Shown: positions 1 to 64,000 of the stretch, one piece after another
Position numbering within the stretch: position 1 is the stretch's first letter
How the letters are laid out: each line of letters begins with the position of its first letter
Assembly: GCA_038087875.1 (NCBI GenBank)
Contig: JAXLNO010000674.1
Coordinates: forward strand, 124,001-188,000
Source: Malacoraja senta
Taxonomy: Eukaryota
Length of the DNA stretch: 64,000 nucleotides
Direction of reading: 5' to 3'
Program-made: the position numbers and the translations under genes
Notes under the pieces: model-generated
Databases searched by the model: none
What the model was told of the DNA's origin: nothing
The model's input: the letters and a program-made list of their open reading frames with translations, nothing else

Positions 1-319
1 CCTGCATTCTTTATATGGTACATTAATATGGAGTTTATTGCATTGAAACAGGCCCACAAGCCTGCCCTGTTCAATACAATCCCTCAGTCATTCCTGATCT
101 GGTTTGATTAGGATGCAAATAAAAGCTTTTCACTATATTACAATACAAGTGACAATAATAAACCAATACCAATGCTATTGTGTAAGTTCTCCCCATATCT
201 GATAGATAGATCCTTGATAAATTTGTAGACACCATCGCCGTCTATATCCACCACCATTTGCTGCACAGTTTCAATGTCCAAACTAGCTTCCAATATAACT
301 TTTTTACCGAATTCCATTT

Positions 320-555
320 TGAGTTGAAAGATACAACATGGAAACAGGCCCTTCAGCCCACCATGCTGACCACCGGTCACCCCTTCACACTAGTTCAATG
401 TTATCCCACTTTTTGTCAAATCCCCACACACGCTAGGGGAAATTTACAGATGTCAATTAACTGACAAACCCACACACCTGTGGAATGTGGGAGAAAACCA
501 GAGCACCCGGGAAGAACCCAGGTGGTCACAGGAAGAAGGAACAAAATCTATACAG
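320..555 (-). mobile_element. V-SINE (HE1-like) fragment
   Basis: Reverse complement of the V-domain (gtgctctggttttctcccaca) and the CR1-derived tail (gggcctgtttccatgttgtatct). Confidence 0.75.
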
Positions 556-658
556 TAGCTAGACAAAAATGCTGCAGAAACTCAGGGGGAGAGTTTTGGG
601 TCAAGACCCTTCTTGGAGGGTCTCGACCAGAAACGTCACCTATTCCTTTGCTCCATAG

Positions 659-1912
659 ATAGAAACATAGAAATAGAAACATAGAAATTAGGTGCAGGAG
701 TAGGCCATTCGGCCCTTCGAGCCTGCACCGCCATTCAATATGATCATGGCTGATCATCCAACTCAGTATACCGTACCTGCCTTCTCTCCATACCCTCTGA
801 TCCCTTTAGCCACAAGGGCCACATCTAACTCCCTCTTAAATATAGCCAATGAACTGGCCTCAACTACCCTCTGTGGCAGAGAGTTCCAGAGATTCACCAC
901 TCTCTGTGTGAAAAAAGTTCTTCTCATCTCGGTTTTAAAGGATTTCCCCCTTATCCTTAAGCTGTGACCCCTTGTCCTGGTCTTCCCCAACATCGGGAGC
1001 AATCTTCCTGCATCTAACCTGTCCAACCCCTTAAGAATTTTGTAAGTTTCTATAAGATCCCCTCTCAATCTCCTAAATTCTAGAGAGTATAAACCAAGTC
1101 TATCCAGTCTTTCTTCATAAGACAGTCCTGACATCCCAGGAATCAGTCTGGTGAACCTTCTCTGCACTCCCTCTATGGCAATAATGTCCTTCCTCAGATT
1201 TGGAGACCAAAACTGTACGCAATACTCCAGGTGTGGTCTCACCAAGACCCTGTACTACTGCAGTAGAACCTCCCTGCTCCTATACTCAAATCCTTTTGCT
1301 ATGAAAGCTAACATACCATTCGCTTTCTTCACTGCCTGCTGCACCTGCATGCCTACTTTCAATGACTGGTGTACCATGACACCCAGGTCTCGCTGCATCT
1401 CCCCTTTTCCTAGTCGGCCACCATTTAGATAATAGTCTGCTTTCCTGTTTTTGCCACCAAAATGGATAACCTCACATTTATCCACATTATACTGCATCTG
1501 CCAAACATTTGCCCACTCACCCAGCCTATCCAAGTCACCTTGCAGTCTCCTAGCATCCTCCTCACAGCTAACACTGCCCCCCAGCTTAGTGTCATCCGCA
1601 AACTTGGAGATATTGCCTTCAATTCCGTCATCCAGTTCATTAATATATATTGTAAATAGCTGGGGTCCCAGCACTGAGCCTTGCGGTACCCCACTAGTCA
1701 CTGCCTGCCATTGTGAAAAGGACCCGTTTACTCCTACTCTTTGCTTCCTGTTTGCCAGCCAGTTCTCTATCCACATCAATACTGAACCCCCAATGCCATG
1801 TGCTTTAAGTTTGTATACTAATCTCTTATGTGGGACCTTGTCGAAAGCCTTCTGGAAGTCCAGATACACATCCACTGGTTCTCCCCTATCCACGCTACTA
1901 GTTGTCCACGCT
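659..1912 (-). mobile_element. CR1 LINE (family A), 5'-truncated, inserted into a Penelope-type repeat
   Basis: ORFs 1255..1893 ([24 protein letters not shown]) and 763..1245 encode RT and its C-terminus, with a (ctatgttt)n tail at about 660-690. The flanks rejoin as ctccatagat|gctgcc. Confidence 0.95.
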
Positions 1913-2584
1913 ACTATCCATGCTGCCTCACCCGCTGAGTTTCTCCAGCATTTTTGTCTACCTTCGATTTTTCCAGCATCTGCGGTTCTTTCTTAAAGCA
2001 AATCTACCCAGACAATACCAGAGGTCAGGATCTAATGCTGGTCTCTGGTGCTGTGAGGCAGCAGCTCTGCCTGCTGTGTACAGTGTTTGGTTTCCTCCTT
2101 TTTGTTCTGCATTGTAATGATTCAAGTCAGGATAGGCATTGGATGTATGGGTCTCCTGAATCATAACATAAGGAGCAGTTAGCAGCATAAGAATGGAGTG
2201 TTATCTGAAACGTAATTACAGTTCCAGGCAACTACGCCCTGCCTTTCCATTCCATTTGCTATAGAGTGCGATAAAACCAAAGTGCTGGAGTAACTCAGCA
2301 GGTCGGGCAACGTCTCTGGAGGACATTGACAGGCGCTGTTTCAGATTGGGACCCTACTTCAGACTGACAATAGTGACCTATCCTTTTTCTCCAAAGATGC
2401 TGCTCGACCCGTTGAGTTACTCCAGCGCTTTGTATCTATCGTCATCTATCTATGCCCTCCGGAGTTGCGACCTGACCTGTTGAGTTACACCAGCACTTTG
2501 TGTCTTTTGTTGTTGTAAATCGGCATCAGCACCTCCTCGTGTCTCCATTACAGTCAATTGTTTCCTGCTGGTTCAATGACATCG

Positions 2585-2627
2585 CTCGACAACTGGTGAC
2601 GACCCGCCGTATTTTTATACTGATTGC
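2585..2627 (+). promoter_or_regulatory. MHC-type X1/X2/Y-like promoter module
   Basis: CTCGACAACTGGTGACGAC-N16-CTGATTGC lies about 55-95 bp upstream of the ATG. It resembles the HLA-DRA X1/X2 (CCTAGCAACAGATGCGTCA)-N15-Y (CTGATTGG) arrangement. The Y core has one mismatch and no S box was found. Confidence 0.45.
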
Positions 2628-2680
2628 ATGATGAGATCCTGCTTTGATGTTGGTGAAGTTTGGCTCAGTTGCTGCTGTTG

Positions 2681-2753
2681 ATGCGAGAGGTTGTGCGCGG
2701 AATGATTCTGTTCATCTTGTTGAGTTTCTTCCGCGTACAAGGGGCTCAAGCAG
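2681..2753 (+). CDS. Exon 1, signal peptide MREVVRGMILFILLSFFRVQGAQA(G)
   Basis: First in-frame ATG after a TGA at 2654, with a second ATG at 2702. It encodes a hydrophobic core and an A-X-A cleavage site, and ends at the strong donor CAG|GTAAGT in phase 1. Not in the ORF track. Confidence 0.75.
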
Positions 2754-3049
2754 GTAAGTTAATGATTATCATTTTATTCGCTACTGGCTAAAAGCGTCTT
2801 GGCTTTATCTCAATCTTGACTGGAGGCGACTGAGTTTAAACAAGCGCGCAATACACATTCAGTCTGATTCATGGTTCATGCGGACGTTAAAAGGGTTTAA
2901 TCTCCACTGTTTCAGTACAATCCAGACTGGAATTTCTGCATTGATTTGCACAATGCCCCGTTTCCTTTGTGGAAGAAGGAACTACAGATATTGCTTTAAA
3001 CTGATTTTAACTCGTGTAAAACAAACAGGAGCGAGGCACTCACTAGGGT

Positions 3050-3950
3050 TTCCTCGCTGCTCCTCTCTTGCTCTCACTTCCCCCCACATTCGTAACAAGG
3101 ACAGAGGGGGACTTGTCCTCACCTTCCACCCCATCAGCCGTCGCACAGCATATGATCCTCCATCATTTTTGCCAACTCCAACAGGATCCCAATACTGGCC
3201 ACATCTTCCCATCTCCACCTCTTTCTGCTTTCCGTGGAGACCGTTCCCTCCGAAATTCCCTGGTCAACTCGTCCTTTTCCACCCAAACCACCCCCTCCCC
3301 AGGTACTTTCCCCTGCAACTGCAGGAGATGCAACACGTGTCCCTTTTCCTCCCCTCTCGACTCCATCCAAGGACCCAAACAGTCTTTCCAGGTGAGGCAG
3401 AGGTTCACTTGCACCTCCTCCAACCTCATCTACTGTATCCGCAGTTGCAGGTGGCAACTTCTCTACATCAGCGAGGCCAAGCACAGGCTCGGCAATCATT
3501 TCACTGAACTACTTCGCTCTGTCCATCTTAACCTACCTGATCTCCTGGTTGCTCAGCACTTCAACTTCCCCTCCCATTTCCAATCTGACCTTTCTGTCCT
3601 GGGCCTCCTCCATGGTCAGAGTGAGGCCCAGTGCAAATTGGAGGAACAGCACCTCATATTTTGATTGGGTAGTTTACACCCCAGCTGTATGAACATTGAC
3701 TTCTCTAACTTTAAATAGCCCTTGCGTTCCCTCTCTATCCCCTCCACTTCCCAGTTCTCCCACTATTCTTAGTGTCTTCAACTACATTCTATCTTTGTCC
3801 CGTCAACTCCCCTGAAATCAGTCTGAAGAAGGGTCTCGACCCGATAGGTCGCCCATTCCTTTTCTCCAGAGATGCTGCCTGCCTGCTGAGTTACTCCCGC
3901 ATTGTGTGTCTACCTTTGAGTTAAACCAGCATCTGCAGTTCTTTCTTACA
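3050..3950 (+). mobile_element. Penelope-like element, GIY-YIG endonuclease end plus pseudo-LTR
   Basis: ORF 3068..3664 contains CNCRRCNTC and SSNLIYCI...LYISE...RLGNHFTEL...VAQHFN...EEQHLIF, followed by the ctgaagaagggtctcgaccc repeat. Confidence 0.88.
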
Positions 3951-4113
3951 CAAAGGGCATTGTTTGACAGGTTCATGTTTATGGCCAAATGTGGGAAGAG
4001 AGTGAGGCACTAGTACAATGCGAAATCAATAAACGATTAGCACACAATGTGGTTTTGTTATTGATTGAGTGACAACTCTTAGCTCCAAACGTGCGGTCGT
4101 CACGTTTACATGG

Positions 4114-5050
4114 TTTATTAATGATTTGGATAAGGGGATTGAATGTTTTGTGTCCAAGTTTGCAGATGATGCTAAAATAGGTGGAGGGGCAGGCAGTGTA
4201 GAGGAAGCAAGGACTTTGCAGAAGGACTTGTTCGGGTTAGGATGGTGGGCAGAGAAGTGGCAGATGAAATTCAGTGTAGAAAAGTGTGGGAGACATGCAT
4301 TTGGTAATCAGAATAAAGGCGTAGAATATTTTACAAATGGAGGGATAATCCAGAAATCGGAGGCACACAGTGACATGGGAGTGTTGGTGCAGGACTCCCA
4401 AAAAGGTTAATTTGAAAATTGAATCGGTAGTCAGGAAGGTGATTTATATCAAGAGGACTGGAATACAAAAACAGAAATGTCATTCTGAGGCTTCAAAAGC
4501 GCTGGTCAGGCCACGTTTGGAGTACAGTGTGCAAATTTGGGCCCCCTATCTGAGGAAGGATGTGCTGGCTCTGGTTCAGAGGTTGTTTACAAGAATAATT
4601 CCATGAATGAGTGGGTTAGCATATGATGATAGTTTGACAGCACTGGGCCTCTACTCGCTGGAGGTAAGAAGGTTGAAGGGGGAACCTCAATGAAACTTAC
4701 AGAATAATGAAAGGCATAGATTAAGTGGATGTGGAAAGGATGTTTCTACTGGTGGGTGAGTCTAGGACCAGAGGTCATAGCCTCAGAATTAAAGGGTGCT
4801 CTTTTAGAAAGGAGGTCAGGAGGAATTTCTTTAGTCAGAGGGTAGTTAATCTGTGGAACTCATTGCCACAGAGGGCTGTGGAGGCCAAGTTGGTGGATAT
4901 TTTTAAGGCAGAGATCGACAAATTCTTGATTAGAACGGGTTATCATGGGGAGAAGGCAGGAAAATGGGATTAGGAGGCACAGATCAGCCATAATGGAATG
5001 GTGGAGTAGACTCGATGGGCCGAATGGCCTAATTCTACTCCTGTAATGTG
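4114..5050 (+). mobile_element. Degenerate CR1 LINE 3' part
   Basis: Fragmented ORFs FINDLD..SKFADD, LVRPRLEYSVQIW and TRGHSL..FFSQRVVNLWNSLP, followed by a CR1 3' UTR. Confidence 0.9.
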
Positions 5051-6589
5051 AACGTGTACAGGTTAGGAGAGTGGGCAGAGAAGTGGCAGATGAAATCCAG
5101 TATAGCAAAGTGTGGAGACATGCATTTTGGTAATAAGAATAAAGGCGTAGATTATTTTACAAATGGAGAGAGAATCCAGAAATCAGAGGCACACAGTGAC
5201 ATGGGAGTGCTGGTGCAGGACTCTCAAAAGGTTAATTTGCAAATTGAATCGGTAGTCAGGAAGGTGATTTATATCAAGAGGACTGGAATACAAAAACAGA
5301 AAATGCCGCCCGATTTGTAAGAGTGTCAAAGGTCACAGGGAGATGACAGGAGAACGGCACTGAGAGGGAACGATAGGTCAGCCATGATTAAATTGTGGAG
5401 TAAACTCAATGGGCTGAACAACCTAATTCTGCACCTTTGACTTATGAAATGATCTTTTTATTTCTCCCCAGACTGGTGTGTCTGGAACCAAAATTCACAG
5501 TTTAAAAATAAGGGTTCAGACATTCTTATGGCACCAAAACATGGTGACACCTGTGTGATGACTAGGTTAGGTCTGCTATATGATTTTACCGTTGTATGCG
5601 AAACGAAGCATTTCACTGTACCTAGGTGCATGACAATAAAATATCATTGAATTCAGTGCAGTAATGAGATGAAATCTTTTCACCCAGAGGGTAATTAGTC
5701 TTTCAAATTCTCTGTCCAAGAAGGCTGTGGGCTTTAAGTCAATCAGATGCTTGAGGCAGGGATAGGAATATGCTTGGATACAAAAGGAATCCAGAATTCG
5801 GAAAAATGGTGGTCTGCTAGAGGATCGGTTATGATCTTATAAAATATAGAGATTGGGAACAAAGGATGAATGGCAACATTTTGCTTATGTCAGGTTTGAT
5901 CCCACTCCACAAGAGAGTCCAGAAGGAAAGATAGTATAGAATGTTCAATGTGCTGACTACAAAACAATGACATTCATGTAGCAGACCTGTAAGACAATAC
6001 AAATAGATAACATACTAAAAATTCAGTTAATTGATAATCCCAATACATGTGCAAATACACCGCAAATGCTTAGTTTAACCAAAGACAGTCCATAGGTCTA
6101 CAGGGTCCGACTCGACACATTACCTATCCATTCTCACCAGCGATGCTGCCTGATCTGCTGAGTTACTCCAACACTTTGTCTTTATTTTGTTCATTAATCA
6201 TACCTGAGTTTAGTGTAGTTCAGAGTTCAATATACGGGAAGATTTTAATGATCACATTCCAGCACGCATCTCCAGAGCCAAACAAAACAATGACATTCTC
6301 CTTTGATGGTAATAATCTAATTTGGTGAAAGGGGAAACAGGCTTAGATATAAAGAATAACATTTATAGCAGTTCCAATGTAGGAAAATGCTTCCATGAGA
6401 TTCGTAAGAATATTATTCTGTAACATTTTACTTCAAGCAGTATAATGGCATGACATGACAATTAGCAAAATAAAAATTTAAGGTGCATCTTAAAGGAAGA
6501 ATAAGAGGAAGGGATATTTAGAGAGCAATTCTATGACTTAGGCCTGCTCTTCAGATGAAATACTTAAATTTGTGAATAATCAGGAAGTT

Positions 6590-6800
6590 ATACTGCCCGG
6601 TTCATCGTGGGTTCTGACCTCACCACCATCGAAGGGATCCACACGAGACGCTGCCTCAAAAAGGAAGGCAACATCATCTCCCTGGCCACGCTTTCATTAC
6701 CTCCCACCATGGGGTGGAAAGTATAGGTGTTTGAAAACCATGACCTCCAGGTTCAAGAATAGCTTCTTCCCAACAACTATCATTCACGTGAACAATACAC
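6590..6800 (+). mobile_element. Rex1/Babar LINE 3' fragment
   Basis: Reads RCLKK...KYRCLKTMTSRFKNSFFPTTI, matching the C-terminus of the copy at 21.2-22.2 kb. Confidence 0.7.
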
Positions 6801-9589
6801 AACGCTAACCTCAACTGTGAAATTGTATGGACTGTATGCATGCCGAGGAGGAGCTGCATAGGAAGGAGCTGCAGATGCTGGTTTAAACCGAAGATAGACA
6901 CAAAAAGCTGGAGTAACTCAGCGGGTCCGACAGCGACTCTGGAGAAAAGGAATAGGTAGCGTTTCAGGTCGAGACCATTCTTCAGACTGATAGTCAGGGG
7001 AAAGCGAAACGAGAGATACAGGGGGTGATATAGAGAGATATAAGAACAAATTATTGAAAGATTTGCTTTGAATGAAAGAGCTGTTGGTCTTACATATTTA
7101 AATACTACAATGATCAGAGTTTAAAATCTGAATATTATTCAATCAGAAATATGATGGGTGAATGGGATGGAGCAAGTTAGCACAATGATGACAAAGTCTG
7201 AAGAAGGGCCTCAATCTGAAACATCACCCATTCCTTCTCCCTAGAAATGCTGGCTGACCCACTGAGTTACTCCAGCATTTTGTGTATATGGCTAAGTGCT
7301 GGAGTAACTCAGCTGGTCAGGCAGCATCTCCGGAGAACGTGGCTAGATGACATTTAGGGTAAACACCCTTCCCCAGAGTGAAGAAGGGGTCTTGACCCAA
7401 AACATCTATCCATCATCACATATCCATGATCTCCAGGGATGCTGCCGGACCCACTAAGGTGCTCCAGCACTTTGTGTCTCTTTGTGAACCAACATTTGTA
7501 GTTCCTTGTTTCTACAGTATAAATTGACTATCATTTGTAGGTAAGTGATAGAATCTGGAGAGAGATGATGGGAATTTGCAGAGAATAAGAATGGGTTGGT
7601 CAAGAGCAAGGGTTTAATTGTCATCTGTACTGGCAATGGAATAATGAAATTCTTATACACATATTAAATATACAACAATCAATGGTAAAATAAATTAATA
7701 TTAGTTATACTAGGTAACCAGACCATAACAGTGGAAAAACAAAACGTCCTTACTGCAACCAAAATAAAGTCTATCGCAGATCAGAGTTGTTGAGGTAAGG
7801 TTGTGGTTCGTGTTGTGCAGTGTTTAAAAGCCTGCTGCTCATGAGAAAAAAAGCTGCTCTTAAATCTGGAGCTAACAGTTCTCAGGCTCTCTAACCTCAG
7901 AGGCAGTAGATGGGTTCAACGGTATTTTATTTGTGGCATGTACTGAGGTACAGTGAAATTCATTTTTTGTATACAGTTTAGTACAGGTATCACTATATAT
8001 AAGCCCTTAGATACGTCTTAGATAAGCATCTCAGATACAGTACAAGTGTATAGCAGTAGTACGCTGAGACAGTATACAGTGTCGCCAGTTTTTGGTGCCA
8101 TTTTCACGTCCCAGTTGTTGTAAGTGAGGGTTCTTGGCCTGACCATGTGGCCCATTGTCCTGGTGTGTTGCAGGGTTGATCTGTCCAATCGAAGCTGTGG
8201 TGTCCTCTACTGCTGCAGGGCGCAACTGGTCCATGTGCCTGGCCTCATGGAGCAGCGCCTGGAACAGCCAAGCCCCAGGTTGCTGTAGGGCCTCCAGCAC
8301 CCACTCCACTGTTGAGGCAGTCCATTCCCTCCCGCAGCCTGTCTGCCTATAAGCCATCCATCTGACTCCTTCCACTCTGGCCGGGCGAGCTGAGTCTTCC
8401 AGGTGGGTCCTCCATCCTTGGTCCACAGCGAGCAAGAACTCGGTCCGTGATGGATGGGCCAGATCTTCCAGGTGAATTCCTGGTCCCAGGGTGGCTGGCC
8501 CTGAGAGTATGGCCAGGGTGGTGTGGGTCTCTGATGATATTAGCTGTCTTTCTGAGGCAGCACCTCCTGTAGATCCATGGTGGGGTGGAATGGTATGGAA
8601 TTAGTGCTTCATGGTCAGTGGACTGTCGGCTGATGGTTCTGTTTGTGTGTCTCTGTGACTATATGTGTGGAGAATGCTTCGAAAGAGTAGGTGAAGAGGC
8701 ATTCTAAATGATGGGATGCACATATCATTGTAAACGGGACCCTCAAAGTATTGATCTGTAAAATGCTGAATCTGCATTTTATTGCAGGGGACTAAAGTTT
8801 AATGGTAGCCAATCCACATAAACACTTGTTCTTGTCTATGGAGAGTTTTGCAGACTGCTCCAATTACAATAAATTAATATATAAAGGGAGTGGGATACAA
8901 GAAGGTACATTCCTTTTATCCATAGATGCTGCCTGTTCCACTGCGTTACTCCAGCATTTTGTCTCTATCTTTGGTGTAAGCCAGCATCTGCAGTGCCTTC
9001 CTACACAGACACAAGAAGGATCCCAACAATGGGTTCTGTTTGTATGGAGTTGATACGTTCTCCCTGTGACCGCTCGGGTTTCCTCTGGGTGCTCAGAGGG
9101 CGGTGGAGGCCGGTTATCTGGATACTTTCAAGAGAGAGCGAGATGGGCCTCTTAAAGATAGCGGAATCAGGGGATATGACAAGAAGGCAGGAACGGGGTA
9201 CTGATTGGGGATGATCAGCCATGATCACATTGAATGGCGGTGCTGGCTCAAAGGGCCAAATGGCCTACTCCTGCACCTATTGTCTATTCTCTATTGTCTA
9301 TTGTTTCGTCCCACGTTCCAAAGACGTGTGGGTTTGTAGCTTTATTGGCCGCTGTAAATTGCCCTGAGTGTGTTGGATGTGAAACAGGGAAAACATAGAA
9401 CTAGTGTATGGGTGATTGATGGTCAGTGCAGACTCAGTGGGCAGAAAGGCCTGTTTCCATGCTGAATCTGCTAAAAAAGATTGGTGAGCATGATACCCGA
9501 ATTCAAACGTCACAGAGAAACCAACACATTTTAGTTTGTACAGACAAGAACACCCAAGAATGTTTGTATTCAAAGAGACCAACAAAGTA

Positions 9590-12405
9590 ATAAAGGTTTG
9601 CAGGTACAAAGTCCAACAGTGATCAGTGAAATATGGTTGCAGGAGGGCTGTGATTGGAAACTAAATATTCCAGGATTTCGTTGCTTCAGGTGTGATAGAA
9701 TTGGAGGGGCAAGAGGTGGAGGTGTTGCATTGCTGATCAGGGAAGATATTACAGCAGTGCTTTGGCAGGATAGATTAGAGGGCTCGTCTAGGGAGGCTAT
9801 TTGGGTGGAACTGAGAAATGGGAAAGGGGTAGCAACACTCATAGGGGTGTAGTATAGACCACCAAATGGGGAGCGAGAATTGGAAGAGCAAATATGTAAG
9901 GAGATTGCAGATATTAGTAGTAAGCACAAGGTAGTGATTGTGGGAGATTTCAATTTTCCACACATAGACTGGGAAACACATTCTGTAAATGGGCTGGATG
10001 GGTTGGAGTTTGTAAAATGTGTGCAGGATAGTTTTTTGCAGCAATACATAGAAGTACCTACTAGAGAAGGTGCGGTGCTGGACCTCCTGTTAGGAAATGA
10101 GACGGGTCAGGTGGCAGAGGTATGCGTTGGGGAACAGTTCGGGACCAGTGAACACAATACCATTAGTTTCAATATAATTATGGAGAGGGTCAGAACTGGA
10201 CCTAGGGTTGAGATTTTTGATTGGAGAAAGGCTAACTTTGAGGAGATGCGAAAGGATTTAAAAGGAGTAAATTGGGACAGTTTGTTTTATGGGAAAGATG
10301 TGGAAGAGAAATGGAGGACATATAAAGGTGAGATTTTAAGAGTACAGAATCTTTATGTCCCTGTTCGGTTGAAAGGAAATAGTAAAAATTGGAAAGAGCC
10401 ATGGTTTTCAAGGGAAATTGGACACAGTTCGGAAAAAGAGAGAGATCTACAATAATTATAGGCAGCATGGAGTAAATGAGGTGCTTGAGGAGTATAACAA
10501 ATGTAAAAAGAGTCTTAAGAAAGAAATTAGAAAAGCTAAAAGAAGATATGAGGTTGCTTTGGCAAGTAAGGTGTAAGTAAATCCAAAGGGTTTCTACAGC
10601 TATATTAATAGCAAAAGGACAACGAGGGATAGAATTGGTCCATTAGAGAGTCAGAGTGGACAGCTATCTGCAGAGCCAAAAGAGATGGGGGAGATATTGA
10701 ACAATTTCTTTTCTTCGGTATTCACCAAGGAGAAGGATATTGAATTATGTGAGGTAAGGGAAACAAGTAGAGTAGCTATGGAACCTATGAGATTCAAAGA
10801 AGAGGAAGTACTGACTTTTGAGAAATATAAAAGTGGATAAGTCTCCAGGTCCGGACAGGATATTCCCATGGACATTGAAGGAAGTTAGTGTAGAAATAGC
10901 AGGGGCTATGACAGAAATATTTCAAATGTCATTAGAAACGGCAATAGTGCCGGAGGATTGGCGTACTGCGCATGTTGTTCCATTGTTTAAAAAGGGGTCT
11001 AAGAGTAAACCTAGCAATTATAGACCTGTTAGTTTGACGTCAGTGGTGGGAAAATTAATGGAAAGGACACTTAGAGATAATATATATAAGCATCTGGATA
11101 AACAGCGTCTGATTAGGAACAGTCAACATGGATTTGTGCCTGGAAGGTCATGTTTGACTAATCTTCTTGAATTTTTTGGAGAGGTTACTCGGGAAATTGA
11201 TGAGGGTAAAGCCGTGGATGTTGTATATATGGACTTCAGTAAGGCCTTTGACAAGGTTCCTCACGGAAGGTTGGTTAAGAAGGTTCAATGGTTGGGTATT
11301 AATGGTGGAGTAGCAAGATGGATTCAACAGTGGCTGAATGGGAGATGCCAGAGAGTAATGGTGGATGGTTGTTTGTCAGGTTGGAGGCCAGTGACTAGTG
11401 GGGTGCCACAGGGATCTGTGTTGGGCCCCTGTTGTTTGTCATGTACATCAATGATCTGGATGATGGTGTGGTAAATTGGATTAGTAAGTATGCAGATGAT
11501 ACTAAGATAGGTGGGGCTGTGGATAATGAAGTAGATTTTCAAAGTCTACAGAGAGATTTAGGTCGGTTGGAAGAGTGGGCTGAAAGATGGAGTTTAATGC
11601 TGATAAGTGCGAGGTGCTACATCTCGACAGGACAAATCAAAATAGGACGTACATGGTAAATGGTAGGGAATTGAAGAATGCAGGTGAGCAGAGGATCTTG
11701 GAATAACTGTGCACAGTTCCCTGAAAGTGGATTCTCATGTAGATAGGGTGGTAAAGAAAGCTTTTGGTGTGCTGGCTTTTATAAATCAGAGCATTGAGTA
11801 TAGAAGTTGGGATGTAATGTTAAAATTGTACAAGGCATTGGTGAGGCCAATTCTGGAGTATTGTGTACAATTTTGGTCGCCTAATTATAGGAAGGATGTC
11901 AACAAAATAGAGAGAGTACAGAGGAGATTTACTAGAATGGTGCCTGGGTTTCAGCAACTAAGTTACAGAGAAAGGTTGAACAAGTTAGGGCTTTATTCTT
12001 TGGAGCGCAGAAGGTTAAGGGGGGACTTGATAGAGGTCTTTAAAATGATGAGAGGATAGACAGAGTTGACGTGGATAAGCTTTTCCCACTGAGAGTAGGG
12101 AAGATTCAAACAAGAGGACATGACTTGAGAATTAAGGGACAGAAGTTTAGGGGTAACATGAGGGGGAACTTCTTTACTCAGAGAGTGGTGGCTGTGTTGA
12201 ATGAGCTTCCAGTGAAGGTGGTGGAGGCAGGTTCGTTTATATAATTTAAAAATGAATTGGATAGTTATATGGACGGGAAAGGAATGGAGGGTTATGGTCT
12301 GAGCGCAGGTATATGGGACTAGGGGAGAATACGTGTTCGGCACGGACTAGAAGGGTCGAGATGGCCTGTTTCCGTGCTGTAATTGTTATATGGTTATATG
12401 GTTAT
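9590..12405 (+). mobile_element. CR1 LINE (family B), about 2.8 kb of ORF2 (APE endonuclease plus RT), frameshifted
   Basis: Motifs include [56 protein letters not shown] and YADD. A (gttatatg)n tail lies at about 12385-12405. Confidence 0.95.
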
Positions 12406-13018
12406 AATCTTATACTTAGAACATTGTAGAAGTAGGGCATTCAGCACAGGGAGGCTGTCCCATTGGGGGGGACGAGAACAAATGAGGTACTGTGGGGATG
12501 GGGGCGCCACCCAGAATGAAGGGGGAACTGGTGGGGATGGGGTCTGCTGCCATGTGCGGCAACAGGCAGTGTATAGGACTGTTCGGTAATTTGTCTGCGC
12601 CAACACATGACGACATTTTTGTACTGCCTAGGTTCAGTTTAGTTTATTGTCACATGTACCGAGGTACAGTGAAAAGCTTTTGTTGCTTACTAACCAGTCA
12701 GTAGAAGACAATACATGATTACAATCAATGCATTTGCAATGTAGAGACACATGATAAAGGAATAATGTTTAGTGTAAGGTGAAGCCAGCAAAGTCCGGTC
12801 AAGGATAGACCGAGGTTGTGGAAAACAAAGCATTTCACTATACCCAGATACCTTGGGTACATGTGACAATAGAGTATCATTCAATCATTCTTTCATTCAT
12901 CAGTCCTATTACTCCCAATTTATTTTCCATATAACACAGGCACCCATGGCCGCCAATGCTCCTTTGATTTTCTTTGCCATTTACGTGTGTTGTTCTGGCT
13001 AATGTGTTTTGTGAAGTA

Positions 13019-13330
13019 CAGCACAGTGGTGCAATGGTAGAGAGTTGCTGCCTCATAGCGCCAGAGACCCAGGTTCAATCCTGACTTCAGGTCTGTCTAT
13101 GTGGAGTTTGCACATTTTCACTGTGACCGAGTGGGTTTCCTCCAGGTGTTCCGGTTTCCTCCCACAACCCAAAGGCATGCAGGTTTGTAGGTTAATTGGC
13201 CTATGTAAATTTCCCCTAGTGTATAAAGAGTGGACGAGAAAGTGGAATAACTAGAGTGAATGGGAGATCAATGGTCAGCATGGACTCAGTGGGCCGAAGG
13301 GCCTGTTTCTGCTATAACTCTAAACTAACC
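13019..13330 (+). mobile_element. V-SINE (HE1-like), near full length
   Basis: tRNA-like head with A box (tggtgcaatgg) and B box (ggttcaatcc), the V-domain, and a CR1-type tail ending ctaaactaa. Confidence 0.88.
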
Positions 13331-14339
13331 TTAAAAACCACTAAAATTAATGATTTATTGCAAGTAGCTAGATTCAAACTATTTAAACTACTGAAGACGG
13401 GTCCTGACTCCAAACATTACCTGTCCATTCCAGCCACAGATGCTGCCTGACTCACTGAGTTCCTCCAGTATTTCATTGCTCAAGATTCCAACATGTCGCG
13501 ATATTAACTACTTGTTTGAATAACACTGTTGTTTGGTATTTTTATGATATTTTTACGGGTAGAAAAGGATAGTAATTCATTAATGCATGCAGGAATAGTA
13601 TTATTAAAATTGACTTTAGTAAAATACCGAACACACTGGCAATATGCAGTAGGTCAGGCCTCATCTGTGGGCAGGAAGCAGAGCTAATGTTTCAGGCCAG
13701 AGACCCTTCAGGACTGGGAAGGAGGAGAAAGAGGAAAGGAGGAACTGAAGATGCTGATTAACAAAAAATACACAGTTTTGGAATAACTCAGTGGGACGGG
13801 CAGCATTACTGGAGAGCGTGGGATGCTAAGGTTTTGGGTCAGGACCATTCTTCAAACTGATTGTGGGGGTAAATAAAGCTGGAGAGAGGAGGGGCAGAAC
13901 AAAGTATGGCAAATGATAGGTGATAGATACCAAAATGAGTGAGCAGTCTGAACTACTATCTGCATCATTTGTGACCCTCGGACTTTCTTTGATCGGACTT
14001 TACTGGCTTTACCTGCTTAAATGTTATTCCTCATCATGTATCTCTACACTGTAAATGGTTAGTTTGTAATCATGTATTGTCTTTACGCTGACTGGTTAGC
14101 AGGCAACAAAGCTTTTCACTGTACCTCTGTACACGTAACAATAAACTAAACTAAAATGTCGCAGAGAGGATTTTCCGACAACAAAGGCCAGAGATGAAAA
14201 GACAAAAGGAATTAAAGAATGGTGTTTTGTGAAAAATAGAGGAATGGATGAAGGGGACGGGGGAGGGCAGAAATAGATGCAAGTCCAGATGGGGCACAGG
14301 GGAGGGGAAGAAATGGGGGGTAGGTTACCTAAAATTCCC

Positions 14340-15240
14340 ATCACTTCCCACACAAACCATCGCATCCCAGGTAATCTCCCCTGCAACTGCGGCTGTAACA
14401 TCTGTTCCTGTACCTCTCTGTGGTCTGCCTCGAGGGACCATAGCAGTCCTTCTAGGTGAGACAAGACGTTCTTGTACACCTTCTCTAAACTGATCTATTG
14501 CATCCGGTGTTCCCAATGTGGCCTCCTGTATATCGACGAGACCAAGCATTGACTCCACGACCATTTCGCCGAAACTGGATCTGCCATGGACTTCTGCACT
14601 GGATCTCCTGGTTGCTAACCGTTTGAACTTCCTTTCCCATTGCCATATTGACCTTTCTGTTTTGGGTCTCCTCCATTGCCAGTGTGAGGTCACATGCAAA
14701 CAGACCCTAATATTCATCTTGGGTAGCTTTCAACCTGATGGTGTGAACATTGAACTCGCCAATTTTAGGAAACCTAAGCCCTACTCTCCTCCTCCTCCTC
14801 CCCTTTCTCCCCCACACCCATATTTCTCCCCACTGTTGCCCCCCTCCCCTGTAGCCCACCTGGACTTGCACCTATTTCCCTCCTGTCCCCCTTCCTCCTA
14901 AATTTGCCATTTGCAACTTTTCAATTATTTTGTTGCACACCTTCTGTATTTTTATCTCTGGCCCTTGTCCAATAACCTCCGTATCAACTCCCCCCTTTAC
15001 CGCCTCCTCACATATGTTCACATATTACCTGCCCCTCCTTTCATCCAGTTTCCTTCATCTCCCCCTCCCCCTCCCCTCTACAATGCCCATACCACCCTCA
15101 CCCCAACCTCCCACAATGAGTCTGAAGAAGGATCCTGTTCCACAACACCACATATCCATGTTTTCTAGTGATACTGCCCGACCCGTCGAGTTGTCCCAGC
15201 ACTTTGTGTCTTTTTCCAGGAGAAAAAAAAGAAGCATGTT
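14340..15240 (+). mobile_element. Penelope-like element fragment (GIY-YIG remnant plus pseudo-LTR)
   Basis: Homologous to 3130-3900 (ccctgcaactgc, ctgatctattgcatccggtg, gacctttctgttttggg) but heavily decayed. Confidence 0.8.
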
Positions 15241-16730
15241 AAGCTGCAGGAAGTGTGGGGGAGGGAGAATGTCTTTCAATGATAGACACAGAAAGCTGGA
15301 GTAACTCAGCGGGACAGGCAGCATCTCTGGAGAGATGTAATGGGTGACATTTCGGGTCGAAACCCCTTTTCAGACTTTCCAAAGCCTTATCTGGTAGAAT
15401 TTAATGAGATAGACATCTGTTTGTGGTCGAATGCATTATCTGAAAGCTGAATGTAAATTGTACTCTTAAGGCTTTACAATACGTCATTGGTAAAAATGTG
15501 CATGGATTGAGCATATCGGCTTAATTGTCCTCCTGCTTTGAAGGAAAGCTCACAGCATGTCTGAATTGCATGTCTCAATTCAAAACTCCTTAGATTCTGG
15601 AGTAGTTCCTGAGGACTGGAGGGTAGCTAATGTAACCCCACTTTTTAAAAAGGGAGGGAGAGAGAAAACGGGGAATTACAGACCAGTTAGTCTAACATCG
15701 GTAGCGGGGAAACTGCTAGAGTCAGTTATTAAAGATGGGATAGCAGCACATTTGGAAAATGGTGAAATCATTGGACAAATTCAGCATGGATTTATGAAAG
15801 GTAAATCATGTCTGACAAATCTTATATAATTTTTCGAGAATGTAACTAGTAGAGTGGATAAGGGAGAACCAGTGGATGTGTTATATCTGGACTTTCAGAA
15901 GGCTTTCGACAAGGTCCCACATAAGAGATTAGCATACAAACTTAAAGCACATGGTATTGGGGGTTCAGTATTGATGTGGATAGAGAACTGCCTGGCAGAC
16001 AGGAAGCAAAGTGTAGGAGTAAATGGGTCCTTTTCAGAATGGCAGGCAGTGACTAGTGGGGTGCCGCAAGGCTCAGTGCTGGGACCCCAGCTATTTACAA
16101 TATATATTAATGATTTGGAAAAGGGAATTGAATGCAACATCTCCAAGTTTGGGGATGACACGAAGCTGGAGGGGGGGCAGTGTTAGTGTTAGCTGTGAGG
16201 AGGGTGCTAGGAGGCTGCAAGATGACTTGTATAGGCTGGGTGAGTTGGCAAATGCATGGCAGATGCAGTATAATGTGGATAAATGTGAGGTTATCCACTT
16301 TGGTGGCAAAAACAGGAAAGTAGACTATTACCTGAATGGTGGCCGATTAGGAAAAGGGGAGATGCAACGAGACCTGGGTGTCATGGTACACCAGTCATTG
16401 AAAGTAGGCATGCAGGTGCAGCAGGCAGTGAAGAAAGCAAATGGTATGTTTGCATTCATAGCAAAAGGATTTGAGTATAGGAGGAGGGAGGTTCTACTGC
16501 AGTTGTACAGGGCCTTGGTGAGACCACACCTGGAGTATTGCGTACAGTTTTGGTCTCCTAATCTGAGGAAGGACATTCTTGCCATAGAGGGAGTACAGAG
16601 AAGGTTCACCAGACTGATTCCTGGGATGTCAGGACTTTCATATGAAGAAAGACTGGATAGACTCGGCTTGTACCCGCTAGAATTTAGAAGATTGAGGGTG
16701 GGATCTTATAGAAACTTACAAAATACTTAA

Positions 16731-17240
16731 AGGCTCTGTCCCACGGGTTTGCGGTCGTTGGCGGTGAAGCGCGGCGTCGCCAGAAGAGGAGACCGCACGG
16801 CGACCACGAGAACGCCGCACGGATGCTGCGCGGGGGGCCAAGTACGGCCGATTCAACGAGCTTGCGGTTTCGGCTGATGACGTCTTTCGGATCGCGGGGC
16901 TGTGGCGGCGGCCGTGCCGCACACGTACCTCACTGTCGGCGGCCGTGCCGCAAACGTACCTCACTGGCGGCGGCTGTGGCGGCGGCCGTGCCGCACACGT
17001 CCCTCACTGGCGGCGGCTGTGGCGGTGCAGGTTCGACTCACGGCGCTCGTGCCTCACTGGCGGCAGCTGTGCGGTAGGAACATATTTTTGGACAGTGTTG
17101 TTTTTTTTTTAGCACCGTGGGAACAACGGCGCACGGCCCCGGAATTGTGCAGTTGACCGAGCCCGCCGTCTCTGGCGGCCCAGGAGCGGTAGATAGTTCC
17201 TGTTTCGCCGCCAATGACCGCAGACTCGTGAGACACGCCT
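16731..17240. mobile_element. GC-rich MITE with short imperfect TIRs and internal tandem repeats
   Basis: Inserted at CTTAAG of the CR1, with TTAA at 16727-16730 and 17241-17244. Ends are aggctctgtcccacg and cgtgagacacgcct. The TSD can be read as TTAA, TAA or TTA, so the superfamily (Harbinger or Kolobok) is ambiguous. Confidence 0.75.
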
Positions 17241-17495
17241 TTAAGGGGTTGGACAGGCTAGATGCAGGAAGATTGTTCCCGAAGTCCAGAACAAGGGGTC
17301 ACAGTTTAAGATAAAGGTGAAATCTTTTAGGACTGAGGTGAGAAAAACATTTTTTACACAGAGAGTGGTGAATCTCTGGAATTCTCTGCCACAGAATGTA
17401 GTTGAGGCCAGTTCATTGGCTATATTTAAGAGGGAGTTAGATGTGGCCCTTGTGGCTAAAGGGATCAGGGGGTATGGAGAGAATGCAGGTACAGG

Positions 17496-17622
17496 TCTGA
17501 AGAAGGGTTTCGGCCCGAAACGTTGCCTATTTCCTTCGCTCCATAGATGCTGCTGCACCCGTTGAGTTTCTCAGCATTTTTGTGTACCTTCGATTTTCCA
17601 GCATCTGCAGTTCCTTCTTTAA
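17496..17622 (+). mobile_element. 127-bp Penelope pseudo-LTR mini-element with hammerhead-ribozyme motif
   Basis: A 10-bp TSD, CAGGTACAGG, lies at 17486-17495 and 17623-17632. The element begins tCTGAAGAagggtTTCGgcccGAAAcgTT. A near-identical reverse copy is at about 26703-26829. Confidence 0.8.
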
Positions 17623-17944
17623 CAGGTACAGGACACTGAGTTGGATGATCAGCCATGATCATATTGAATGGCGGTGCAGGCTCGAAGGGCCGAATGGCCT
17701 ACTCCTGCACCTATTTTCTATGTTTCTATGCATGTGAACCTAGTATCATAAAAACAACTACTCTATGAACTCAGGAGGAAGAGTAACATCTTTGTAAGAA
17801 GGAACTGCAGATACTGGTTTACACTGAAGATAGACACAAAATGCTGGAGTAACTCAGTGGGTCATGCAGCATTTCTGGCAAAAAGAAATAGGTGACATTT
17901 AAGGTTGAGATCCTTCCTCACATCTTCAAGAGTCAAGAGTGTTA

Positions 17945-18690
17945 TAGACAATAGGTGCAGGAGAAGGCCATTTGGCCCTTCGAGCCAGCACCGCCATTCA
18001 ATGTGATCATGGCTGATCATCCCCAATAAGTACCCCATTCCTGCCTTCTCCCCATATCCCCTGACTCTGCTATTTTAAGAGCCCTATCTAGCTCTCCCTT
18101 GAAAGCATCCAGAGAACCTGCCTCCACCGCCCGCTGAGGCAGAGAATTCCACAGACTCACCACTCTCTGTGAGAAAAAGTGTTTCCTCATCTCCGTTTTA
18201 AATGGCTTACTCCTTATTCTTAAACTGTGCCCCTGGTTCTGGACTCCCCCAACATCGGGAACATGTTTCCTGCCTCTAGCGTGTCCAAGCCCTTAACAAT
18301 CTTATATGTTTCAATGAGATATCCTCTCATCCTTCTAAACTCCAGAGTGTACAAGCCCAGCTGCTCCATTCTCTCATCATATGATAGTCCCGCCATCCCG
18401 GGAATTAACTTTCTAAACCTACGCTGCACTCCCTCAATAGCAAGAATGTCCTTCCTCAAATCAGAGAACCAAAGCACACAATACTGCAGGTGTGGTCTCA
18501 CTAGGGCTCTGTACAACTGCAGAAGGACCTCTTTGCTCCTATATTCGATTCCTCTTGTTATAAAGTCCAACATGCCATTCACTTTCTTCACTGCCTGCTG
18601 TACCTGCATGCTTACTTTCATAGACTGATATACAAGGATCCCCAGATCCCGTTGTACTTCCCCTTTTCCCAACTTGACGCCAGTTAGATA
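17945..18690 (-). mobile_element. CR1 LINE 3' fragment
   Basis: ORF 18220..18744 (LVRPHLQYCV..IEGVQRRF) plus a 3' UTR. Confidence 0.92.
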
Positions 18691-18954
18691 GTGTTTTATT
18701 GTCATATGTCCCAGATAGGACAATGAAATTCTTACTTGCTGCACAACAGAAGGGAATGAAATTTGGAGGGAATTAAATTTTTCACAATTATTTTTAACTG
18801 GTGCAGTAAGTTACTTCTATTATTCATAAACCATTTGCTGGAGTATGTAGTAATATTTTCAAAACAATATTTGAAATGGCATAAGACCAAGACTGCATGC
18901 GAAGTCATCTTCTGATACAGTTTAGGATTTGGCAGGAAATGCTAAAAATATGGT

Positions 18955-19230
18955 TAGGCACGGTGGTTTTACAGCGCAAGGGACCCGGGTTTGATTCTGA
19001 CTACGGTTTCTGTCTGCATGGAGTTTGTACGTACTTCCCATGACAGGCGCAGGTTTCCTCCGGGTGCTCCAGTTTCCTCCCACACTCCAATAACATACCA
19101 ATTTGCTCAGTAAAATTCTAAATTGTCCCGTGTGCATAGAATAGTGATAGTGTGCGGGGATCGCTGGTCGGCGAGGATTCAGTGGGGTGAAGGACCTGTT
19201 TCTGCACTGTATCTCGAAATTAAACTAAAT
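18955..19230 (+). mobile_element. V-SINE (HE1-like)
   Basis: Head ggcacggtgg, V-domain ctccgggtgctccagtttcctccca, and tail ctgtatctc. Confidence 0.85.
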
Positions 19231-20144
19231 ACCCAGAAAGCAAGGAAAAGTTCAACCTTAAGGAGAGGAAATCTGAATTCACGTTCTACACCTTCATCAT
19301 TTAATTTGTCAACTAAATTGTTGCAACTCTATTTACCTCCACAGATGCTGTTGGATCATTTCCAACATGTTATATTTCTGTGTCAAGTTTATAGCACCAC
19401 ATTATTTTACCTTATTTTCCACTGAAAACGGAAAGGTTGTTTGATAGATTTGTAATGTAATCATAGCCTAGAACATGGGTCCTTTGCTGATTAATATTGA
19501 GAGTCGAGTCCAGCAATACATTCCTCAGGGCTTGAGCAATTGTGCTCTTGACCTGCTGTGAATTTATCAGAGAGTAGAGTAAGGATGTGTAAAAGTGTAG
19601 TTATGCCGGCTGAAGTATATACATTTTTGAGATGGTAGAGAAAATGGGAAGATTAATCACTTCTGTTCAGAAGACATTTAACAAGGTTACACTTAAAGTG
19701 TTTATAAACATTTGTGAGGTAGGATCAGGTTATTTGACTGGAAGGTAATTTTCCCCAAGTGAATGTGGGTGATGGGAAAATTGACAGAGGAGGGAAAATA
19801 CTGTAGGTGCAGGAGTAGGCCATTCGGCCCTTCGAGCCAGCACCGCTATTCAATATGATCATAGCTGATCATCCAAAATCAGTACCCCGTTCATGCTTTT
19901 TACCCATATCCCTTGATTCCATTAGCCCTAAGAGCTAAATCTAACTCTATCTTGAAAACATCCAGTGAATTGGCCTCCACTGCCTTCTGTGGCAAAGAAT
20001 ACCACAGATATACAACTCTCTGGGTGAAAAAGATTTTCCTTATCTCACTCCTAAATGGTCTACTGCTTATATTTAAACTATGACGCAAGTTTCTGTGTTC
20101 GATGACTTTATTCTCCTCAGTGATTTGGTACACACGTTAATAGT

Positions 20145-21225
20145 TTAGTTTAGAGATATAGAGCAGAAACAGGCCCTTAGGCCCACCGAGTCTGCACCGG
20201 CCAGCGATTCCCGCATCTTAATGCTACCCTACACACAAACCAGGGACAATTTAATATTTACACCAAGCCCATTAACCTATAAACATGTACGTCTTCGGAG
20301 TGTGGGAGGAAATCGAAGGTTTTGGAGAAAACCCATGCAGGTCACAGGGAGAACGTACAACCTCCATACAGGTTTTTTGGAGGTGACACCATGTGTGTCA
20401 GCAGAAAGAGTAATCCCGGTGAAACATCGTACAATATACTTGGTACCACCCTTGAAGAATCCAAACAAACCAAGTATCTTGGCATCAAATTGCAGAATGA
20501 TCTGCGTTGGAATGGTCAGACTCATCATGCAACGGTGAAAGCAACAGGTGTCCTAAATTTTCTGAGGCGCAACTTTCATCATTGTTCAACTTCTGTCAAG
20601 GAGAAGCTATACTTCACCCTCGTTAGACCTCATTTGGACTACGCAGTTGCAGCATGGGACCCATACACAAATAAAAAAAATTCTTCCATCGAACGTGTCC
20701 AAAGACGGGCAGCTCGATTTGTTACTAACACCTATGAGAGAGAAGCGAGTGTTACCAAACTTCTGAATTCTCTGGGGTGGAAGGAACCCTCTCCAAGACA
20801 GACGTGAAGCTCACCGTTTGACCTGTTTTTACAAAATGTTAAATGGTCAGCTCGACATAGATTACAAGACCTTCACCAAACCGAAACCAATTAGGAGCAG
20901 ACGAGGACATTCGATCCAATTTGTGATTCCAGCTACCAAGACAGATGTGTACAGTAATTCGTTCTTCCCCCGCACAATTAAAGCATGGAATAATCTCCAC
21001 CCTACTTTAGTTACCCAACCAGATGCAACTAAATACAAGGTAGCTCTTTCTTCCCAAAAACCCTTTCTGGCTTAAGTCCTCCCTCCACCACCTCCAGTTT
21101 AAATTCCATTTGGAATATTTTGGAGGACCAAGAAACCAAGAACCAAGACAGCACCTATAGCTAGGATCGAACCCGGGTCTCTGGCACTGTGAGGCAGTCA
21201 CTCTACCTCTACTGCACCGTGCCAC
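20145..21225 (-). mobile_element. V-SINE split by an L2/CR1-group LINE
   Basis: SINE sequence runs to ctccatacag at 20371 and resumes as acagcacc at 21148, reconstituting the consensus ctccgtacagacagcacc. Confidence 0.8.
20372..21147 (+). mobile_element. 5'-truncated L2/CR1-group LINE distinct from the local CR1 families
   Basis: Reads KYLGI..NDLRW..LRRNF..LVRPHLDYAVAAWDP..IERVQRRAARFV..LGW, then SFFPRTIKAWNNL, and ends in an (gaaccaa)n tail. Confidence 0.85.
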
Positions 21226-21243
21226 CCATAATAGTGCTGCCCA

Positions 21244-22175
21244 AAAGTCAAGAGAGTTTTATTGTCATGTGTCCCAGATACGACAATGAATACTTGCTTG
21301 CTGCAGCAAAACAGAATATGTAAACATAATACAGAGATAAAAGTTCAGTGTGTCTATATACCATAGACCATATATATACACAATAAATAAACAGATAAAG
21401 TGCAATAGGCTGTTATTGTTCAGAGTTTGTTTGATGTCTTGTTTAATTTCCTGATGGCTGTGGGGAAGAAGCTGTTCTTGAACCTGGATGTTCCAGATTT
21501 CAAGCTCCTGCACCTTCTTCCCGATGGCAATGGAGAGATGAGTGTGTGGTCAGGATGGTGTGGGTCTTTGATGATGTTGGCAGCCATTTTGAGGCAGCGA
21601 CTGCGATGGATCCCTTCGATGGAAGGGAGGTCAGAGCCGAAGATGGACTGGGCAGTAGTCACAAACTTTCTGGATTCTTTTCCGCTCCTGGACGTTCAAG
21701 TTGCCGAGCCAAGCCACGATGCAACCAGTCAGCATGCTCTCTACTGTGCACGTGTAGAAGTCCGAGAGAGACCTCCTTGACATACCAACTCTCTGTAACC
21801 TTCTCAGGAAGTAGAGGCGCTGCTGTGCCTTCTTTATAATTGCATCAGTGTGCTGGGAACTGGAAAGATCTTCGGAAATATGCACGCCCAGGAATTTGAA
21901 GTTCTTGACCCTTTCCACCATCGTCCCGGGATATAAACGGGATTGTGGGTTCCTATCCTACCTCTTCCAAAGTCCACAATCAGTTCCTTGGGTTTACTGG
22001 TGTTGAGGGCCGGGTTATTGTGCTGGCACCATTTGGTCAATCGGTCGATCTCACTAATATACTCTGACTCATCACCATCAGTGATTCGTCCCACAACAGT
22101 GGTGTCGTCGGCGAACTTGATGATGGAGTTCGGACTACGTCTGGCTACGCAGTCATGAGTTTAGAGTGAGTACAG
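21244..22175 (-). mobile_element. Rex1/Babar LINE 3' part
   Basis: Reads FKFLGVHISEDLS..KAQQRLYFLRRL..VESMLTGCIVAW and RRCRSLKSGTSRFKNSFFPTAIRKLN, with the tail gacaataaaactctcttgac. Confidence 0.88.
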
Positions 22176-22570
22176 AAGAACAGTTTTCTTCTTTTTCAGT
22201 CATCAATATTCTCACTAGAATGGGCCATAAAAAAGTACTTCCTGTGGAAAAAGTTCAGGAACGGGGGAAAAAGATTTAAACTAATTGGTCAACTAAATTG
22301 TAAAAGACAATGTAAAAAGAATACACATGTGATCCATGAACTAGTTCAAAGAGCTGCCTTGCCTCAGCCACCATCCACTGAATGCTGCCGAGTGGTGTAT
22401 TTGTGGGATAATTTGTAGGATTGCATGGAATAAAAATATACATCAATCATAAATGATTTAAATGGCACAGAGGATGACAGGTTTTATTTACACTCTATTT
22501 GTAAACACAGAACAATGCTGCACAAGGCATGATGTGCAGGAAGGAACTGCTGATGCTGGTTAAAACTCTC

Positions 22571-23261
22571 CAGTGAGTCCCTCAGCATGTACTCCTGCAG
22601 TCTGGAATGGACAGATGATGTTTTGGGTCAGATGCTTCTTCAGACTGATTGTAATAGAGGGCTGAAAAAGAGATGTGGGGCTGGGTCAAAGCCTGGCAAG
22701 TGATACAGGTGATAAGACACAAAAAGCTGGAGTAACTCAGCAGGACAGGCAGCATCTCTGGAGAGAAGGAATGGGTGATGTTTCTGGTCGAGACCCCTCT
22801 TCAGACCCTTTGTCTCTTTTTCACCTCTAGCCGTTGCCACTTACTCCACCTGTCTATTTATCAAAATCCATTCTCTAGTCGCACCAGCTTCTCGTTTTCA
22901 CCCAACAAATAACTTACAATGGCCTGTTTCCTTTATCATCGTTACTTTTTTGCATATCTTTCATTCATTGTTCTTTATCTCTCTACATCATTTTCTATAT
23001 CTCTTGTTTCCCTTATCCGCAACTAGTCTGAAGAAGAATCTCGACCTGAAAAGTCACCCATTCCTTCTCTCCAGAGATGCTGCCTGTCCCACTGAGTTAC
23101 TTCAGCATTTTATGTCTTATCACCTGTATCACTTGCCAGGCTTTGTCCCAGCCCCACATCTCTTTTTCAGCTTTCTATTACAATCAGTCTGAAGAAGTGT
23201 CTGACCCAAAACATCATCTGTCCATTCCAGACTGCAGGAGTACGCGCTGAGGGACTCACTG
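22571..23261. repeat. Long inverted repeat (arms 22571-22806 and 23026-23261, about 236 bp each) built from Penelope pseudo-LTR sequence
   Basis: cagtgagtccctcagc...tcttcagac is the reverse complement of gtctgaaga...gctgagggactcactg, separated by a spacer of about 220 bp. Confidence 0.88.
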
Positions 23262-23944
23262 AAGCTTGTTGCAGCCAACACCAAGGCTCAGTGGAGGTCT
23301 ACAGTCTAGGGTCCTTCGTGGCAATACATTGGGGGGCTGCAACTGGTGAAGACGCCCCTCAAACAAGGGAAGGGCTATTAACCCAGGAGGGCTATACAAG
23401 TGGCAAGGGTGCTTGATATAAGGATAGTTTGTGAACACAACCGAAAATAACCGTAATTAATTCATGTGTGGACACTGAGAATGGCAGAAACGTTTTTTTG
23501 CCCTGTTCTTATTTTGTATATATTTAATTATTCTGAATAATATTTATCTTTGGTGGGGAAAAAATCCCTCCAGATATTACCTGACCTGCTGAGTCTCTGC
23601 AGCCCTTTGTGTTTTGCAGTGGATAGTATATATGATGTGGATGTGAATATTGGTGGTTTGATTAGTAGGTTTGCAGATGACGTACATTGAAGAAGGTAGT
23701 CTATGGTTCCAGTGGGATACAGATTAGCTAGAGAGCTGGATGGAGCAATAACAGAAGGAATGTAATCCAGACATGTGTGAAGTTGTGCGTGTCGGCATGT
23801 CATGTTCTAGTAGGACATAAAAGGTAAGAACCTGAGGGGTGTTAATATACAGAGAGTCCTTGGGTTGCAAGTTCATAGTTACCTGAAAACGCCGACAAGG
23901 GTAGACAGGAAAGCAAAGAATGCACTTTGACATGCTTGTCCACT

Positions 23945-24530
23945 TAGACATAGAAACATATAGAATTGGTGCAGGAGTAGGCCATTTGGCCCTTCAAGCC
24001 AGCACCACCATTCAATATGGTCATGGGTGATCAACCAGAATCAGTACCCTGTTCATGCTTTCTCCCCATATCCCTTGATTTCGTTAACCCTAAGAGCTGA
24101 CTCTCTCTTGAATACATTCAGTGAATTGGTCTCCGCTGCCTTCTGTGGCAGAGAATTCTACAGATTCACAACACTCTAGGTGAAAAGGTTTTCCCCATCT
24201 CAATCCTAAATGGCCTACCCCTTATTCGTAAACTGTGACCCCCTGGTTCTGGACTCCCCCAACATTGAGAATATTTTTACTGCATCTAGTCTGTCAAATC
24301 CCTTATTAGTATTCTTTTTCTATCAGATTCCCTCTCATCCTTCTGAATTCCAGTGAATATAATCCCAGTCGATTCATTCTTTTATTATATGTCAGTCCTG
24401 CCATCCCGGGAATTAAGCTGGTGAACTTTGCTGCACTCCTTCAATAGCAAGAACGTCCTTCTTCAAACTAGGCGACCAAGACTGCACAAAATACTCCAGC
24501 TGCAGTCTCACCAGGGCCCTGTATAACTGA
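23945..24530 (-). mobile_element. CR1 LINE 3' fragment
   Basis: Tail tagacatagaaacata and CR1 3' UTR and ORF2-end sequence homologous to 690-1260. Confidence 0.85.
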
Positions 24531-25609
24531 ATAGACTCTGGCATCAAGTATAAGAGTTGAGAAATCGAACAAAACATTGGTTAGGCTGCACATGGAGTAT
24601 TGCGTAGAGTTCTGATCGCTCCACTACTAACATTACTGTGCGGGGATCACTGGTTGGCGTGGGCTGAAGGGCCTGTTTCTGCAATGTATCTCTAAACTAA
24701 AAAGGATGTGATGGCATCAAAAGTAGTGCAGAAGGGTTTTGCCAGGTTGTTGCCTGGAATAGAGGTCTGGTGTTATGTGAAGAGATTGGATAGGCTGCAT
24801 TTATTCTCATTAGAATGCAGGAGTGAAATAATGAGGGCTATAGATTGTGTCGGAAGGATCTGCAGATGCAGGTTTAAACTGAAGAAAGACACAAAAAGCT
24901 GGAGTAACTCAGTGGGACAGGCAGCATCACTGGAGAGAAGGAATGGGTGACATTTTGGGTCGACATCCTTCTTCAGGAAGGATTAACAGATGTTGGTTTA
25001 CACCGAAGACAGACATTAAATGCTGGAGTAACTCAGCAGGACAGGCAGCATCTTTGGAGGGAAGGAATGAGTGACGTTTCTAAACATCATCCATTCCTTC
25101 TCTCCATAAATACTGCCTGCCCTGCTGAGTTACTCCAGCATTTTGTGTCTATCTTTGGGGTATAGATAGGATAGAGAGTAACTGTCTCTTTCCCGGGGCA
25201 GTGGAGACTAGAACTGGAGGTTTAAGGTGATGGGAGAGAAATGTCAAGGGGATCTGAGCAGACGTTTCTCACCACAGTAGTTATCTGGAATGAGCTGCAG
25301 GGGAGATGGTAGAGGCAGATATAATCACAATGTCTATAAAGCATTTGGACTTTTGGTAGGAAAGTCAGGGAGGGATAATGGCGTAATTCATGTAATTGTA
25401 GATAAACATCTCGGTCAGCATAGACAAGATTTGGGCAAATGGGCCTGTTTATATGCTGCATGATTCAGTTTATTTTAAGATTCTTTCTGTGGTTTTCATG
25501 TTGCTATCTCTATTAGCCAGAATAAGCACTGAAAATGGCTATCAATCAGTCTACACCAGAGAGACCACTGCGTGAACCAAAGGAAGTGAGATATGTAAAA
25601 TAGGTTCTT

Positions 25610-25990
25610 TAGTTTTTTAATTTAGATACACAGCGCGGAAACAGGCCTTTCGGCCCACCAAGTCAGCACCGACCAGCGACTAACCCGCACACCAACACTA
25701 TCCTATACACGAGGGACAATTTGACACATGCATCAAGCCAATTAACCTACATTCCTGTTAAAGAAGGAACTGCAGATGCTGGAAAATCGAAGGTACACAA
25801 GATGCTGGAAAATCGAACCTACATTCCTGTACGTCTTTGGAGTGGGAGGAAATCGAAGATCTCAGCGAAAATCCACACAGGTCACAGGGAGAACATACTA
25901 ACTCTGTACAGACAGCACCCATAGTCAGGATTGAAACCGGGTCTCTGGCACTGCAAACACTGTAAGGCAGCAACTCTACCACTGTGCCGC
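25610..25990 (-). mobile_element. V-SINE containing a 58-bp Penelope-type insertion (25759-25816)
   Basis: The SINE body is recognisable. A 14-bp duplication, ACCTACATTCCTGT, at 25745-25758 and 25817-25830 flanks the insert. Confidence 0.85.
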
Positions 25991-26702
25991 CCTTATTGGT
26001 AACTTTGTATGATCTTATTTTGTTAGGATGCAAATTCCATGGGAACGCTTTCTCAAAGAGATAGATAATGATGTAGAAACAACGAGCTGCAGATGCTTGT
26101 TTGTACCAAAGAGTGTCACAAAGTGCTGGAGTAACTCAACGGGTCAGAGGTGTTCTACAGCATCTCTGTAGATAAAGGATGGGTAATGCTGGGTGAAGCT
26201 TCAGGTTGGGATCCTTCTTCAGACTGATGTATCGGGTTGGGACCCTTCTTCAGACTAACCCTGCTTGAGACTGAAGTAGGATCCCGACCCAAAGTGTCAT
26301 CCAGCCTTTTTCACCAGAGATGCTGCCGGTCTCGCTGAGTTACTTGAGCACTCTGTGTTTAAGGTTGATAATGAGTTGTTCAATCCTGATTTTTTGTGAT
26401 GTTAATTTCTGCATGTTCACAGGGCAGACTGTGAGAGTAAACAGTTGAAAAACTAGTCTAGCAGGAAATGTGTGGTATTTGAGTAAGTGTGAATGTGGGG
26501 CCTCTCCAGTGAGATGATTGGGAAACTCCCTGACAAAGGGGGATGTAGTGAACAAGTCACCAGGAGGTCATATCAAAGCAGAAGTTAAATGTTACATTGA
26601 TATTTTTAGAGTCTGCTCTTGATGTACTGGCAATCCGATTTGGACAACTTACTGAATATTGCAGCTCAAGATGATATAGAGATATAGCATTGGAACAATG
26701 TT

Positions 26703-26829
26703 TAAGAAGGAACTGCAGATGCTGGAAAATCGAAGGTACACAAAAATGCTGGAGAAACTCAGCAGGTGCAGCAGCATCTATGGAGCGAAGGAAATAGGCA
26801 ACGTTTCTGGCCGAAACCCTTCTTCAGAC
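26703..26829 (-). mobile_element. Penelope pseudo-LTR mini-element with hammerhead motif (sister of 17496-17622)
   Basis: The reverse complement reads ctgaagaagggtttcggccagaaacgttgcct... and differs from the 17.5-kb copy at only a handful of positions. Confidence 0.8.
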
Positions 26830-26835
26830 TTCAGT

Positions 26836-27128
26836 CACGGCACGGTGGGGCAGCGATAGAGTTGCTGCCTTAAAGTGCCAGAGCCCCAGGTCCGAACCTG
26901 GCTATGGCTGCTGTCTGTACGGAGTTTGTACATTCTCCCCATGACCAGTGGGTTTTCGCCAAGATCTTCGGTTTCCTCCCACACTCCAAAGACGTACAGG
27001 TTTGTAGGTTAATAGGCTTGATATAAATGTAAATTGTCCTTCGTGTGTAGGATAGTGTTAATGTGCGGGATCTGTGCGGACTCGTGCTGAAGGGCCTGTT
27101 TCCACAATGTATCTCTAAACTAAACTAA
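26836..27128 (+). mobile_element. V-SINE (HE1-like), near full length
   Basis: Head cacggtggggcagcg, V-domain, and tail tgtatctctaaactaaactaaa. Confidence 0.88.
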
Positions 27129-27406
27129 AATAATCTAAGTAAGCTTGACATTTAGAATCATGTACAGCATAGAAACAGGCCCTTCAGCCCAGCTTATCTA
27201 TGCCAGCCAAGATGCCCCATCTACCCTTGACCCACCTAACTATGTTTTAGCTTAGTTTAATTTATTATTAATGTCACGTGTACTGTTTTACAGTGAAAAT
27301 GTTTCTTGTGTGCTATCCAGTCAGTGAAAAGACTACATTACAATGAAGCCGTTCACAATCTATAGATACAGGATAAAGGATATCATGTTTAGTGCAATGT
27401 AAATCC

Positions 27407-30038
27407 TTTTTTTTGTGTGTTTTTTTTGAAAATATTTTTTATTGGATGTAAATACATATATTAAAGTCGTTACCAGTCTTACATTTCTCAATTAATAATA
27501 TTGTCAAATATTATTACATTGTCTCCAATACTTTTTTTCTTTAAAAAAAAAACTAAATAGAACTAAAAAGATAGATAAAATAAAGAAAGAAAAGAGAGAA
27601 AAGGAAAAAAAAAAAAGAAACAAAGAAAACACACAAAAAAAAGAGATAATAAAGAAGAATGGAATAACTTACTAAGATAAAAAACTTCATTCGAGATATA
27701 TTCGTACATTTCAGAATATAACATGTCATCTATTCCTTGGCTCGAGTGTTAGTCAGGTTCTCGTGCTGAACCATTCTGACCCTTTAGTTAATTAATAAAG
27801 GGAGACCATGTTCCAGCAAATAGTTCTTGTTTGTCCAACAGGACAAGTCTAATTCTTTCCAAGTGTAAGGTCTCCGTCATTTCTATAATCCACATTTTAA
27901 TTGTGGGGGTTATAGGGCCTTTCCAAAATTTTAGAATTAATTTTTTCCCAGTTATTATACTATAATCAATGAAGTTTCTTTGAGTTGTTGTAAATGTTTG
28001 ATTTAGTTCTAATGTTCCTAGTATTATTAATTTTTGATCCGGGTCCAATTGAGTGCTGGTCACTTTAGATATTATTCTAAAAATATTTGCCCAGAATTTT
28101 TTAATTTTTATGCAATTTGCAAACATATGAGATAAGTTAGCTTCTAAATGTGGACATTTATCACATATAGGTGAAATATGTGGGAAGGTTTTATTTAATT
28201 TTGTTTTAGAATAATGTAACCTATGTATTACTTTAAATTGTATTAAAGAGTGTCTGGCATTTAATGAACATTGATGTATGTGTTGTAAACTTTCTTCCCA
28301 AGTATCTTTCGTTATTATTTGATTTAGTTATTTTTCCCATGTTTGTCTATGTAAGTCTGTCTATGGAATATCACTGTCTAATAAAATATAATATATATAA
28401 GATATTAATTTTTTTGTATTAGGATGTTTATTCCAGCAGTCGTCAAGAATTTCTGAATTTCTAATTCTAAAGTTTTGAGTATTTGCTTTTACATAATCTC
28501 TGTTGAAGATATCTGAAAAAATCATTTACTTGGTCCATAAGTCTGTTGCAACTCCTGAAATGAAAGAAAAGTGCCTTCCTTGTAAAGTTGTCCCATCTTC
28601 TTAATTCCATAGTTTTTCCTTTGTGTAAAACCTCTGTCCAACCATGAGGGCTTAAACAACGGATTATTCACAATTGGAAGAAAAAGTGATAAGTTATCTA
28701 ATTTTAATGTCTTTTTTATTTGTTTCCAAATTCGCATAGCACTATATATTATAGGATTTTCCCTATACATTTTTTTGTTTAATTTAGAAGTAGAAAATAC
28801 TATCGAGCCGATTTCAAAAGGTGAACAATCTTCCTTTTCCATTTTTAACCAATCTGGTTGTTGATCTATTTCTTCCAACCAAAAATTCATATTTTTAATG
28901 TTAACTGCCCAAAAATAAAACAAAAAGTTTGGTAAAACCAAGCCTCCATTTATTTTTGATTTGCACAGATGTTTTTTGCTTATCCTATGATTCTTATAAT
29001 CCCAGATAAAGTCACTTACAATGGAATCCAACTTTTTTGGCAAGTATATCGGAATTGTTTAAAAAAGGTATAATATTTGCGGTAAGAACATTATTTTTAT
29101 GGCATTAATCTTACCAACCATTGAGATAGGAAGTGTTTTCCAATACTGAATGTTCTTATGTAGTTTATTCAGTAATGGGGGAAAATTTGCTTTAAATAAT
29201 GATGTATATGTCTTAGTGACATAAATGCCTAGGTATTTGAATTTTTCGTTTACTATTTTAAACGGAAATTGTTGTATTATATGTTTATTATGTTCCCTTA
29301 TTGGCATAATTTCGCTTTTATTCCAATTTATTCTGTATCCAGAAAGTGAACCAAATTGAGTTATTAACTTTAATAAATTTGGAATACTAATTTCTGGTTT
29401 TGTAATGTAAATTAATACGTCATCTGCGTATAGAGAATTTTATTCACTGTATCCTTTGTGTTATACCCATATATTTCCGGATGAGTCCTAATTCTTTCTG
29501 CGAGTGGCTCAATAGCAAGCGCAAATAATAATGGAGACAACGGGCATCCTTGTCTGCAACCTCTAGATAGGTTAAATTTAGACGATAACCTTTGGTTTGT
29601 TAATATTCTAGCCGTAGGGTTGGTATATAACAGTTTTATCCATGCGCAGAATTTCTCGCCCAGCTGCAATTTTTCCATCACCGAAAATAAATAGGGCCAT
29701 TCCACCTGATCAAAAGCTTTTTCAGCATCAAGTGAGATTATTGATAGATCTTCATTAATAATTCTCTTTGAATATATTATATTAAATAATCTTCTTAGAT
29801 TATAATATGAATACCGTTTCTGAATAAAGCCTGTTTGGTCAGGGTGTATTAATTTATTCAAAACTGTACTTAATCTGTGCGCTAAAATTTTAGTTAGTAT
29901 TTTCTTATCTGTATTTAAAAGTGCAATTGCTCTATATGATCCTGGATCTTCCAGATCCTTATCAGCTTTAGGAATAAGTGTTATTATAGATTCGTTTAAG
30001 GTATCTGGGAGTTTCTGTTGAGTATAAATATGCTCATA
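27407..30038 (-). mobile_element. 5'-truncated L1 LINE, 2.6 kb, with 12-bp TSD
   Basis: RT motifs SYRAIALLN, DQTGF, SLDAEKAFD and GCRQGCPLSPLLF, with YADD reached after a frameshift. An A-rich tail lies at about 27407-27445. The TSD CAATGTAAATCC is at 27395-27406 and 30039-30050. Confidence 0.95.
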
Positions 30039-30142
30039 CAATGTAAATCCAATTGGTGTTTTGCTGATTTCCCTCCAAACCTTTCCTATCCATAGAAATT
30101 TCTATTACTTGAGAATAATTGTATTATTTTCTTTGTGTCTAG

Positions 30143-30402
30143 GGCCTCACACACTGATCTATTACTACACCCTGAACCACGGGAGTACTCATCTACCAGA
30201 ATATAGTGTATGGGTGTTCTGGACGGTTGTGAGATACAGTATTATGACCAAAACATGGTCATTACAGTTCCAAGACAGAAATGGATGGCGGCTGCATTTG
30301 ACAGGAATTACTGGGTAACCAATACGGTCTCTGAAACTGGTTTCCATGGAATCATCAAAGGGCAAGTCGATGAATGGATGTGGAGGCAGAACGAAACAGC
30401 AA
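30143..30402 (+). CDS. Exon 2, MHC class I alpha1 domain (1-nt deletion)
   Basis: Acceptor ttttctttgtgtctAG and donor A|GTTAGT. It reads GPHTLIYYYTLNHGSTHLPEYSV, then shifts frame to MGVLDGCEIQYYD...RNYWVTN...WRQNETA. The length is 260 nt, and 261 would keep the frame. As written, a TAA occurs at 30316-30318. Confidence 0.92.
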
Positions 30403-32811
30403 GTTAGTTCATTCATTTCAATACATTTGGAGTGTGATCAATGTTCATAAAAAAACATCTCAAAGAAATTTCTCGCTGTGCCAGAGACCCAGGTTTGATC
30501 CTGACTACACGTTCTCCCTGTGACCACAGATATTTCCTCCAGGTGCTCCGGTTTCGTCCCATATCTTGAAAACGTGAGAGTTTGTAGGTTAATTGGGCTC
30601 TGTAAATTACTCTTGTGTGCTGAGAATGGGTGAGAAGGTGGGATTACATAGATGTGTAGGAAGGAACTGAAGATGCAAAGATAGGCACAATGTGCTGGAG
30701 TAACTCAGCGGGACAGGCAGCATCTCTGGATACAAGGAATGGATGACTTTTCAGGTCAAGACCCTTCCTCAGACAGTGTTTCCCCTGACTTACTCCAGCA
30801 TTTTGTGTCCATTTTGGGATAACATAGAACTAGTGTGAAAGATGATCGATGGTTGGCATGGAATTGGTGGGCAGAATGGCCCGTTTCCATGCTGAGTCAC
30901 TAACCTAAGAACTGCAGATGCTGCAAATGTGAAATAAAAACCAAAAATGCCATTGTCTGATGGCTTCATTGTCAGTTTATCACCATGGAAACCTGTCATT
31001 ACCTTATCAGTGATACCCGCTATGTCCAACCATGCCTCCCACTCCTGTCTGTAACTTACACATTCTCACAATTCTGAAGCATTAATTTTGTTTCTCTTTC
31101 CATAGGTTCTGTTGAACTTGCTGTGTGTTCCAGCATTTTACAAATCATTGAAATGTTGGTGGCTTTTTGAATGGTTAAAATCCCTTGCGTACCTCACCAA
31201 TTGTTTGTACTTTTATTGACAAATTTTGAATGAAAAGTAGTGTGAAATATTTAAAGGATAACCTAAATGGCATTGTGGTTCAGCCGTAGTGATACTGCCG
31301 TAGTGCCAGAGACCCAGGGTTGATCCTGGCCTCAGGTGCTGTCTGTACATAGTTTGTACGTACTCCCCGTGACCTGCGTGGGCTTTCCCCGGGTGCCCCG
31401 GTTTCCTCCCACACTCCAATCCTGTATGCCAAAGGGGATCACTGGTCACTGTGGACTCTAAGGACTGTTTTCATGCTATATCTCTAAATTATCTTGGGCA
31501 CCAATTGTAAAGTAAGCTGTCCAAATCCGTCTGCACCACACTTGTATATCCATATATTTTGCAATTGGACATGTTTTATATTGTAAATCAATAAGTCCTA
31601 TCACCATTACTGTGTTAATTCAATGACATTCGTAGAGTACCATTGAACAAAGCAGGACTAGGCGTGAGGGGACCATCGTGAGGTGGTGGTGGTGGGGGGC
31701 GGGGGGGACAAAGGAGGACCTGGTGTGGGAGACTTTATAACTTTGTCGGTGCCCTTTATGTGAAGAATCTTGACATACGTTGGGTTTACAAAACAAAGAA
31801 TTTCACTGTGACTTGTCACATGTCACAATAAAGTGTCATTCAATCATGATTAATTATTTCTGAAAAGATTGCTTTTTGTTACCTCTTTGGTTACACATTA
31901 AACAAATTATATTATTAATCTTTAACTGGACTAAAACAGGGTGAGGGTACAAACAGGGAACAATACATCAAAATATGCACTGGGCATAATTTCTATCAAT
32001 TTTCCATATCTTGCAATATTTATTATTATTTTCAAATTATATGTGAATACATGTGAATGATGTTTATTAGATTATCATCTGATTCATTGAACCTTGTTTA
32101 TTGAATCATATTGCCTTCAAAAATATTTTTTTAATTTGCATTATTTATGGTGCACATATTATCTGCAGGAAGAAGAAAGGAAAAGGTGGAGCCAGTGGGC
32201 TGAGGGAGAGCTGAGAAGGGGAGGAGAAAGTAAGGACTACCTGAAATTAAAGAAGTCAATGTTCATACCGTTGGGGTGCAAACTGCCCAAGCGAAATATG
32301 AGGTGTAGCTGACATCTAGAGCAGCTGACATCTAGAGAGAAACGTTTTGAATGATGTCTACCCATTGCAGGGTAAATGGGACTAGCTTAAATGGGGTATC
32401 TTGATTAGCATGGACAAGTTGGGCCAAAGGGCTTGTTTCCATGCTGTCCTCCAGACACAAAGTGCTAAGGAACTCAACGGGTCAAGCGGCATCTTTGGAG
32501 AACATGGGAAGGCAGACATTTTGGGTGCGGATCCTACTTCAGACTGAAGTTGGGTCACATTAGAACATGCTTTGTACTCGCACTCGCAGTCCAGTGTTAG
32601 TTTTCAAGGTTTTGTTGTTATTCACAGCTTGTAGTTGTTACATATTCAGCAGAGAGAAGTCGAGACAAACTAAAGCACCTGCAAAACGCAACTAAAAGAC
32701 CGCAGAAAGAAGCTTGAAAAGAAGGCTGTTATCTAAACAACTTACTTACAAGAGAGAGTTAGATTTAGCTCTTAAGGCTAAAGGAATCAAGGGATATGGG
32801 GGAAAAGATTA

Positions 32812-34565
32812 GTTAAAACAAATGTAGGTCCCTTGCCGTCAGAAACAGGTGAATTGATCATGGGGAACAAGGGCATGGCAGACCAATTGAATAACTACTT
32901 TGGTTCTGTCTTCACTAAGGAAGACTTAATTAATCTGCCGGAAATAGCAGGGGACCGGGGGTCAAATGAGATGGAGGATCTGAGTGAAATCCAGGTAGCT
33001 GGGAAGTGGTGTTAGGTAAATTGAATGGATTAAAGGCCGATAAATCCCCAGGGTTGCATCCCAGAGTACTTAAGGAAGTAGCCCCAGAAATAGTGGATGC
33101 ATTAGTGATAATTTTTCAAAACTCTTTAGATTTTGGAGAAGTTCCTGAGGATTGGAGGGTAGCTAATGTAACCCCACTTTTTAAAAAGGGAGGGAGAGAG
33201 AAAACGGGGAATTACAGACCAGTTAGTCTAACATTGGTAGTGGGGAAACTGCTAGAGTCAGTTATTAAAAATGGGATAGCAGCACATTTGGAAAATGGTG
33301 AAATCATTGGACAAAGTCAGTATGGATTTATGAAAGGTAAATCATGTCTGACGAATCTTATAGAATTTTTCGAGGATGTAACTAGTAGAGTGGATAAGGG
33401 AGAACCAGTGGATGTGTTATATCTGGACTTTCAGAAGGCTTTCGACAAGGTCCCACATAAGCGATTAATATACAAACTGGCAGACAGGAAGCAAAGAGTA
33501 GAAATAAACAGGTCCTTTTCAGAATGGCAGGCAGTGACTAGTGGGGTACCGCAAGGCTCAGTGCTGGGACCCCAGCTATTTACAATAAATATTAATGATT
33601 TGGACGAGGGAATTGAATGCAACATCTCCAAGTTTGCGGATGACATGAAGCTGGGGGGCAGTGTTAGCTGTGAGGAGGGTGTTAGAAGGCTGCAAGATGA
33701 CTTGGATAGGCTGGGTGAGTGGGCAAATGCATGGCAGATGCAGTATAATGTGGATAAATGTGAGGTTATCCACTTTGGTTGCAAAAACAGGAAAGTAGAC
33801 TATTACCTGAATGGTGGCCGATTAGGAAAAGGGGAGATGCAACGAGACCTGGGTGTCATGGTACACCAGTCATTGCAAGTAGGCATGCAGGTGCAGCAGG
33901 CAGTGAAGAAAGCGAATGGTATGTTAGCATTCATAGCAAAAGGATGTGAGTATAGGAGCAGGGAGGCTCTACTGCAGTTGTACAGGGTCTTGGTGAGACC
34001 ACACCTGGGGTATTGCATACAGTTTCGGTTTCCTAATCTGAGGAAGGACATTCTTGCCATCGAGGGAGTACAGAGAAGGTTCACCAGACTGATTCCTGGG
34101 ATGGCAGGACTTTCATATGAAGAAAGACTGGATAGACTCGGCTTGTACTCGCTAGAATTTAGAAGATTGAGGGGGGATCTTATAGAAACTTACAAAATTC
34201 TTAAGGGGTTGGACAGGCTAGATGCAGGAAGATTGTTCCCGATGTTGGGGAAGTCCAGAACAAGGGGTCACAGTTTAAGGATAAAGGGGAAATCTTTTAG
34301 GACTGAGATGAGAAAAACATTTTTTACACAGAGTGGTGAATCTCTGGAATTCTCTGCCACAGAGGGTAGTTGAGGCCAGTTCATTGGCTATATTTAAGAG
34401 GGAGTTAGATGTGGCCCTTGTGGCTAAAGGGATCAGGGGGTATGGAGAGAAAGCAGGTACAAGATACTGAGTTGGATGATCAGCCATGATCATATTGAAT
34501 GGTGGTGCAGGCTCGAAAAGTCGAATGGCCTACTCCTGCACCTATTTTCTATGTTTCTATGTTTC
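32812..34565 (+). mobile_element. CR1 LINE (family A), 455-aa RT ORF with an internal deletion; second 3' tail copy follows at about 34570-34680
   Basis: ORF 33006..34373 carries the RT motifs (FADD). It lacks the [17 protein letters not shown] segment seen in sister copies. Confidence 0.95.
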
Positions 34566-35162
34566 TAAAAGCAGGAATGGGGTACTGATTCTAGATGCAG
34601 GCATGATCATATTGAATGGCGGTGCTGGCTCGAATGGCCGAATGGCCTACTCCTGTGCCTATTTTTCTATGTTTCTATTATTAGTATACATTCGGCTATT
34701 TGTGGTGTTTCTTGAAAACACGAATACGAGAGAATGTACAGGATCTGCAGAACAACTAAGAGACTGCAGAAAGCAGCTTGAAAAGGAGGCTCTTCATCTA
34801 TACAACATAATTATTTTTTATTCAGCTATCATTGTTTGTAGTTTCTTATTGGAATGAAAACATCAACCAAGTTTTGACCCTTCCTTATTACGCCTGGTCC
34901 CAGGGGCCTGGTTGGCATTAGCTCATTACCTTCATCCTAATAAAGTGTTGTTGTTCACAGTTGTGCCTAGGTTTTTATCAATTATAACCTTGAGTTTACA
35001 AACTGTTCTTTGTCTCTGGGCTAAAGTTCACAGACTCTCCTTTTCAAGGAGTGACCAGTTTTAAGCAAACTGACTTCAGCAAATCCTTACAAATTCCATC
35101 AACCCCCCCCCACCCACTTTGATTCATCAATCAATGCCAGAGGGAATGAATCATCTAAGTAA

Positions 35163-35845
35163 AGGGGCCTGACCCACTTACGTGTCCTTGGAACACAAAT
35201 TACGCGTTGAGCCGCGATGGTCTGGCGAAGGTCGGGCGCGATTACATGCGTACGTACAGCCGTCTGGAGCACGTGACGTTATTTGAAGATGGACACAAAG
35301 CTGGAGTAAGTCAGTGGGACCGGCAGCATCTCTGGAGAGAAACAATGGGTGACGTTTCGTGTCGAGACTCTTCTTCAGTCTGAAAAGAAGGGTCTTGACC
35401 CGAAACGTCACCCATTGCTTCTCTCCAGAGATGCTGCCGGTCCCGCTGAGTTACTCCTGCATTTTGTGTCTATCTTCAATTTTCTTGGCCCCACTCTGGG
35501 AGTAGAAGTGGGGGCGGATCCGGACAGCAATGGCCGTGAGCCCCAGGCCGAGTTCGGCGATCGTTTGCCTGCTTCTGCTGCTGTTGGAGGTGAGACGTTG
35601 CGTCGCACCAGGGTCTTGGGCCTGTCCCACTTTGGCCGTCAGTTCCGCGACAGGCCGTTGGTGCGCGAAGATTTTGTTCACCACAAAATTTTCGGAGACC
35701 CGCGCGATGTCGCGCACAACTACATACCCCTCCGCGCTTCTCAGTGAGACTTGCCCCGCGCGGCCAATAGGATGCCCGTGAGCCTCAACATGACCACGAG
35801 GTCGCATAATGTGTGTGCCAAGGACACGTAAGTGGGACAGGCCCT
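35163..35845. mobile_element. PIF/Harbinger-like MITE with nested head-to-head Penelope pseudo-LTRs
   Basis: TIRs of about 43 bp (aggggcctgacccacttacgtgtccttgg / ccaaggacacgtaagtgggacaggccct) and a TAA TSD at 35160-35162 and 35846-35848. Confidence 0.85.
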
Positions 35846-36199
35846 TAAGAATACCAAGGAAAGGTGGCGTAGCTACACATCACTGGATATCTTTAAACTG
35901 TTCAATGCCACCGCCGAGTACACTAGGGGTCATGGCCAATAGTGAAAAATAAATTTGGCAGTGAATAGCTTAATGGTCTCCATATTTTAGAGAAAGCCTT
36001 CAATGCCCATGTGGGGTGAGCCTTATTATATCTATGTTTCTCTAAATATAGGAAGCACTTTTGTGGTAAAAGATGGGGCAGCTCGGGCCTTGAAAAGATC
36101 CAACCTTATGTGCAGCTTTATATTTGTTTATATGCAATAAGCAAAAAGAACACAATAGAAGATAAAACATGACAATAACTATAAGCAAAGCCAAGAGAT

Positions 36200-36401
36200 C
36201 GTGGCCTTACACGAGTTGCTGCCTTGCAGCACCAGAGACCCAGGTTTGAACCTGACTACGAGTGGTGACTGTACGGAGTTTGCATGTTCTCCCCATAACC
36301 TGTGTGGCTTTTCTCTGAGATGTAGGTAAATTGGCTTGGTATAATTGTAAATTGTCCCTAGTGTGGGCTGAAGGGCCTGTTTCAGCACTGTATCTCCAAA
36401 G
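36200..36401 (+). mobile_element. V-SINE whose tail is the Buster insertion site (tail resumes at 48261)
   Basis: gggcctgtttcagcactgtatctccaaag is followed, after the hAT element, by ctctaaagcttaaaactaaa. Confidence 0.8.
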
Positions 36402-36842
36402 CAGTGGTTCTTAACCTGGGGGTCGTGACCCCCATGGGGGTCCTTTGGGTTTTTTTCCGGGGGTCATGAAGGGGTTGAAAAGAACATCAATTTGTTGAGC
36501 CTATTTTTAGGAACCTAACAAAGGTACATACCACACACAGTATTTTGTTCACGAATGTGCGTTCGTATACACAGGGCCTAAGAGAGGGGGGTGCAGGGGG
36601 TACATCGTACCCGGGCCCAGATTCCAATAGGAGCCTGGGAGCTGAAGGAGGGGGGACGGGAATTTCCTGAAATCTCAGAAAATGTTTGCATATATTTTGT
36701 GAAGACTAGCATTCACATTTTGTGCCTTCAGAGTTTTATATATCGTAATTCGTAGAAATTGTGATCCATAATAAAGCAGGGAATTTTACTGGCGGGTGTG
36801 TGGTCGGGGTAACCTGATTAAAAGAGGGGGAAGGGGAAGTCC

Positions 36843-37066
36843 CATCACTACTGATGGATCTTCCCTGTAGGAGGAGGGAGAGCACTAGGACCCAACTGAG
36901 TCATCACTACTGATGGATCTTCCCTGTAGGAGGAGGGAGAGCACTAGGACCCAACTGACTCTGATGGATCTGCCCTTTAGGGGGGAGCACTAGGACCCAG
37001 CAGAGTCATCACTACTGATGGATCTTCCCTGTAGGAGGGGGAATGGGCACTTGGAGCCAGCAGAGT
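36843..37066. repeat. 59-bp minisatellite, two near-perfect and two degenerate units
   Basis: The unit catcactactgatggatcttccctgtaggaggagggagagcactaggacccaactgagt occurs at 36843 and 36902, with decayed copies at about 36961 and 37007. Confidence 0.85.
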
Positions 37067-37304
37067 TAGACCACGTGCTGCCTGCATGGTGGAGGTTGTG
37101 GGCCTGGTGCTGAACCGGGAAGGTGACGGCTCTGGCCCGCTGGTGGCCGGTGGAGAGGCAAGTGTCGGTGGCGTCGCTGGCGGAGGCCCGTGGGGAGCTG
37201 GAGTAGAGATATGGGCTTTCCAGCGACAGTGGCTGTGGTGGCCCCGCCCGGGGAGGTGGTGAGAGTCGGCAGCCACGGCTGTTTCAGTGGTCCGGGCCTG
37301 CGTT

Positions 37305-37520
37305 TGGGTGGGGGTGGGTGTGGGTGTGTTTGTGTGCGAGAGTGAGCGTGGGTAAGTGGGTGGATTTGTGTGGGTGGGGGTGTAGGTCAGTGGGTGTGGG
37401 TCAGTGTGGGTGGGTGGGTGTGTATGTGAGTAGGTGAGTGAGTGTGTGTCTGTGTGTGTGTGTGGATGTGTGTGGGTGTATGTGAGTACGTGAGTGAGTG
37501 TGTGTGTGTGTGTGTGTGTT
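37305..37520. repeat. Imperfect (GT)n / (GGGT)n microsatellite tract
   Basis: Directly visible in the sequence. Confidence 0.9.
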
Positions 37521-37559
37521 AGTGGGAGGCTGAATTTTATAACTGAACTTAAAACGCGC

Positions 37560-38220
37560 CCGGGGCTTCAGCGGCGGGCGCAGCATGGCCTCTCTGCGTG
37601 GAGCGGGCGAGCCCTCGCTGGGGCTCGCCGGAGGGGAGCGCTCCGTTTAGCTGGCCCGCGGCAGCCGGCAGCCTGCTCCTGCTGGTGCGGCATCTGCAGC
37701 CTGTGATCCCTCGTTGGGGACCCTGGAGAAGAAGAAGCCACCACCGCCGGCCCGCGGCCAACTTCTACCGCGGGCGCGGCGGCGACTTACCATCGGGAGC
37801 GGAGGCCCTTGCCGGGGACCCCTGTAGGGGAGCTTCGACTGCCGGCCCTGCAGTCTGCGGTGCTTCTGGCTGTGGCTCAGCGGGAACTTTAAATCTTTGA
37901 CCGCCGGCCTGCGGCCTACACCAACCTGAACCCGCGGTCTCCCGTGGGGGCACCGTTTCAGGACTTACCTGGACTTTCACTCATCTGGATGCCCGCAGCG
38001 GCGGCTGCGGAGGGTTGAGGTCCTGACCACGGGGGAAAATGGAGGAGGACTGGCCATATTTTGTGCCTTCCACCAGAGTGATGAATGCTGTGGTGGATGT
38101 TTGTGTTAAATGTTTAGTGTGTTTTTGTGTGTTCTTTATGATTGTACCGCTGCTGGCAAATTCATTTCACTTGCACTTTATGTGCAATGTGACGAATAAA
38201 ACTGATTGTTGATTGTTGAA
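37560..38220 (+). mobile_element. Unclassified GC-rich non-coding retroposon (copy A) with Rex1/Babar-like 3' tail
   Basis: GC/CpG-rich body, with the 3' end gtgacgaataaaactgattgttgattgttg. Its 3' ~170 bp is homologous to copies B and C. Confidence 0.6.
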
Positions 38221-39024
38221 CCATTAGATCTGTTGAACTTGTTAACAGACTATTGACTTGGTAACCTGTTTCCAAATGTTTGTGTTAGCTTCAGAATACT
38301 ATTAACAATTCCAGCAACAGTAGCTTTTGCAGAGGTCATTTAGCAAACTCAAGCTGATTAAGAAATATTTAAGGTCGACAATGTCTCATGAACGTCTTGT
38401 GGATTTGGCCAGGCTAAGTATTCAAAGTCAAAGTCAGTTTTATTCATCACATACACCCGAAGGTGCAGTGAAGTGAATTTGCCAGCAGTGATACACGTAA
38501 AAAGAACACACAATGCACAATAAAATAGTAAGATTAAACGAGAACTTACCAAGTTTGAAGTTTGATCTTTATTTTATGAGGAGTAACGTTGAGGGATTAC
38601 GTGAAGAAGCCCCGTCCAGCCGCACACGCGTCAATCTTTCAATGCAGCGGAGTGACAATCACAGACGATAATTACTGATGATAGTAAGATGCATAAAGAC
38701 TTAGAACTACCAGCTTGATCCTTTTATGAGGGTGGGAGCGGAGGGCACGTAATCCCTCAACGTTACTCCTCATAAAATAAAGATCAAACTTCAAACTTGG
38801 TAAGTTCTCGTTTAATCTTACTATTTTACTTCGGAGTCATGTGAGTGACTACGTGAAGATTTCAAAGCTCTGTGATTTCACACCGTGGATTCAAATCCAG
38901 GTGTTCACTGCATCGATTGACTCTATTTGAGTAAGCACAAACAACAATGCATAACCACAACATTTGAATGTAATCAGTTAATGGTTTTATTTATTTTAAT
39001 AAAAATAACAAAAATTAGGCCCAT

Positions 39025-40019
39025 TTATAATGGGGGATTTAATACTGTATCCAGCACGGCATCACCAAACCCTCTGAGATCTTTAATCTCCTTGTGGTAA
39101 TACTTGTGAAACATCTGTTCACTTGCCCATCCTGCGGCCGCGAGAATAAGGTCTATTGCACGTCTGAATCCCTGGCCGCTGATGTTGATGCCGCCCTGGT
39201 GGAATGAGATTTAAATATATCAGTATCAATACCTGAATATCTCAACACCTGTTTCAACCATCGTGAAATTGTTTGTGTTGATACTTTCTTATGAGGCTTT
39301 TTATGACTAATAAAAAATGCCAATTCGGCGCCTCTTAAAACTTTTGTTGTTTCTATGTAACATTTCACATATGTTACTACACACAGTCGTGAATCTGTAG
39401 GATATGCTAAAAATTCCAACTTGCATCCTGTGGACCCAGGTCTACTTTGCTTCAGTAAATCATAGACATAGAATGTCACGGCATTTTGCCCTACTTTCAT
39501 TCTATCAATTCTGAGTTTCTGTAATGTTTGAACTCTCTGCGCTGAAACTAATGCCATGAGCATAACCAATTTCATGGTAATTTTGGATAATGACAGGGTT
39601 TCAACTGGATTCCAATTCCTTAGGAACATCAGTACATCTTTTACATTCCAAATTTCTGTATACCTGGGTCTGGGAGGATTAGAGTTAAAAATTCCTTTCA
39701 TAAACCTACAGACCCAAGGATGTGCTCCAATTGGAGTTTGTTCTGATTCACTGCTTAAATATGCAGAGAGTGCACTTCGTGCAGTATTAATTGCACTATA
39801 ACTTAATTTCAATTCATAGTGTAGAGTTGAAAGTAACTCTATTACATCTGAAATTTCTACTGTGTTATATGCAATATGTTTCCCTGAACAAAACACCTCC
39901 CATTTCTTTATATAGGAGATGTACTGCTTCTGGGTACTATTCCTCCAGGCTGCTGTCATAACATCCACCGTACGGTCCCATAATCCTTTTCCAAGATATG
40001 GCCTTCTCAGAATCTGCAA
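39025..40019 (-). pseudogene. DIRS tyrosine recombinase (YR), one frameshift near 39158
   Basis: ORF 39153..40019 contains SAQRVQTL and FKSHSTRAASTS. Restoring 1 nt continues it as IDLILAAAGWASEQMFHKYYHK, completing the R-H-R-(W)-Y catalytic set, with a stop at 39025-39027. Confidence 0.9.
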
Positions 40020-41900
40020 ATCAAGAAACCAATACGATTATGTAAAGGATGTGATTCATTAGTCACAGGGTGTACAAGCAGTTTAATCTGCTTTGGAATA
40101 ACCATAAGGGTTTTTTTGATTATTTTTAACACCAGTGGGTACCATACCTGTGTAGGCCAATCTGGTACTACCAAAATCCCTGAGGCTGAATCTTGTTTAA
40201 TTTTCTGTATGCATTTGTGGATTAAACAAAATGGTGGGAAAGCATACAGAAACATACCACCCCAATGTAGCGAGAAAGCATCCACCACTACTGCTCCAGG
40301 ATCAGGTTCCCATGACACATACTTAGTCAACTGGTGGTTCAATCTTGATGCAAACAGATCAATTTCTGGCATTCCAAATTGTGTGATAATTTGTGTGAAT
40401 ATTTTCCGATTTAACATCCATTCTGTATTATCATTAAATTTACGTGATCTTTTGTCTGCAATTGTATTAATTTTTACCTGGTAAATATATTGCTGACAGC
40501 CAAATTTTCTGGCAATACCCCAGGTCCAAATTTCATTTGCCAATTTATCACATGATTCTGATTTTATACCACCCATGTGATTTATGTATGCTACAGCTGT
40601 AGTATTGTCAACCTGTACCTGAACATGCACATTTCCCATATCAGTGCAATAAGCTCCAAGGCCGTAAAATGTGCCTAATAGCTCTAGGTAATTGATTCCC
40701 AGATTTTCCAGCAAAGGTACTTCATTCATATTCCACCTACCTCCACAGCTGGAAATCATGTTAGTAGCGCCCCAACTCAGCGCACTTACATCAGTCTGTA
40801 GAGTGACGGAAGGTGTTTCTACCAGAACTTTTCTGGAAGCATTAGAAACATTGTTAATCCACCATTCTATTTCTGTAATGGATTGAATTGTTAATTTCAT
40901 GGGCCTATCAAAATGCCCTCTATTCATTTTTAACGCTTGTACCTTAGCTCTCTGTAAACATTGATAATGCAATGGTCCAAACGTGACCGCTGGAAACCCT
41001 GCAATTAATTTGCCTAGCAAGCTTGCCACTTCTCTAATTGAAGGTGTGTCCTCGTTAATGGGTTTTATGCAACCTTCAATTAACTGCAGCTTTTTATCTT
41101 TTGGCAAAGTGATTACCATGTGTTCGGAGTTAATATTTTTGCTTGGTAACAATTTAGGTTTTTGTAGGTGAATAATGAAACCTAATTTCTCAAAATGTAT
41201 TTGACTCTGGATACTGACAATTTTGAAGCAGCCAAAGTGTCCCCTATAATGAGGATATCATCTAAATAAGCCATTAATACATGGCCCTCAGCACTAAACA
41301 GAGCTAAAATTTGGTTTGAGCAATTTAGTGAATAATCTTGGTGCTGAAATCAGACCATTGGGCAATGCTTTAAATTGCCATAACTGACTCATCCATCTAA
41401 ATTTCAAATATCTTTGATCATTACCATGCATTGCCACAGAATAATATGCATTTTGCAGATCTATGCTTGCCTTGTAGCAATTCTTTGTGACTAGCTAAAT
41501 GGCATTAGTAAATGTTTCCATTTTGAAATGTTTCTATTGTACATAAAGGTTAAGATTTGTCAGATCGGAAATGATTCTACGTCCACCATCCCTTTTCTAG
41601 GAGAATATTCCGAGGAGAATATTTGACACAAACTGATGGTGTTGTTCTCCTGACATTTATATCATCCTTTTCTGCATAAAGTTTTTCAATTCTCCTTTGA
41701 TCAACCCATTCTCTTCCTTTGAGACAAATCCGTGACCAGTTTGAATTATGCTGAATTGGAGGATCCAAACATGGAGAGAACTCAATTTTGAATCCTACAA
41801 TGCTACATAGAATAAATGAATCATTTGTTATTGATTGCCATTCTTTTAGGAAGAATCGTATCCTTCCCCCTATTTGTGAGTGTGAAACATTTGTTGTGTT
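40007..41900 (-). pseudogene. DIRS pol: RT (YLDD at 41257-41268), RNase H and Dam-like methyltransferase; stops and frameshifts in RT
   Basis: RT motifs IDLQNAY and ALPNGLISAPRLFTK. RNase H motifs LQTDVS, INYLEL and VQVDNTTAVAYIN. Methyltransferase motifs IDLFAS (about 40346-40363) and YAFPPF (about 40229-40246). Confidence 0.9.
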
Positions 41901-43371
41901 TCTTACCAGACCAAGCTCCCTAACCTTTGCCACCGGCAGTTGTTGTCCGCTTCTAGTAGGCACATTGTACCCTCCACGTATCCTCGGTGCAGCACGTCAA
42001 CGTGTATACGAGAATGATAGGATTGTTCCTTCTCCAGCACCACATTTCGCCGGTAGGGGTACTGCCTTCTCACCGCTCTGCTCAGCATAGGTGATCCTTT
42101 AGTTTCTTTGCTAGATTTTCTCCAAAACAGATTTAGGCATTTGTATATTGCATGGTTTGCAGAGCCTGCATACTTAGGATGAATATTTGGTCTTATAGCA
42201 TTTTTATGAATACAATTTATTTCAAAGTGCGCACTACACATGAGTGCTAAGGCATTTTGTTGTGAATACGATATATAACCTTCATCCAAACCACTGACCC
42301 CAGAAATTTCAGCATTGTGTAATTTCAATTCTTGTGAGCGTAAACCACTGCTCAAATTTCCCATATCAAGTTTATTCACTGCTGTAACTGCTACAATTTC
42401 CCGGGTCTCATATTTTTTGATAGTCTCATCCATGGTTAATTCCTGGGCTGATGGGAGAGTAGATAATTTATAGTCATAGCTATTTCCTCTCTCAATGGTT
42501 CCCCTGTTACTCTGGGAACAGCAAAGTTTTGTGCCAGCCTTGGAACATTTTTGGCTCTGATAATGGGCTCTGGTCCTCATTTAAATCATCATCGAAATCT
42601 AGATATTCATTTTTATGTTGGGTAATTTCTGGCTCCCCTGTTTCAGGTAAGTCTCTGCCAGATTCCCCCTGCGCGGGCTCTCTTGTAGGCCCACGGACAG
42701 GCAGCCCTGCTTCAGGTGCTGCTGGCGCTGGCTCAATTCTAGGCCAACGCTTCATTATTTTTACTCTTTATATTTGTCGGTGCTGGCACATTTATCATTG
42801 CACGTTTGTGCTGCCTTTTGTTCAGGCATTTCTAGTACTGGCTCTCCAATAGGCCAACACATAACTTGCCTTTTTTCTGACATTTTTGGGCACTGGCTCT
42901 CCTGTAGGCCAACCTCTTTAATGTTTCTGCACAGGCACTGATGGCTCTCCTGTAGGCCACCCTTGTGCCTGTTCCAAGGCACCTCCTGTGCTATACTTCA
43001 TTGGCCAACACCGACTTAAATCCTCCTGTGGGGGTTCTTTACAAATCATCTGCCCCATAAGGAGTTATAAAGTTTTTTGACCCTTGCAGTGTAATACTCT
43101 TTCCTGCCTGAGGAGGGCATACCTCCGGGTCTGACTCATCCGAGTCTACAGGTCGGGCCGATTTTTTTATCTTTTTTTTCTCAGCCTTGCGCCCCGCCGC
43201 CGGCGGTTTAACAGCACATTCGACCACAAGGGGAGTTAATGGCTTCGCTGCCACTGACTCCCCTGACTGATGCCCGCTACCCTTAGGATCTGGGGTTTTA
43301 CTACGGTGCGTCCCTGGCCGCCTCTCCTTCCCATTTCTCCATAATAAACTTGTGTGGTGCTCCACCAACAA
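41900..43371 (-). pseudogene. DIRS gag-like ORF1, fragmented
   Basis: ORF fragments 43039..43371, 42507..42755 and 41903..42580 occupy the ORF1 position between the 5' ITR and RT. The call is positional, with no strong motif. Confidence 0.55.
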
Positions 43372-44874
43372 GTCTAAACGGGAAGGAAACGCTCCTGTAA
43401 GTGAAAAGTAACTCCACTTACCTTCCGACTTTTGTTTTACTCACCGGCTGGAGGAGCTCCTGCTCCTCCACACACGGTCATGAACGCTATGCGTCTGATC
43501 GATAATGACGCGTGTGCGGCTGGATGGGGCTTCTTCACGTAGTCACTCACGTGACTCCGAAGTAAAATTGAACACAAACATCCACTACAGCATTCTTCAC
43601 TGTGGTGGAAGGCAACAAGTTTCAGCCAGTCCTCCTCCTTTGTTCACCCGTGTTCGGGGCCATAACCCCTCCGTAGTCGCCGCTAGGGACGGCCCGATGT
43701 ACAAGGCCCTCTCGTCGGGATGATCCAAACTCCGACGTTGGGACGGACAAACACACTCTGCGGCTTGGAGGTCCCGACTCGGCACTTTCCTACTGGAGAC
43801 TGCAGCTTCAGGATGTTATAGGCCGCAGGCCAGCGGTTCGAGTTCGTCTCTGGTGATCCCCGGCGAGGGATCCCAGACTCCGGATGGTAAGTCCACGCCA
43901 CGCCCGCGGCCAGAAGCTCCGCAGACCACAGCTCCACGGTGTCAACGTATTGAATCAATAGTATTGAATCAAACATTACCAGAACAATACATTTTCATGC
44001 TGTGATTTGACATTTTTCACAAAAAAGGCCAGGAAAGCTCTTTATATAAAGTAAATTTATATAATAAATCTTTTACTTTTAACTAATAATTATGTCTTTT
44101 GATGATATGAACTGCATTGAAACATAAAAGGATGTTTCAATGTGAATTCTTTCTCATCTGTATTGTAGCATAAACAAAGATTCAAAACAAAGGTAGATAA
44201 AATGCTGGAGAAACTCAACGGGTGAGGCCGCATCAATAGAGTGAAGGAAAACAAATGTGCTTTCTGATCCTTTTATTTTATTTAGATTTATTTAGATTTA
44301 TCATGGAGGGTGTATAGGGACATAAGGCCTCAAATGCAGAAAATCAACAGAGCGCCCCATTCCACCCCTCTCTCATCTTCCATACCCCTTTTTGCCGTGC
44401 AGGCTACAGCTCATGGCATAAAACTGTAGAATAGTGGATAAAAACAGGATGACTAATGGAGAAGGGAAGGGGGCCCAAAATAAACTTTGTACCCACTGAT
44501 AAAATTCCTCTGAGGCCCTGCGTATACACTCACAAACAGTGTGTGTTGTGAACCATGTCTTCCAAGATGCGCACATATAGTGAAACATTTCTCAAGTTCA
44601 GCTTCACAGGCATTGTTCAAAATCCGTGGTCAAGCCGCAATGTGTTCTCTGTGCCAAGGTTTAGAGTCACGAGAGCATGAAGCCCAGCAAACTGAAGATC
44701 CATTTGGAGTCTTGTCACAGCGACCTGGCGGGGAAGAGCGTGGACTATTTCAAACGAAAAGAAGCCGTACTCAAGGGATCCCGCATCTATTCAACGGGTC
44801 ACTGCCCTCATCAAAATGAAGCAGCTTTGAATCGCACAGACTAAGAAACCTCACAGCATCGGTGAAGCGCTTAT

Positions 44875-46734
44875 AACCATATAACCATAACAGCACGGAA
44901 ACAGGCCATCTCGGCCCTTCAAGGCCGTGACGAACATTTTTAAAAAATGTTTTTAAAAATTAAAAATAAATACTTCCCCCTAGTCCCATCTACCTGCACT
45001 CAGACCATAACCCTCCATTCCTTTCCCGTCCATATACCCATCCAATCTATTTTTAAAGGATAACATCGAACCTGCCTCCACCACTTCCACTGGAAGCTCA
45101 TTCCACACAGCTACCACTCTCTGAGTAAAGAAGTTCCCCCTAATGTTCCCCCTAAACTTCTGTCCCTTAATTCTCAAGTCATGTCCCCTTGTTTGAATCT
45201 TCCCTACTCTCAATGGGAAAAGCTTATCCACGTCCACTCTGTCTAACCCGCTCATAATTTTAAAGACCTCTATCAAGTCCCCTCTTAACCTTCTGCGCTC
45301 CAAAGAATAAAGACCTAACTTGTTCAACCTTTCTCTGTAACTTTGCTGAAACCCAGGCAACATTCTAGTAAATCTCCTCTGTACTCTCTCTATTTTGTTG
45401 ATATCCTTCCTATAATTTGGCGACCAAAATTGTACTCCATACTCCAGAATTGGCCTCACCAATGCCTTGTACAATTTTAACATTACATCCCAACTTCTTT
45501 ATTCAATGCTCTGATTTATAAAGGCCAGCACACCAAAAGCTTTCTTTACCACCCTATCTACATGAGATTCCACCTTCAGGGAACTATGCACAGTTATTCC
45601 TAGATCCCTCTGTTCAACTGCATTCCTCAATTCGCTACCATTTACCGTGTACGTCCTATTTTGATTTGTCCTGCCGAGATGTAGCACCTCACATTTGTCA
45701 GCATTAAACTCCATCTGCCATCTTTCAGCCCACTCTTCCAAATGGCCTAAATCTCTCTGTTGACTTTGAAAATCTACTTCATTATCCACAACATCACCTA
45801 TCTTAGTATCATCTGCATACTTACTAATCCAATTTTCCACACCATCATCCAGATCATTGATGTACATGACAAACAACAGTGGACCCAACACAGACCCCTG
45901 AGGCACCCCACTAGTCACCGGCCTCCAACCTGACAAACAGCCATCCACCATTACTCTCTGGCATCTCCCATTCAGCCACTGTTGAATCCATCTTGCTACT
46001 CCACCATTAATACCCAACAATTGAATCTTCTTAACCAACCTTCCATGAGGAACCTTGTCAAAGGCCTTACTGAAGTCCATATAGACAACATCCACTGCTT
46101 TACCCTCATCAATTTCCCTAGTAACCTCTTTGAAAAATTCAAGAAGATTAGTCAAGCATGACCTTCCAGGCATAAATCCATGTTGACTGTTCCTAATCAG
46201 ACCCTGCTTATCCAGATGCTTATATATATTATCTTTAAGTATCCTTTCCATTAATTTGCCCACCACTGACGTCAAACTAACAGGTCTATAATTGCTAGGT
46301 TTACTCTTCGAACCCTTTTTAAACAACGGAACAACATGCGCAGTACGCCAATCCTCCGGCACTATTCCCGTTTCTAATGACATTTGAAATATTTCTGTCA
46401 TAGCCCCTGCTATTTCTACACTAACTTCCCTCAATGTCCTAGGGAATATCCTGTCAGGACCTGGAGACTTATCCGTTTTCATATTTTTAAAAGTGTCCGC
46501 ACCTCCTCTTCTTTGAATCTCACAGTTTCCATTGCTACTCTGCTTGTTTCCCTCACCTCACATAATTCCATATCCTTCTCCTTCATGAATACCGAAGAAA
46601 AGAAATTGTTCAATATCTCCCCCATCTCTTTTGGCTCTGCAGATAGCTGTCCACTCTGACTCTCTAATGGACCAATTTTATTCCTTGTTATCCTTTTGCT
46701 ATTAATATAGCTGTAGAAACCCTTTGGATTTACT
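44875..46734 (-). mobile_element. CR1 LINE (family B), 5'-truncated, inserted in the Buster transposase ORF
   Basis: ORFs 45499..46482 and 44980..45483 are near-identical to the 10.8-12.1 kb copy. The host ORF rejoins as GEAL|IK at a duplicated ttat. Confidence 0.95.
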
Positions 46735-48344
46735 ATTATCAAGCTATGCCTTCTCGAAGCAGCGGTGCTGGGAGAACAGCAGTCAAACAAGTTCAGACAG
46801 ATTTCCCTTTTGAATGACAGTCAAAAGTTGAATCTCAGATATGAGTAATGATATTCTGCTGCAAGTAGTGAGGGCTGTGACGAGCAGTCCAGTGTATTCA
46901 CTGCAACTGGGTGAGTCAACAGATGTTGCCTCATGTTCCCAACTGCTAGTCTACGTTCGTTACCTCAATGGAGAAGTACCTGTTCTCGGAGCCATTGGCT
47001 ACTACCACTCGGGGAGAAGATGTGTTCAGAATGCTGGAAGCCTTCCTCATCAAACATGAGCTTGGCTGGGAATGCCTTGTTGGGATGTGTACAGTTGGGG
47101 CACCTTCCATGGTCAGTTGCAGATCCGGTTTCCAAGCCTTCGTGAAGGATGTCGCTCCCCATGTCTCCTTCACCCACTGCATGATACATCGCCATGCTTT
47201 AGCGATGAAGACTCTCCCTCTTGGTCTTCGAGAAGTGCTTTCAGATGTGGTGAAGATTGTGAACCACATCCGAGAGCGCAACAAACTCAAGAATCTTCAA
47301 GCGATGTGTGAAGAAATGGGCGCCGATTTCACTATTCTGTTATTCCACACAGAAGTGCGCTGGCTTTTGCGTGGTAAAGTTCTCAATCATGTGATTCGAC
47401 TTCGAGTGGAAATAGCGCTGTTCTTGGAGAGAAGGTGTACTGAGAAGGAGAATCAGCTTCATGAAAAGATGTAGGATGAACTGTTCGTGATGAAGGTTGC
47501 TTACTTGGCTGACTTCTTCGCTGACGTGAATTCCTTGAACCTGTCACTTCAAGGAATCCTCCCAACGGCAAAGTGGCAGCATTCAGGAGGAACCTTTACC
47601 AGAGAAGCGTCCAGGACGGTGACACGGATATCTTCCCTGAGATGGCGACTCTCCTGGATGCTATGCCTGATGCTGAATGCCACATCCACGAGGAGATCTC
47701 AACACACCTTCTGGCAATTAGTGAAGCCATCGAACGTTACTTCCCCGGACTGGACGACCGCTCTCGTGATCAGTGGATCATCCGACCCTTTTCCGTTGAA
47801 GACGGTGCCATCAGTGATACTGACGTGACTGCGAAGGTTGAATTTTACCGAATTCGTGAAGATGCGCAACTCAAGAGTGACTTCATGGAACAAGAGCTCG
47901 CCGCGTTTTGGCTGAAAGTGAAGGACTGTCCTGCTCTTTCGAAGAGGGTCCTGACCCTATTGGTCCAGTCCCCCTCAACCTCTCACTGTGAGGGTGGATT
48001 CTCAACTATGGTAACTCTGAAAACGAAGGTACGAAATAGGTTTGTGATCGACACTGACATGAGATGCTGCCTGTCGAGCATTCGTGTTCGTTTTGATTGC
48101 CTGATGACTGCGAAGTTATTTCAGCCATCCCATTGACTGAGCAATGGCAGACATGTTTTAATAAATCGGGCTGTTTTTTGTCAAATTTTGTTTCAGAGGT
48201 CACGGTACTGATCAAGAATGCCTGATGGGGTCGTGGGGCCAAAAAGATTCAGAACCACTGCTCTAAAGCTTAAAACTAAAGGGGCTAATAAAGGCCACAA
48301 AGTGGCTTTAGTGAGTCGGATTACAGAAAATCCCACATCTTTTT

Positions 48345-49060
48345 CAAGGTTTCATGGTTAGTTTATTGTCACATATACCAATTAAGGTACATTGAAATGC
48401 AGACTACCATACACCATACAAAAAAAAGCAACAAGACACACAATAACGTAAAAGTTAACATAAACATCCACAACAGAGGAGCCCGCACGTTCCTCACTGT
48501 GATAGAAGGCAATAAAGTCTAATCTCCTTCCTCTTTATCTCCTGCGGTCGGGGCAGTCAAACAATCTGCAGTCGGTGGTCGAAACCCCCGTTGAGGAATT
48601 GAAACTCCCGCGTCGGAGCGGTCGGAGCGGTCGAAACTCCTGCAGCTTGGAGGTCCCGGATGTTGGTCTCGACCGCGGGCTCCGCGATGTTAAAGTCTTG
48701 CAGGCTCTCACAGTTGGAGCCCTAAAGCCGATCGCCGACAGGGATTGCGAGCTCCATGATGGTAAGTCCACAGGCTCCTGCAATGGATCTCCTGGTCGAT
48801 CTCTAGCAAAGGCCGCCATTCCTCAATGTTAGGCCGCATTGAGGACGGAGATACGATACAGAAAATATCGCATCAACGCCGAGGTAAGAGATTACGAAAA
48901 GTTTCCCACAACTCCCCCACCCCCCCCCCCCCCCGCCCCCAAAACAAGCTAAAGAACACTAAAGAATATACATTTAACACGTACAAAACGGACACAAAGA
49001 AGGAAGGGACAGACATACTGTTGGCGAGGCAACCATTGCAGCAAAAGGTGGATTGCTTAA
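48345..49060 (-). mobile_element. Unclassified GC-rich retroposon (copy C)
   Basis: Tail gtttattgtcac and cataaacatccac..ctcactgtgatagaaggca are homologous to copies A and B, with a CpG-rich body. Confidence 0.55.
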
Positions 49061-49139
49061 GGATATAGAAGGGAATATGTGCTTGGAGTTTGTGGATATA
49101 GGCGAGGTTTGGTTTCACCAAGGAAGACATGTAGAATAG

Positions 49140-49960
49140 TAAGGACCATTAATAGTAAGTACATCATGAAATCCTCCAACATTTTTGCCACCTCCAACGG
49201 GATCCCACTACTGGTCACATCTTCCCATCTCCACCCCTTTCTGCTTTCCGCAGAGACCGTTCCCTCCGAAACTCCCTGGTCAACTCGTCCCTTCACACCC
49301 AAACCACCCGCTCCCCGGATACTTTCCCCTGCAACCGCAGGAGATGCAACACCTGTCCCTTTACGTCCCCCCTCGACTCCGTCCAAGGACCTAAAGTCAT
49401 TCCAGGTGAGGCAGAAGTTCACTTGCACCTTTTCCAACCTCATCTACTGTGTCCGCTGTTTCAGTTCTCTACATCAGTGAGACCAAGCGCAGTCTCGGCG
49501 ATCGTTTTGCTGAGCACTTCCCCTCAGTTCGTCTTACCCTACCCGATCTCCCGGTGGCTCAGCACTTCAACTCCCCCTCCCATTCCCAATCTGACCTTTC
49601 TGTCCTGGGCCTCCTCCATTGTCAGAGTGAGGCCCAGCCCAAATTGGAGGAACAGCACCTCATATTTCGCTTGGGTAGTCTATACTCCAGCGGTATGAAC
49701 ATTGACTTCTATAACTTTCGATAGCCCTTGATTTCTCTCTCCATCCCCTCCCCCTTCCCAATTCTGCCACCAGTCTTACTGTCTCCGCCGACATTCTATC
49801 TTTGTCCCTCCCCTGACATCAGTCTGAAGAAGGGTCTCGACCCAAAACGATGCCCATTCCTTCTCTCCAGGGAAGCTGCCTGACCCGCTGAGTTACGCCA
49901 GCATTTTGTGTCTCTAGGATTTTAACATCTGCAGCATCTGCAGTTCTTTCTTACACATGG
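49140..49960 (+). mobile_element. Penelope-like element, GIY-YIG end plus pseudo-LTR
   Basis: Reads FQVRQKFTCTFSNLIYCVRC, YISETKRSLGDRFAEH and VAQHFNSPSH..EEQHLIF, and is highly similar to 3130-3900. Confidence 0.9.
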
Positions 49961-50089
49961 AGAATCAATGTGGAGAATGCTAACATGCAGGGACACTTTG
50001 AAGTTAAGCAAGAAGGAGATGTTGGATCACTTGAAGAGAAATGTGGATAAATCCCCAGGACAGAGGGGTGTAGTGGATGATAATAATAA

Positions 50090-50500
50090 TCGTTGAAAAC
50101 ATTAGTGCCGTGTTGGTTTCCGATGGGCACGGTGACGGACGCACCACACATCTCTGTCCTCCATGCAACTGGCAAGCTCCTCTTTTGTCTCTACACATGC
50201 GTCTTCCATCAACGTCTTCAGCATCATCTTGATTGGCCGTCCTGGGTCAAGTCTTCCATGGGTGGGTTCCCACAGCACAACCTTGTTTACTAGCATTTCT
50301 GGGTGGCAGAGCCAGTGACCTGCGAGCCTCATCCTTCTCAACGTGATCTTCTCGGTCAGAGGTGGATTCTCCCCATAGAGCTGGGCGTTGGTGATGTGGT
50401 CCCTCCATCTAACATTTTGAACTTTTCCGAGCATTCGGGTGTAGGTACCATCGAGAGTCTAGGACAGTGCTGGTGTGAGAGTCCATGCCTCACACCCGTA
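50090..50500 (-). mobile_element. RTE-clade LINE 3' fragment
   Basis: Reads VRWRDHITNAQLY..ITLRRMRLAGH..VVLWEP..GRP..LMED, typical of the RTE ORF C-terminus. Confidence 0.7.
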
Positions 50501-50692
50501 CAATAATATAGTCTCTACAGTTGCACGGAAGGCCAAATATTCAGGCTGTAGTTCAGTGACAAGTAGAGTTCTGCACGGATCTGTGCTGTGACCCTTGCTA
50601 CTTGTGACATATATAAATGACTTGGACCCTGGTGTTGAGAAATTACCCAGTCATAACAATTAATCAAATAATGATTTTTATTTTTATTTCAG

Positions 50693-50966
50693 ATTATCAC
50701 TACATTCAAGGACAGTTTGGTTGTGAGGTGAACGATCACAGTCCCACTGTAGGGATATTGAAGTTGGCTTTTGATGGAAGATATGCATTTAGTTTTGATA
50801 AGGACAAATTAAAGTGGACGGTGCATGATCCAATAGCTGAGCCCTTCAAAGGGAAATGGGACAAGAATGAAAAAATGAACCGTTATTTCAAGAGCTTGTT
50901 AGAACATGACTGTGGATCTATGGCTTACATACTATGCAATTGGAAAGACATACCTGACCAGAAATG
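50693..50966 (+). CDS. Exon 3, MHC class I alpha2 domain (2-nt deletion)
   Basis: Acceptor tttttatttcAG and donor G|GTGCGT. It reads YHYIQGQFGCEV...AFDG...KWTVHDPIAEPFKGKWD...LLEHDC. Restoring 2 nt in TGTG gives VDLWLTYYAIGKTYLTRN, which aligns without gaps to CVEWLRRYLENGKETLQR, and a 276-nt exon, the canonical class I alpha2 length. Confidence 0.93.
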
Positions 50967-51279
50967 GTGCGTTCAGAACAAAGGATGTTGTTTTGTGATG
51001 GTAGGCAATGAGTAATATTTCACTCTGAGGCAATGAGTAATATTATCTCTGACCCAATCATGACAGAGGGAAAGGTCATTCGGCCCATTGATTCTATGCT
51101 AGTTTTCCATGCAATGTCGACAAACTGTTCCACAGCTCTCTCTCACAACTTGCACTCAGCTCCCTCGGATTCTCCTTGCATTCAGCTCCTCGACGGATAA
51201 TTTGCAATATCCAACTAACTCACTGGCTCGTCTTTGGTATATGGGACAAAACTGGAGCACATGGAGGAAGCCAACTGAG

Positions 51280-53210
51280 TCATAAGGTCATAAGTAATGG
51301 CTGCAGCATTAGAACATTCGGCCCATCAAGTCGACTTCGCCAGTCAATCATGGCTGATCTAATCTCTCCCTCCTAACCCCATTCTCCTGCCTTCTCCCCA
51401 TAACCCCTGACGTGCATACTAATCAAGAATTACAAAATATCCATTGACGGACTCCACAGCCTTCTGTGGCAAATAATTCCACAGAATCACCACCCTCTGA
51501 CAAAATAAATTCCTCCTCATCTCTTTCCTAAAGGAATGTCCTTTAATATTGAGACTATGACCTCTCGTCTTAGACTCTCCCACCATTGGAGACATCCTCT
51601 CCACATCCACATCTATCCAAGCCTTTCACTATTTGCTTAAAAAATATATATTTTTATTAGAAGCATGTGCATATCATAATACAAACATTTCTTATATATC
51701 AATCCTACTTTGCTAATAGGTGGGAGTCCAGGTATCAAAATAATTGTGGTCCCCCTTTATCAATTGTATATTAAATCTGCTTCTATTTAGTTGGTTTTTT
51801 TTTTATAGATAGAAAGTGAGAAATTAAAAAAAAGGCATGATAAAGAAGAATGGAATAATTTACCAATAATACAACTTTGGAGATAGGTCCGTAGGTTATA
51901 AAGCATAACTATTCATCTAATCCTGAGCTTGGATTTCAGTCAGATTCCCGTGCTGAACCAATTTACCCTTTCAAAATATCAATAAATGGAGACCATATTC
52001 TATTAAATAATTCATTTGTCAATTAAGACAAGACTAGTTCTTTCCAAATGTAAGGTCTCTGACATTTCCATAATCCACATTTTAATTGTGGGGGTTATAG
52101 GACCTTTCCAAAAATTTTATATTAATTTTTTCCCAATTATTATACTATAATCAAGAAAGTTTCTTTGGTTTATTGTAAGTCTTAGGCTTTGTTCTGATAT
52201 TCCTAATATTATTAGTTTTGAATCGGGATCCAATTGGTATTGACTACTTCAGAAATTATTCTGAAAATGTCCTTCCAGAATTTTTTGATTTTTATACAAT
52301 TTACAAAGGTATGAGTTAAGTTAGCCTCTAAATGCTGCCAATCTATGTAATACTTTAAATTGTATTAAGGCATGTCTGGCATTTAACGAGCATTAATGTA
52401 TATATTGTAGACTTTCGTCCCAAATATCTTTCGTTATGGGTTGGCCTAATTCATTTTCCCATGTGTGTCTATATAAATCCGTCGGCAGGACCTCACTATC
52501 TAAGAGGGTATTATAAATATGAGATATTAATTTTTCTGTATTAGAATGTTTATTCAAACATTCATCAAGGATTTCTGGTTCCCTAGTTCTGTAATCTTGT
52601 GTATTTGATTTAATGTAATCTTTAAGTTGTAAATATCTGAAAAAGTTATTTGAGTGGAGTCCGTAAATCTGTTGTAACTCCTGAAATGAAAGAAAAGTGC
52701 CTTTCCTATAAAGATGTCCCATCTTTTTAATTCCATAATTTTTCCATTGTGTAAAGCCTTTATCCAACATGGAAGGTTTGAATAAAGGGTTGTTTATAAT
52801 GGGGAGACAGAGTGATAAATTATCCAATTTTAAAGTCTTTTTTAATTGTTTCCAAATTCGTATACCACTATAATAGAATTTTCACAATAGGTTTTTTAAT
52901 GCAATTTTGTGGGAGCAAACATAATTGAACCAATATCAAAAGGCAAACAGTCTTTCACTATTTTGTATGATTCAATGAGGTCCCCCTTATTCTTCTAAAC
53001 TCCTGCGAGTACAGGCCCACTGCCATCAAATGGTCATCATATGTTAACCCATTCATTCCTGGGATAATTCTTGGACACCTCCTCTGGACCCTCTCCAGAG
53101 CCAGCACATCCTTCCTCAGATATGGTGCCCAAAATTGCTCACAATGCTCCAAATGTGGCTGGACTGGTGCCTTATAGAACCTCAGCATTACATCCCTGTT
53201 TGACAGGGAG
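51280..53210 (-). mobile_element. CR1 3' fragment split by an L1 insertion
   Basis: CR1 sequence at 51280-51634 resumes at 52964. Confidence 0.85.
51635..52951 (-). mobile_element. 5'-truncated L1 (same family as 27407-30038) with 12-bp TSD
   Basis: ORF 52393..52827 matches the C-terminus of the 28-kb L1. The TSD CTTTCACTATTT is at 51623-51634 and 52952-52963. Confidence 0.92.
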
Positions 53211-53519
53211 AAAGTGTAATTGATGTCTTTCATATCAGTTAACCATGGATTTTCTTGACCACAGTTGACAGCCCCTAATGGGATTGCATGTCTATCACAC
53301 ATCTCAAAAGAGCACAGCGTTAAGCTTCGAAAGGGCAAAATTTACACGAGATGTGCAGGTCAAGTGTTTTTTTGCACAGAGAGAGCTTGATACCTAGAAT
53401 GCGCTACCAGGAGTGGTGGTAGAGGATGACATGATAATGGTGCTTAAGAAAGTTTTGGACAGGCTTGTGAATGTGCAGGGAATACAAGGATATGGATCAC
53501 ATGCAGGCATTGGAGATTA

Positions 53520-53810
53520 GTTTTGGTTTAGTTTAGAGATAGAGTATGGAAACAGGAACTTTGGGCCACTGAGTCCACACTGACCAGCAATTGTCCATTC
53601 ACTATTTCTGTCCTACAAGCTAGGGACAATTTACAGAAGCCAATTAACCTGCATGTCTTTTGTATTTGGGAGGAAACCGGAGCCCCCAGAGAAAACCCAC
53701 AGGGTGACAGAGAGAACGTACAAACTCCGTCCAGACAGCACTCTAGTCAGGATCGAACCCGGGTCTCTAATGCTGTAAGACAGCCACTCTATCACTGTGC
53801 CTCTGTGTTG
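53520..53810 (-). mobile_element. V-SINE (HE1-like); further copies at about 30478-30620, 31280-31490, 55500-55790, 61420-61720, 61800-62090, 62270-62500 and 63008-63290
   Basis: Same head, V-domain and tail as the other copies. Confidence 0.85.
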
Positions 53811-56800
53811 CCTCAGTTTAACTTGGTATCCTGTTCCACATGGACATTGCAGGCTGAAAGTCCTGTTCTTGTACTGTTCTATGTTCTATATATTCTCATT
53901 GGACAGGGCAGGGATATGTTTTCCACTCCTCCAGCCTCCATGTTGAATACTTCCTCCCAGTTTAAATCTGATTCAATTAGTCAATCCATTTCTCGCTCCG
54001 CTCCTGCCCTGATCCCCATTCTATATTTTGAAGTAGTCATTCCCTTTTTCGCTCCCTGGTCTGTCTACTATCCCCACAACTTTCCTCTACTTTCCTGTCT
54101 TGGTGCAAGCAACATCTATCCATTTACCACTTTCCATAGACGCAGGCAGTTCTTCAATGTGAAACAGCGTGAAACACTTGCACTTCCAGTCAAATCTACT
54201 GCATTTAGTTTTCATTACGTAATCTTCCACATTGCATCAATGAAACAAATAGAATGGCTGCTTTCTGGAGAACTCGCATTCAATCCATGGGACTTTCTAA
54301 GATTCCTAATTCCTGCCACTTTAATTCTCCATTCAACACCCACCATGATCCATCCATCTGTACCTCTTACACTAGGGTAACAAGGGTGAAAGTAACCTTG
54401 AGGACCAACAACTCAGCTTTTGTCTGGACATGTTGCAGCCTTTCACACTCAATTCCACATTCAACAAGTTGCATTCCCTGTCGATAAAATAACTGGTCCT
54501 TTCAACTGTTAAGTTGAAGACAGAAAGAACAGATGCAAGAAGTATGAAGCAGGATCCCAAGCTGAAACATTACATAACCATGTCTTCCAGATGCTGCCTG
54601 AGCCACTGAGTTACACCTGCACGTTTTTTTTTTTTTTTTAAATTACAGTTAAGTTATCCACCTGCAAAATCATGACAGCCTGACCTACTTGAGTAGTGCA
54701 GTATGTGCTGCATTTTATATAACTCTGTTTAGTTTCATGCATGCAGAGATGCAGTGAAATGGTTTGGATGGAACAGCAGATGCTGGACACCCCGTCCATT
54801 CTCTCCAGAGATGCTGCCTGTCCCGCTGAGTTACTCCAGATTTTTGTGTCTATCTGCAGTGAAATGGTTGTTTTGCATTCTCTCCAGTCAAGTCATACTG
54901 TACATAAGTACAATTCGTCCTCTTCTGGAACAGCACGCAGAGATCCACCACATTCCAGGACTGTCTTGCAGCTTTCAAGTCTCTGAGAAGTCTGATTTTG
55001 CCCTAAGGAAATACCCAATTTCTAATTTTCCCATGTTAAGGCCCAGTGTCATAACAGCACTGGATTGATGAAGTAGAGGTGCCTGCCTCAGTTAAAGTTT
55101 TTCTGTTTCAAGATTGTGACCAAACCCTCGTCACTGGAACTGTGCCGCAGTGCCACCCATTACGTATCAGTCCCAATTATCTTTCAACATGCTGGAATCA
55201 CTTGTTTTTTATCCTTTTTAGACTTTTTTCATGAATTGTTCAGCATAAACAGTTATGCTACAACAAAGTTAAGCGCAGCTACCACTTAGTTCCAGAGACG
55301 TAACAACACAAGAGATAGTGTTGGAAGAATGATCAAACTCACACATAGTGGTTATTAGTAACTTTGCAGAGGAAACACAAGGTGCTTTCTTCTCAGCATG
55401 CTTACTACCAGTCTACCAGAGAGAGAGCTGTCTAACAAGCCTGTGGGCGGAGCCACAGTATGAGTGACACTAATCTACAGATAGGCACAGGAATAAGTTT
55501 CGGTTTATTATTGTCACGTTTAGTTTCGAGGTACAGCATGGAAATAGGCCTTTTGGCCCACTGAACCTGTGCTGACTAACGACCACCCAAATATTAGTTC
55601 TATCCTACACACTATGGACAATTTACAGAAGCCAAAAAACTTACAAACCTGCACGTCTTTGAATGTGACGGAACGGTAGCACCCGGAGATAACTCACATG
55701 GTCACAGAGAGAATATATGAACTCTATATAGACAGCACCCATTGTCAGGATTGAACTTTGGTCTGTGGTACTGTCAGGCAGCAACTTTCCAGGTACAGTT
55801 CCATGATATCAAATTGGATGAGATAACAACATACATATATATGATCAAGTCAACTCAAGTACTGAAGGTAGAGCAAAGGGGAAGGTACAGAGTGTGGCAT
55901 ATAGTTCTCAGCAATGTAGTACACCAGTTCCATTAGATAAGGGTTTTGACACAAAACGTGACACATTCCTTCTCTCCAGAGATGCTGCCTGACCCGTTGA
56001 GTTACTCTAGCATTTTGTGTCTATCTGCGGTTTAAACCAGCATCTACAGTTCCTTCCTGTATAGTTCCATAAACAAAGTCCACTGTCTGTAATGGGGTAG
56101 TGGTCAATTGGACAGTACCCTAGCTTATGGAACGATCATTCAGAAGCCTGATTTTCTCCTCAGTTATCAAGTTTCCGAGTAAGCCATTTGGTCCTCTAAC
56201 CTGCCCACCATTCAATATGACCATGGCTGACGTTCCTCAGGCATCAACTCCTGTTCGGTGCCAGTTCCTCATTGCACTCAATTCTCCAATCTTTCAAAAG
56301 TTTAACTACCGCCATATTAAATGCTTCCAATGATTTTGTCTTCACAAATCTCTGGCGCCAGAGAATGACCACACTCTGCAAAAAGAGATTTTGTAAACAA
56401 ATGACTGGTCTCTTTTATCTCTTATTGAAGAGGAGTGAAAATACTGCCAATTTTAAGCTTGTCCCCTCCCCAATTGGCCCTCATTTCGTAACTTGTATTA
56501 GTTTATTATTGTCACGTGAACCGAGATATAGTCAAAAGTTTTTCTGTGTGTTATCCAATCAGATCATACTTCACATGTGCAATCAAGCCATCCACAAGTA
56601 GATCAGTGCAAAGAGCAAAAATATTCAGAGTGCATAATATCGGGTTACAATATCATAGCATTACAGTTGCAGAGAAAGTGCAGATCAAAAAGAGTTGCAA
56701 GGATCACAATGAGATTGGTTGGAAGATCAGGGCAACATCTTATCTTACATGAGAATCATTCAGTAGTCCAATAACAGCGGGGAAGAAGCTGTTCCTGAAT

Positions 56801-57014
56801 GTAATGGTACGTACTTCCAAACTTTCTTGTGTACTGTCTTAACAGGGAGGGTACGATCCCTTTTAAACCACGTGTTTGGTTGATGGTGACGAAAGAGGCA
56901 ACATGGGGCAGATGTGGACAGTAACTTGGTGGTTGTAGTAGACTGAAGAATATTTTGTGATGGGTGACTGCACGTTTTACTGAAGGTGAAAATAACCATC
57001 TTACTGGCTTGTAG

Positions 57015-57281
57015 TTTCCCCTGAGGTCACTCTCGCTGCCCGCCCTGATGATCATTCAGTCCTGTACTGCACTGTGTTTGGATTTTACCCACCGGCCATC
57101 AATGTCAGCTGGTTGCAGAATGGTCAACATGTCTCTGTGACGAAATCTTCTGGGGTCGTACCCAACAACGGTGGAACATATCATCTAAGGTCTGTCCTTG
57201 AGTATGATCCATATGATTGGAAACAGTATTCCTGTCATGTCGATCACAGCAGCCTGCCCGGTGGGAAGACCATCATCTGGG
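57015..57281 (+). CDS. Exon 4, MHC class I alpha3 (Ig C1-set) domain, intact
   Basis: 267 nt, open. It reads VSPEVTL...LYCTVFGFYPPAINVSWLQNG...VPNNGGTYHLRSVL...YSCHVDHSSLPGGKTIIW, with the C-W-C Ig motifs and donor G|GTAAGA. Confidence 0.95.
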
Positions 57282-57356
57282 GTAAGAACATTAAATATTC
57301 TTTCATAGATAATCATTATCTTCTGTTGTTTCCATTTTAATCATTGTGACTACATC

Positions 57357-58395
57357 TAGGTATGTTACAAAACTTACCTTCAGCGGCGCTGCAGTTCTGT
57401 CACTGCCCGTGTGCGTGACTTTGGCGCCTTTGAGAGGGGGGCGGGTTTAAAATGCGATATTTCGGCAGCCTGTTCTAAACGATCTTGAACAGGCTAAATA
57501 GTTGATGAAGAAAAATGGCTTAGACTGCCGTTTTATTAAGTTTATTAATATTAGGGCTTTATAATTTAATTGGTGGAGTAAAATTAAAATCATCTTCAAG
57601 TGCCGTAAACGCAGACAACGGGGACGGATTTCACGCACGGGACAAGGCAAGGTACACCATTTATTTTTTCATATAAACTTGCTTCTTAGGATGCCTTTAA
57701 TAAAAATTTCAAGTTGCGAAAATGTGATTATTTAAATATACCAACCGGCAGTATTTTTCCTGCCGATATTGGGGTTTAATTCAGTGCAACCGCAGCGTTC
57801 CAAACCAGCGTGTTCCACAAAAACCCACTTGCAAGATGATTTAAATGGCCATTAATTTTACAGGAATTAAACACTAAATTCCTTCCATTTGGCCTATAAA
57901 TTAATGACAATGAGATTTAAAAATAATGTTATATTGTGAATTGTTGTGTGAATGTTATTTGGACACTTAGGCTTTTTAAAAATGTTAACTTTTTCTTAAG
58001 AAATGGATAGATATTTAGATCTAGTAATTGAATTTTGTAATTAGCTACAATTGGGTAACTAACTAATTATATGCTTTAATTTCAGGTCATCCAAGTAAGA
58101 TTGTTTCATATTTGTTTCAGAATGCTTCAATCTATAATAACTGAAAATGTCATTAAGTTCTCTTAATTTTTAAGAAAGTTATGGGCTTTTGACTGTCCTT
58201 GATCACAGCTTTTGTGTTAAGTCAATGGAAAAGCAATAGGGAACAATATGCTAATTTCCGAGTATGAAAATGGCCAAATTTTTTAATACAGAATATATGA
58301 AAGTGGATTAGGTGTCAAATTAAACTTCTTTTTATGCTTTATCTGATGGGATAAATTGCAGACTTGATTTTTAAAATCTCAAAATTTTGACATTG
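57357..58395. mobile_element. Putative non-autonomous DNA transposon just downstream of the alpha3 exon
   Basis: Flanked by a direct repeat, CTACATC, at 57350-57356 and 58396-58402. Ends are weakly inverted (taggtatgttacaaaa / ttttgacattgcta). There is a CpG-rich left end and an AT-rich body with no ORF. Confidence 0.4.
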
Positions 58396-58689
58396 CTACA
58401 TCCCATGTAGTACATCCCACATTCCAAGATGGTTAAACTTTCTTTGTTTAGTGGTGTTGCTCTAAGTAATCACGTAATCAGCACCCACTCTCCACATGAG
58501 CAGAAGACTTTGTCAACAGAAAATATATTAAAAGTAAGTAAATAAATAACTAATATACAAGGAAGGAGTATTTGGGATGCTCAGTGGTGGAACTGATATC
58601 CATGAAAGGTATGTTTAAATATAAAATTAATCTTTCCTCATGATGTGATTAACAGCAAGGCACTGGGGGAGTACATGCCCCAATCTGAA

Positions 58690-59390
58690 TCAATAGTCTG
58701 AAGTGGAAATGATTGAGAGCTTCGTGTTCCTTGGCATGAATATATCCAATATTCGGTCATGGACTGGCCACATAGCCAAGGGGGCACACCAACACCTCTA
58801 CTTCCTCCGGAGACTGAGGATATTCGTCATGTCTCTGGTGACTCCAGCAAACATCTATAGATGCTGCTAGAGAAAGCATGTTGTTGGGTTGCATCACATC
58901 TTGATTTGGGAACTGCACTGCCCAAGACTGCAAGAATATACAAAGAGTTAAAGATCATCACACAGCCCAGACTTCCCACTGTTGACCCAATCTACACCAG
59001 GTTGCCTTGGAAAACAAGACTTATCACACCTTTCTCACATTCCTCCTTCCTGCTCCCATCAGGCAATAGGTACTGAAGGTTGAAAATAAGCACTGCCAGA
59101 CTCAGGAACACCCCCTTTCCACCTGTTAACAGGCTTCGGAAGCGTCCTTCCATAATGTAGGTTTAATGCCCGATTCACCTCAACCTCATTGAACATTGAA
59201 CATTGTCCATGGAACTGATGTGCTACAATGCTGAGAACTATATTCTGTACTCTGTATCCTCCTCTTTGCTCTATCTATTGTTTTTGAGTTTTTTATTTAT
59301 CTATAGTATTATCTAATTTGTTTGGATAGCATACAAAACAAACCTTTGCACTGTATCTTGAAACTTCTGACATTAATAAAACTAAACCTA
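58690..59390 (+). mobile_element. Degenerate Rex1/Babar LINE 3' fragment
   Basis: Homologous to 21.2-21.9 kb (ttcgtgttccttggc, caacacctctacttcctccggagactgagg, ctcccatcaggcaataggtac). Confidence 0.7.
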
Positions 59391-61051
59391 ATGAAGTAAG
59401 TTCCCTGACGCAAGTTACAGATTCAGCAACGAAAAATATAACTGCCTGACAAACAGCGATCGTAGTAGTTTGATTCCAGGTATGCTGCACTAACCTACAC
59501 AAATGTTCACTTTTGAAGATTCCCTCGAACAATGCACAAATAAGGAATCTGATGTTTCACTCTGAAGACTGTTGACATACTCCAGAACTTAATTTTCAAC
59601 CTATCTATGTATCATCAGCAATCTAGGCTACAGCGCCACCAGTCCCTTCATCTGCTCTTAATACTAACGATAAGTAGTTCACTTTCTTGCATTGATTCCC
59701 ATCCTGCAGTTGCAGTTTCCCAACCTAAACACTCCTTTAAGACTCTGCTTGCTCTTAATTGTTTTTCCATTCATGCTAATTATTACCCCCAATGTCATAA
59801 GCCATGTGCCTTTGCATCACTTGATCAGATATCTTATGAAAATCCAGATATTCTGGCGACATCTGGTGGTCAGGCCACTTATTGCTAGAACCCTCGTCAG
59901 GGGAGCTGGGACTATCACGTGACAGGGTTTTGGTGGGAGTTGGTGACGAGTGTTAATATCCAGTCAACTGGTGTGCCCGATTACAACGGCAAGAACTTTG
60001 CTCAAGTCCTTACTAAACGCGAGTGTACCAAAACTGTATTTCTTTAAAAAAAACATTGATTTGTTCACGACGCTTGGATCTCTACAATATATTGTATTTC
60101 TTTTGTTTCTCATTCCAATTTTGTTACCTATTCTGCTTTTCCATCATTTTGTTTTTGAATTTTAGGCTGTGCACACCTGCAAACTACTGCTGCTCAAATA
60201 TACATTGTCTACGGGTTCCTGTTGCATTTTCAAAGAATTCTAATCAATTTCTCAAACAAGGTTTGAAGAAGGGTCCGTAAACGAAATGTCACCTGTCCAT
60301 GTGTAGGGAGAAATTGCAAATACTGGTTTACACCGAAGATGGACACAAAATGCTGGAATAACTCAGCTGGTCAGCCAGCATCTCTGGAGAAAAGGAATAG
60401 GTGATGAATCCATGTTCGCCAGAGATGCTGCCTGTTTCGCTGAGTTATTGCAGCATTTTGTGCCTATCATGTATATTCTTTCCACTGACTGGTTAGCACG
60501 TAACAAAAGCTTTTCTCTGTACCTCAGTACATGTGACAATAAACTAAACTAAAGCTTTTGTGTAAATCAGTATCTGCATCTCTTTCTTTCTACAATTGTC
60601 CTGTTAATGCCCTGATAATGCACTTTATTGTTTTGTTATTACTTAAATGTTCTGCCATTATTGAAAGGAATCCAGCATTTTCCCCAAAACAAATGTTAGT
60701 TTATATAGGGTTAAAGCTTTCTGCTTTCAATTCACCTTCTTTCATGAATTAAGTTGTGGCTGCGATGGTGCCATAGATCATAGAGTTGTACAGAACATAT
60801 ATTGTCCCTTTGCCATGCTGCAGAACTCCGTGATTCAAAACACCATATCATCTTATATACCTTGAAAAGCGCCAAAGATAGACACAAAATGCTGGAGTAA
60901 CTCAGCGGTCAGGTAACATCTCTGGAGAAAAGGAATAGGTGGCATTTCGGGTCGAGACCCTTCTTTACTCTGAAGTCTTCAGACAGTGCCCATCTATTTA
61001 GCTGCACAGCTTAACAATTGATTTGTAAAATTATGCATTCTTATTTTACAG

Positions 61052-61159
61052 AAGGAAATAAGAAGAAAGACAGGCACATAGGCCTTATTGCCGTGTGTGT
61101 GCTGATATTGCTGGCTATTGTCTTGGCAGTAATTGTTTGGTGGAGAAAAAAGAGGAGAG
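61052..61159 (+). CDS. Exon 5, connecting peptide, transmembrane helix and stop-transfer, intact
   Basis: Acceptor ttattttacAG, 108 nt open, reading EGNKKKDRHIGLIAVCVLILLAIVLAVIVWWRKKRR, with donor G|GTAAGA. Not in the ORF track. Confidence 0.9.
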
Positions 61160-64000
61160 GTAAGATGGAAAAATTGTGATGCACTGTTGCTAGTAAAGGT
61201 ATTGGGCTTGAAGAAATGATCGATCTCAAGTAGGATAAGGCAGCAGTTACACCTGAAATGCCTCGACAGTCACCACTGTCAACTTGCCTTTGTGCTGTTG
61301 TTAAATGTTTCTGATAATCAGATATTTAAAAATTGTGAATTCAGTGTAAAAAAATGTTATACATTATGGATTCACTGCCCCAAATCCTAGAAATATCAAT
61401 GAGTCATTAAAAAGTACAGCATGGAAGCAGTCCTTTCGGCCCACTGTGTCCATGCCAACCACCAACCACCTGTTCTCATGAATTCTATCTCATTGCACCT
61501 TCTCATCCAGTCACCCACCCACTAGGGGGCAATTTACAGTGGCCAATTAAACCATCAACTGACACATCTTAGGATGTGTGAGGAAACCGGAGCCCCTGGA
61601 GGGATCCAATTCGGTTACACGGAGAACGTGCAAACTCCACATAGATGGCACTCAAGGTCAAAATTGAACCCGGGTCTGTGTCGCTGTGAGGCAGCAGCTC
61701 TACGAGTTGTGACACTGTGCTGCTCTGTTGGGGGCTCGCACTGTTCATGATCCAAGTCAGCTATGAGGCAGCTTGGTTGCAGTTTAACATTTACTAGTTT
61801 TGTTTTAGTTTAATTTAGAGATACAGTGACGAAATAGGTCCTTAGGCCCACCGAGTCTGCGCTGACCAGCGATCCCCGCACATTAACACTATCCTATACA
61901 CGCACACCAAGCCAATTAGCCTACATACCTGTACGTCTTTGGAGTGTGGGAGGAAACCTTAGATCTCGGAGAAAACCCACGCGGTCACGGGGAGAACGTA
62001 CAAACTCTGTACAGACAGCATCAGTAGTCGGGATCGAACCCGGGTCTCCGGTGCTGCAATGTAAGGCAGCAACTCTACCGCTGCACACAGTAGCTGCCAC
62101 CAAGGCCCCTGTTGCTGGAAAACTCCAAATTAAGTGGGAATGTGAGTAGTGGGAGAAATGGTTCAAGGTGGAAAGCCGAATGAATGAGCAACAACATGAC
62201 AGGTGGACCACAATGTGAAACAGGACAGCACAGAGCCAGAGACGTGAATTAAATACCGACATCGCCTGTTGTATCTGTAGAGTTTGCATGTTGTTCCTGT
62301 GACCATGTGGGTTTCCCCAGGTGCTCTGGTTTCCTCCCACATCCCCAAAACATTGTTTGGTAGGTTAGTTGTCCCCTAGATTGTGCATGATACAATGTGG
62401 GGAGAGCTGATGAGAATGTGGGACAAATATAGGATTAGTGTACATGAATGGTTGGTGCAGGTCAGTGGGACAAAGGCCATGTTTGTATGCTGCATATTTC
62501 CATGACTCTTTATGATGTAGAAAGATGTTGACTATTTTTGATTTATAAGATTGGGAAAGACTGTGAGGGACAGTGCTAGAGTAACTCAGCAGGTCAGGCA
62601 ACATCCCTGGAGACCATGGATAAGTGACAATCTGGTTCGAGACTCTTCAGGCAAATTACAATGGGTATTCCTCCGCTTAAGTCTGACAGTAGTGTACAGA
62701 TGCACCTCAACCACTGACTTGCTCAACAAGTGCTTAAATTAGTTGACTTAAAGTATGTTTGGAGTAACATGCAGCAGTCCTTAAAATCTACCATTTCCCA
62801 AATCCCAAGAGAGCTGGATGATCAGGGTTTTAGTGTAAATTCAGTCATCTATATCACTGGTTTCTTGCCTGTGATCACACAGTTGTAAGATATATTCTGG
62901 TGATGAATTGCAGTTCACTTTCCTCCTGTGTAAAGGAGTTATTGTGTTGAATATAACAAGTGGCAGGGAAAGTCAGTGTAGGATTTAGAGTTTGTACGTA
63001 ATGCAGCATGGTAGTGCAGCTGGTAGAACTGCTGTCTCACAACGCCAGAGACCTAGGTTCAATCTGGACCTCGGGTACTGTCTACGTGGAGTTTGCACAT
63101 TCTCTTGTGACTATGTGGGCTTCCTCAGGGAGCTCCGGTTTCCTCCCATATCCCAAAGATGAGCAGGTGTGCAGGTAATCATCCTCGGTAAGTCACCCTG
63201 ATAGTGTAGGGGTGGATGGGAAATCTATTATGAATGGGTGAGTGCTGGTTAGTATGGATTTTGGTGGCACAAATGGCCTGTTTATCACTGTATCACTGTT
63301 TTCAAGAGAGAGTTAGATTTAGCTCTTAGGGCTAAGGGAGTCAAGGGATATGGGGGAAAAGCCAGATCGGAGTATTAATTTTGGATGATCAGCCATGATT
63401 GTATTGAATGGCGGTGCTGGCTCAAAGGGCCGAATAGCCTATTCCTGCACCTATTTTTTCATGTTTCTATCTTTCTATTAAATAAACTAAATTGGAAGAC
63501 AGAAGGTATTGACTGATGCATCTTCACGCCAGCTGTAAATGTCATAAACTGTGAGAATTGATTGCAAATGTTTTCAATGTTATAAACTAAACTGGGTGAT
63601 CAAAATGACAGGATGGATGAAGAACAGAGTTTTCATTGAAATAACAGACGTGCAGCTTTCTCGAGCACTTGGCCTTGGTTGTGTATAATTTCCTCTTCAA
63701 AATACAATGTTCTCAGGCATTGCTGGTCTGAGACACCATTCAGCAAGTATATTTCCTGAAATTGAGATTCTGCTTTCATGGTATCAAGATGTCTAACAGC
63801 TCCAGCACCCAGATCAGAACCTTGCCAAAACTAAGAATGCAGCAACAATTTAGTCATTGAACATCAGCGACATGCATATTTGAACTGAGGCAATGGTTAG
63901 CTTATTATCACTGTAAACCAGTCATGGTCATGGGTCTGCCATCGTGGTCACTATTAGTGAGGGTGATTAACTATCATTTAGCAGTGAAACGGAAAAGAAT

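Follow-up and report, generated by a model that had tools for sequence, protein, structure and literature searches.

Gene structure at the locus

Across positions 2681-61159 of the window, the 64,000-nucleotide stretch of Malacoraja senta DNA analysed here, lies a five-exon class I gene on the plus strand. Its exon borders, as read from the window sequence, are also those used by the spliced transcript L005, which comes from an intact relative, and AG and GT flank all five exons. All exon junctions are of phase 1, the last base of each exon being the first of a codon, and each exon encodes one domain. The layout is as follows.

538-1919, strand not assigned: repeat insertion of 1.4 kb, private to the window copy and lying about 760 bp before the start codon; the corresponding place in the Amblyraja and Leucoraja loci lacks it
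2681-2753, plus strand: exon 1, start codon and leader peptide; 73 nt, open, donor CAG/gtaagt; alignable with exon 1 of L001, L002 and L006, all intact loci
30143-30402, plus strand: exon 2 (alpha1); 260 nt against 261 nt in intact relatives, length 2 modulo 3, both splice sites unchanged
50693-50966, plus strand: exon 3 (alpha2); 274 nt against 276 nt in intact relatives, length 1 modulo 3
57015-57281, plus strand: exon 4 (alpha3, a C1-set Ig domain); 267 nt, open, with private replacements
61052-61159, plus strand: exon 5, connecting peptide, transmembrane helix and start of the tail; 108 nt, open, donor GAG/gtaaga

The introns are 4-27 kb long and rich in transposons. A self-tblastn search with all exon pieces on both strands, including the introns of 20-27 kb, found no spare copies of any exon in the window. 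In Amblyraja the last coding exon, which encodes the tail, lies 6.8 kb after exon 5, and the matching place falls about 1.7 kb past the window end; intact members of the lineage carry a tyrosine-based sorting tail (DYQNI, DYQTI or YNxV). The gene has the build of a class I heavy chain, namely an alpha1/alpha2 platform followed by a C1-set domain and a transmembrane segment, encoded by phase-1 exons of one domain each. The alpha2 piece matches Pfam MHC_I (1.5e-9), alpha3 matches Pfam C1-set (2.3e-18), and exon 5 translates into a hydrophobic stretch followed by basic residues. The C-terminal piece of alpha1 has no Pfam match, although it does match class I chains in the PDB, 9ch4_A above all (5.5e-28).

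Relatives and lineage placement

The same chain, 9ch4_A, is the top PDB match for each domain piece (2.4e-27 for alpha2), and for alpha1 and alpha2 it leads the next chain by at least 18 orders of magnitude. The top protein matches, from skates, sawfish, rays and sharks, form one conserved group. Leucoraja XP_055521884 shares 94% identity with the alpha2 piece, which also has close relatives in sawshark. Intact proteins of 334-341 aa were found in Amblyraja, Leucoraja and Rhinoraja (341 aa in these three skates) and in many sharks and rays. These nearest relatives are members of the CD1-like lineage and not classical UAA or other class Ib genes. Sequence similarity thus places the locus in the elasmobranch CD1-like non-classical class I lineage (UGA/UFA), for which PDB 9CH4 provides the structure; a literature search for that PDB code returned unrelated papers only. 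The lineage has been described as MHC-linked, CD1-like and lipid-binding (PMC12562908, PMC10751288), its lipid-binding hydrophobic groove being given solely as a personal communication in PMC12562908, and published summaries regard it as single- or low-copy in skates. Rhinoraja has many near-identical copies.

Five intact loci align collinearly with the window over exons and introns alike, and coding identity between the window gene and the skate genes is 92-94%. Both Amblyraja radiata XP_032898133 and Leucoraja erinacea LOC129716032 share the five-exon layout and the collinear introns. The Leucoraja contig with LOC129716032 (L006) was considered as a possible counterpart of the window itself and turned out to be another collinear copy, about 91% identical. 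A tree built from 3216 noncoding sites has the form (W,(A,(L,L)),(R,R)) with 100% support, where W is the window and A, L and R are the Amblyraja, Leucoraja and Rhinoraja loci. The window copy split off from the lineage of the intact Amblyraja and Leucoraja genes before these two skates diverged, which makes it either an old paralogue or the orthologue carried by a third skate. Two frameshifts, a predicted weakening of the exon 3 donor and neutral-looking drift set it apart from the intact members of the lineage.

Lesions and reading frames

When the window was aligned with the intact loci of three skates, the two gaps fell in the groove exons, each inside the interval named in the original prediction (30200-30215 and 50905-50920).

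30207-30212, plus strand: alpha1 frameshift site, gap at about 30210; ancestral GTCGTG has become GT-ATG, a 1-nt deletion with an adjacent G>A change; no homopolymer
30316-30318, plus strand: first premature stop, TAA, met in the shifted frame once exon 2 is included
50908-50914, plus strand: alpha2 frameshift site, gap at about 50911; one TG unit lost from ancestral TGTGTG; no homopolymer
50962-50972, plus strand: exon 3 donor, AAG/gtgagt in five intact loci and ATG/gtgcgt in the window; two private changes

The uninterrupted alpha1-alpha2 frame that marks a functional class I gene is therefore broken: alpha1 is 1 nt short and alpha2 2 nt short of the lengths in the five intact loci, as had been noticed from the window alone. 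The alpha2 lesion falls on the codons for the conserved Cys-Val in the alpha2 helix. Among the donors and acceptors, only the exon 3 donor has private changes; both depart from the consensus and are predicted to weaken it.

Translation of the possible splice products bore out what had been said of the reading frames. With all exons joined, the frame is ended by the TAA at 30316-30318. Skipping exon 2 alone (exons 1, 3, 4 and 5) leads to a TGA four codons into exon 4. Joining exons 1, 4 and 5, all of them open and of phase 1, gives an open leader-Ig-transmembrane frame of 149 aa. Two ways of rescuing the full-length frame were considered and rejected. A cryptic acceptor AG at 30205-30206, as read from the sequence, leaves alpha1 out of frame. 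Nor can the two deletions compensate for each other: although together they remove 3 nt, the stretch between them is full of stops.

Substitution pattern

On the window branch the coding changes amount to 15 nonsynonymous and 4 synonymous (omega 1.02); of the former, one or two fall in codons that are hypervariable or homoplasic. The intact branches pooled have 47 and 37 (omega 0.35). This contrast is only marginally significant (binomial p = 0.036, one-sided Fisher p = 0.053), resting as it does on 19 coding changes on the window branch. The comparison of domains that had been proposed as a check revealed no sparing of alpha3: alpha3 plus transmembrane segment have 4 nonsynonymous to 1 synonymous change and alpha1 plus alpha2 have 9 to 2 (Fisher p = 1). 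Alpha3 carries three private replacements, E>V (57137-57139), D/N>G (57170-57172) and G>W (57218-57220). Of the positions that are invariant across 23 homologues from sharks and rays, only two are privately changed in the window (E245V and G272W), and both are in this domain. Judged by these substitutions, alpha3 appears to have decayed as fast as the two frameshifted groove exons.

Divergence along the window branch is about 2% in coding DNA, less than the 3.4% in introns, which implies that the gene was under constraint for part of the branch and leaves the date of its death loose. In the noncoding alignment of 3.5 kb, 14 indels accompany 118 substitutions on the window branch, and 16 accompany 127 on the stem of Amblyraja plus Leucoraja. 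The coding DNA of the window, with 2 indels per 19 substitutions, has the same ratio as the noncoding DNA. The chance of both indels falling in groove exons is 0.30, and that of exons 1, 4 and 5 escaping indels is 0.17-0.55.

Interpretation

The lesions, the donor changes and the substitution pattern point to the window gene being, very probably, an unprocessed pseudogene of the CD1-like class I lineage that has kept its introns. Constraint would have been lost, after which a 1-nt deletion in alpha1 and a 2-nt slippage deletion in alpha2 would have accrued, together with two changes weakening the alpha2 donor and replacements spread evenly over all domains. Any transcript would be expected to include exon 2, because its splice sites are intact; translation would then terminate at the TAA at 30316, and the outcome would be either degradation of the transcript or a fragment of 82 aa. 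The open state of exons 1, 4 and 5 may reflect no more than the short time that damage has had to reach them. Of the earlier description of the locus as a young pseudogene, then, the second word stands, and the first is at odds with an omega of about 1 on its own branch.

Three other explanations have to be weighed against this one. The gene might be functional in the species, the window representing a haplotype with recent, unfixed disabling indels. The start codon, exons 1, 4 and 5 and all AG/GT sites are intact, as would be expected of such a null allele, and the lower coding divergence likewise bespeaks constraint for part of the branch. However, two independent indels, two donor-site changes, an omega of about 1 and radical replacements at alpha3 positions invariant in the family together point to a long neutral period and not a fresh null allele, so that we consider this explanation unlikely. 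Marginally less probable still is an intact gene whose missing bases are consensus indel errors, as had also been proposed. Both lesions are indeed short deletions within an otherwise good gene, and 3.5 kb of introns gives only a loose upper bound on excess indels. Yet neither site is a homopolymer, a substitution adjoins the alpha1 deletion, and the window has no excess of indels: its indel-to-substitution ratio equals that of a branch common to independent assemblies, which makes assembly error unlikely. Error would also leave unexplained the omega of about 1, the replacement of invariant residues and the apparently weakened donor.

The leading one of the original suggestions was that the locus has been kept, after loss of the ligand groove, as a single-Ig membrane protein. 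Both groove exons would be skipped and a leader-alpha3-transmembrane product retained by selection; a transcribed locus of this kind might yield a protein with its own function, for example as a beta2-microglobulin partner or a decoy. The 149-aa frame fits such a product, and the changes in the exon 3 donor would favour the skipping of that exon. The exon 2 splice sites, however, are unchanged, and inclusion of this exon would bring in the stop. Selection on the Ig domain should have left stronger constraint on alpha3 and the transmembrane segment than on the groove exons, but they fare no better, and two of the three alpha3 replacements hit invariant positions. The open frame itself follows from the phase-1 exon layout common to class I genes, and the escape of exons 1, 4 and 5 from indels is unremarkable by chance. 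No proteins of 63-200 aa with the window alpha3 were found in a collection of 5.8 billion proteins, a blank that is weak evidence, and a homologue search with the frameshifted alpha2 frame gave no candidates for other contigs with the same alpha2 deletion, a blank that is uninformative. A 147-aa protein from a Leucoraja cluster (P0131), considered as a possible Ig-only product, is a GPR139-like fragment. We regard both the retention of a groove-less product and its production from a transcribed locus as highly improbable.

Comparison with mammalian class I genes

An unprocessed pseudogene at this locus would have well-known counterparts in mammals. HLA-H, -J, -K and -L are full-length, intron-bearing class I pseudogenes in which small indels or stops have abolished function, and they result from the birth-and-death turnover of a multigene family. 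The window copy resembles them in being disabled by small lesions; it differs in belonging to another vertebrate class and another class I lineage and in having transposon-filled introns of 4-27 kb. Domain-skipping isoforms are likewise familiar: HLA-G2, -G3 and -G4 and MR1B arise from intact genes and retain alpha1. What they share with the window copy is the phase-1 layout, which permits in-frame skipping of whole domains; the intact gene of origin and the retained alpha1 set them apart from it. We know of no class I product that consists of alpha3 alone. The open frame left by exon skipping in a class I pseudogene is a by-product of gene structure and does not signal a new product.

Taken alone, the locus is a minor addition, one more dead copy in the birth-and-death record of shark and ray CD1-like class I genes. 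The accompanying comparative data, namely the collinear loci in three skates, the omega of about 0.35 in the intact copies and the near-identical copies of Rhinoraja, may aid the mapping of this lineage in skates.

A frameshifted gene of the CD1-like class I lineage

The window sequence (0 N), which has the appearance of transposon-rich vertebrate DNA, contains an MHC class I heavy-chain gene of five exons, all ending in phase 1 (one base into the codon).

Exons of the class I gene
2681-2753, +, exon 1, leader, 73 nt
30143-30402, +, exon 2, alpha1, 260 nt
50693-50966, +, exon 3, alpha2, 274 nt
57015-57281, +, exon 4, alpha3, 267 nt
61052-61159, +, exon 5, connecting peptide and TM, 108 nt

The exon borders are exactly those of the spliced transcript L005 from an intact relative, and a tail exon is expected about 1.7 kb past the window end. 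Pfam assigns the alpha2 piece to MHC_I and alpha3 to C1-set; a search for second copies of the exons elsewhere in the 64-kb window found none. The groove exons measure 261 and 276 nt in all five intact loci, so that alpha1 is indeed 1 nt and alpha2 2 nt short, as originally noted, with the frame shifting near 30210 and near 50911. The splicing outcomes given there were also reproduced: the phase-1 exons 1, 4 and 5 join into an open frame of 149 aa, and skipping exon 2 alone leads to a TGA four codons inside exon 4. With all exons joined, the frame closes at a TAA (30316-30318).

In an exhaustive profile search, the alpha2 piece shared 94% identity with an intact protein of Leucoraja erinacea and 72-76% with the sawshark proteins that came next. 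Also in this cluster are an intact protein of 341 aa from Amblyraja radiata and three skate transcript products, all full-length, taken from public RNA-seq assemblies. The Amblyraja protein, used as a query, retrieved one conserved group from skates, sawfish, rays and many sharks, in which Rhinoraja longicauda has at least ten near-identical copies. The best solved relative of every window domain piece is PDB 9ch4_A (5.5e-28, 2.4e-27 and 1.4e-31), and its lead over other class I chains is large for alpha1 and alpha2. According to reviews, sharks and rays have two class Ib lineages, UFA and UGA, that are linked to the MHC, resemble CD1 and bind lipids, and for which a crystal structure exists (PMC12562908; PMC10751288). 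The window gene is very probably an unprocessed pseudogene from such a CD1-like class I lineage (UFA or UGA), one already known and with a solved structure.

Collinearity with the Amblyraja gene (L001), two Leucoraja loci (L002, L006) and two Rhinoraja loci (L003, L004) extends through the introns in all five cases. Maximum likelihood on an alignment of 3216 noncoding sites gave the tree (window,(Amblyraja,(Leucoraja,Leucoraja)),(Rhinoraja,Rhinoraja)), every node having 100% support. Noncoding distances are 9.1% between the window and Amblyraja or Leucoraja, 2.5% between Amblyraja and Leucoraja, and 12-12.6% between the window and Rhinoraja. The window copy therefore branched off the lineage of the Amblyraja and Leucoraja genes before the two genera diverged; it represents either a third skate's orthologue or an old paralogue. 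The two Leucoraja loci (contigs JAMYXN010000384 and JAMYXN010000161) are themselves collinear, differ by 1.4% in noncoding sequence and may represent either divergent haplotigs or a recent duplication. The existence of three distinct full-length transcript products (P0128-P0130) suggests expression from more than one allele or copy.

Nature of the lesions and probable loss of constraint

In alpha1, GTCGTG or its variants in the intact loci became GT-ATG, with one base lost and the adjoining G changed to A. In alpha2, GACTGTGTGGAT became GAC--TGTGGAT; here one TG unit is gone from a short TGTGTG repeat, affecting a conserved Cys-Val of the alpha2 helix. Assembly indel errors in an otherwise intact gene had been proposed as one explanation. 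We regard this as unlikely, since neither site is a homopolymer and indels are not over-represented on the window branch: an alignment of 3.5 kb of noncoding DNA, with Rhinoraja used to polarise the changes, gives it 118 substitutions and 14 indel events, versus 127 and 16 on the Amblyraja+Leucoraja stem, whose changes are present in independent assemblies. The coding exons of the window branch (19 substitutions, 2 indels) give the same ratio as noncoding DNA. The simple reading is that both lesions are real mutations. That they mark a null allele is likewise very unlikely, as it fits poorly with the drift accumulated on this branch.

Over 762 nonsynonymous and 207 synonymous sites, polarised codons gave N:S of 15:4 (omega 1.02) on the window branch versus 47:37 (omega 0.35) on the pooled intact branches. 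The contrast (binomial p 0.036 against omega 0.35; Fisher one-sided p 0.053) is suggestive, not decisive, as substitution counts are small and 1-2 of the 15 nonsynonymous changes fall at hypervariable or homoplasic codons. Together with the two frameshifts, it supports the pseudogene reading. Divergence on the window branch is about 2% in coding sequence and 3.4% in introns; if omega was 0.35 earlier, the gene would have drifted neutrally for roughly one third of the branch, with a wide error.

The remaining proposal, that the locus is kept as a single-Ig membrane protein made by splicing leader to alpha3 to TM, found no support and is extremely improbable. Exons 1, 4 and 5 are, as claimed, free of stops and indels, and all AG/GT dinucleotides are retained. 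Yet alpha3+TM (4N:1S) is no more constrained than alpha1+alpha2 (9N:2S). Moreover, an alignment with 23 intact shark and ray homologues revealed exactly two private window changes at fully invariant positions, both radical and both in alpha3.

Private changes at invariant positions
57137-57139, alpha3, E>V
57218-57220, alpha3, G>W, in the turn preceding the second Ig cysteine

Alpha3 carries a third change as well, in the conserved xGTY motif, where D/N is replaced by G. These alpha3 changes run opposite to what a retained Ig-only product would predict. Only the exon 3 donor has private splice-site changes (AAG|gtgagt in the five intact loci versus ATG|gtgcgt, weaker at two positions); those of exon 2 are unaltered, and this exon with its stop should therefore be included on splicing. 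Two random indels would both land in exons 2 and 3 with a probability of 0.30, and exons 1, 4 and 5 would stay free of indels with a probability of 0.17 under neutrality along the entire branch or 0.55 under neutrality along one third of it. The open leader-alpha3-TM frame is a consequence of the phase-1 layout that class I genes share. On these grounds the pattern first noted needs no special explanation.

Repeats, neighbouring gene and copy number

Repeat and transposon features in the window
538-1919, 1.4-kb repeat insertion, about 760 bp upstream of the start codon
33006-34373, +, transposon open frame, intronic
39156-42580, -, transposon open frame, intronic
45499-46482, -, transposon open frame, intronic

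The upstream repeat is missing from the corresponding position in Amblyraja and Leucoraja, but other parts of those loci contain copies with 96-98% identity to it, which points to a young family that remains active in skates. Its insertion here may have interfered with the promoter. The intronic frames include two reverse-transcriptase frames and a tyrosine-recombinase (phage-integrase-like) frame adjoining another long frame, an arrangement resembling DIRS-type elements.

In exon 1 of the two Rhinoraja loci, CTG followed by TAA stands where the skate gene has its first ATG (window 2681-2701 region), so translation would have to begin at the second Met, codon 8 of the window/Amblyraja/Leucoraja frame. 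UFA and UGA are single- or low-copy in published summaries, whereas Rhinoraja longicauda has at least ten near-identical, intact-looking copies on one chromosome (P0132, P0146-P0154), at least two of them 8 Mb apart (L003 at 39.66 Mb and L004 at 31.60 Mb of CM130181.1). In the Rhinoraja loci and in L006 (Leucoraja LOC129716032), the class I gene is followed directly downstream by a GPR139-like 7TM gene.

GPR139-like gene in the Rhinoraja loci
L003, 51575-52359
L004, 48598-51201

NCBI models in Leucoraja join the two genes into chimeric isoforms, such as the 663-aa P0120 (MHC_I + C1-set + 7tm_1). The class I gene and its GPR139-like neighbour may duplicate as a single unit.
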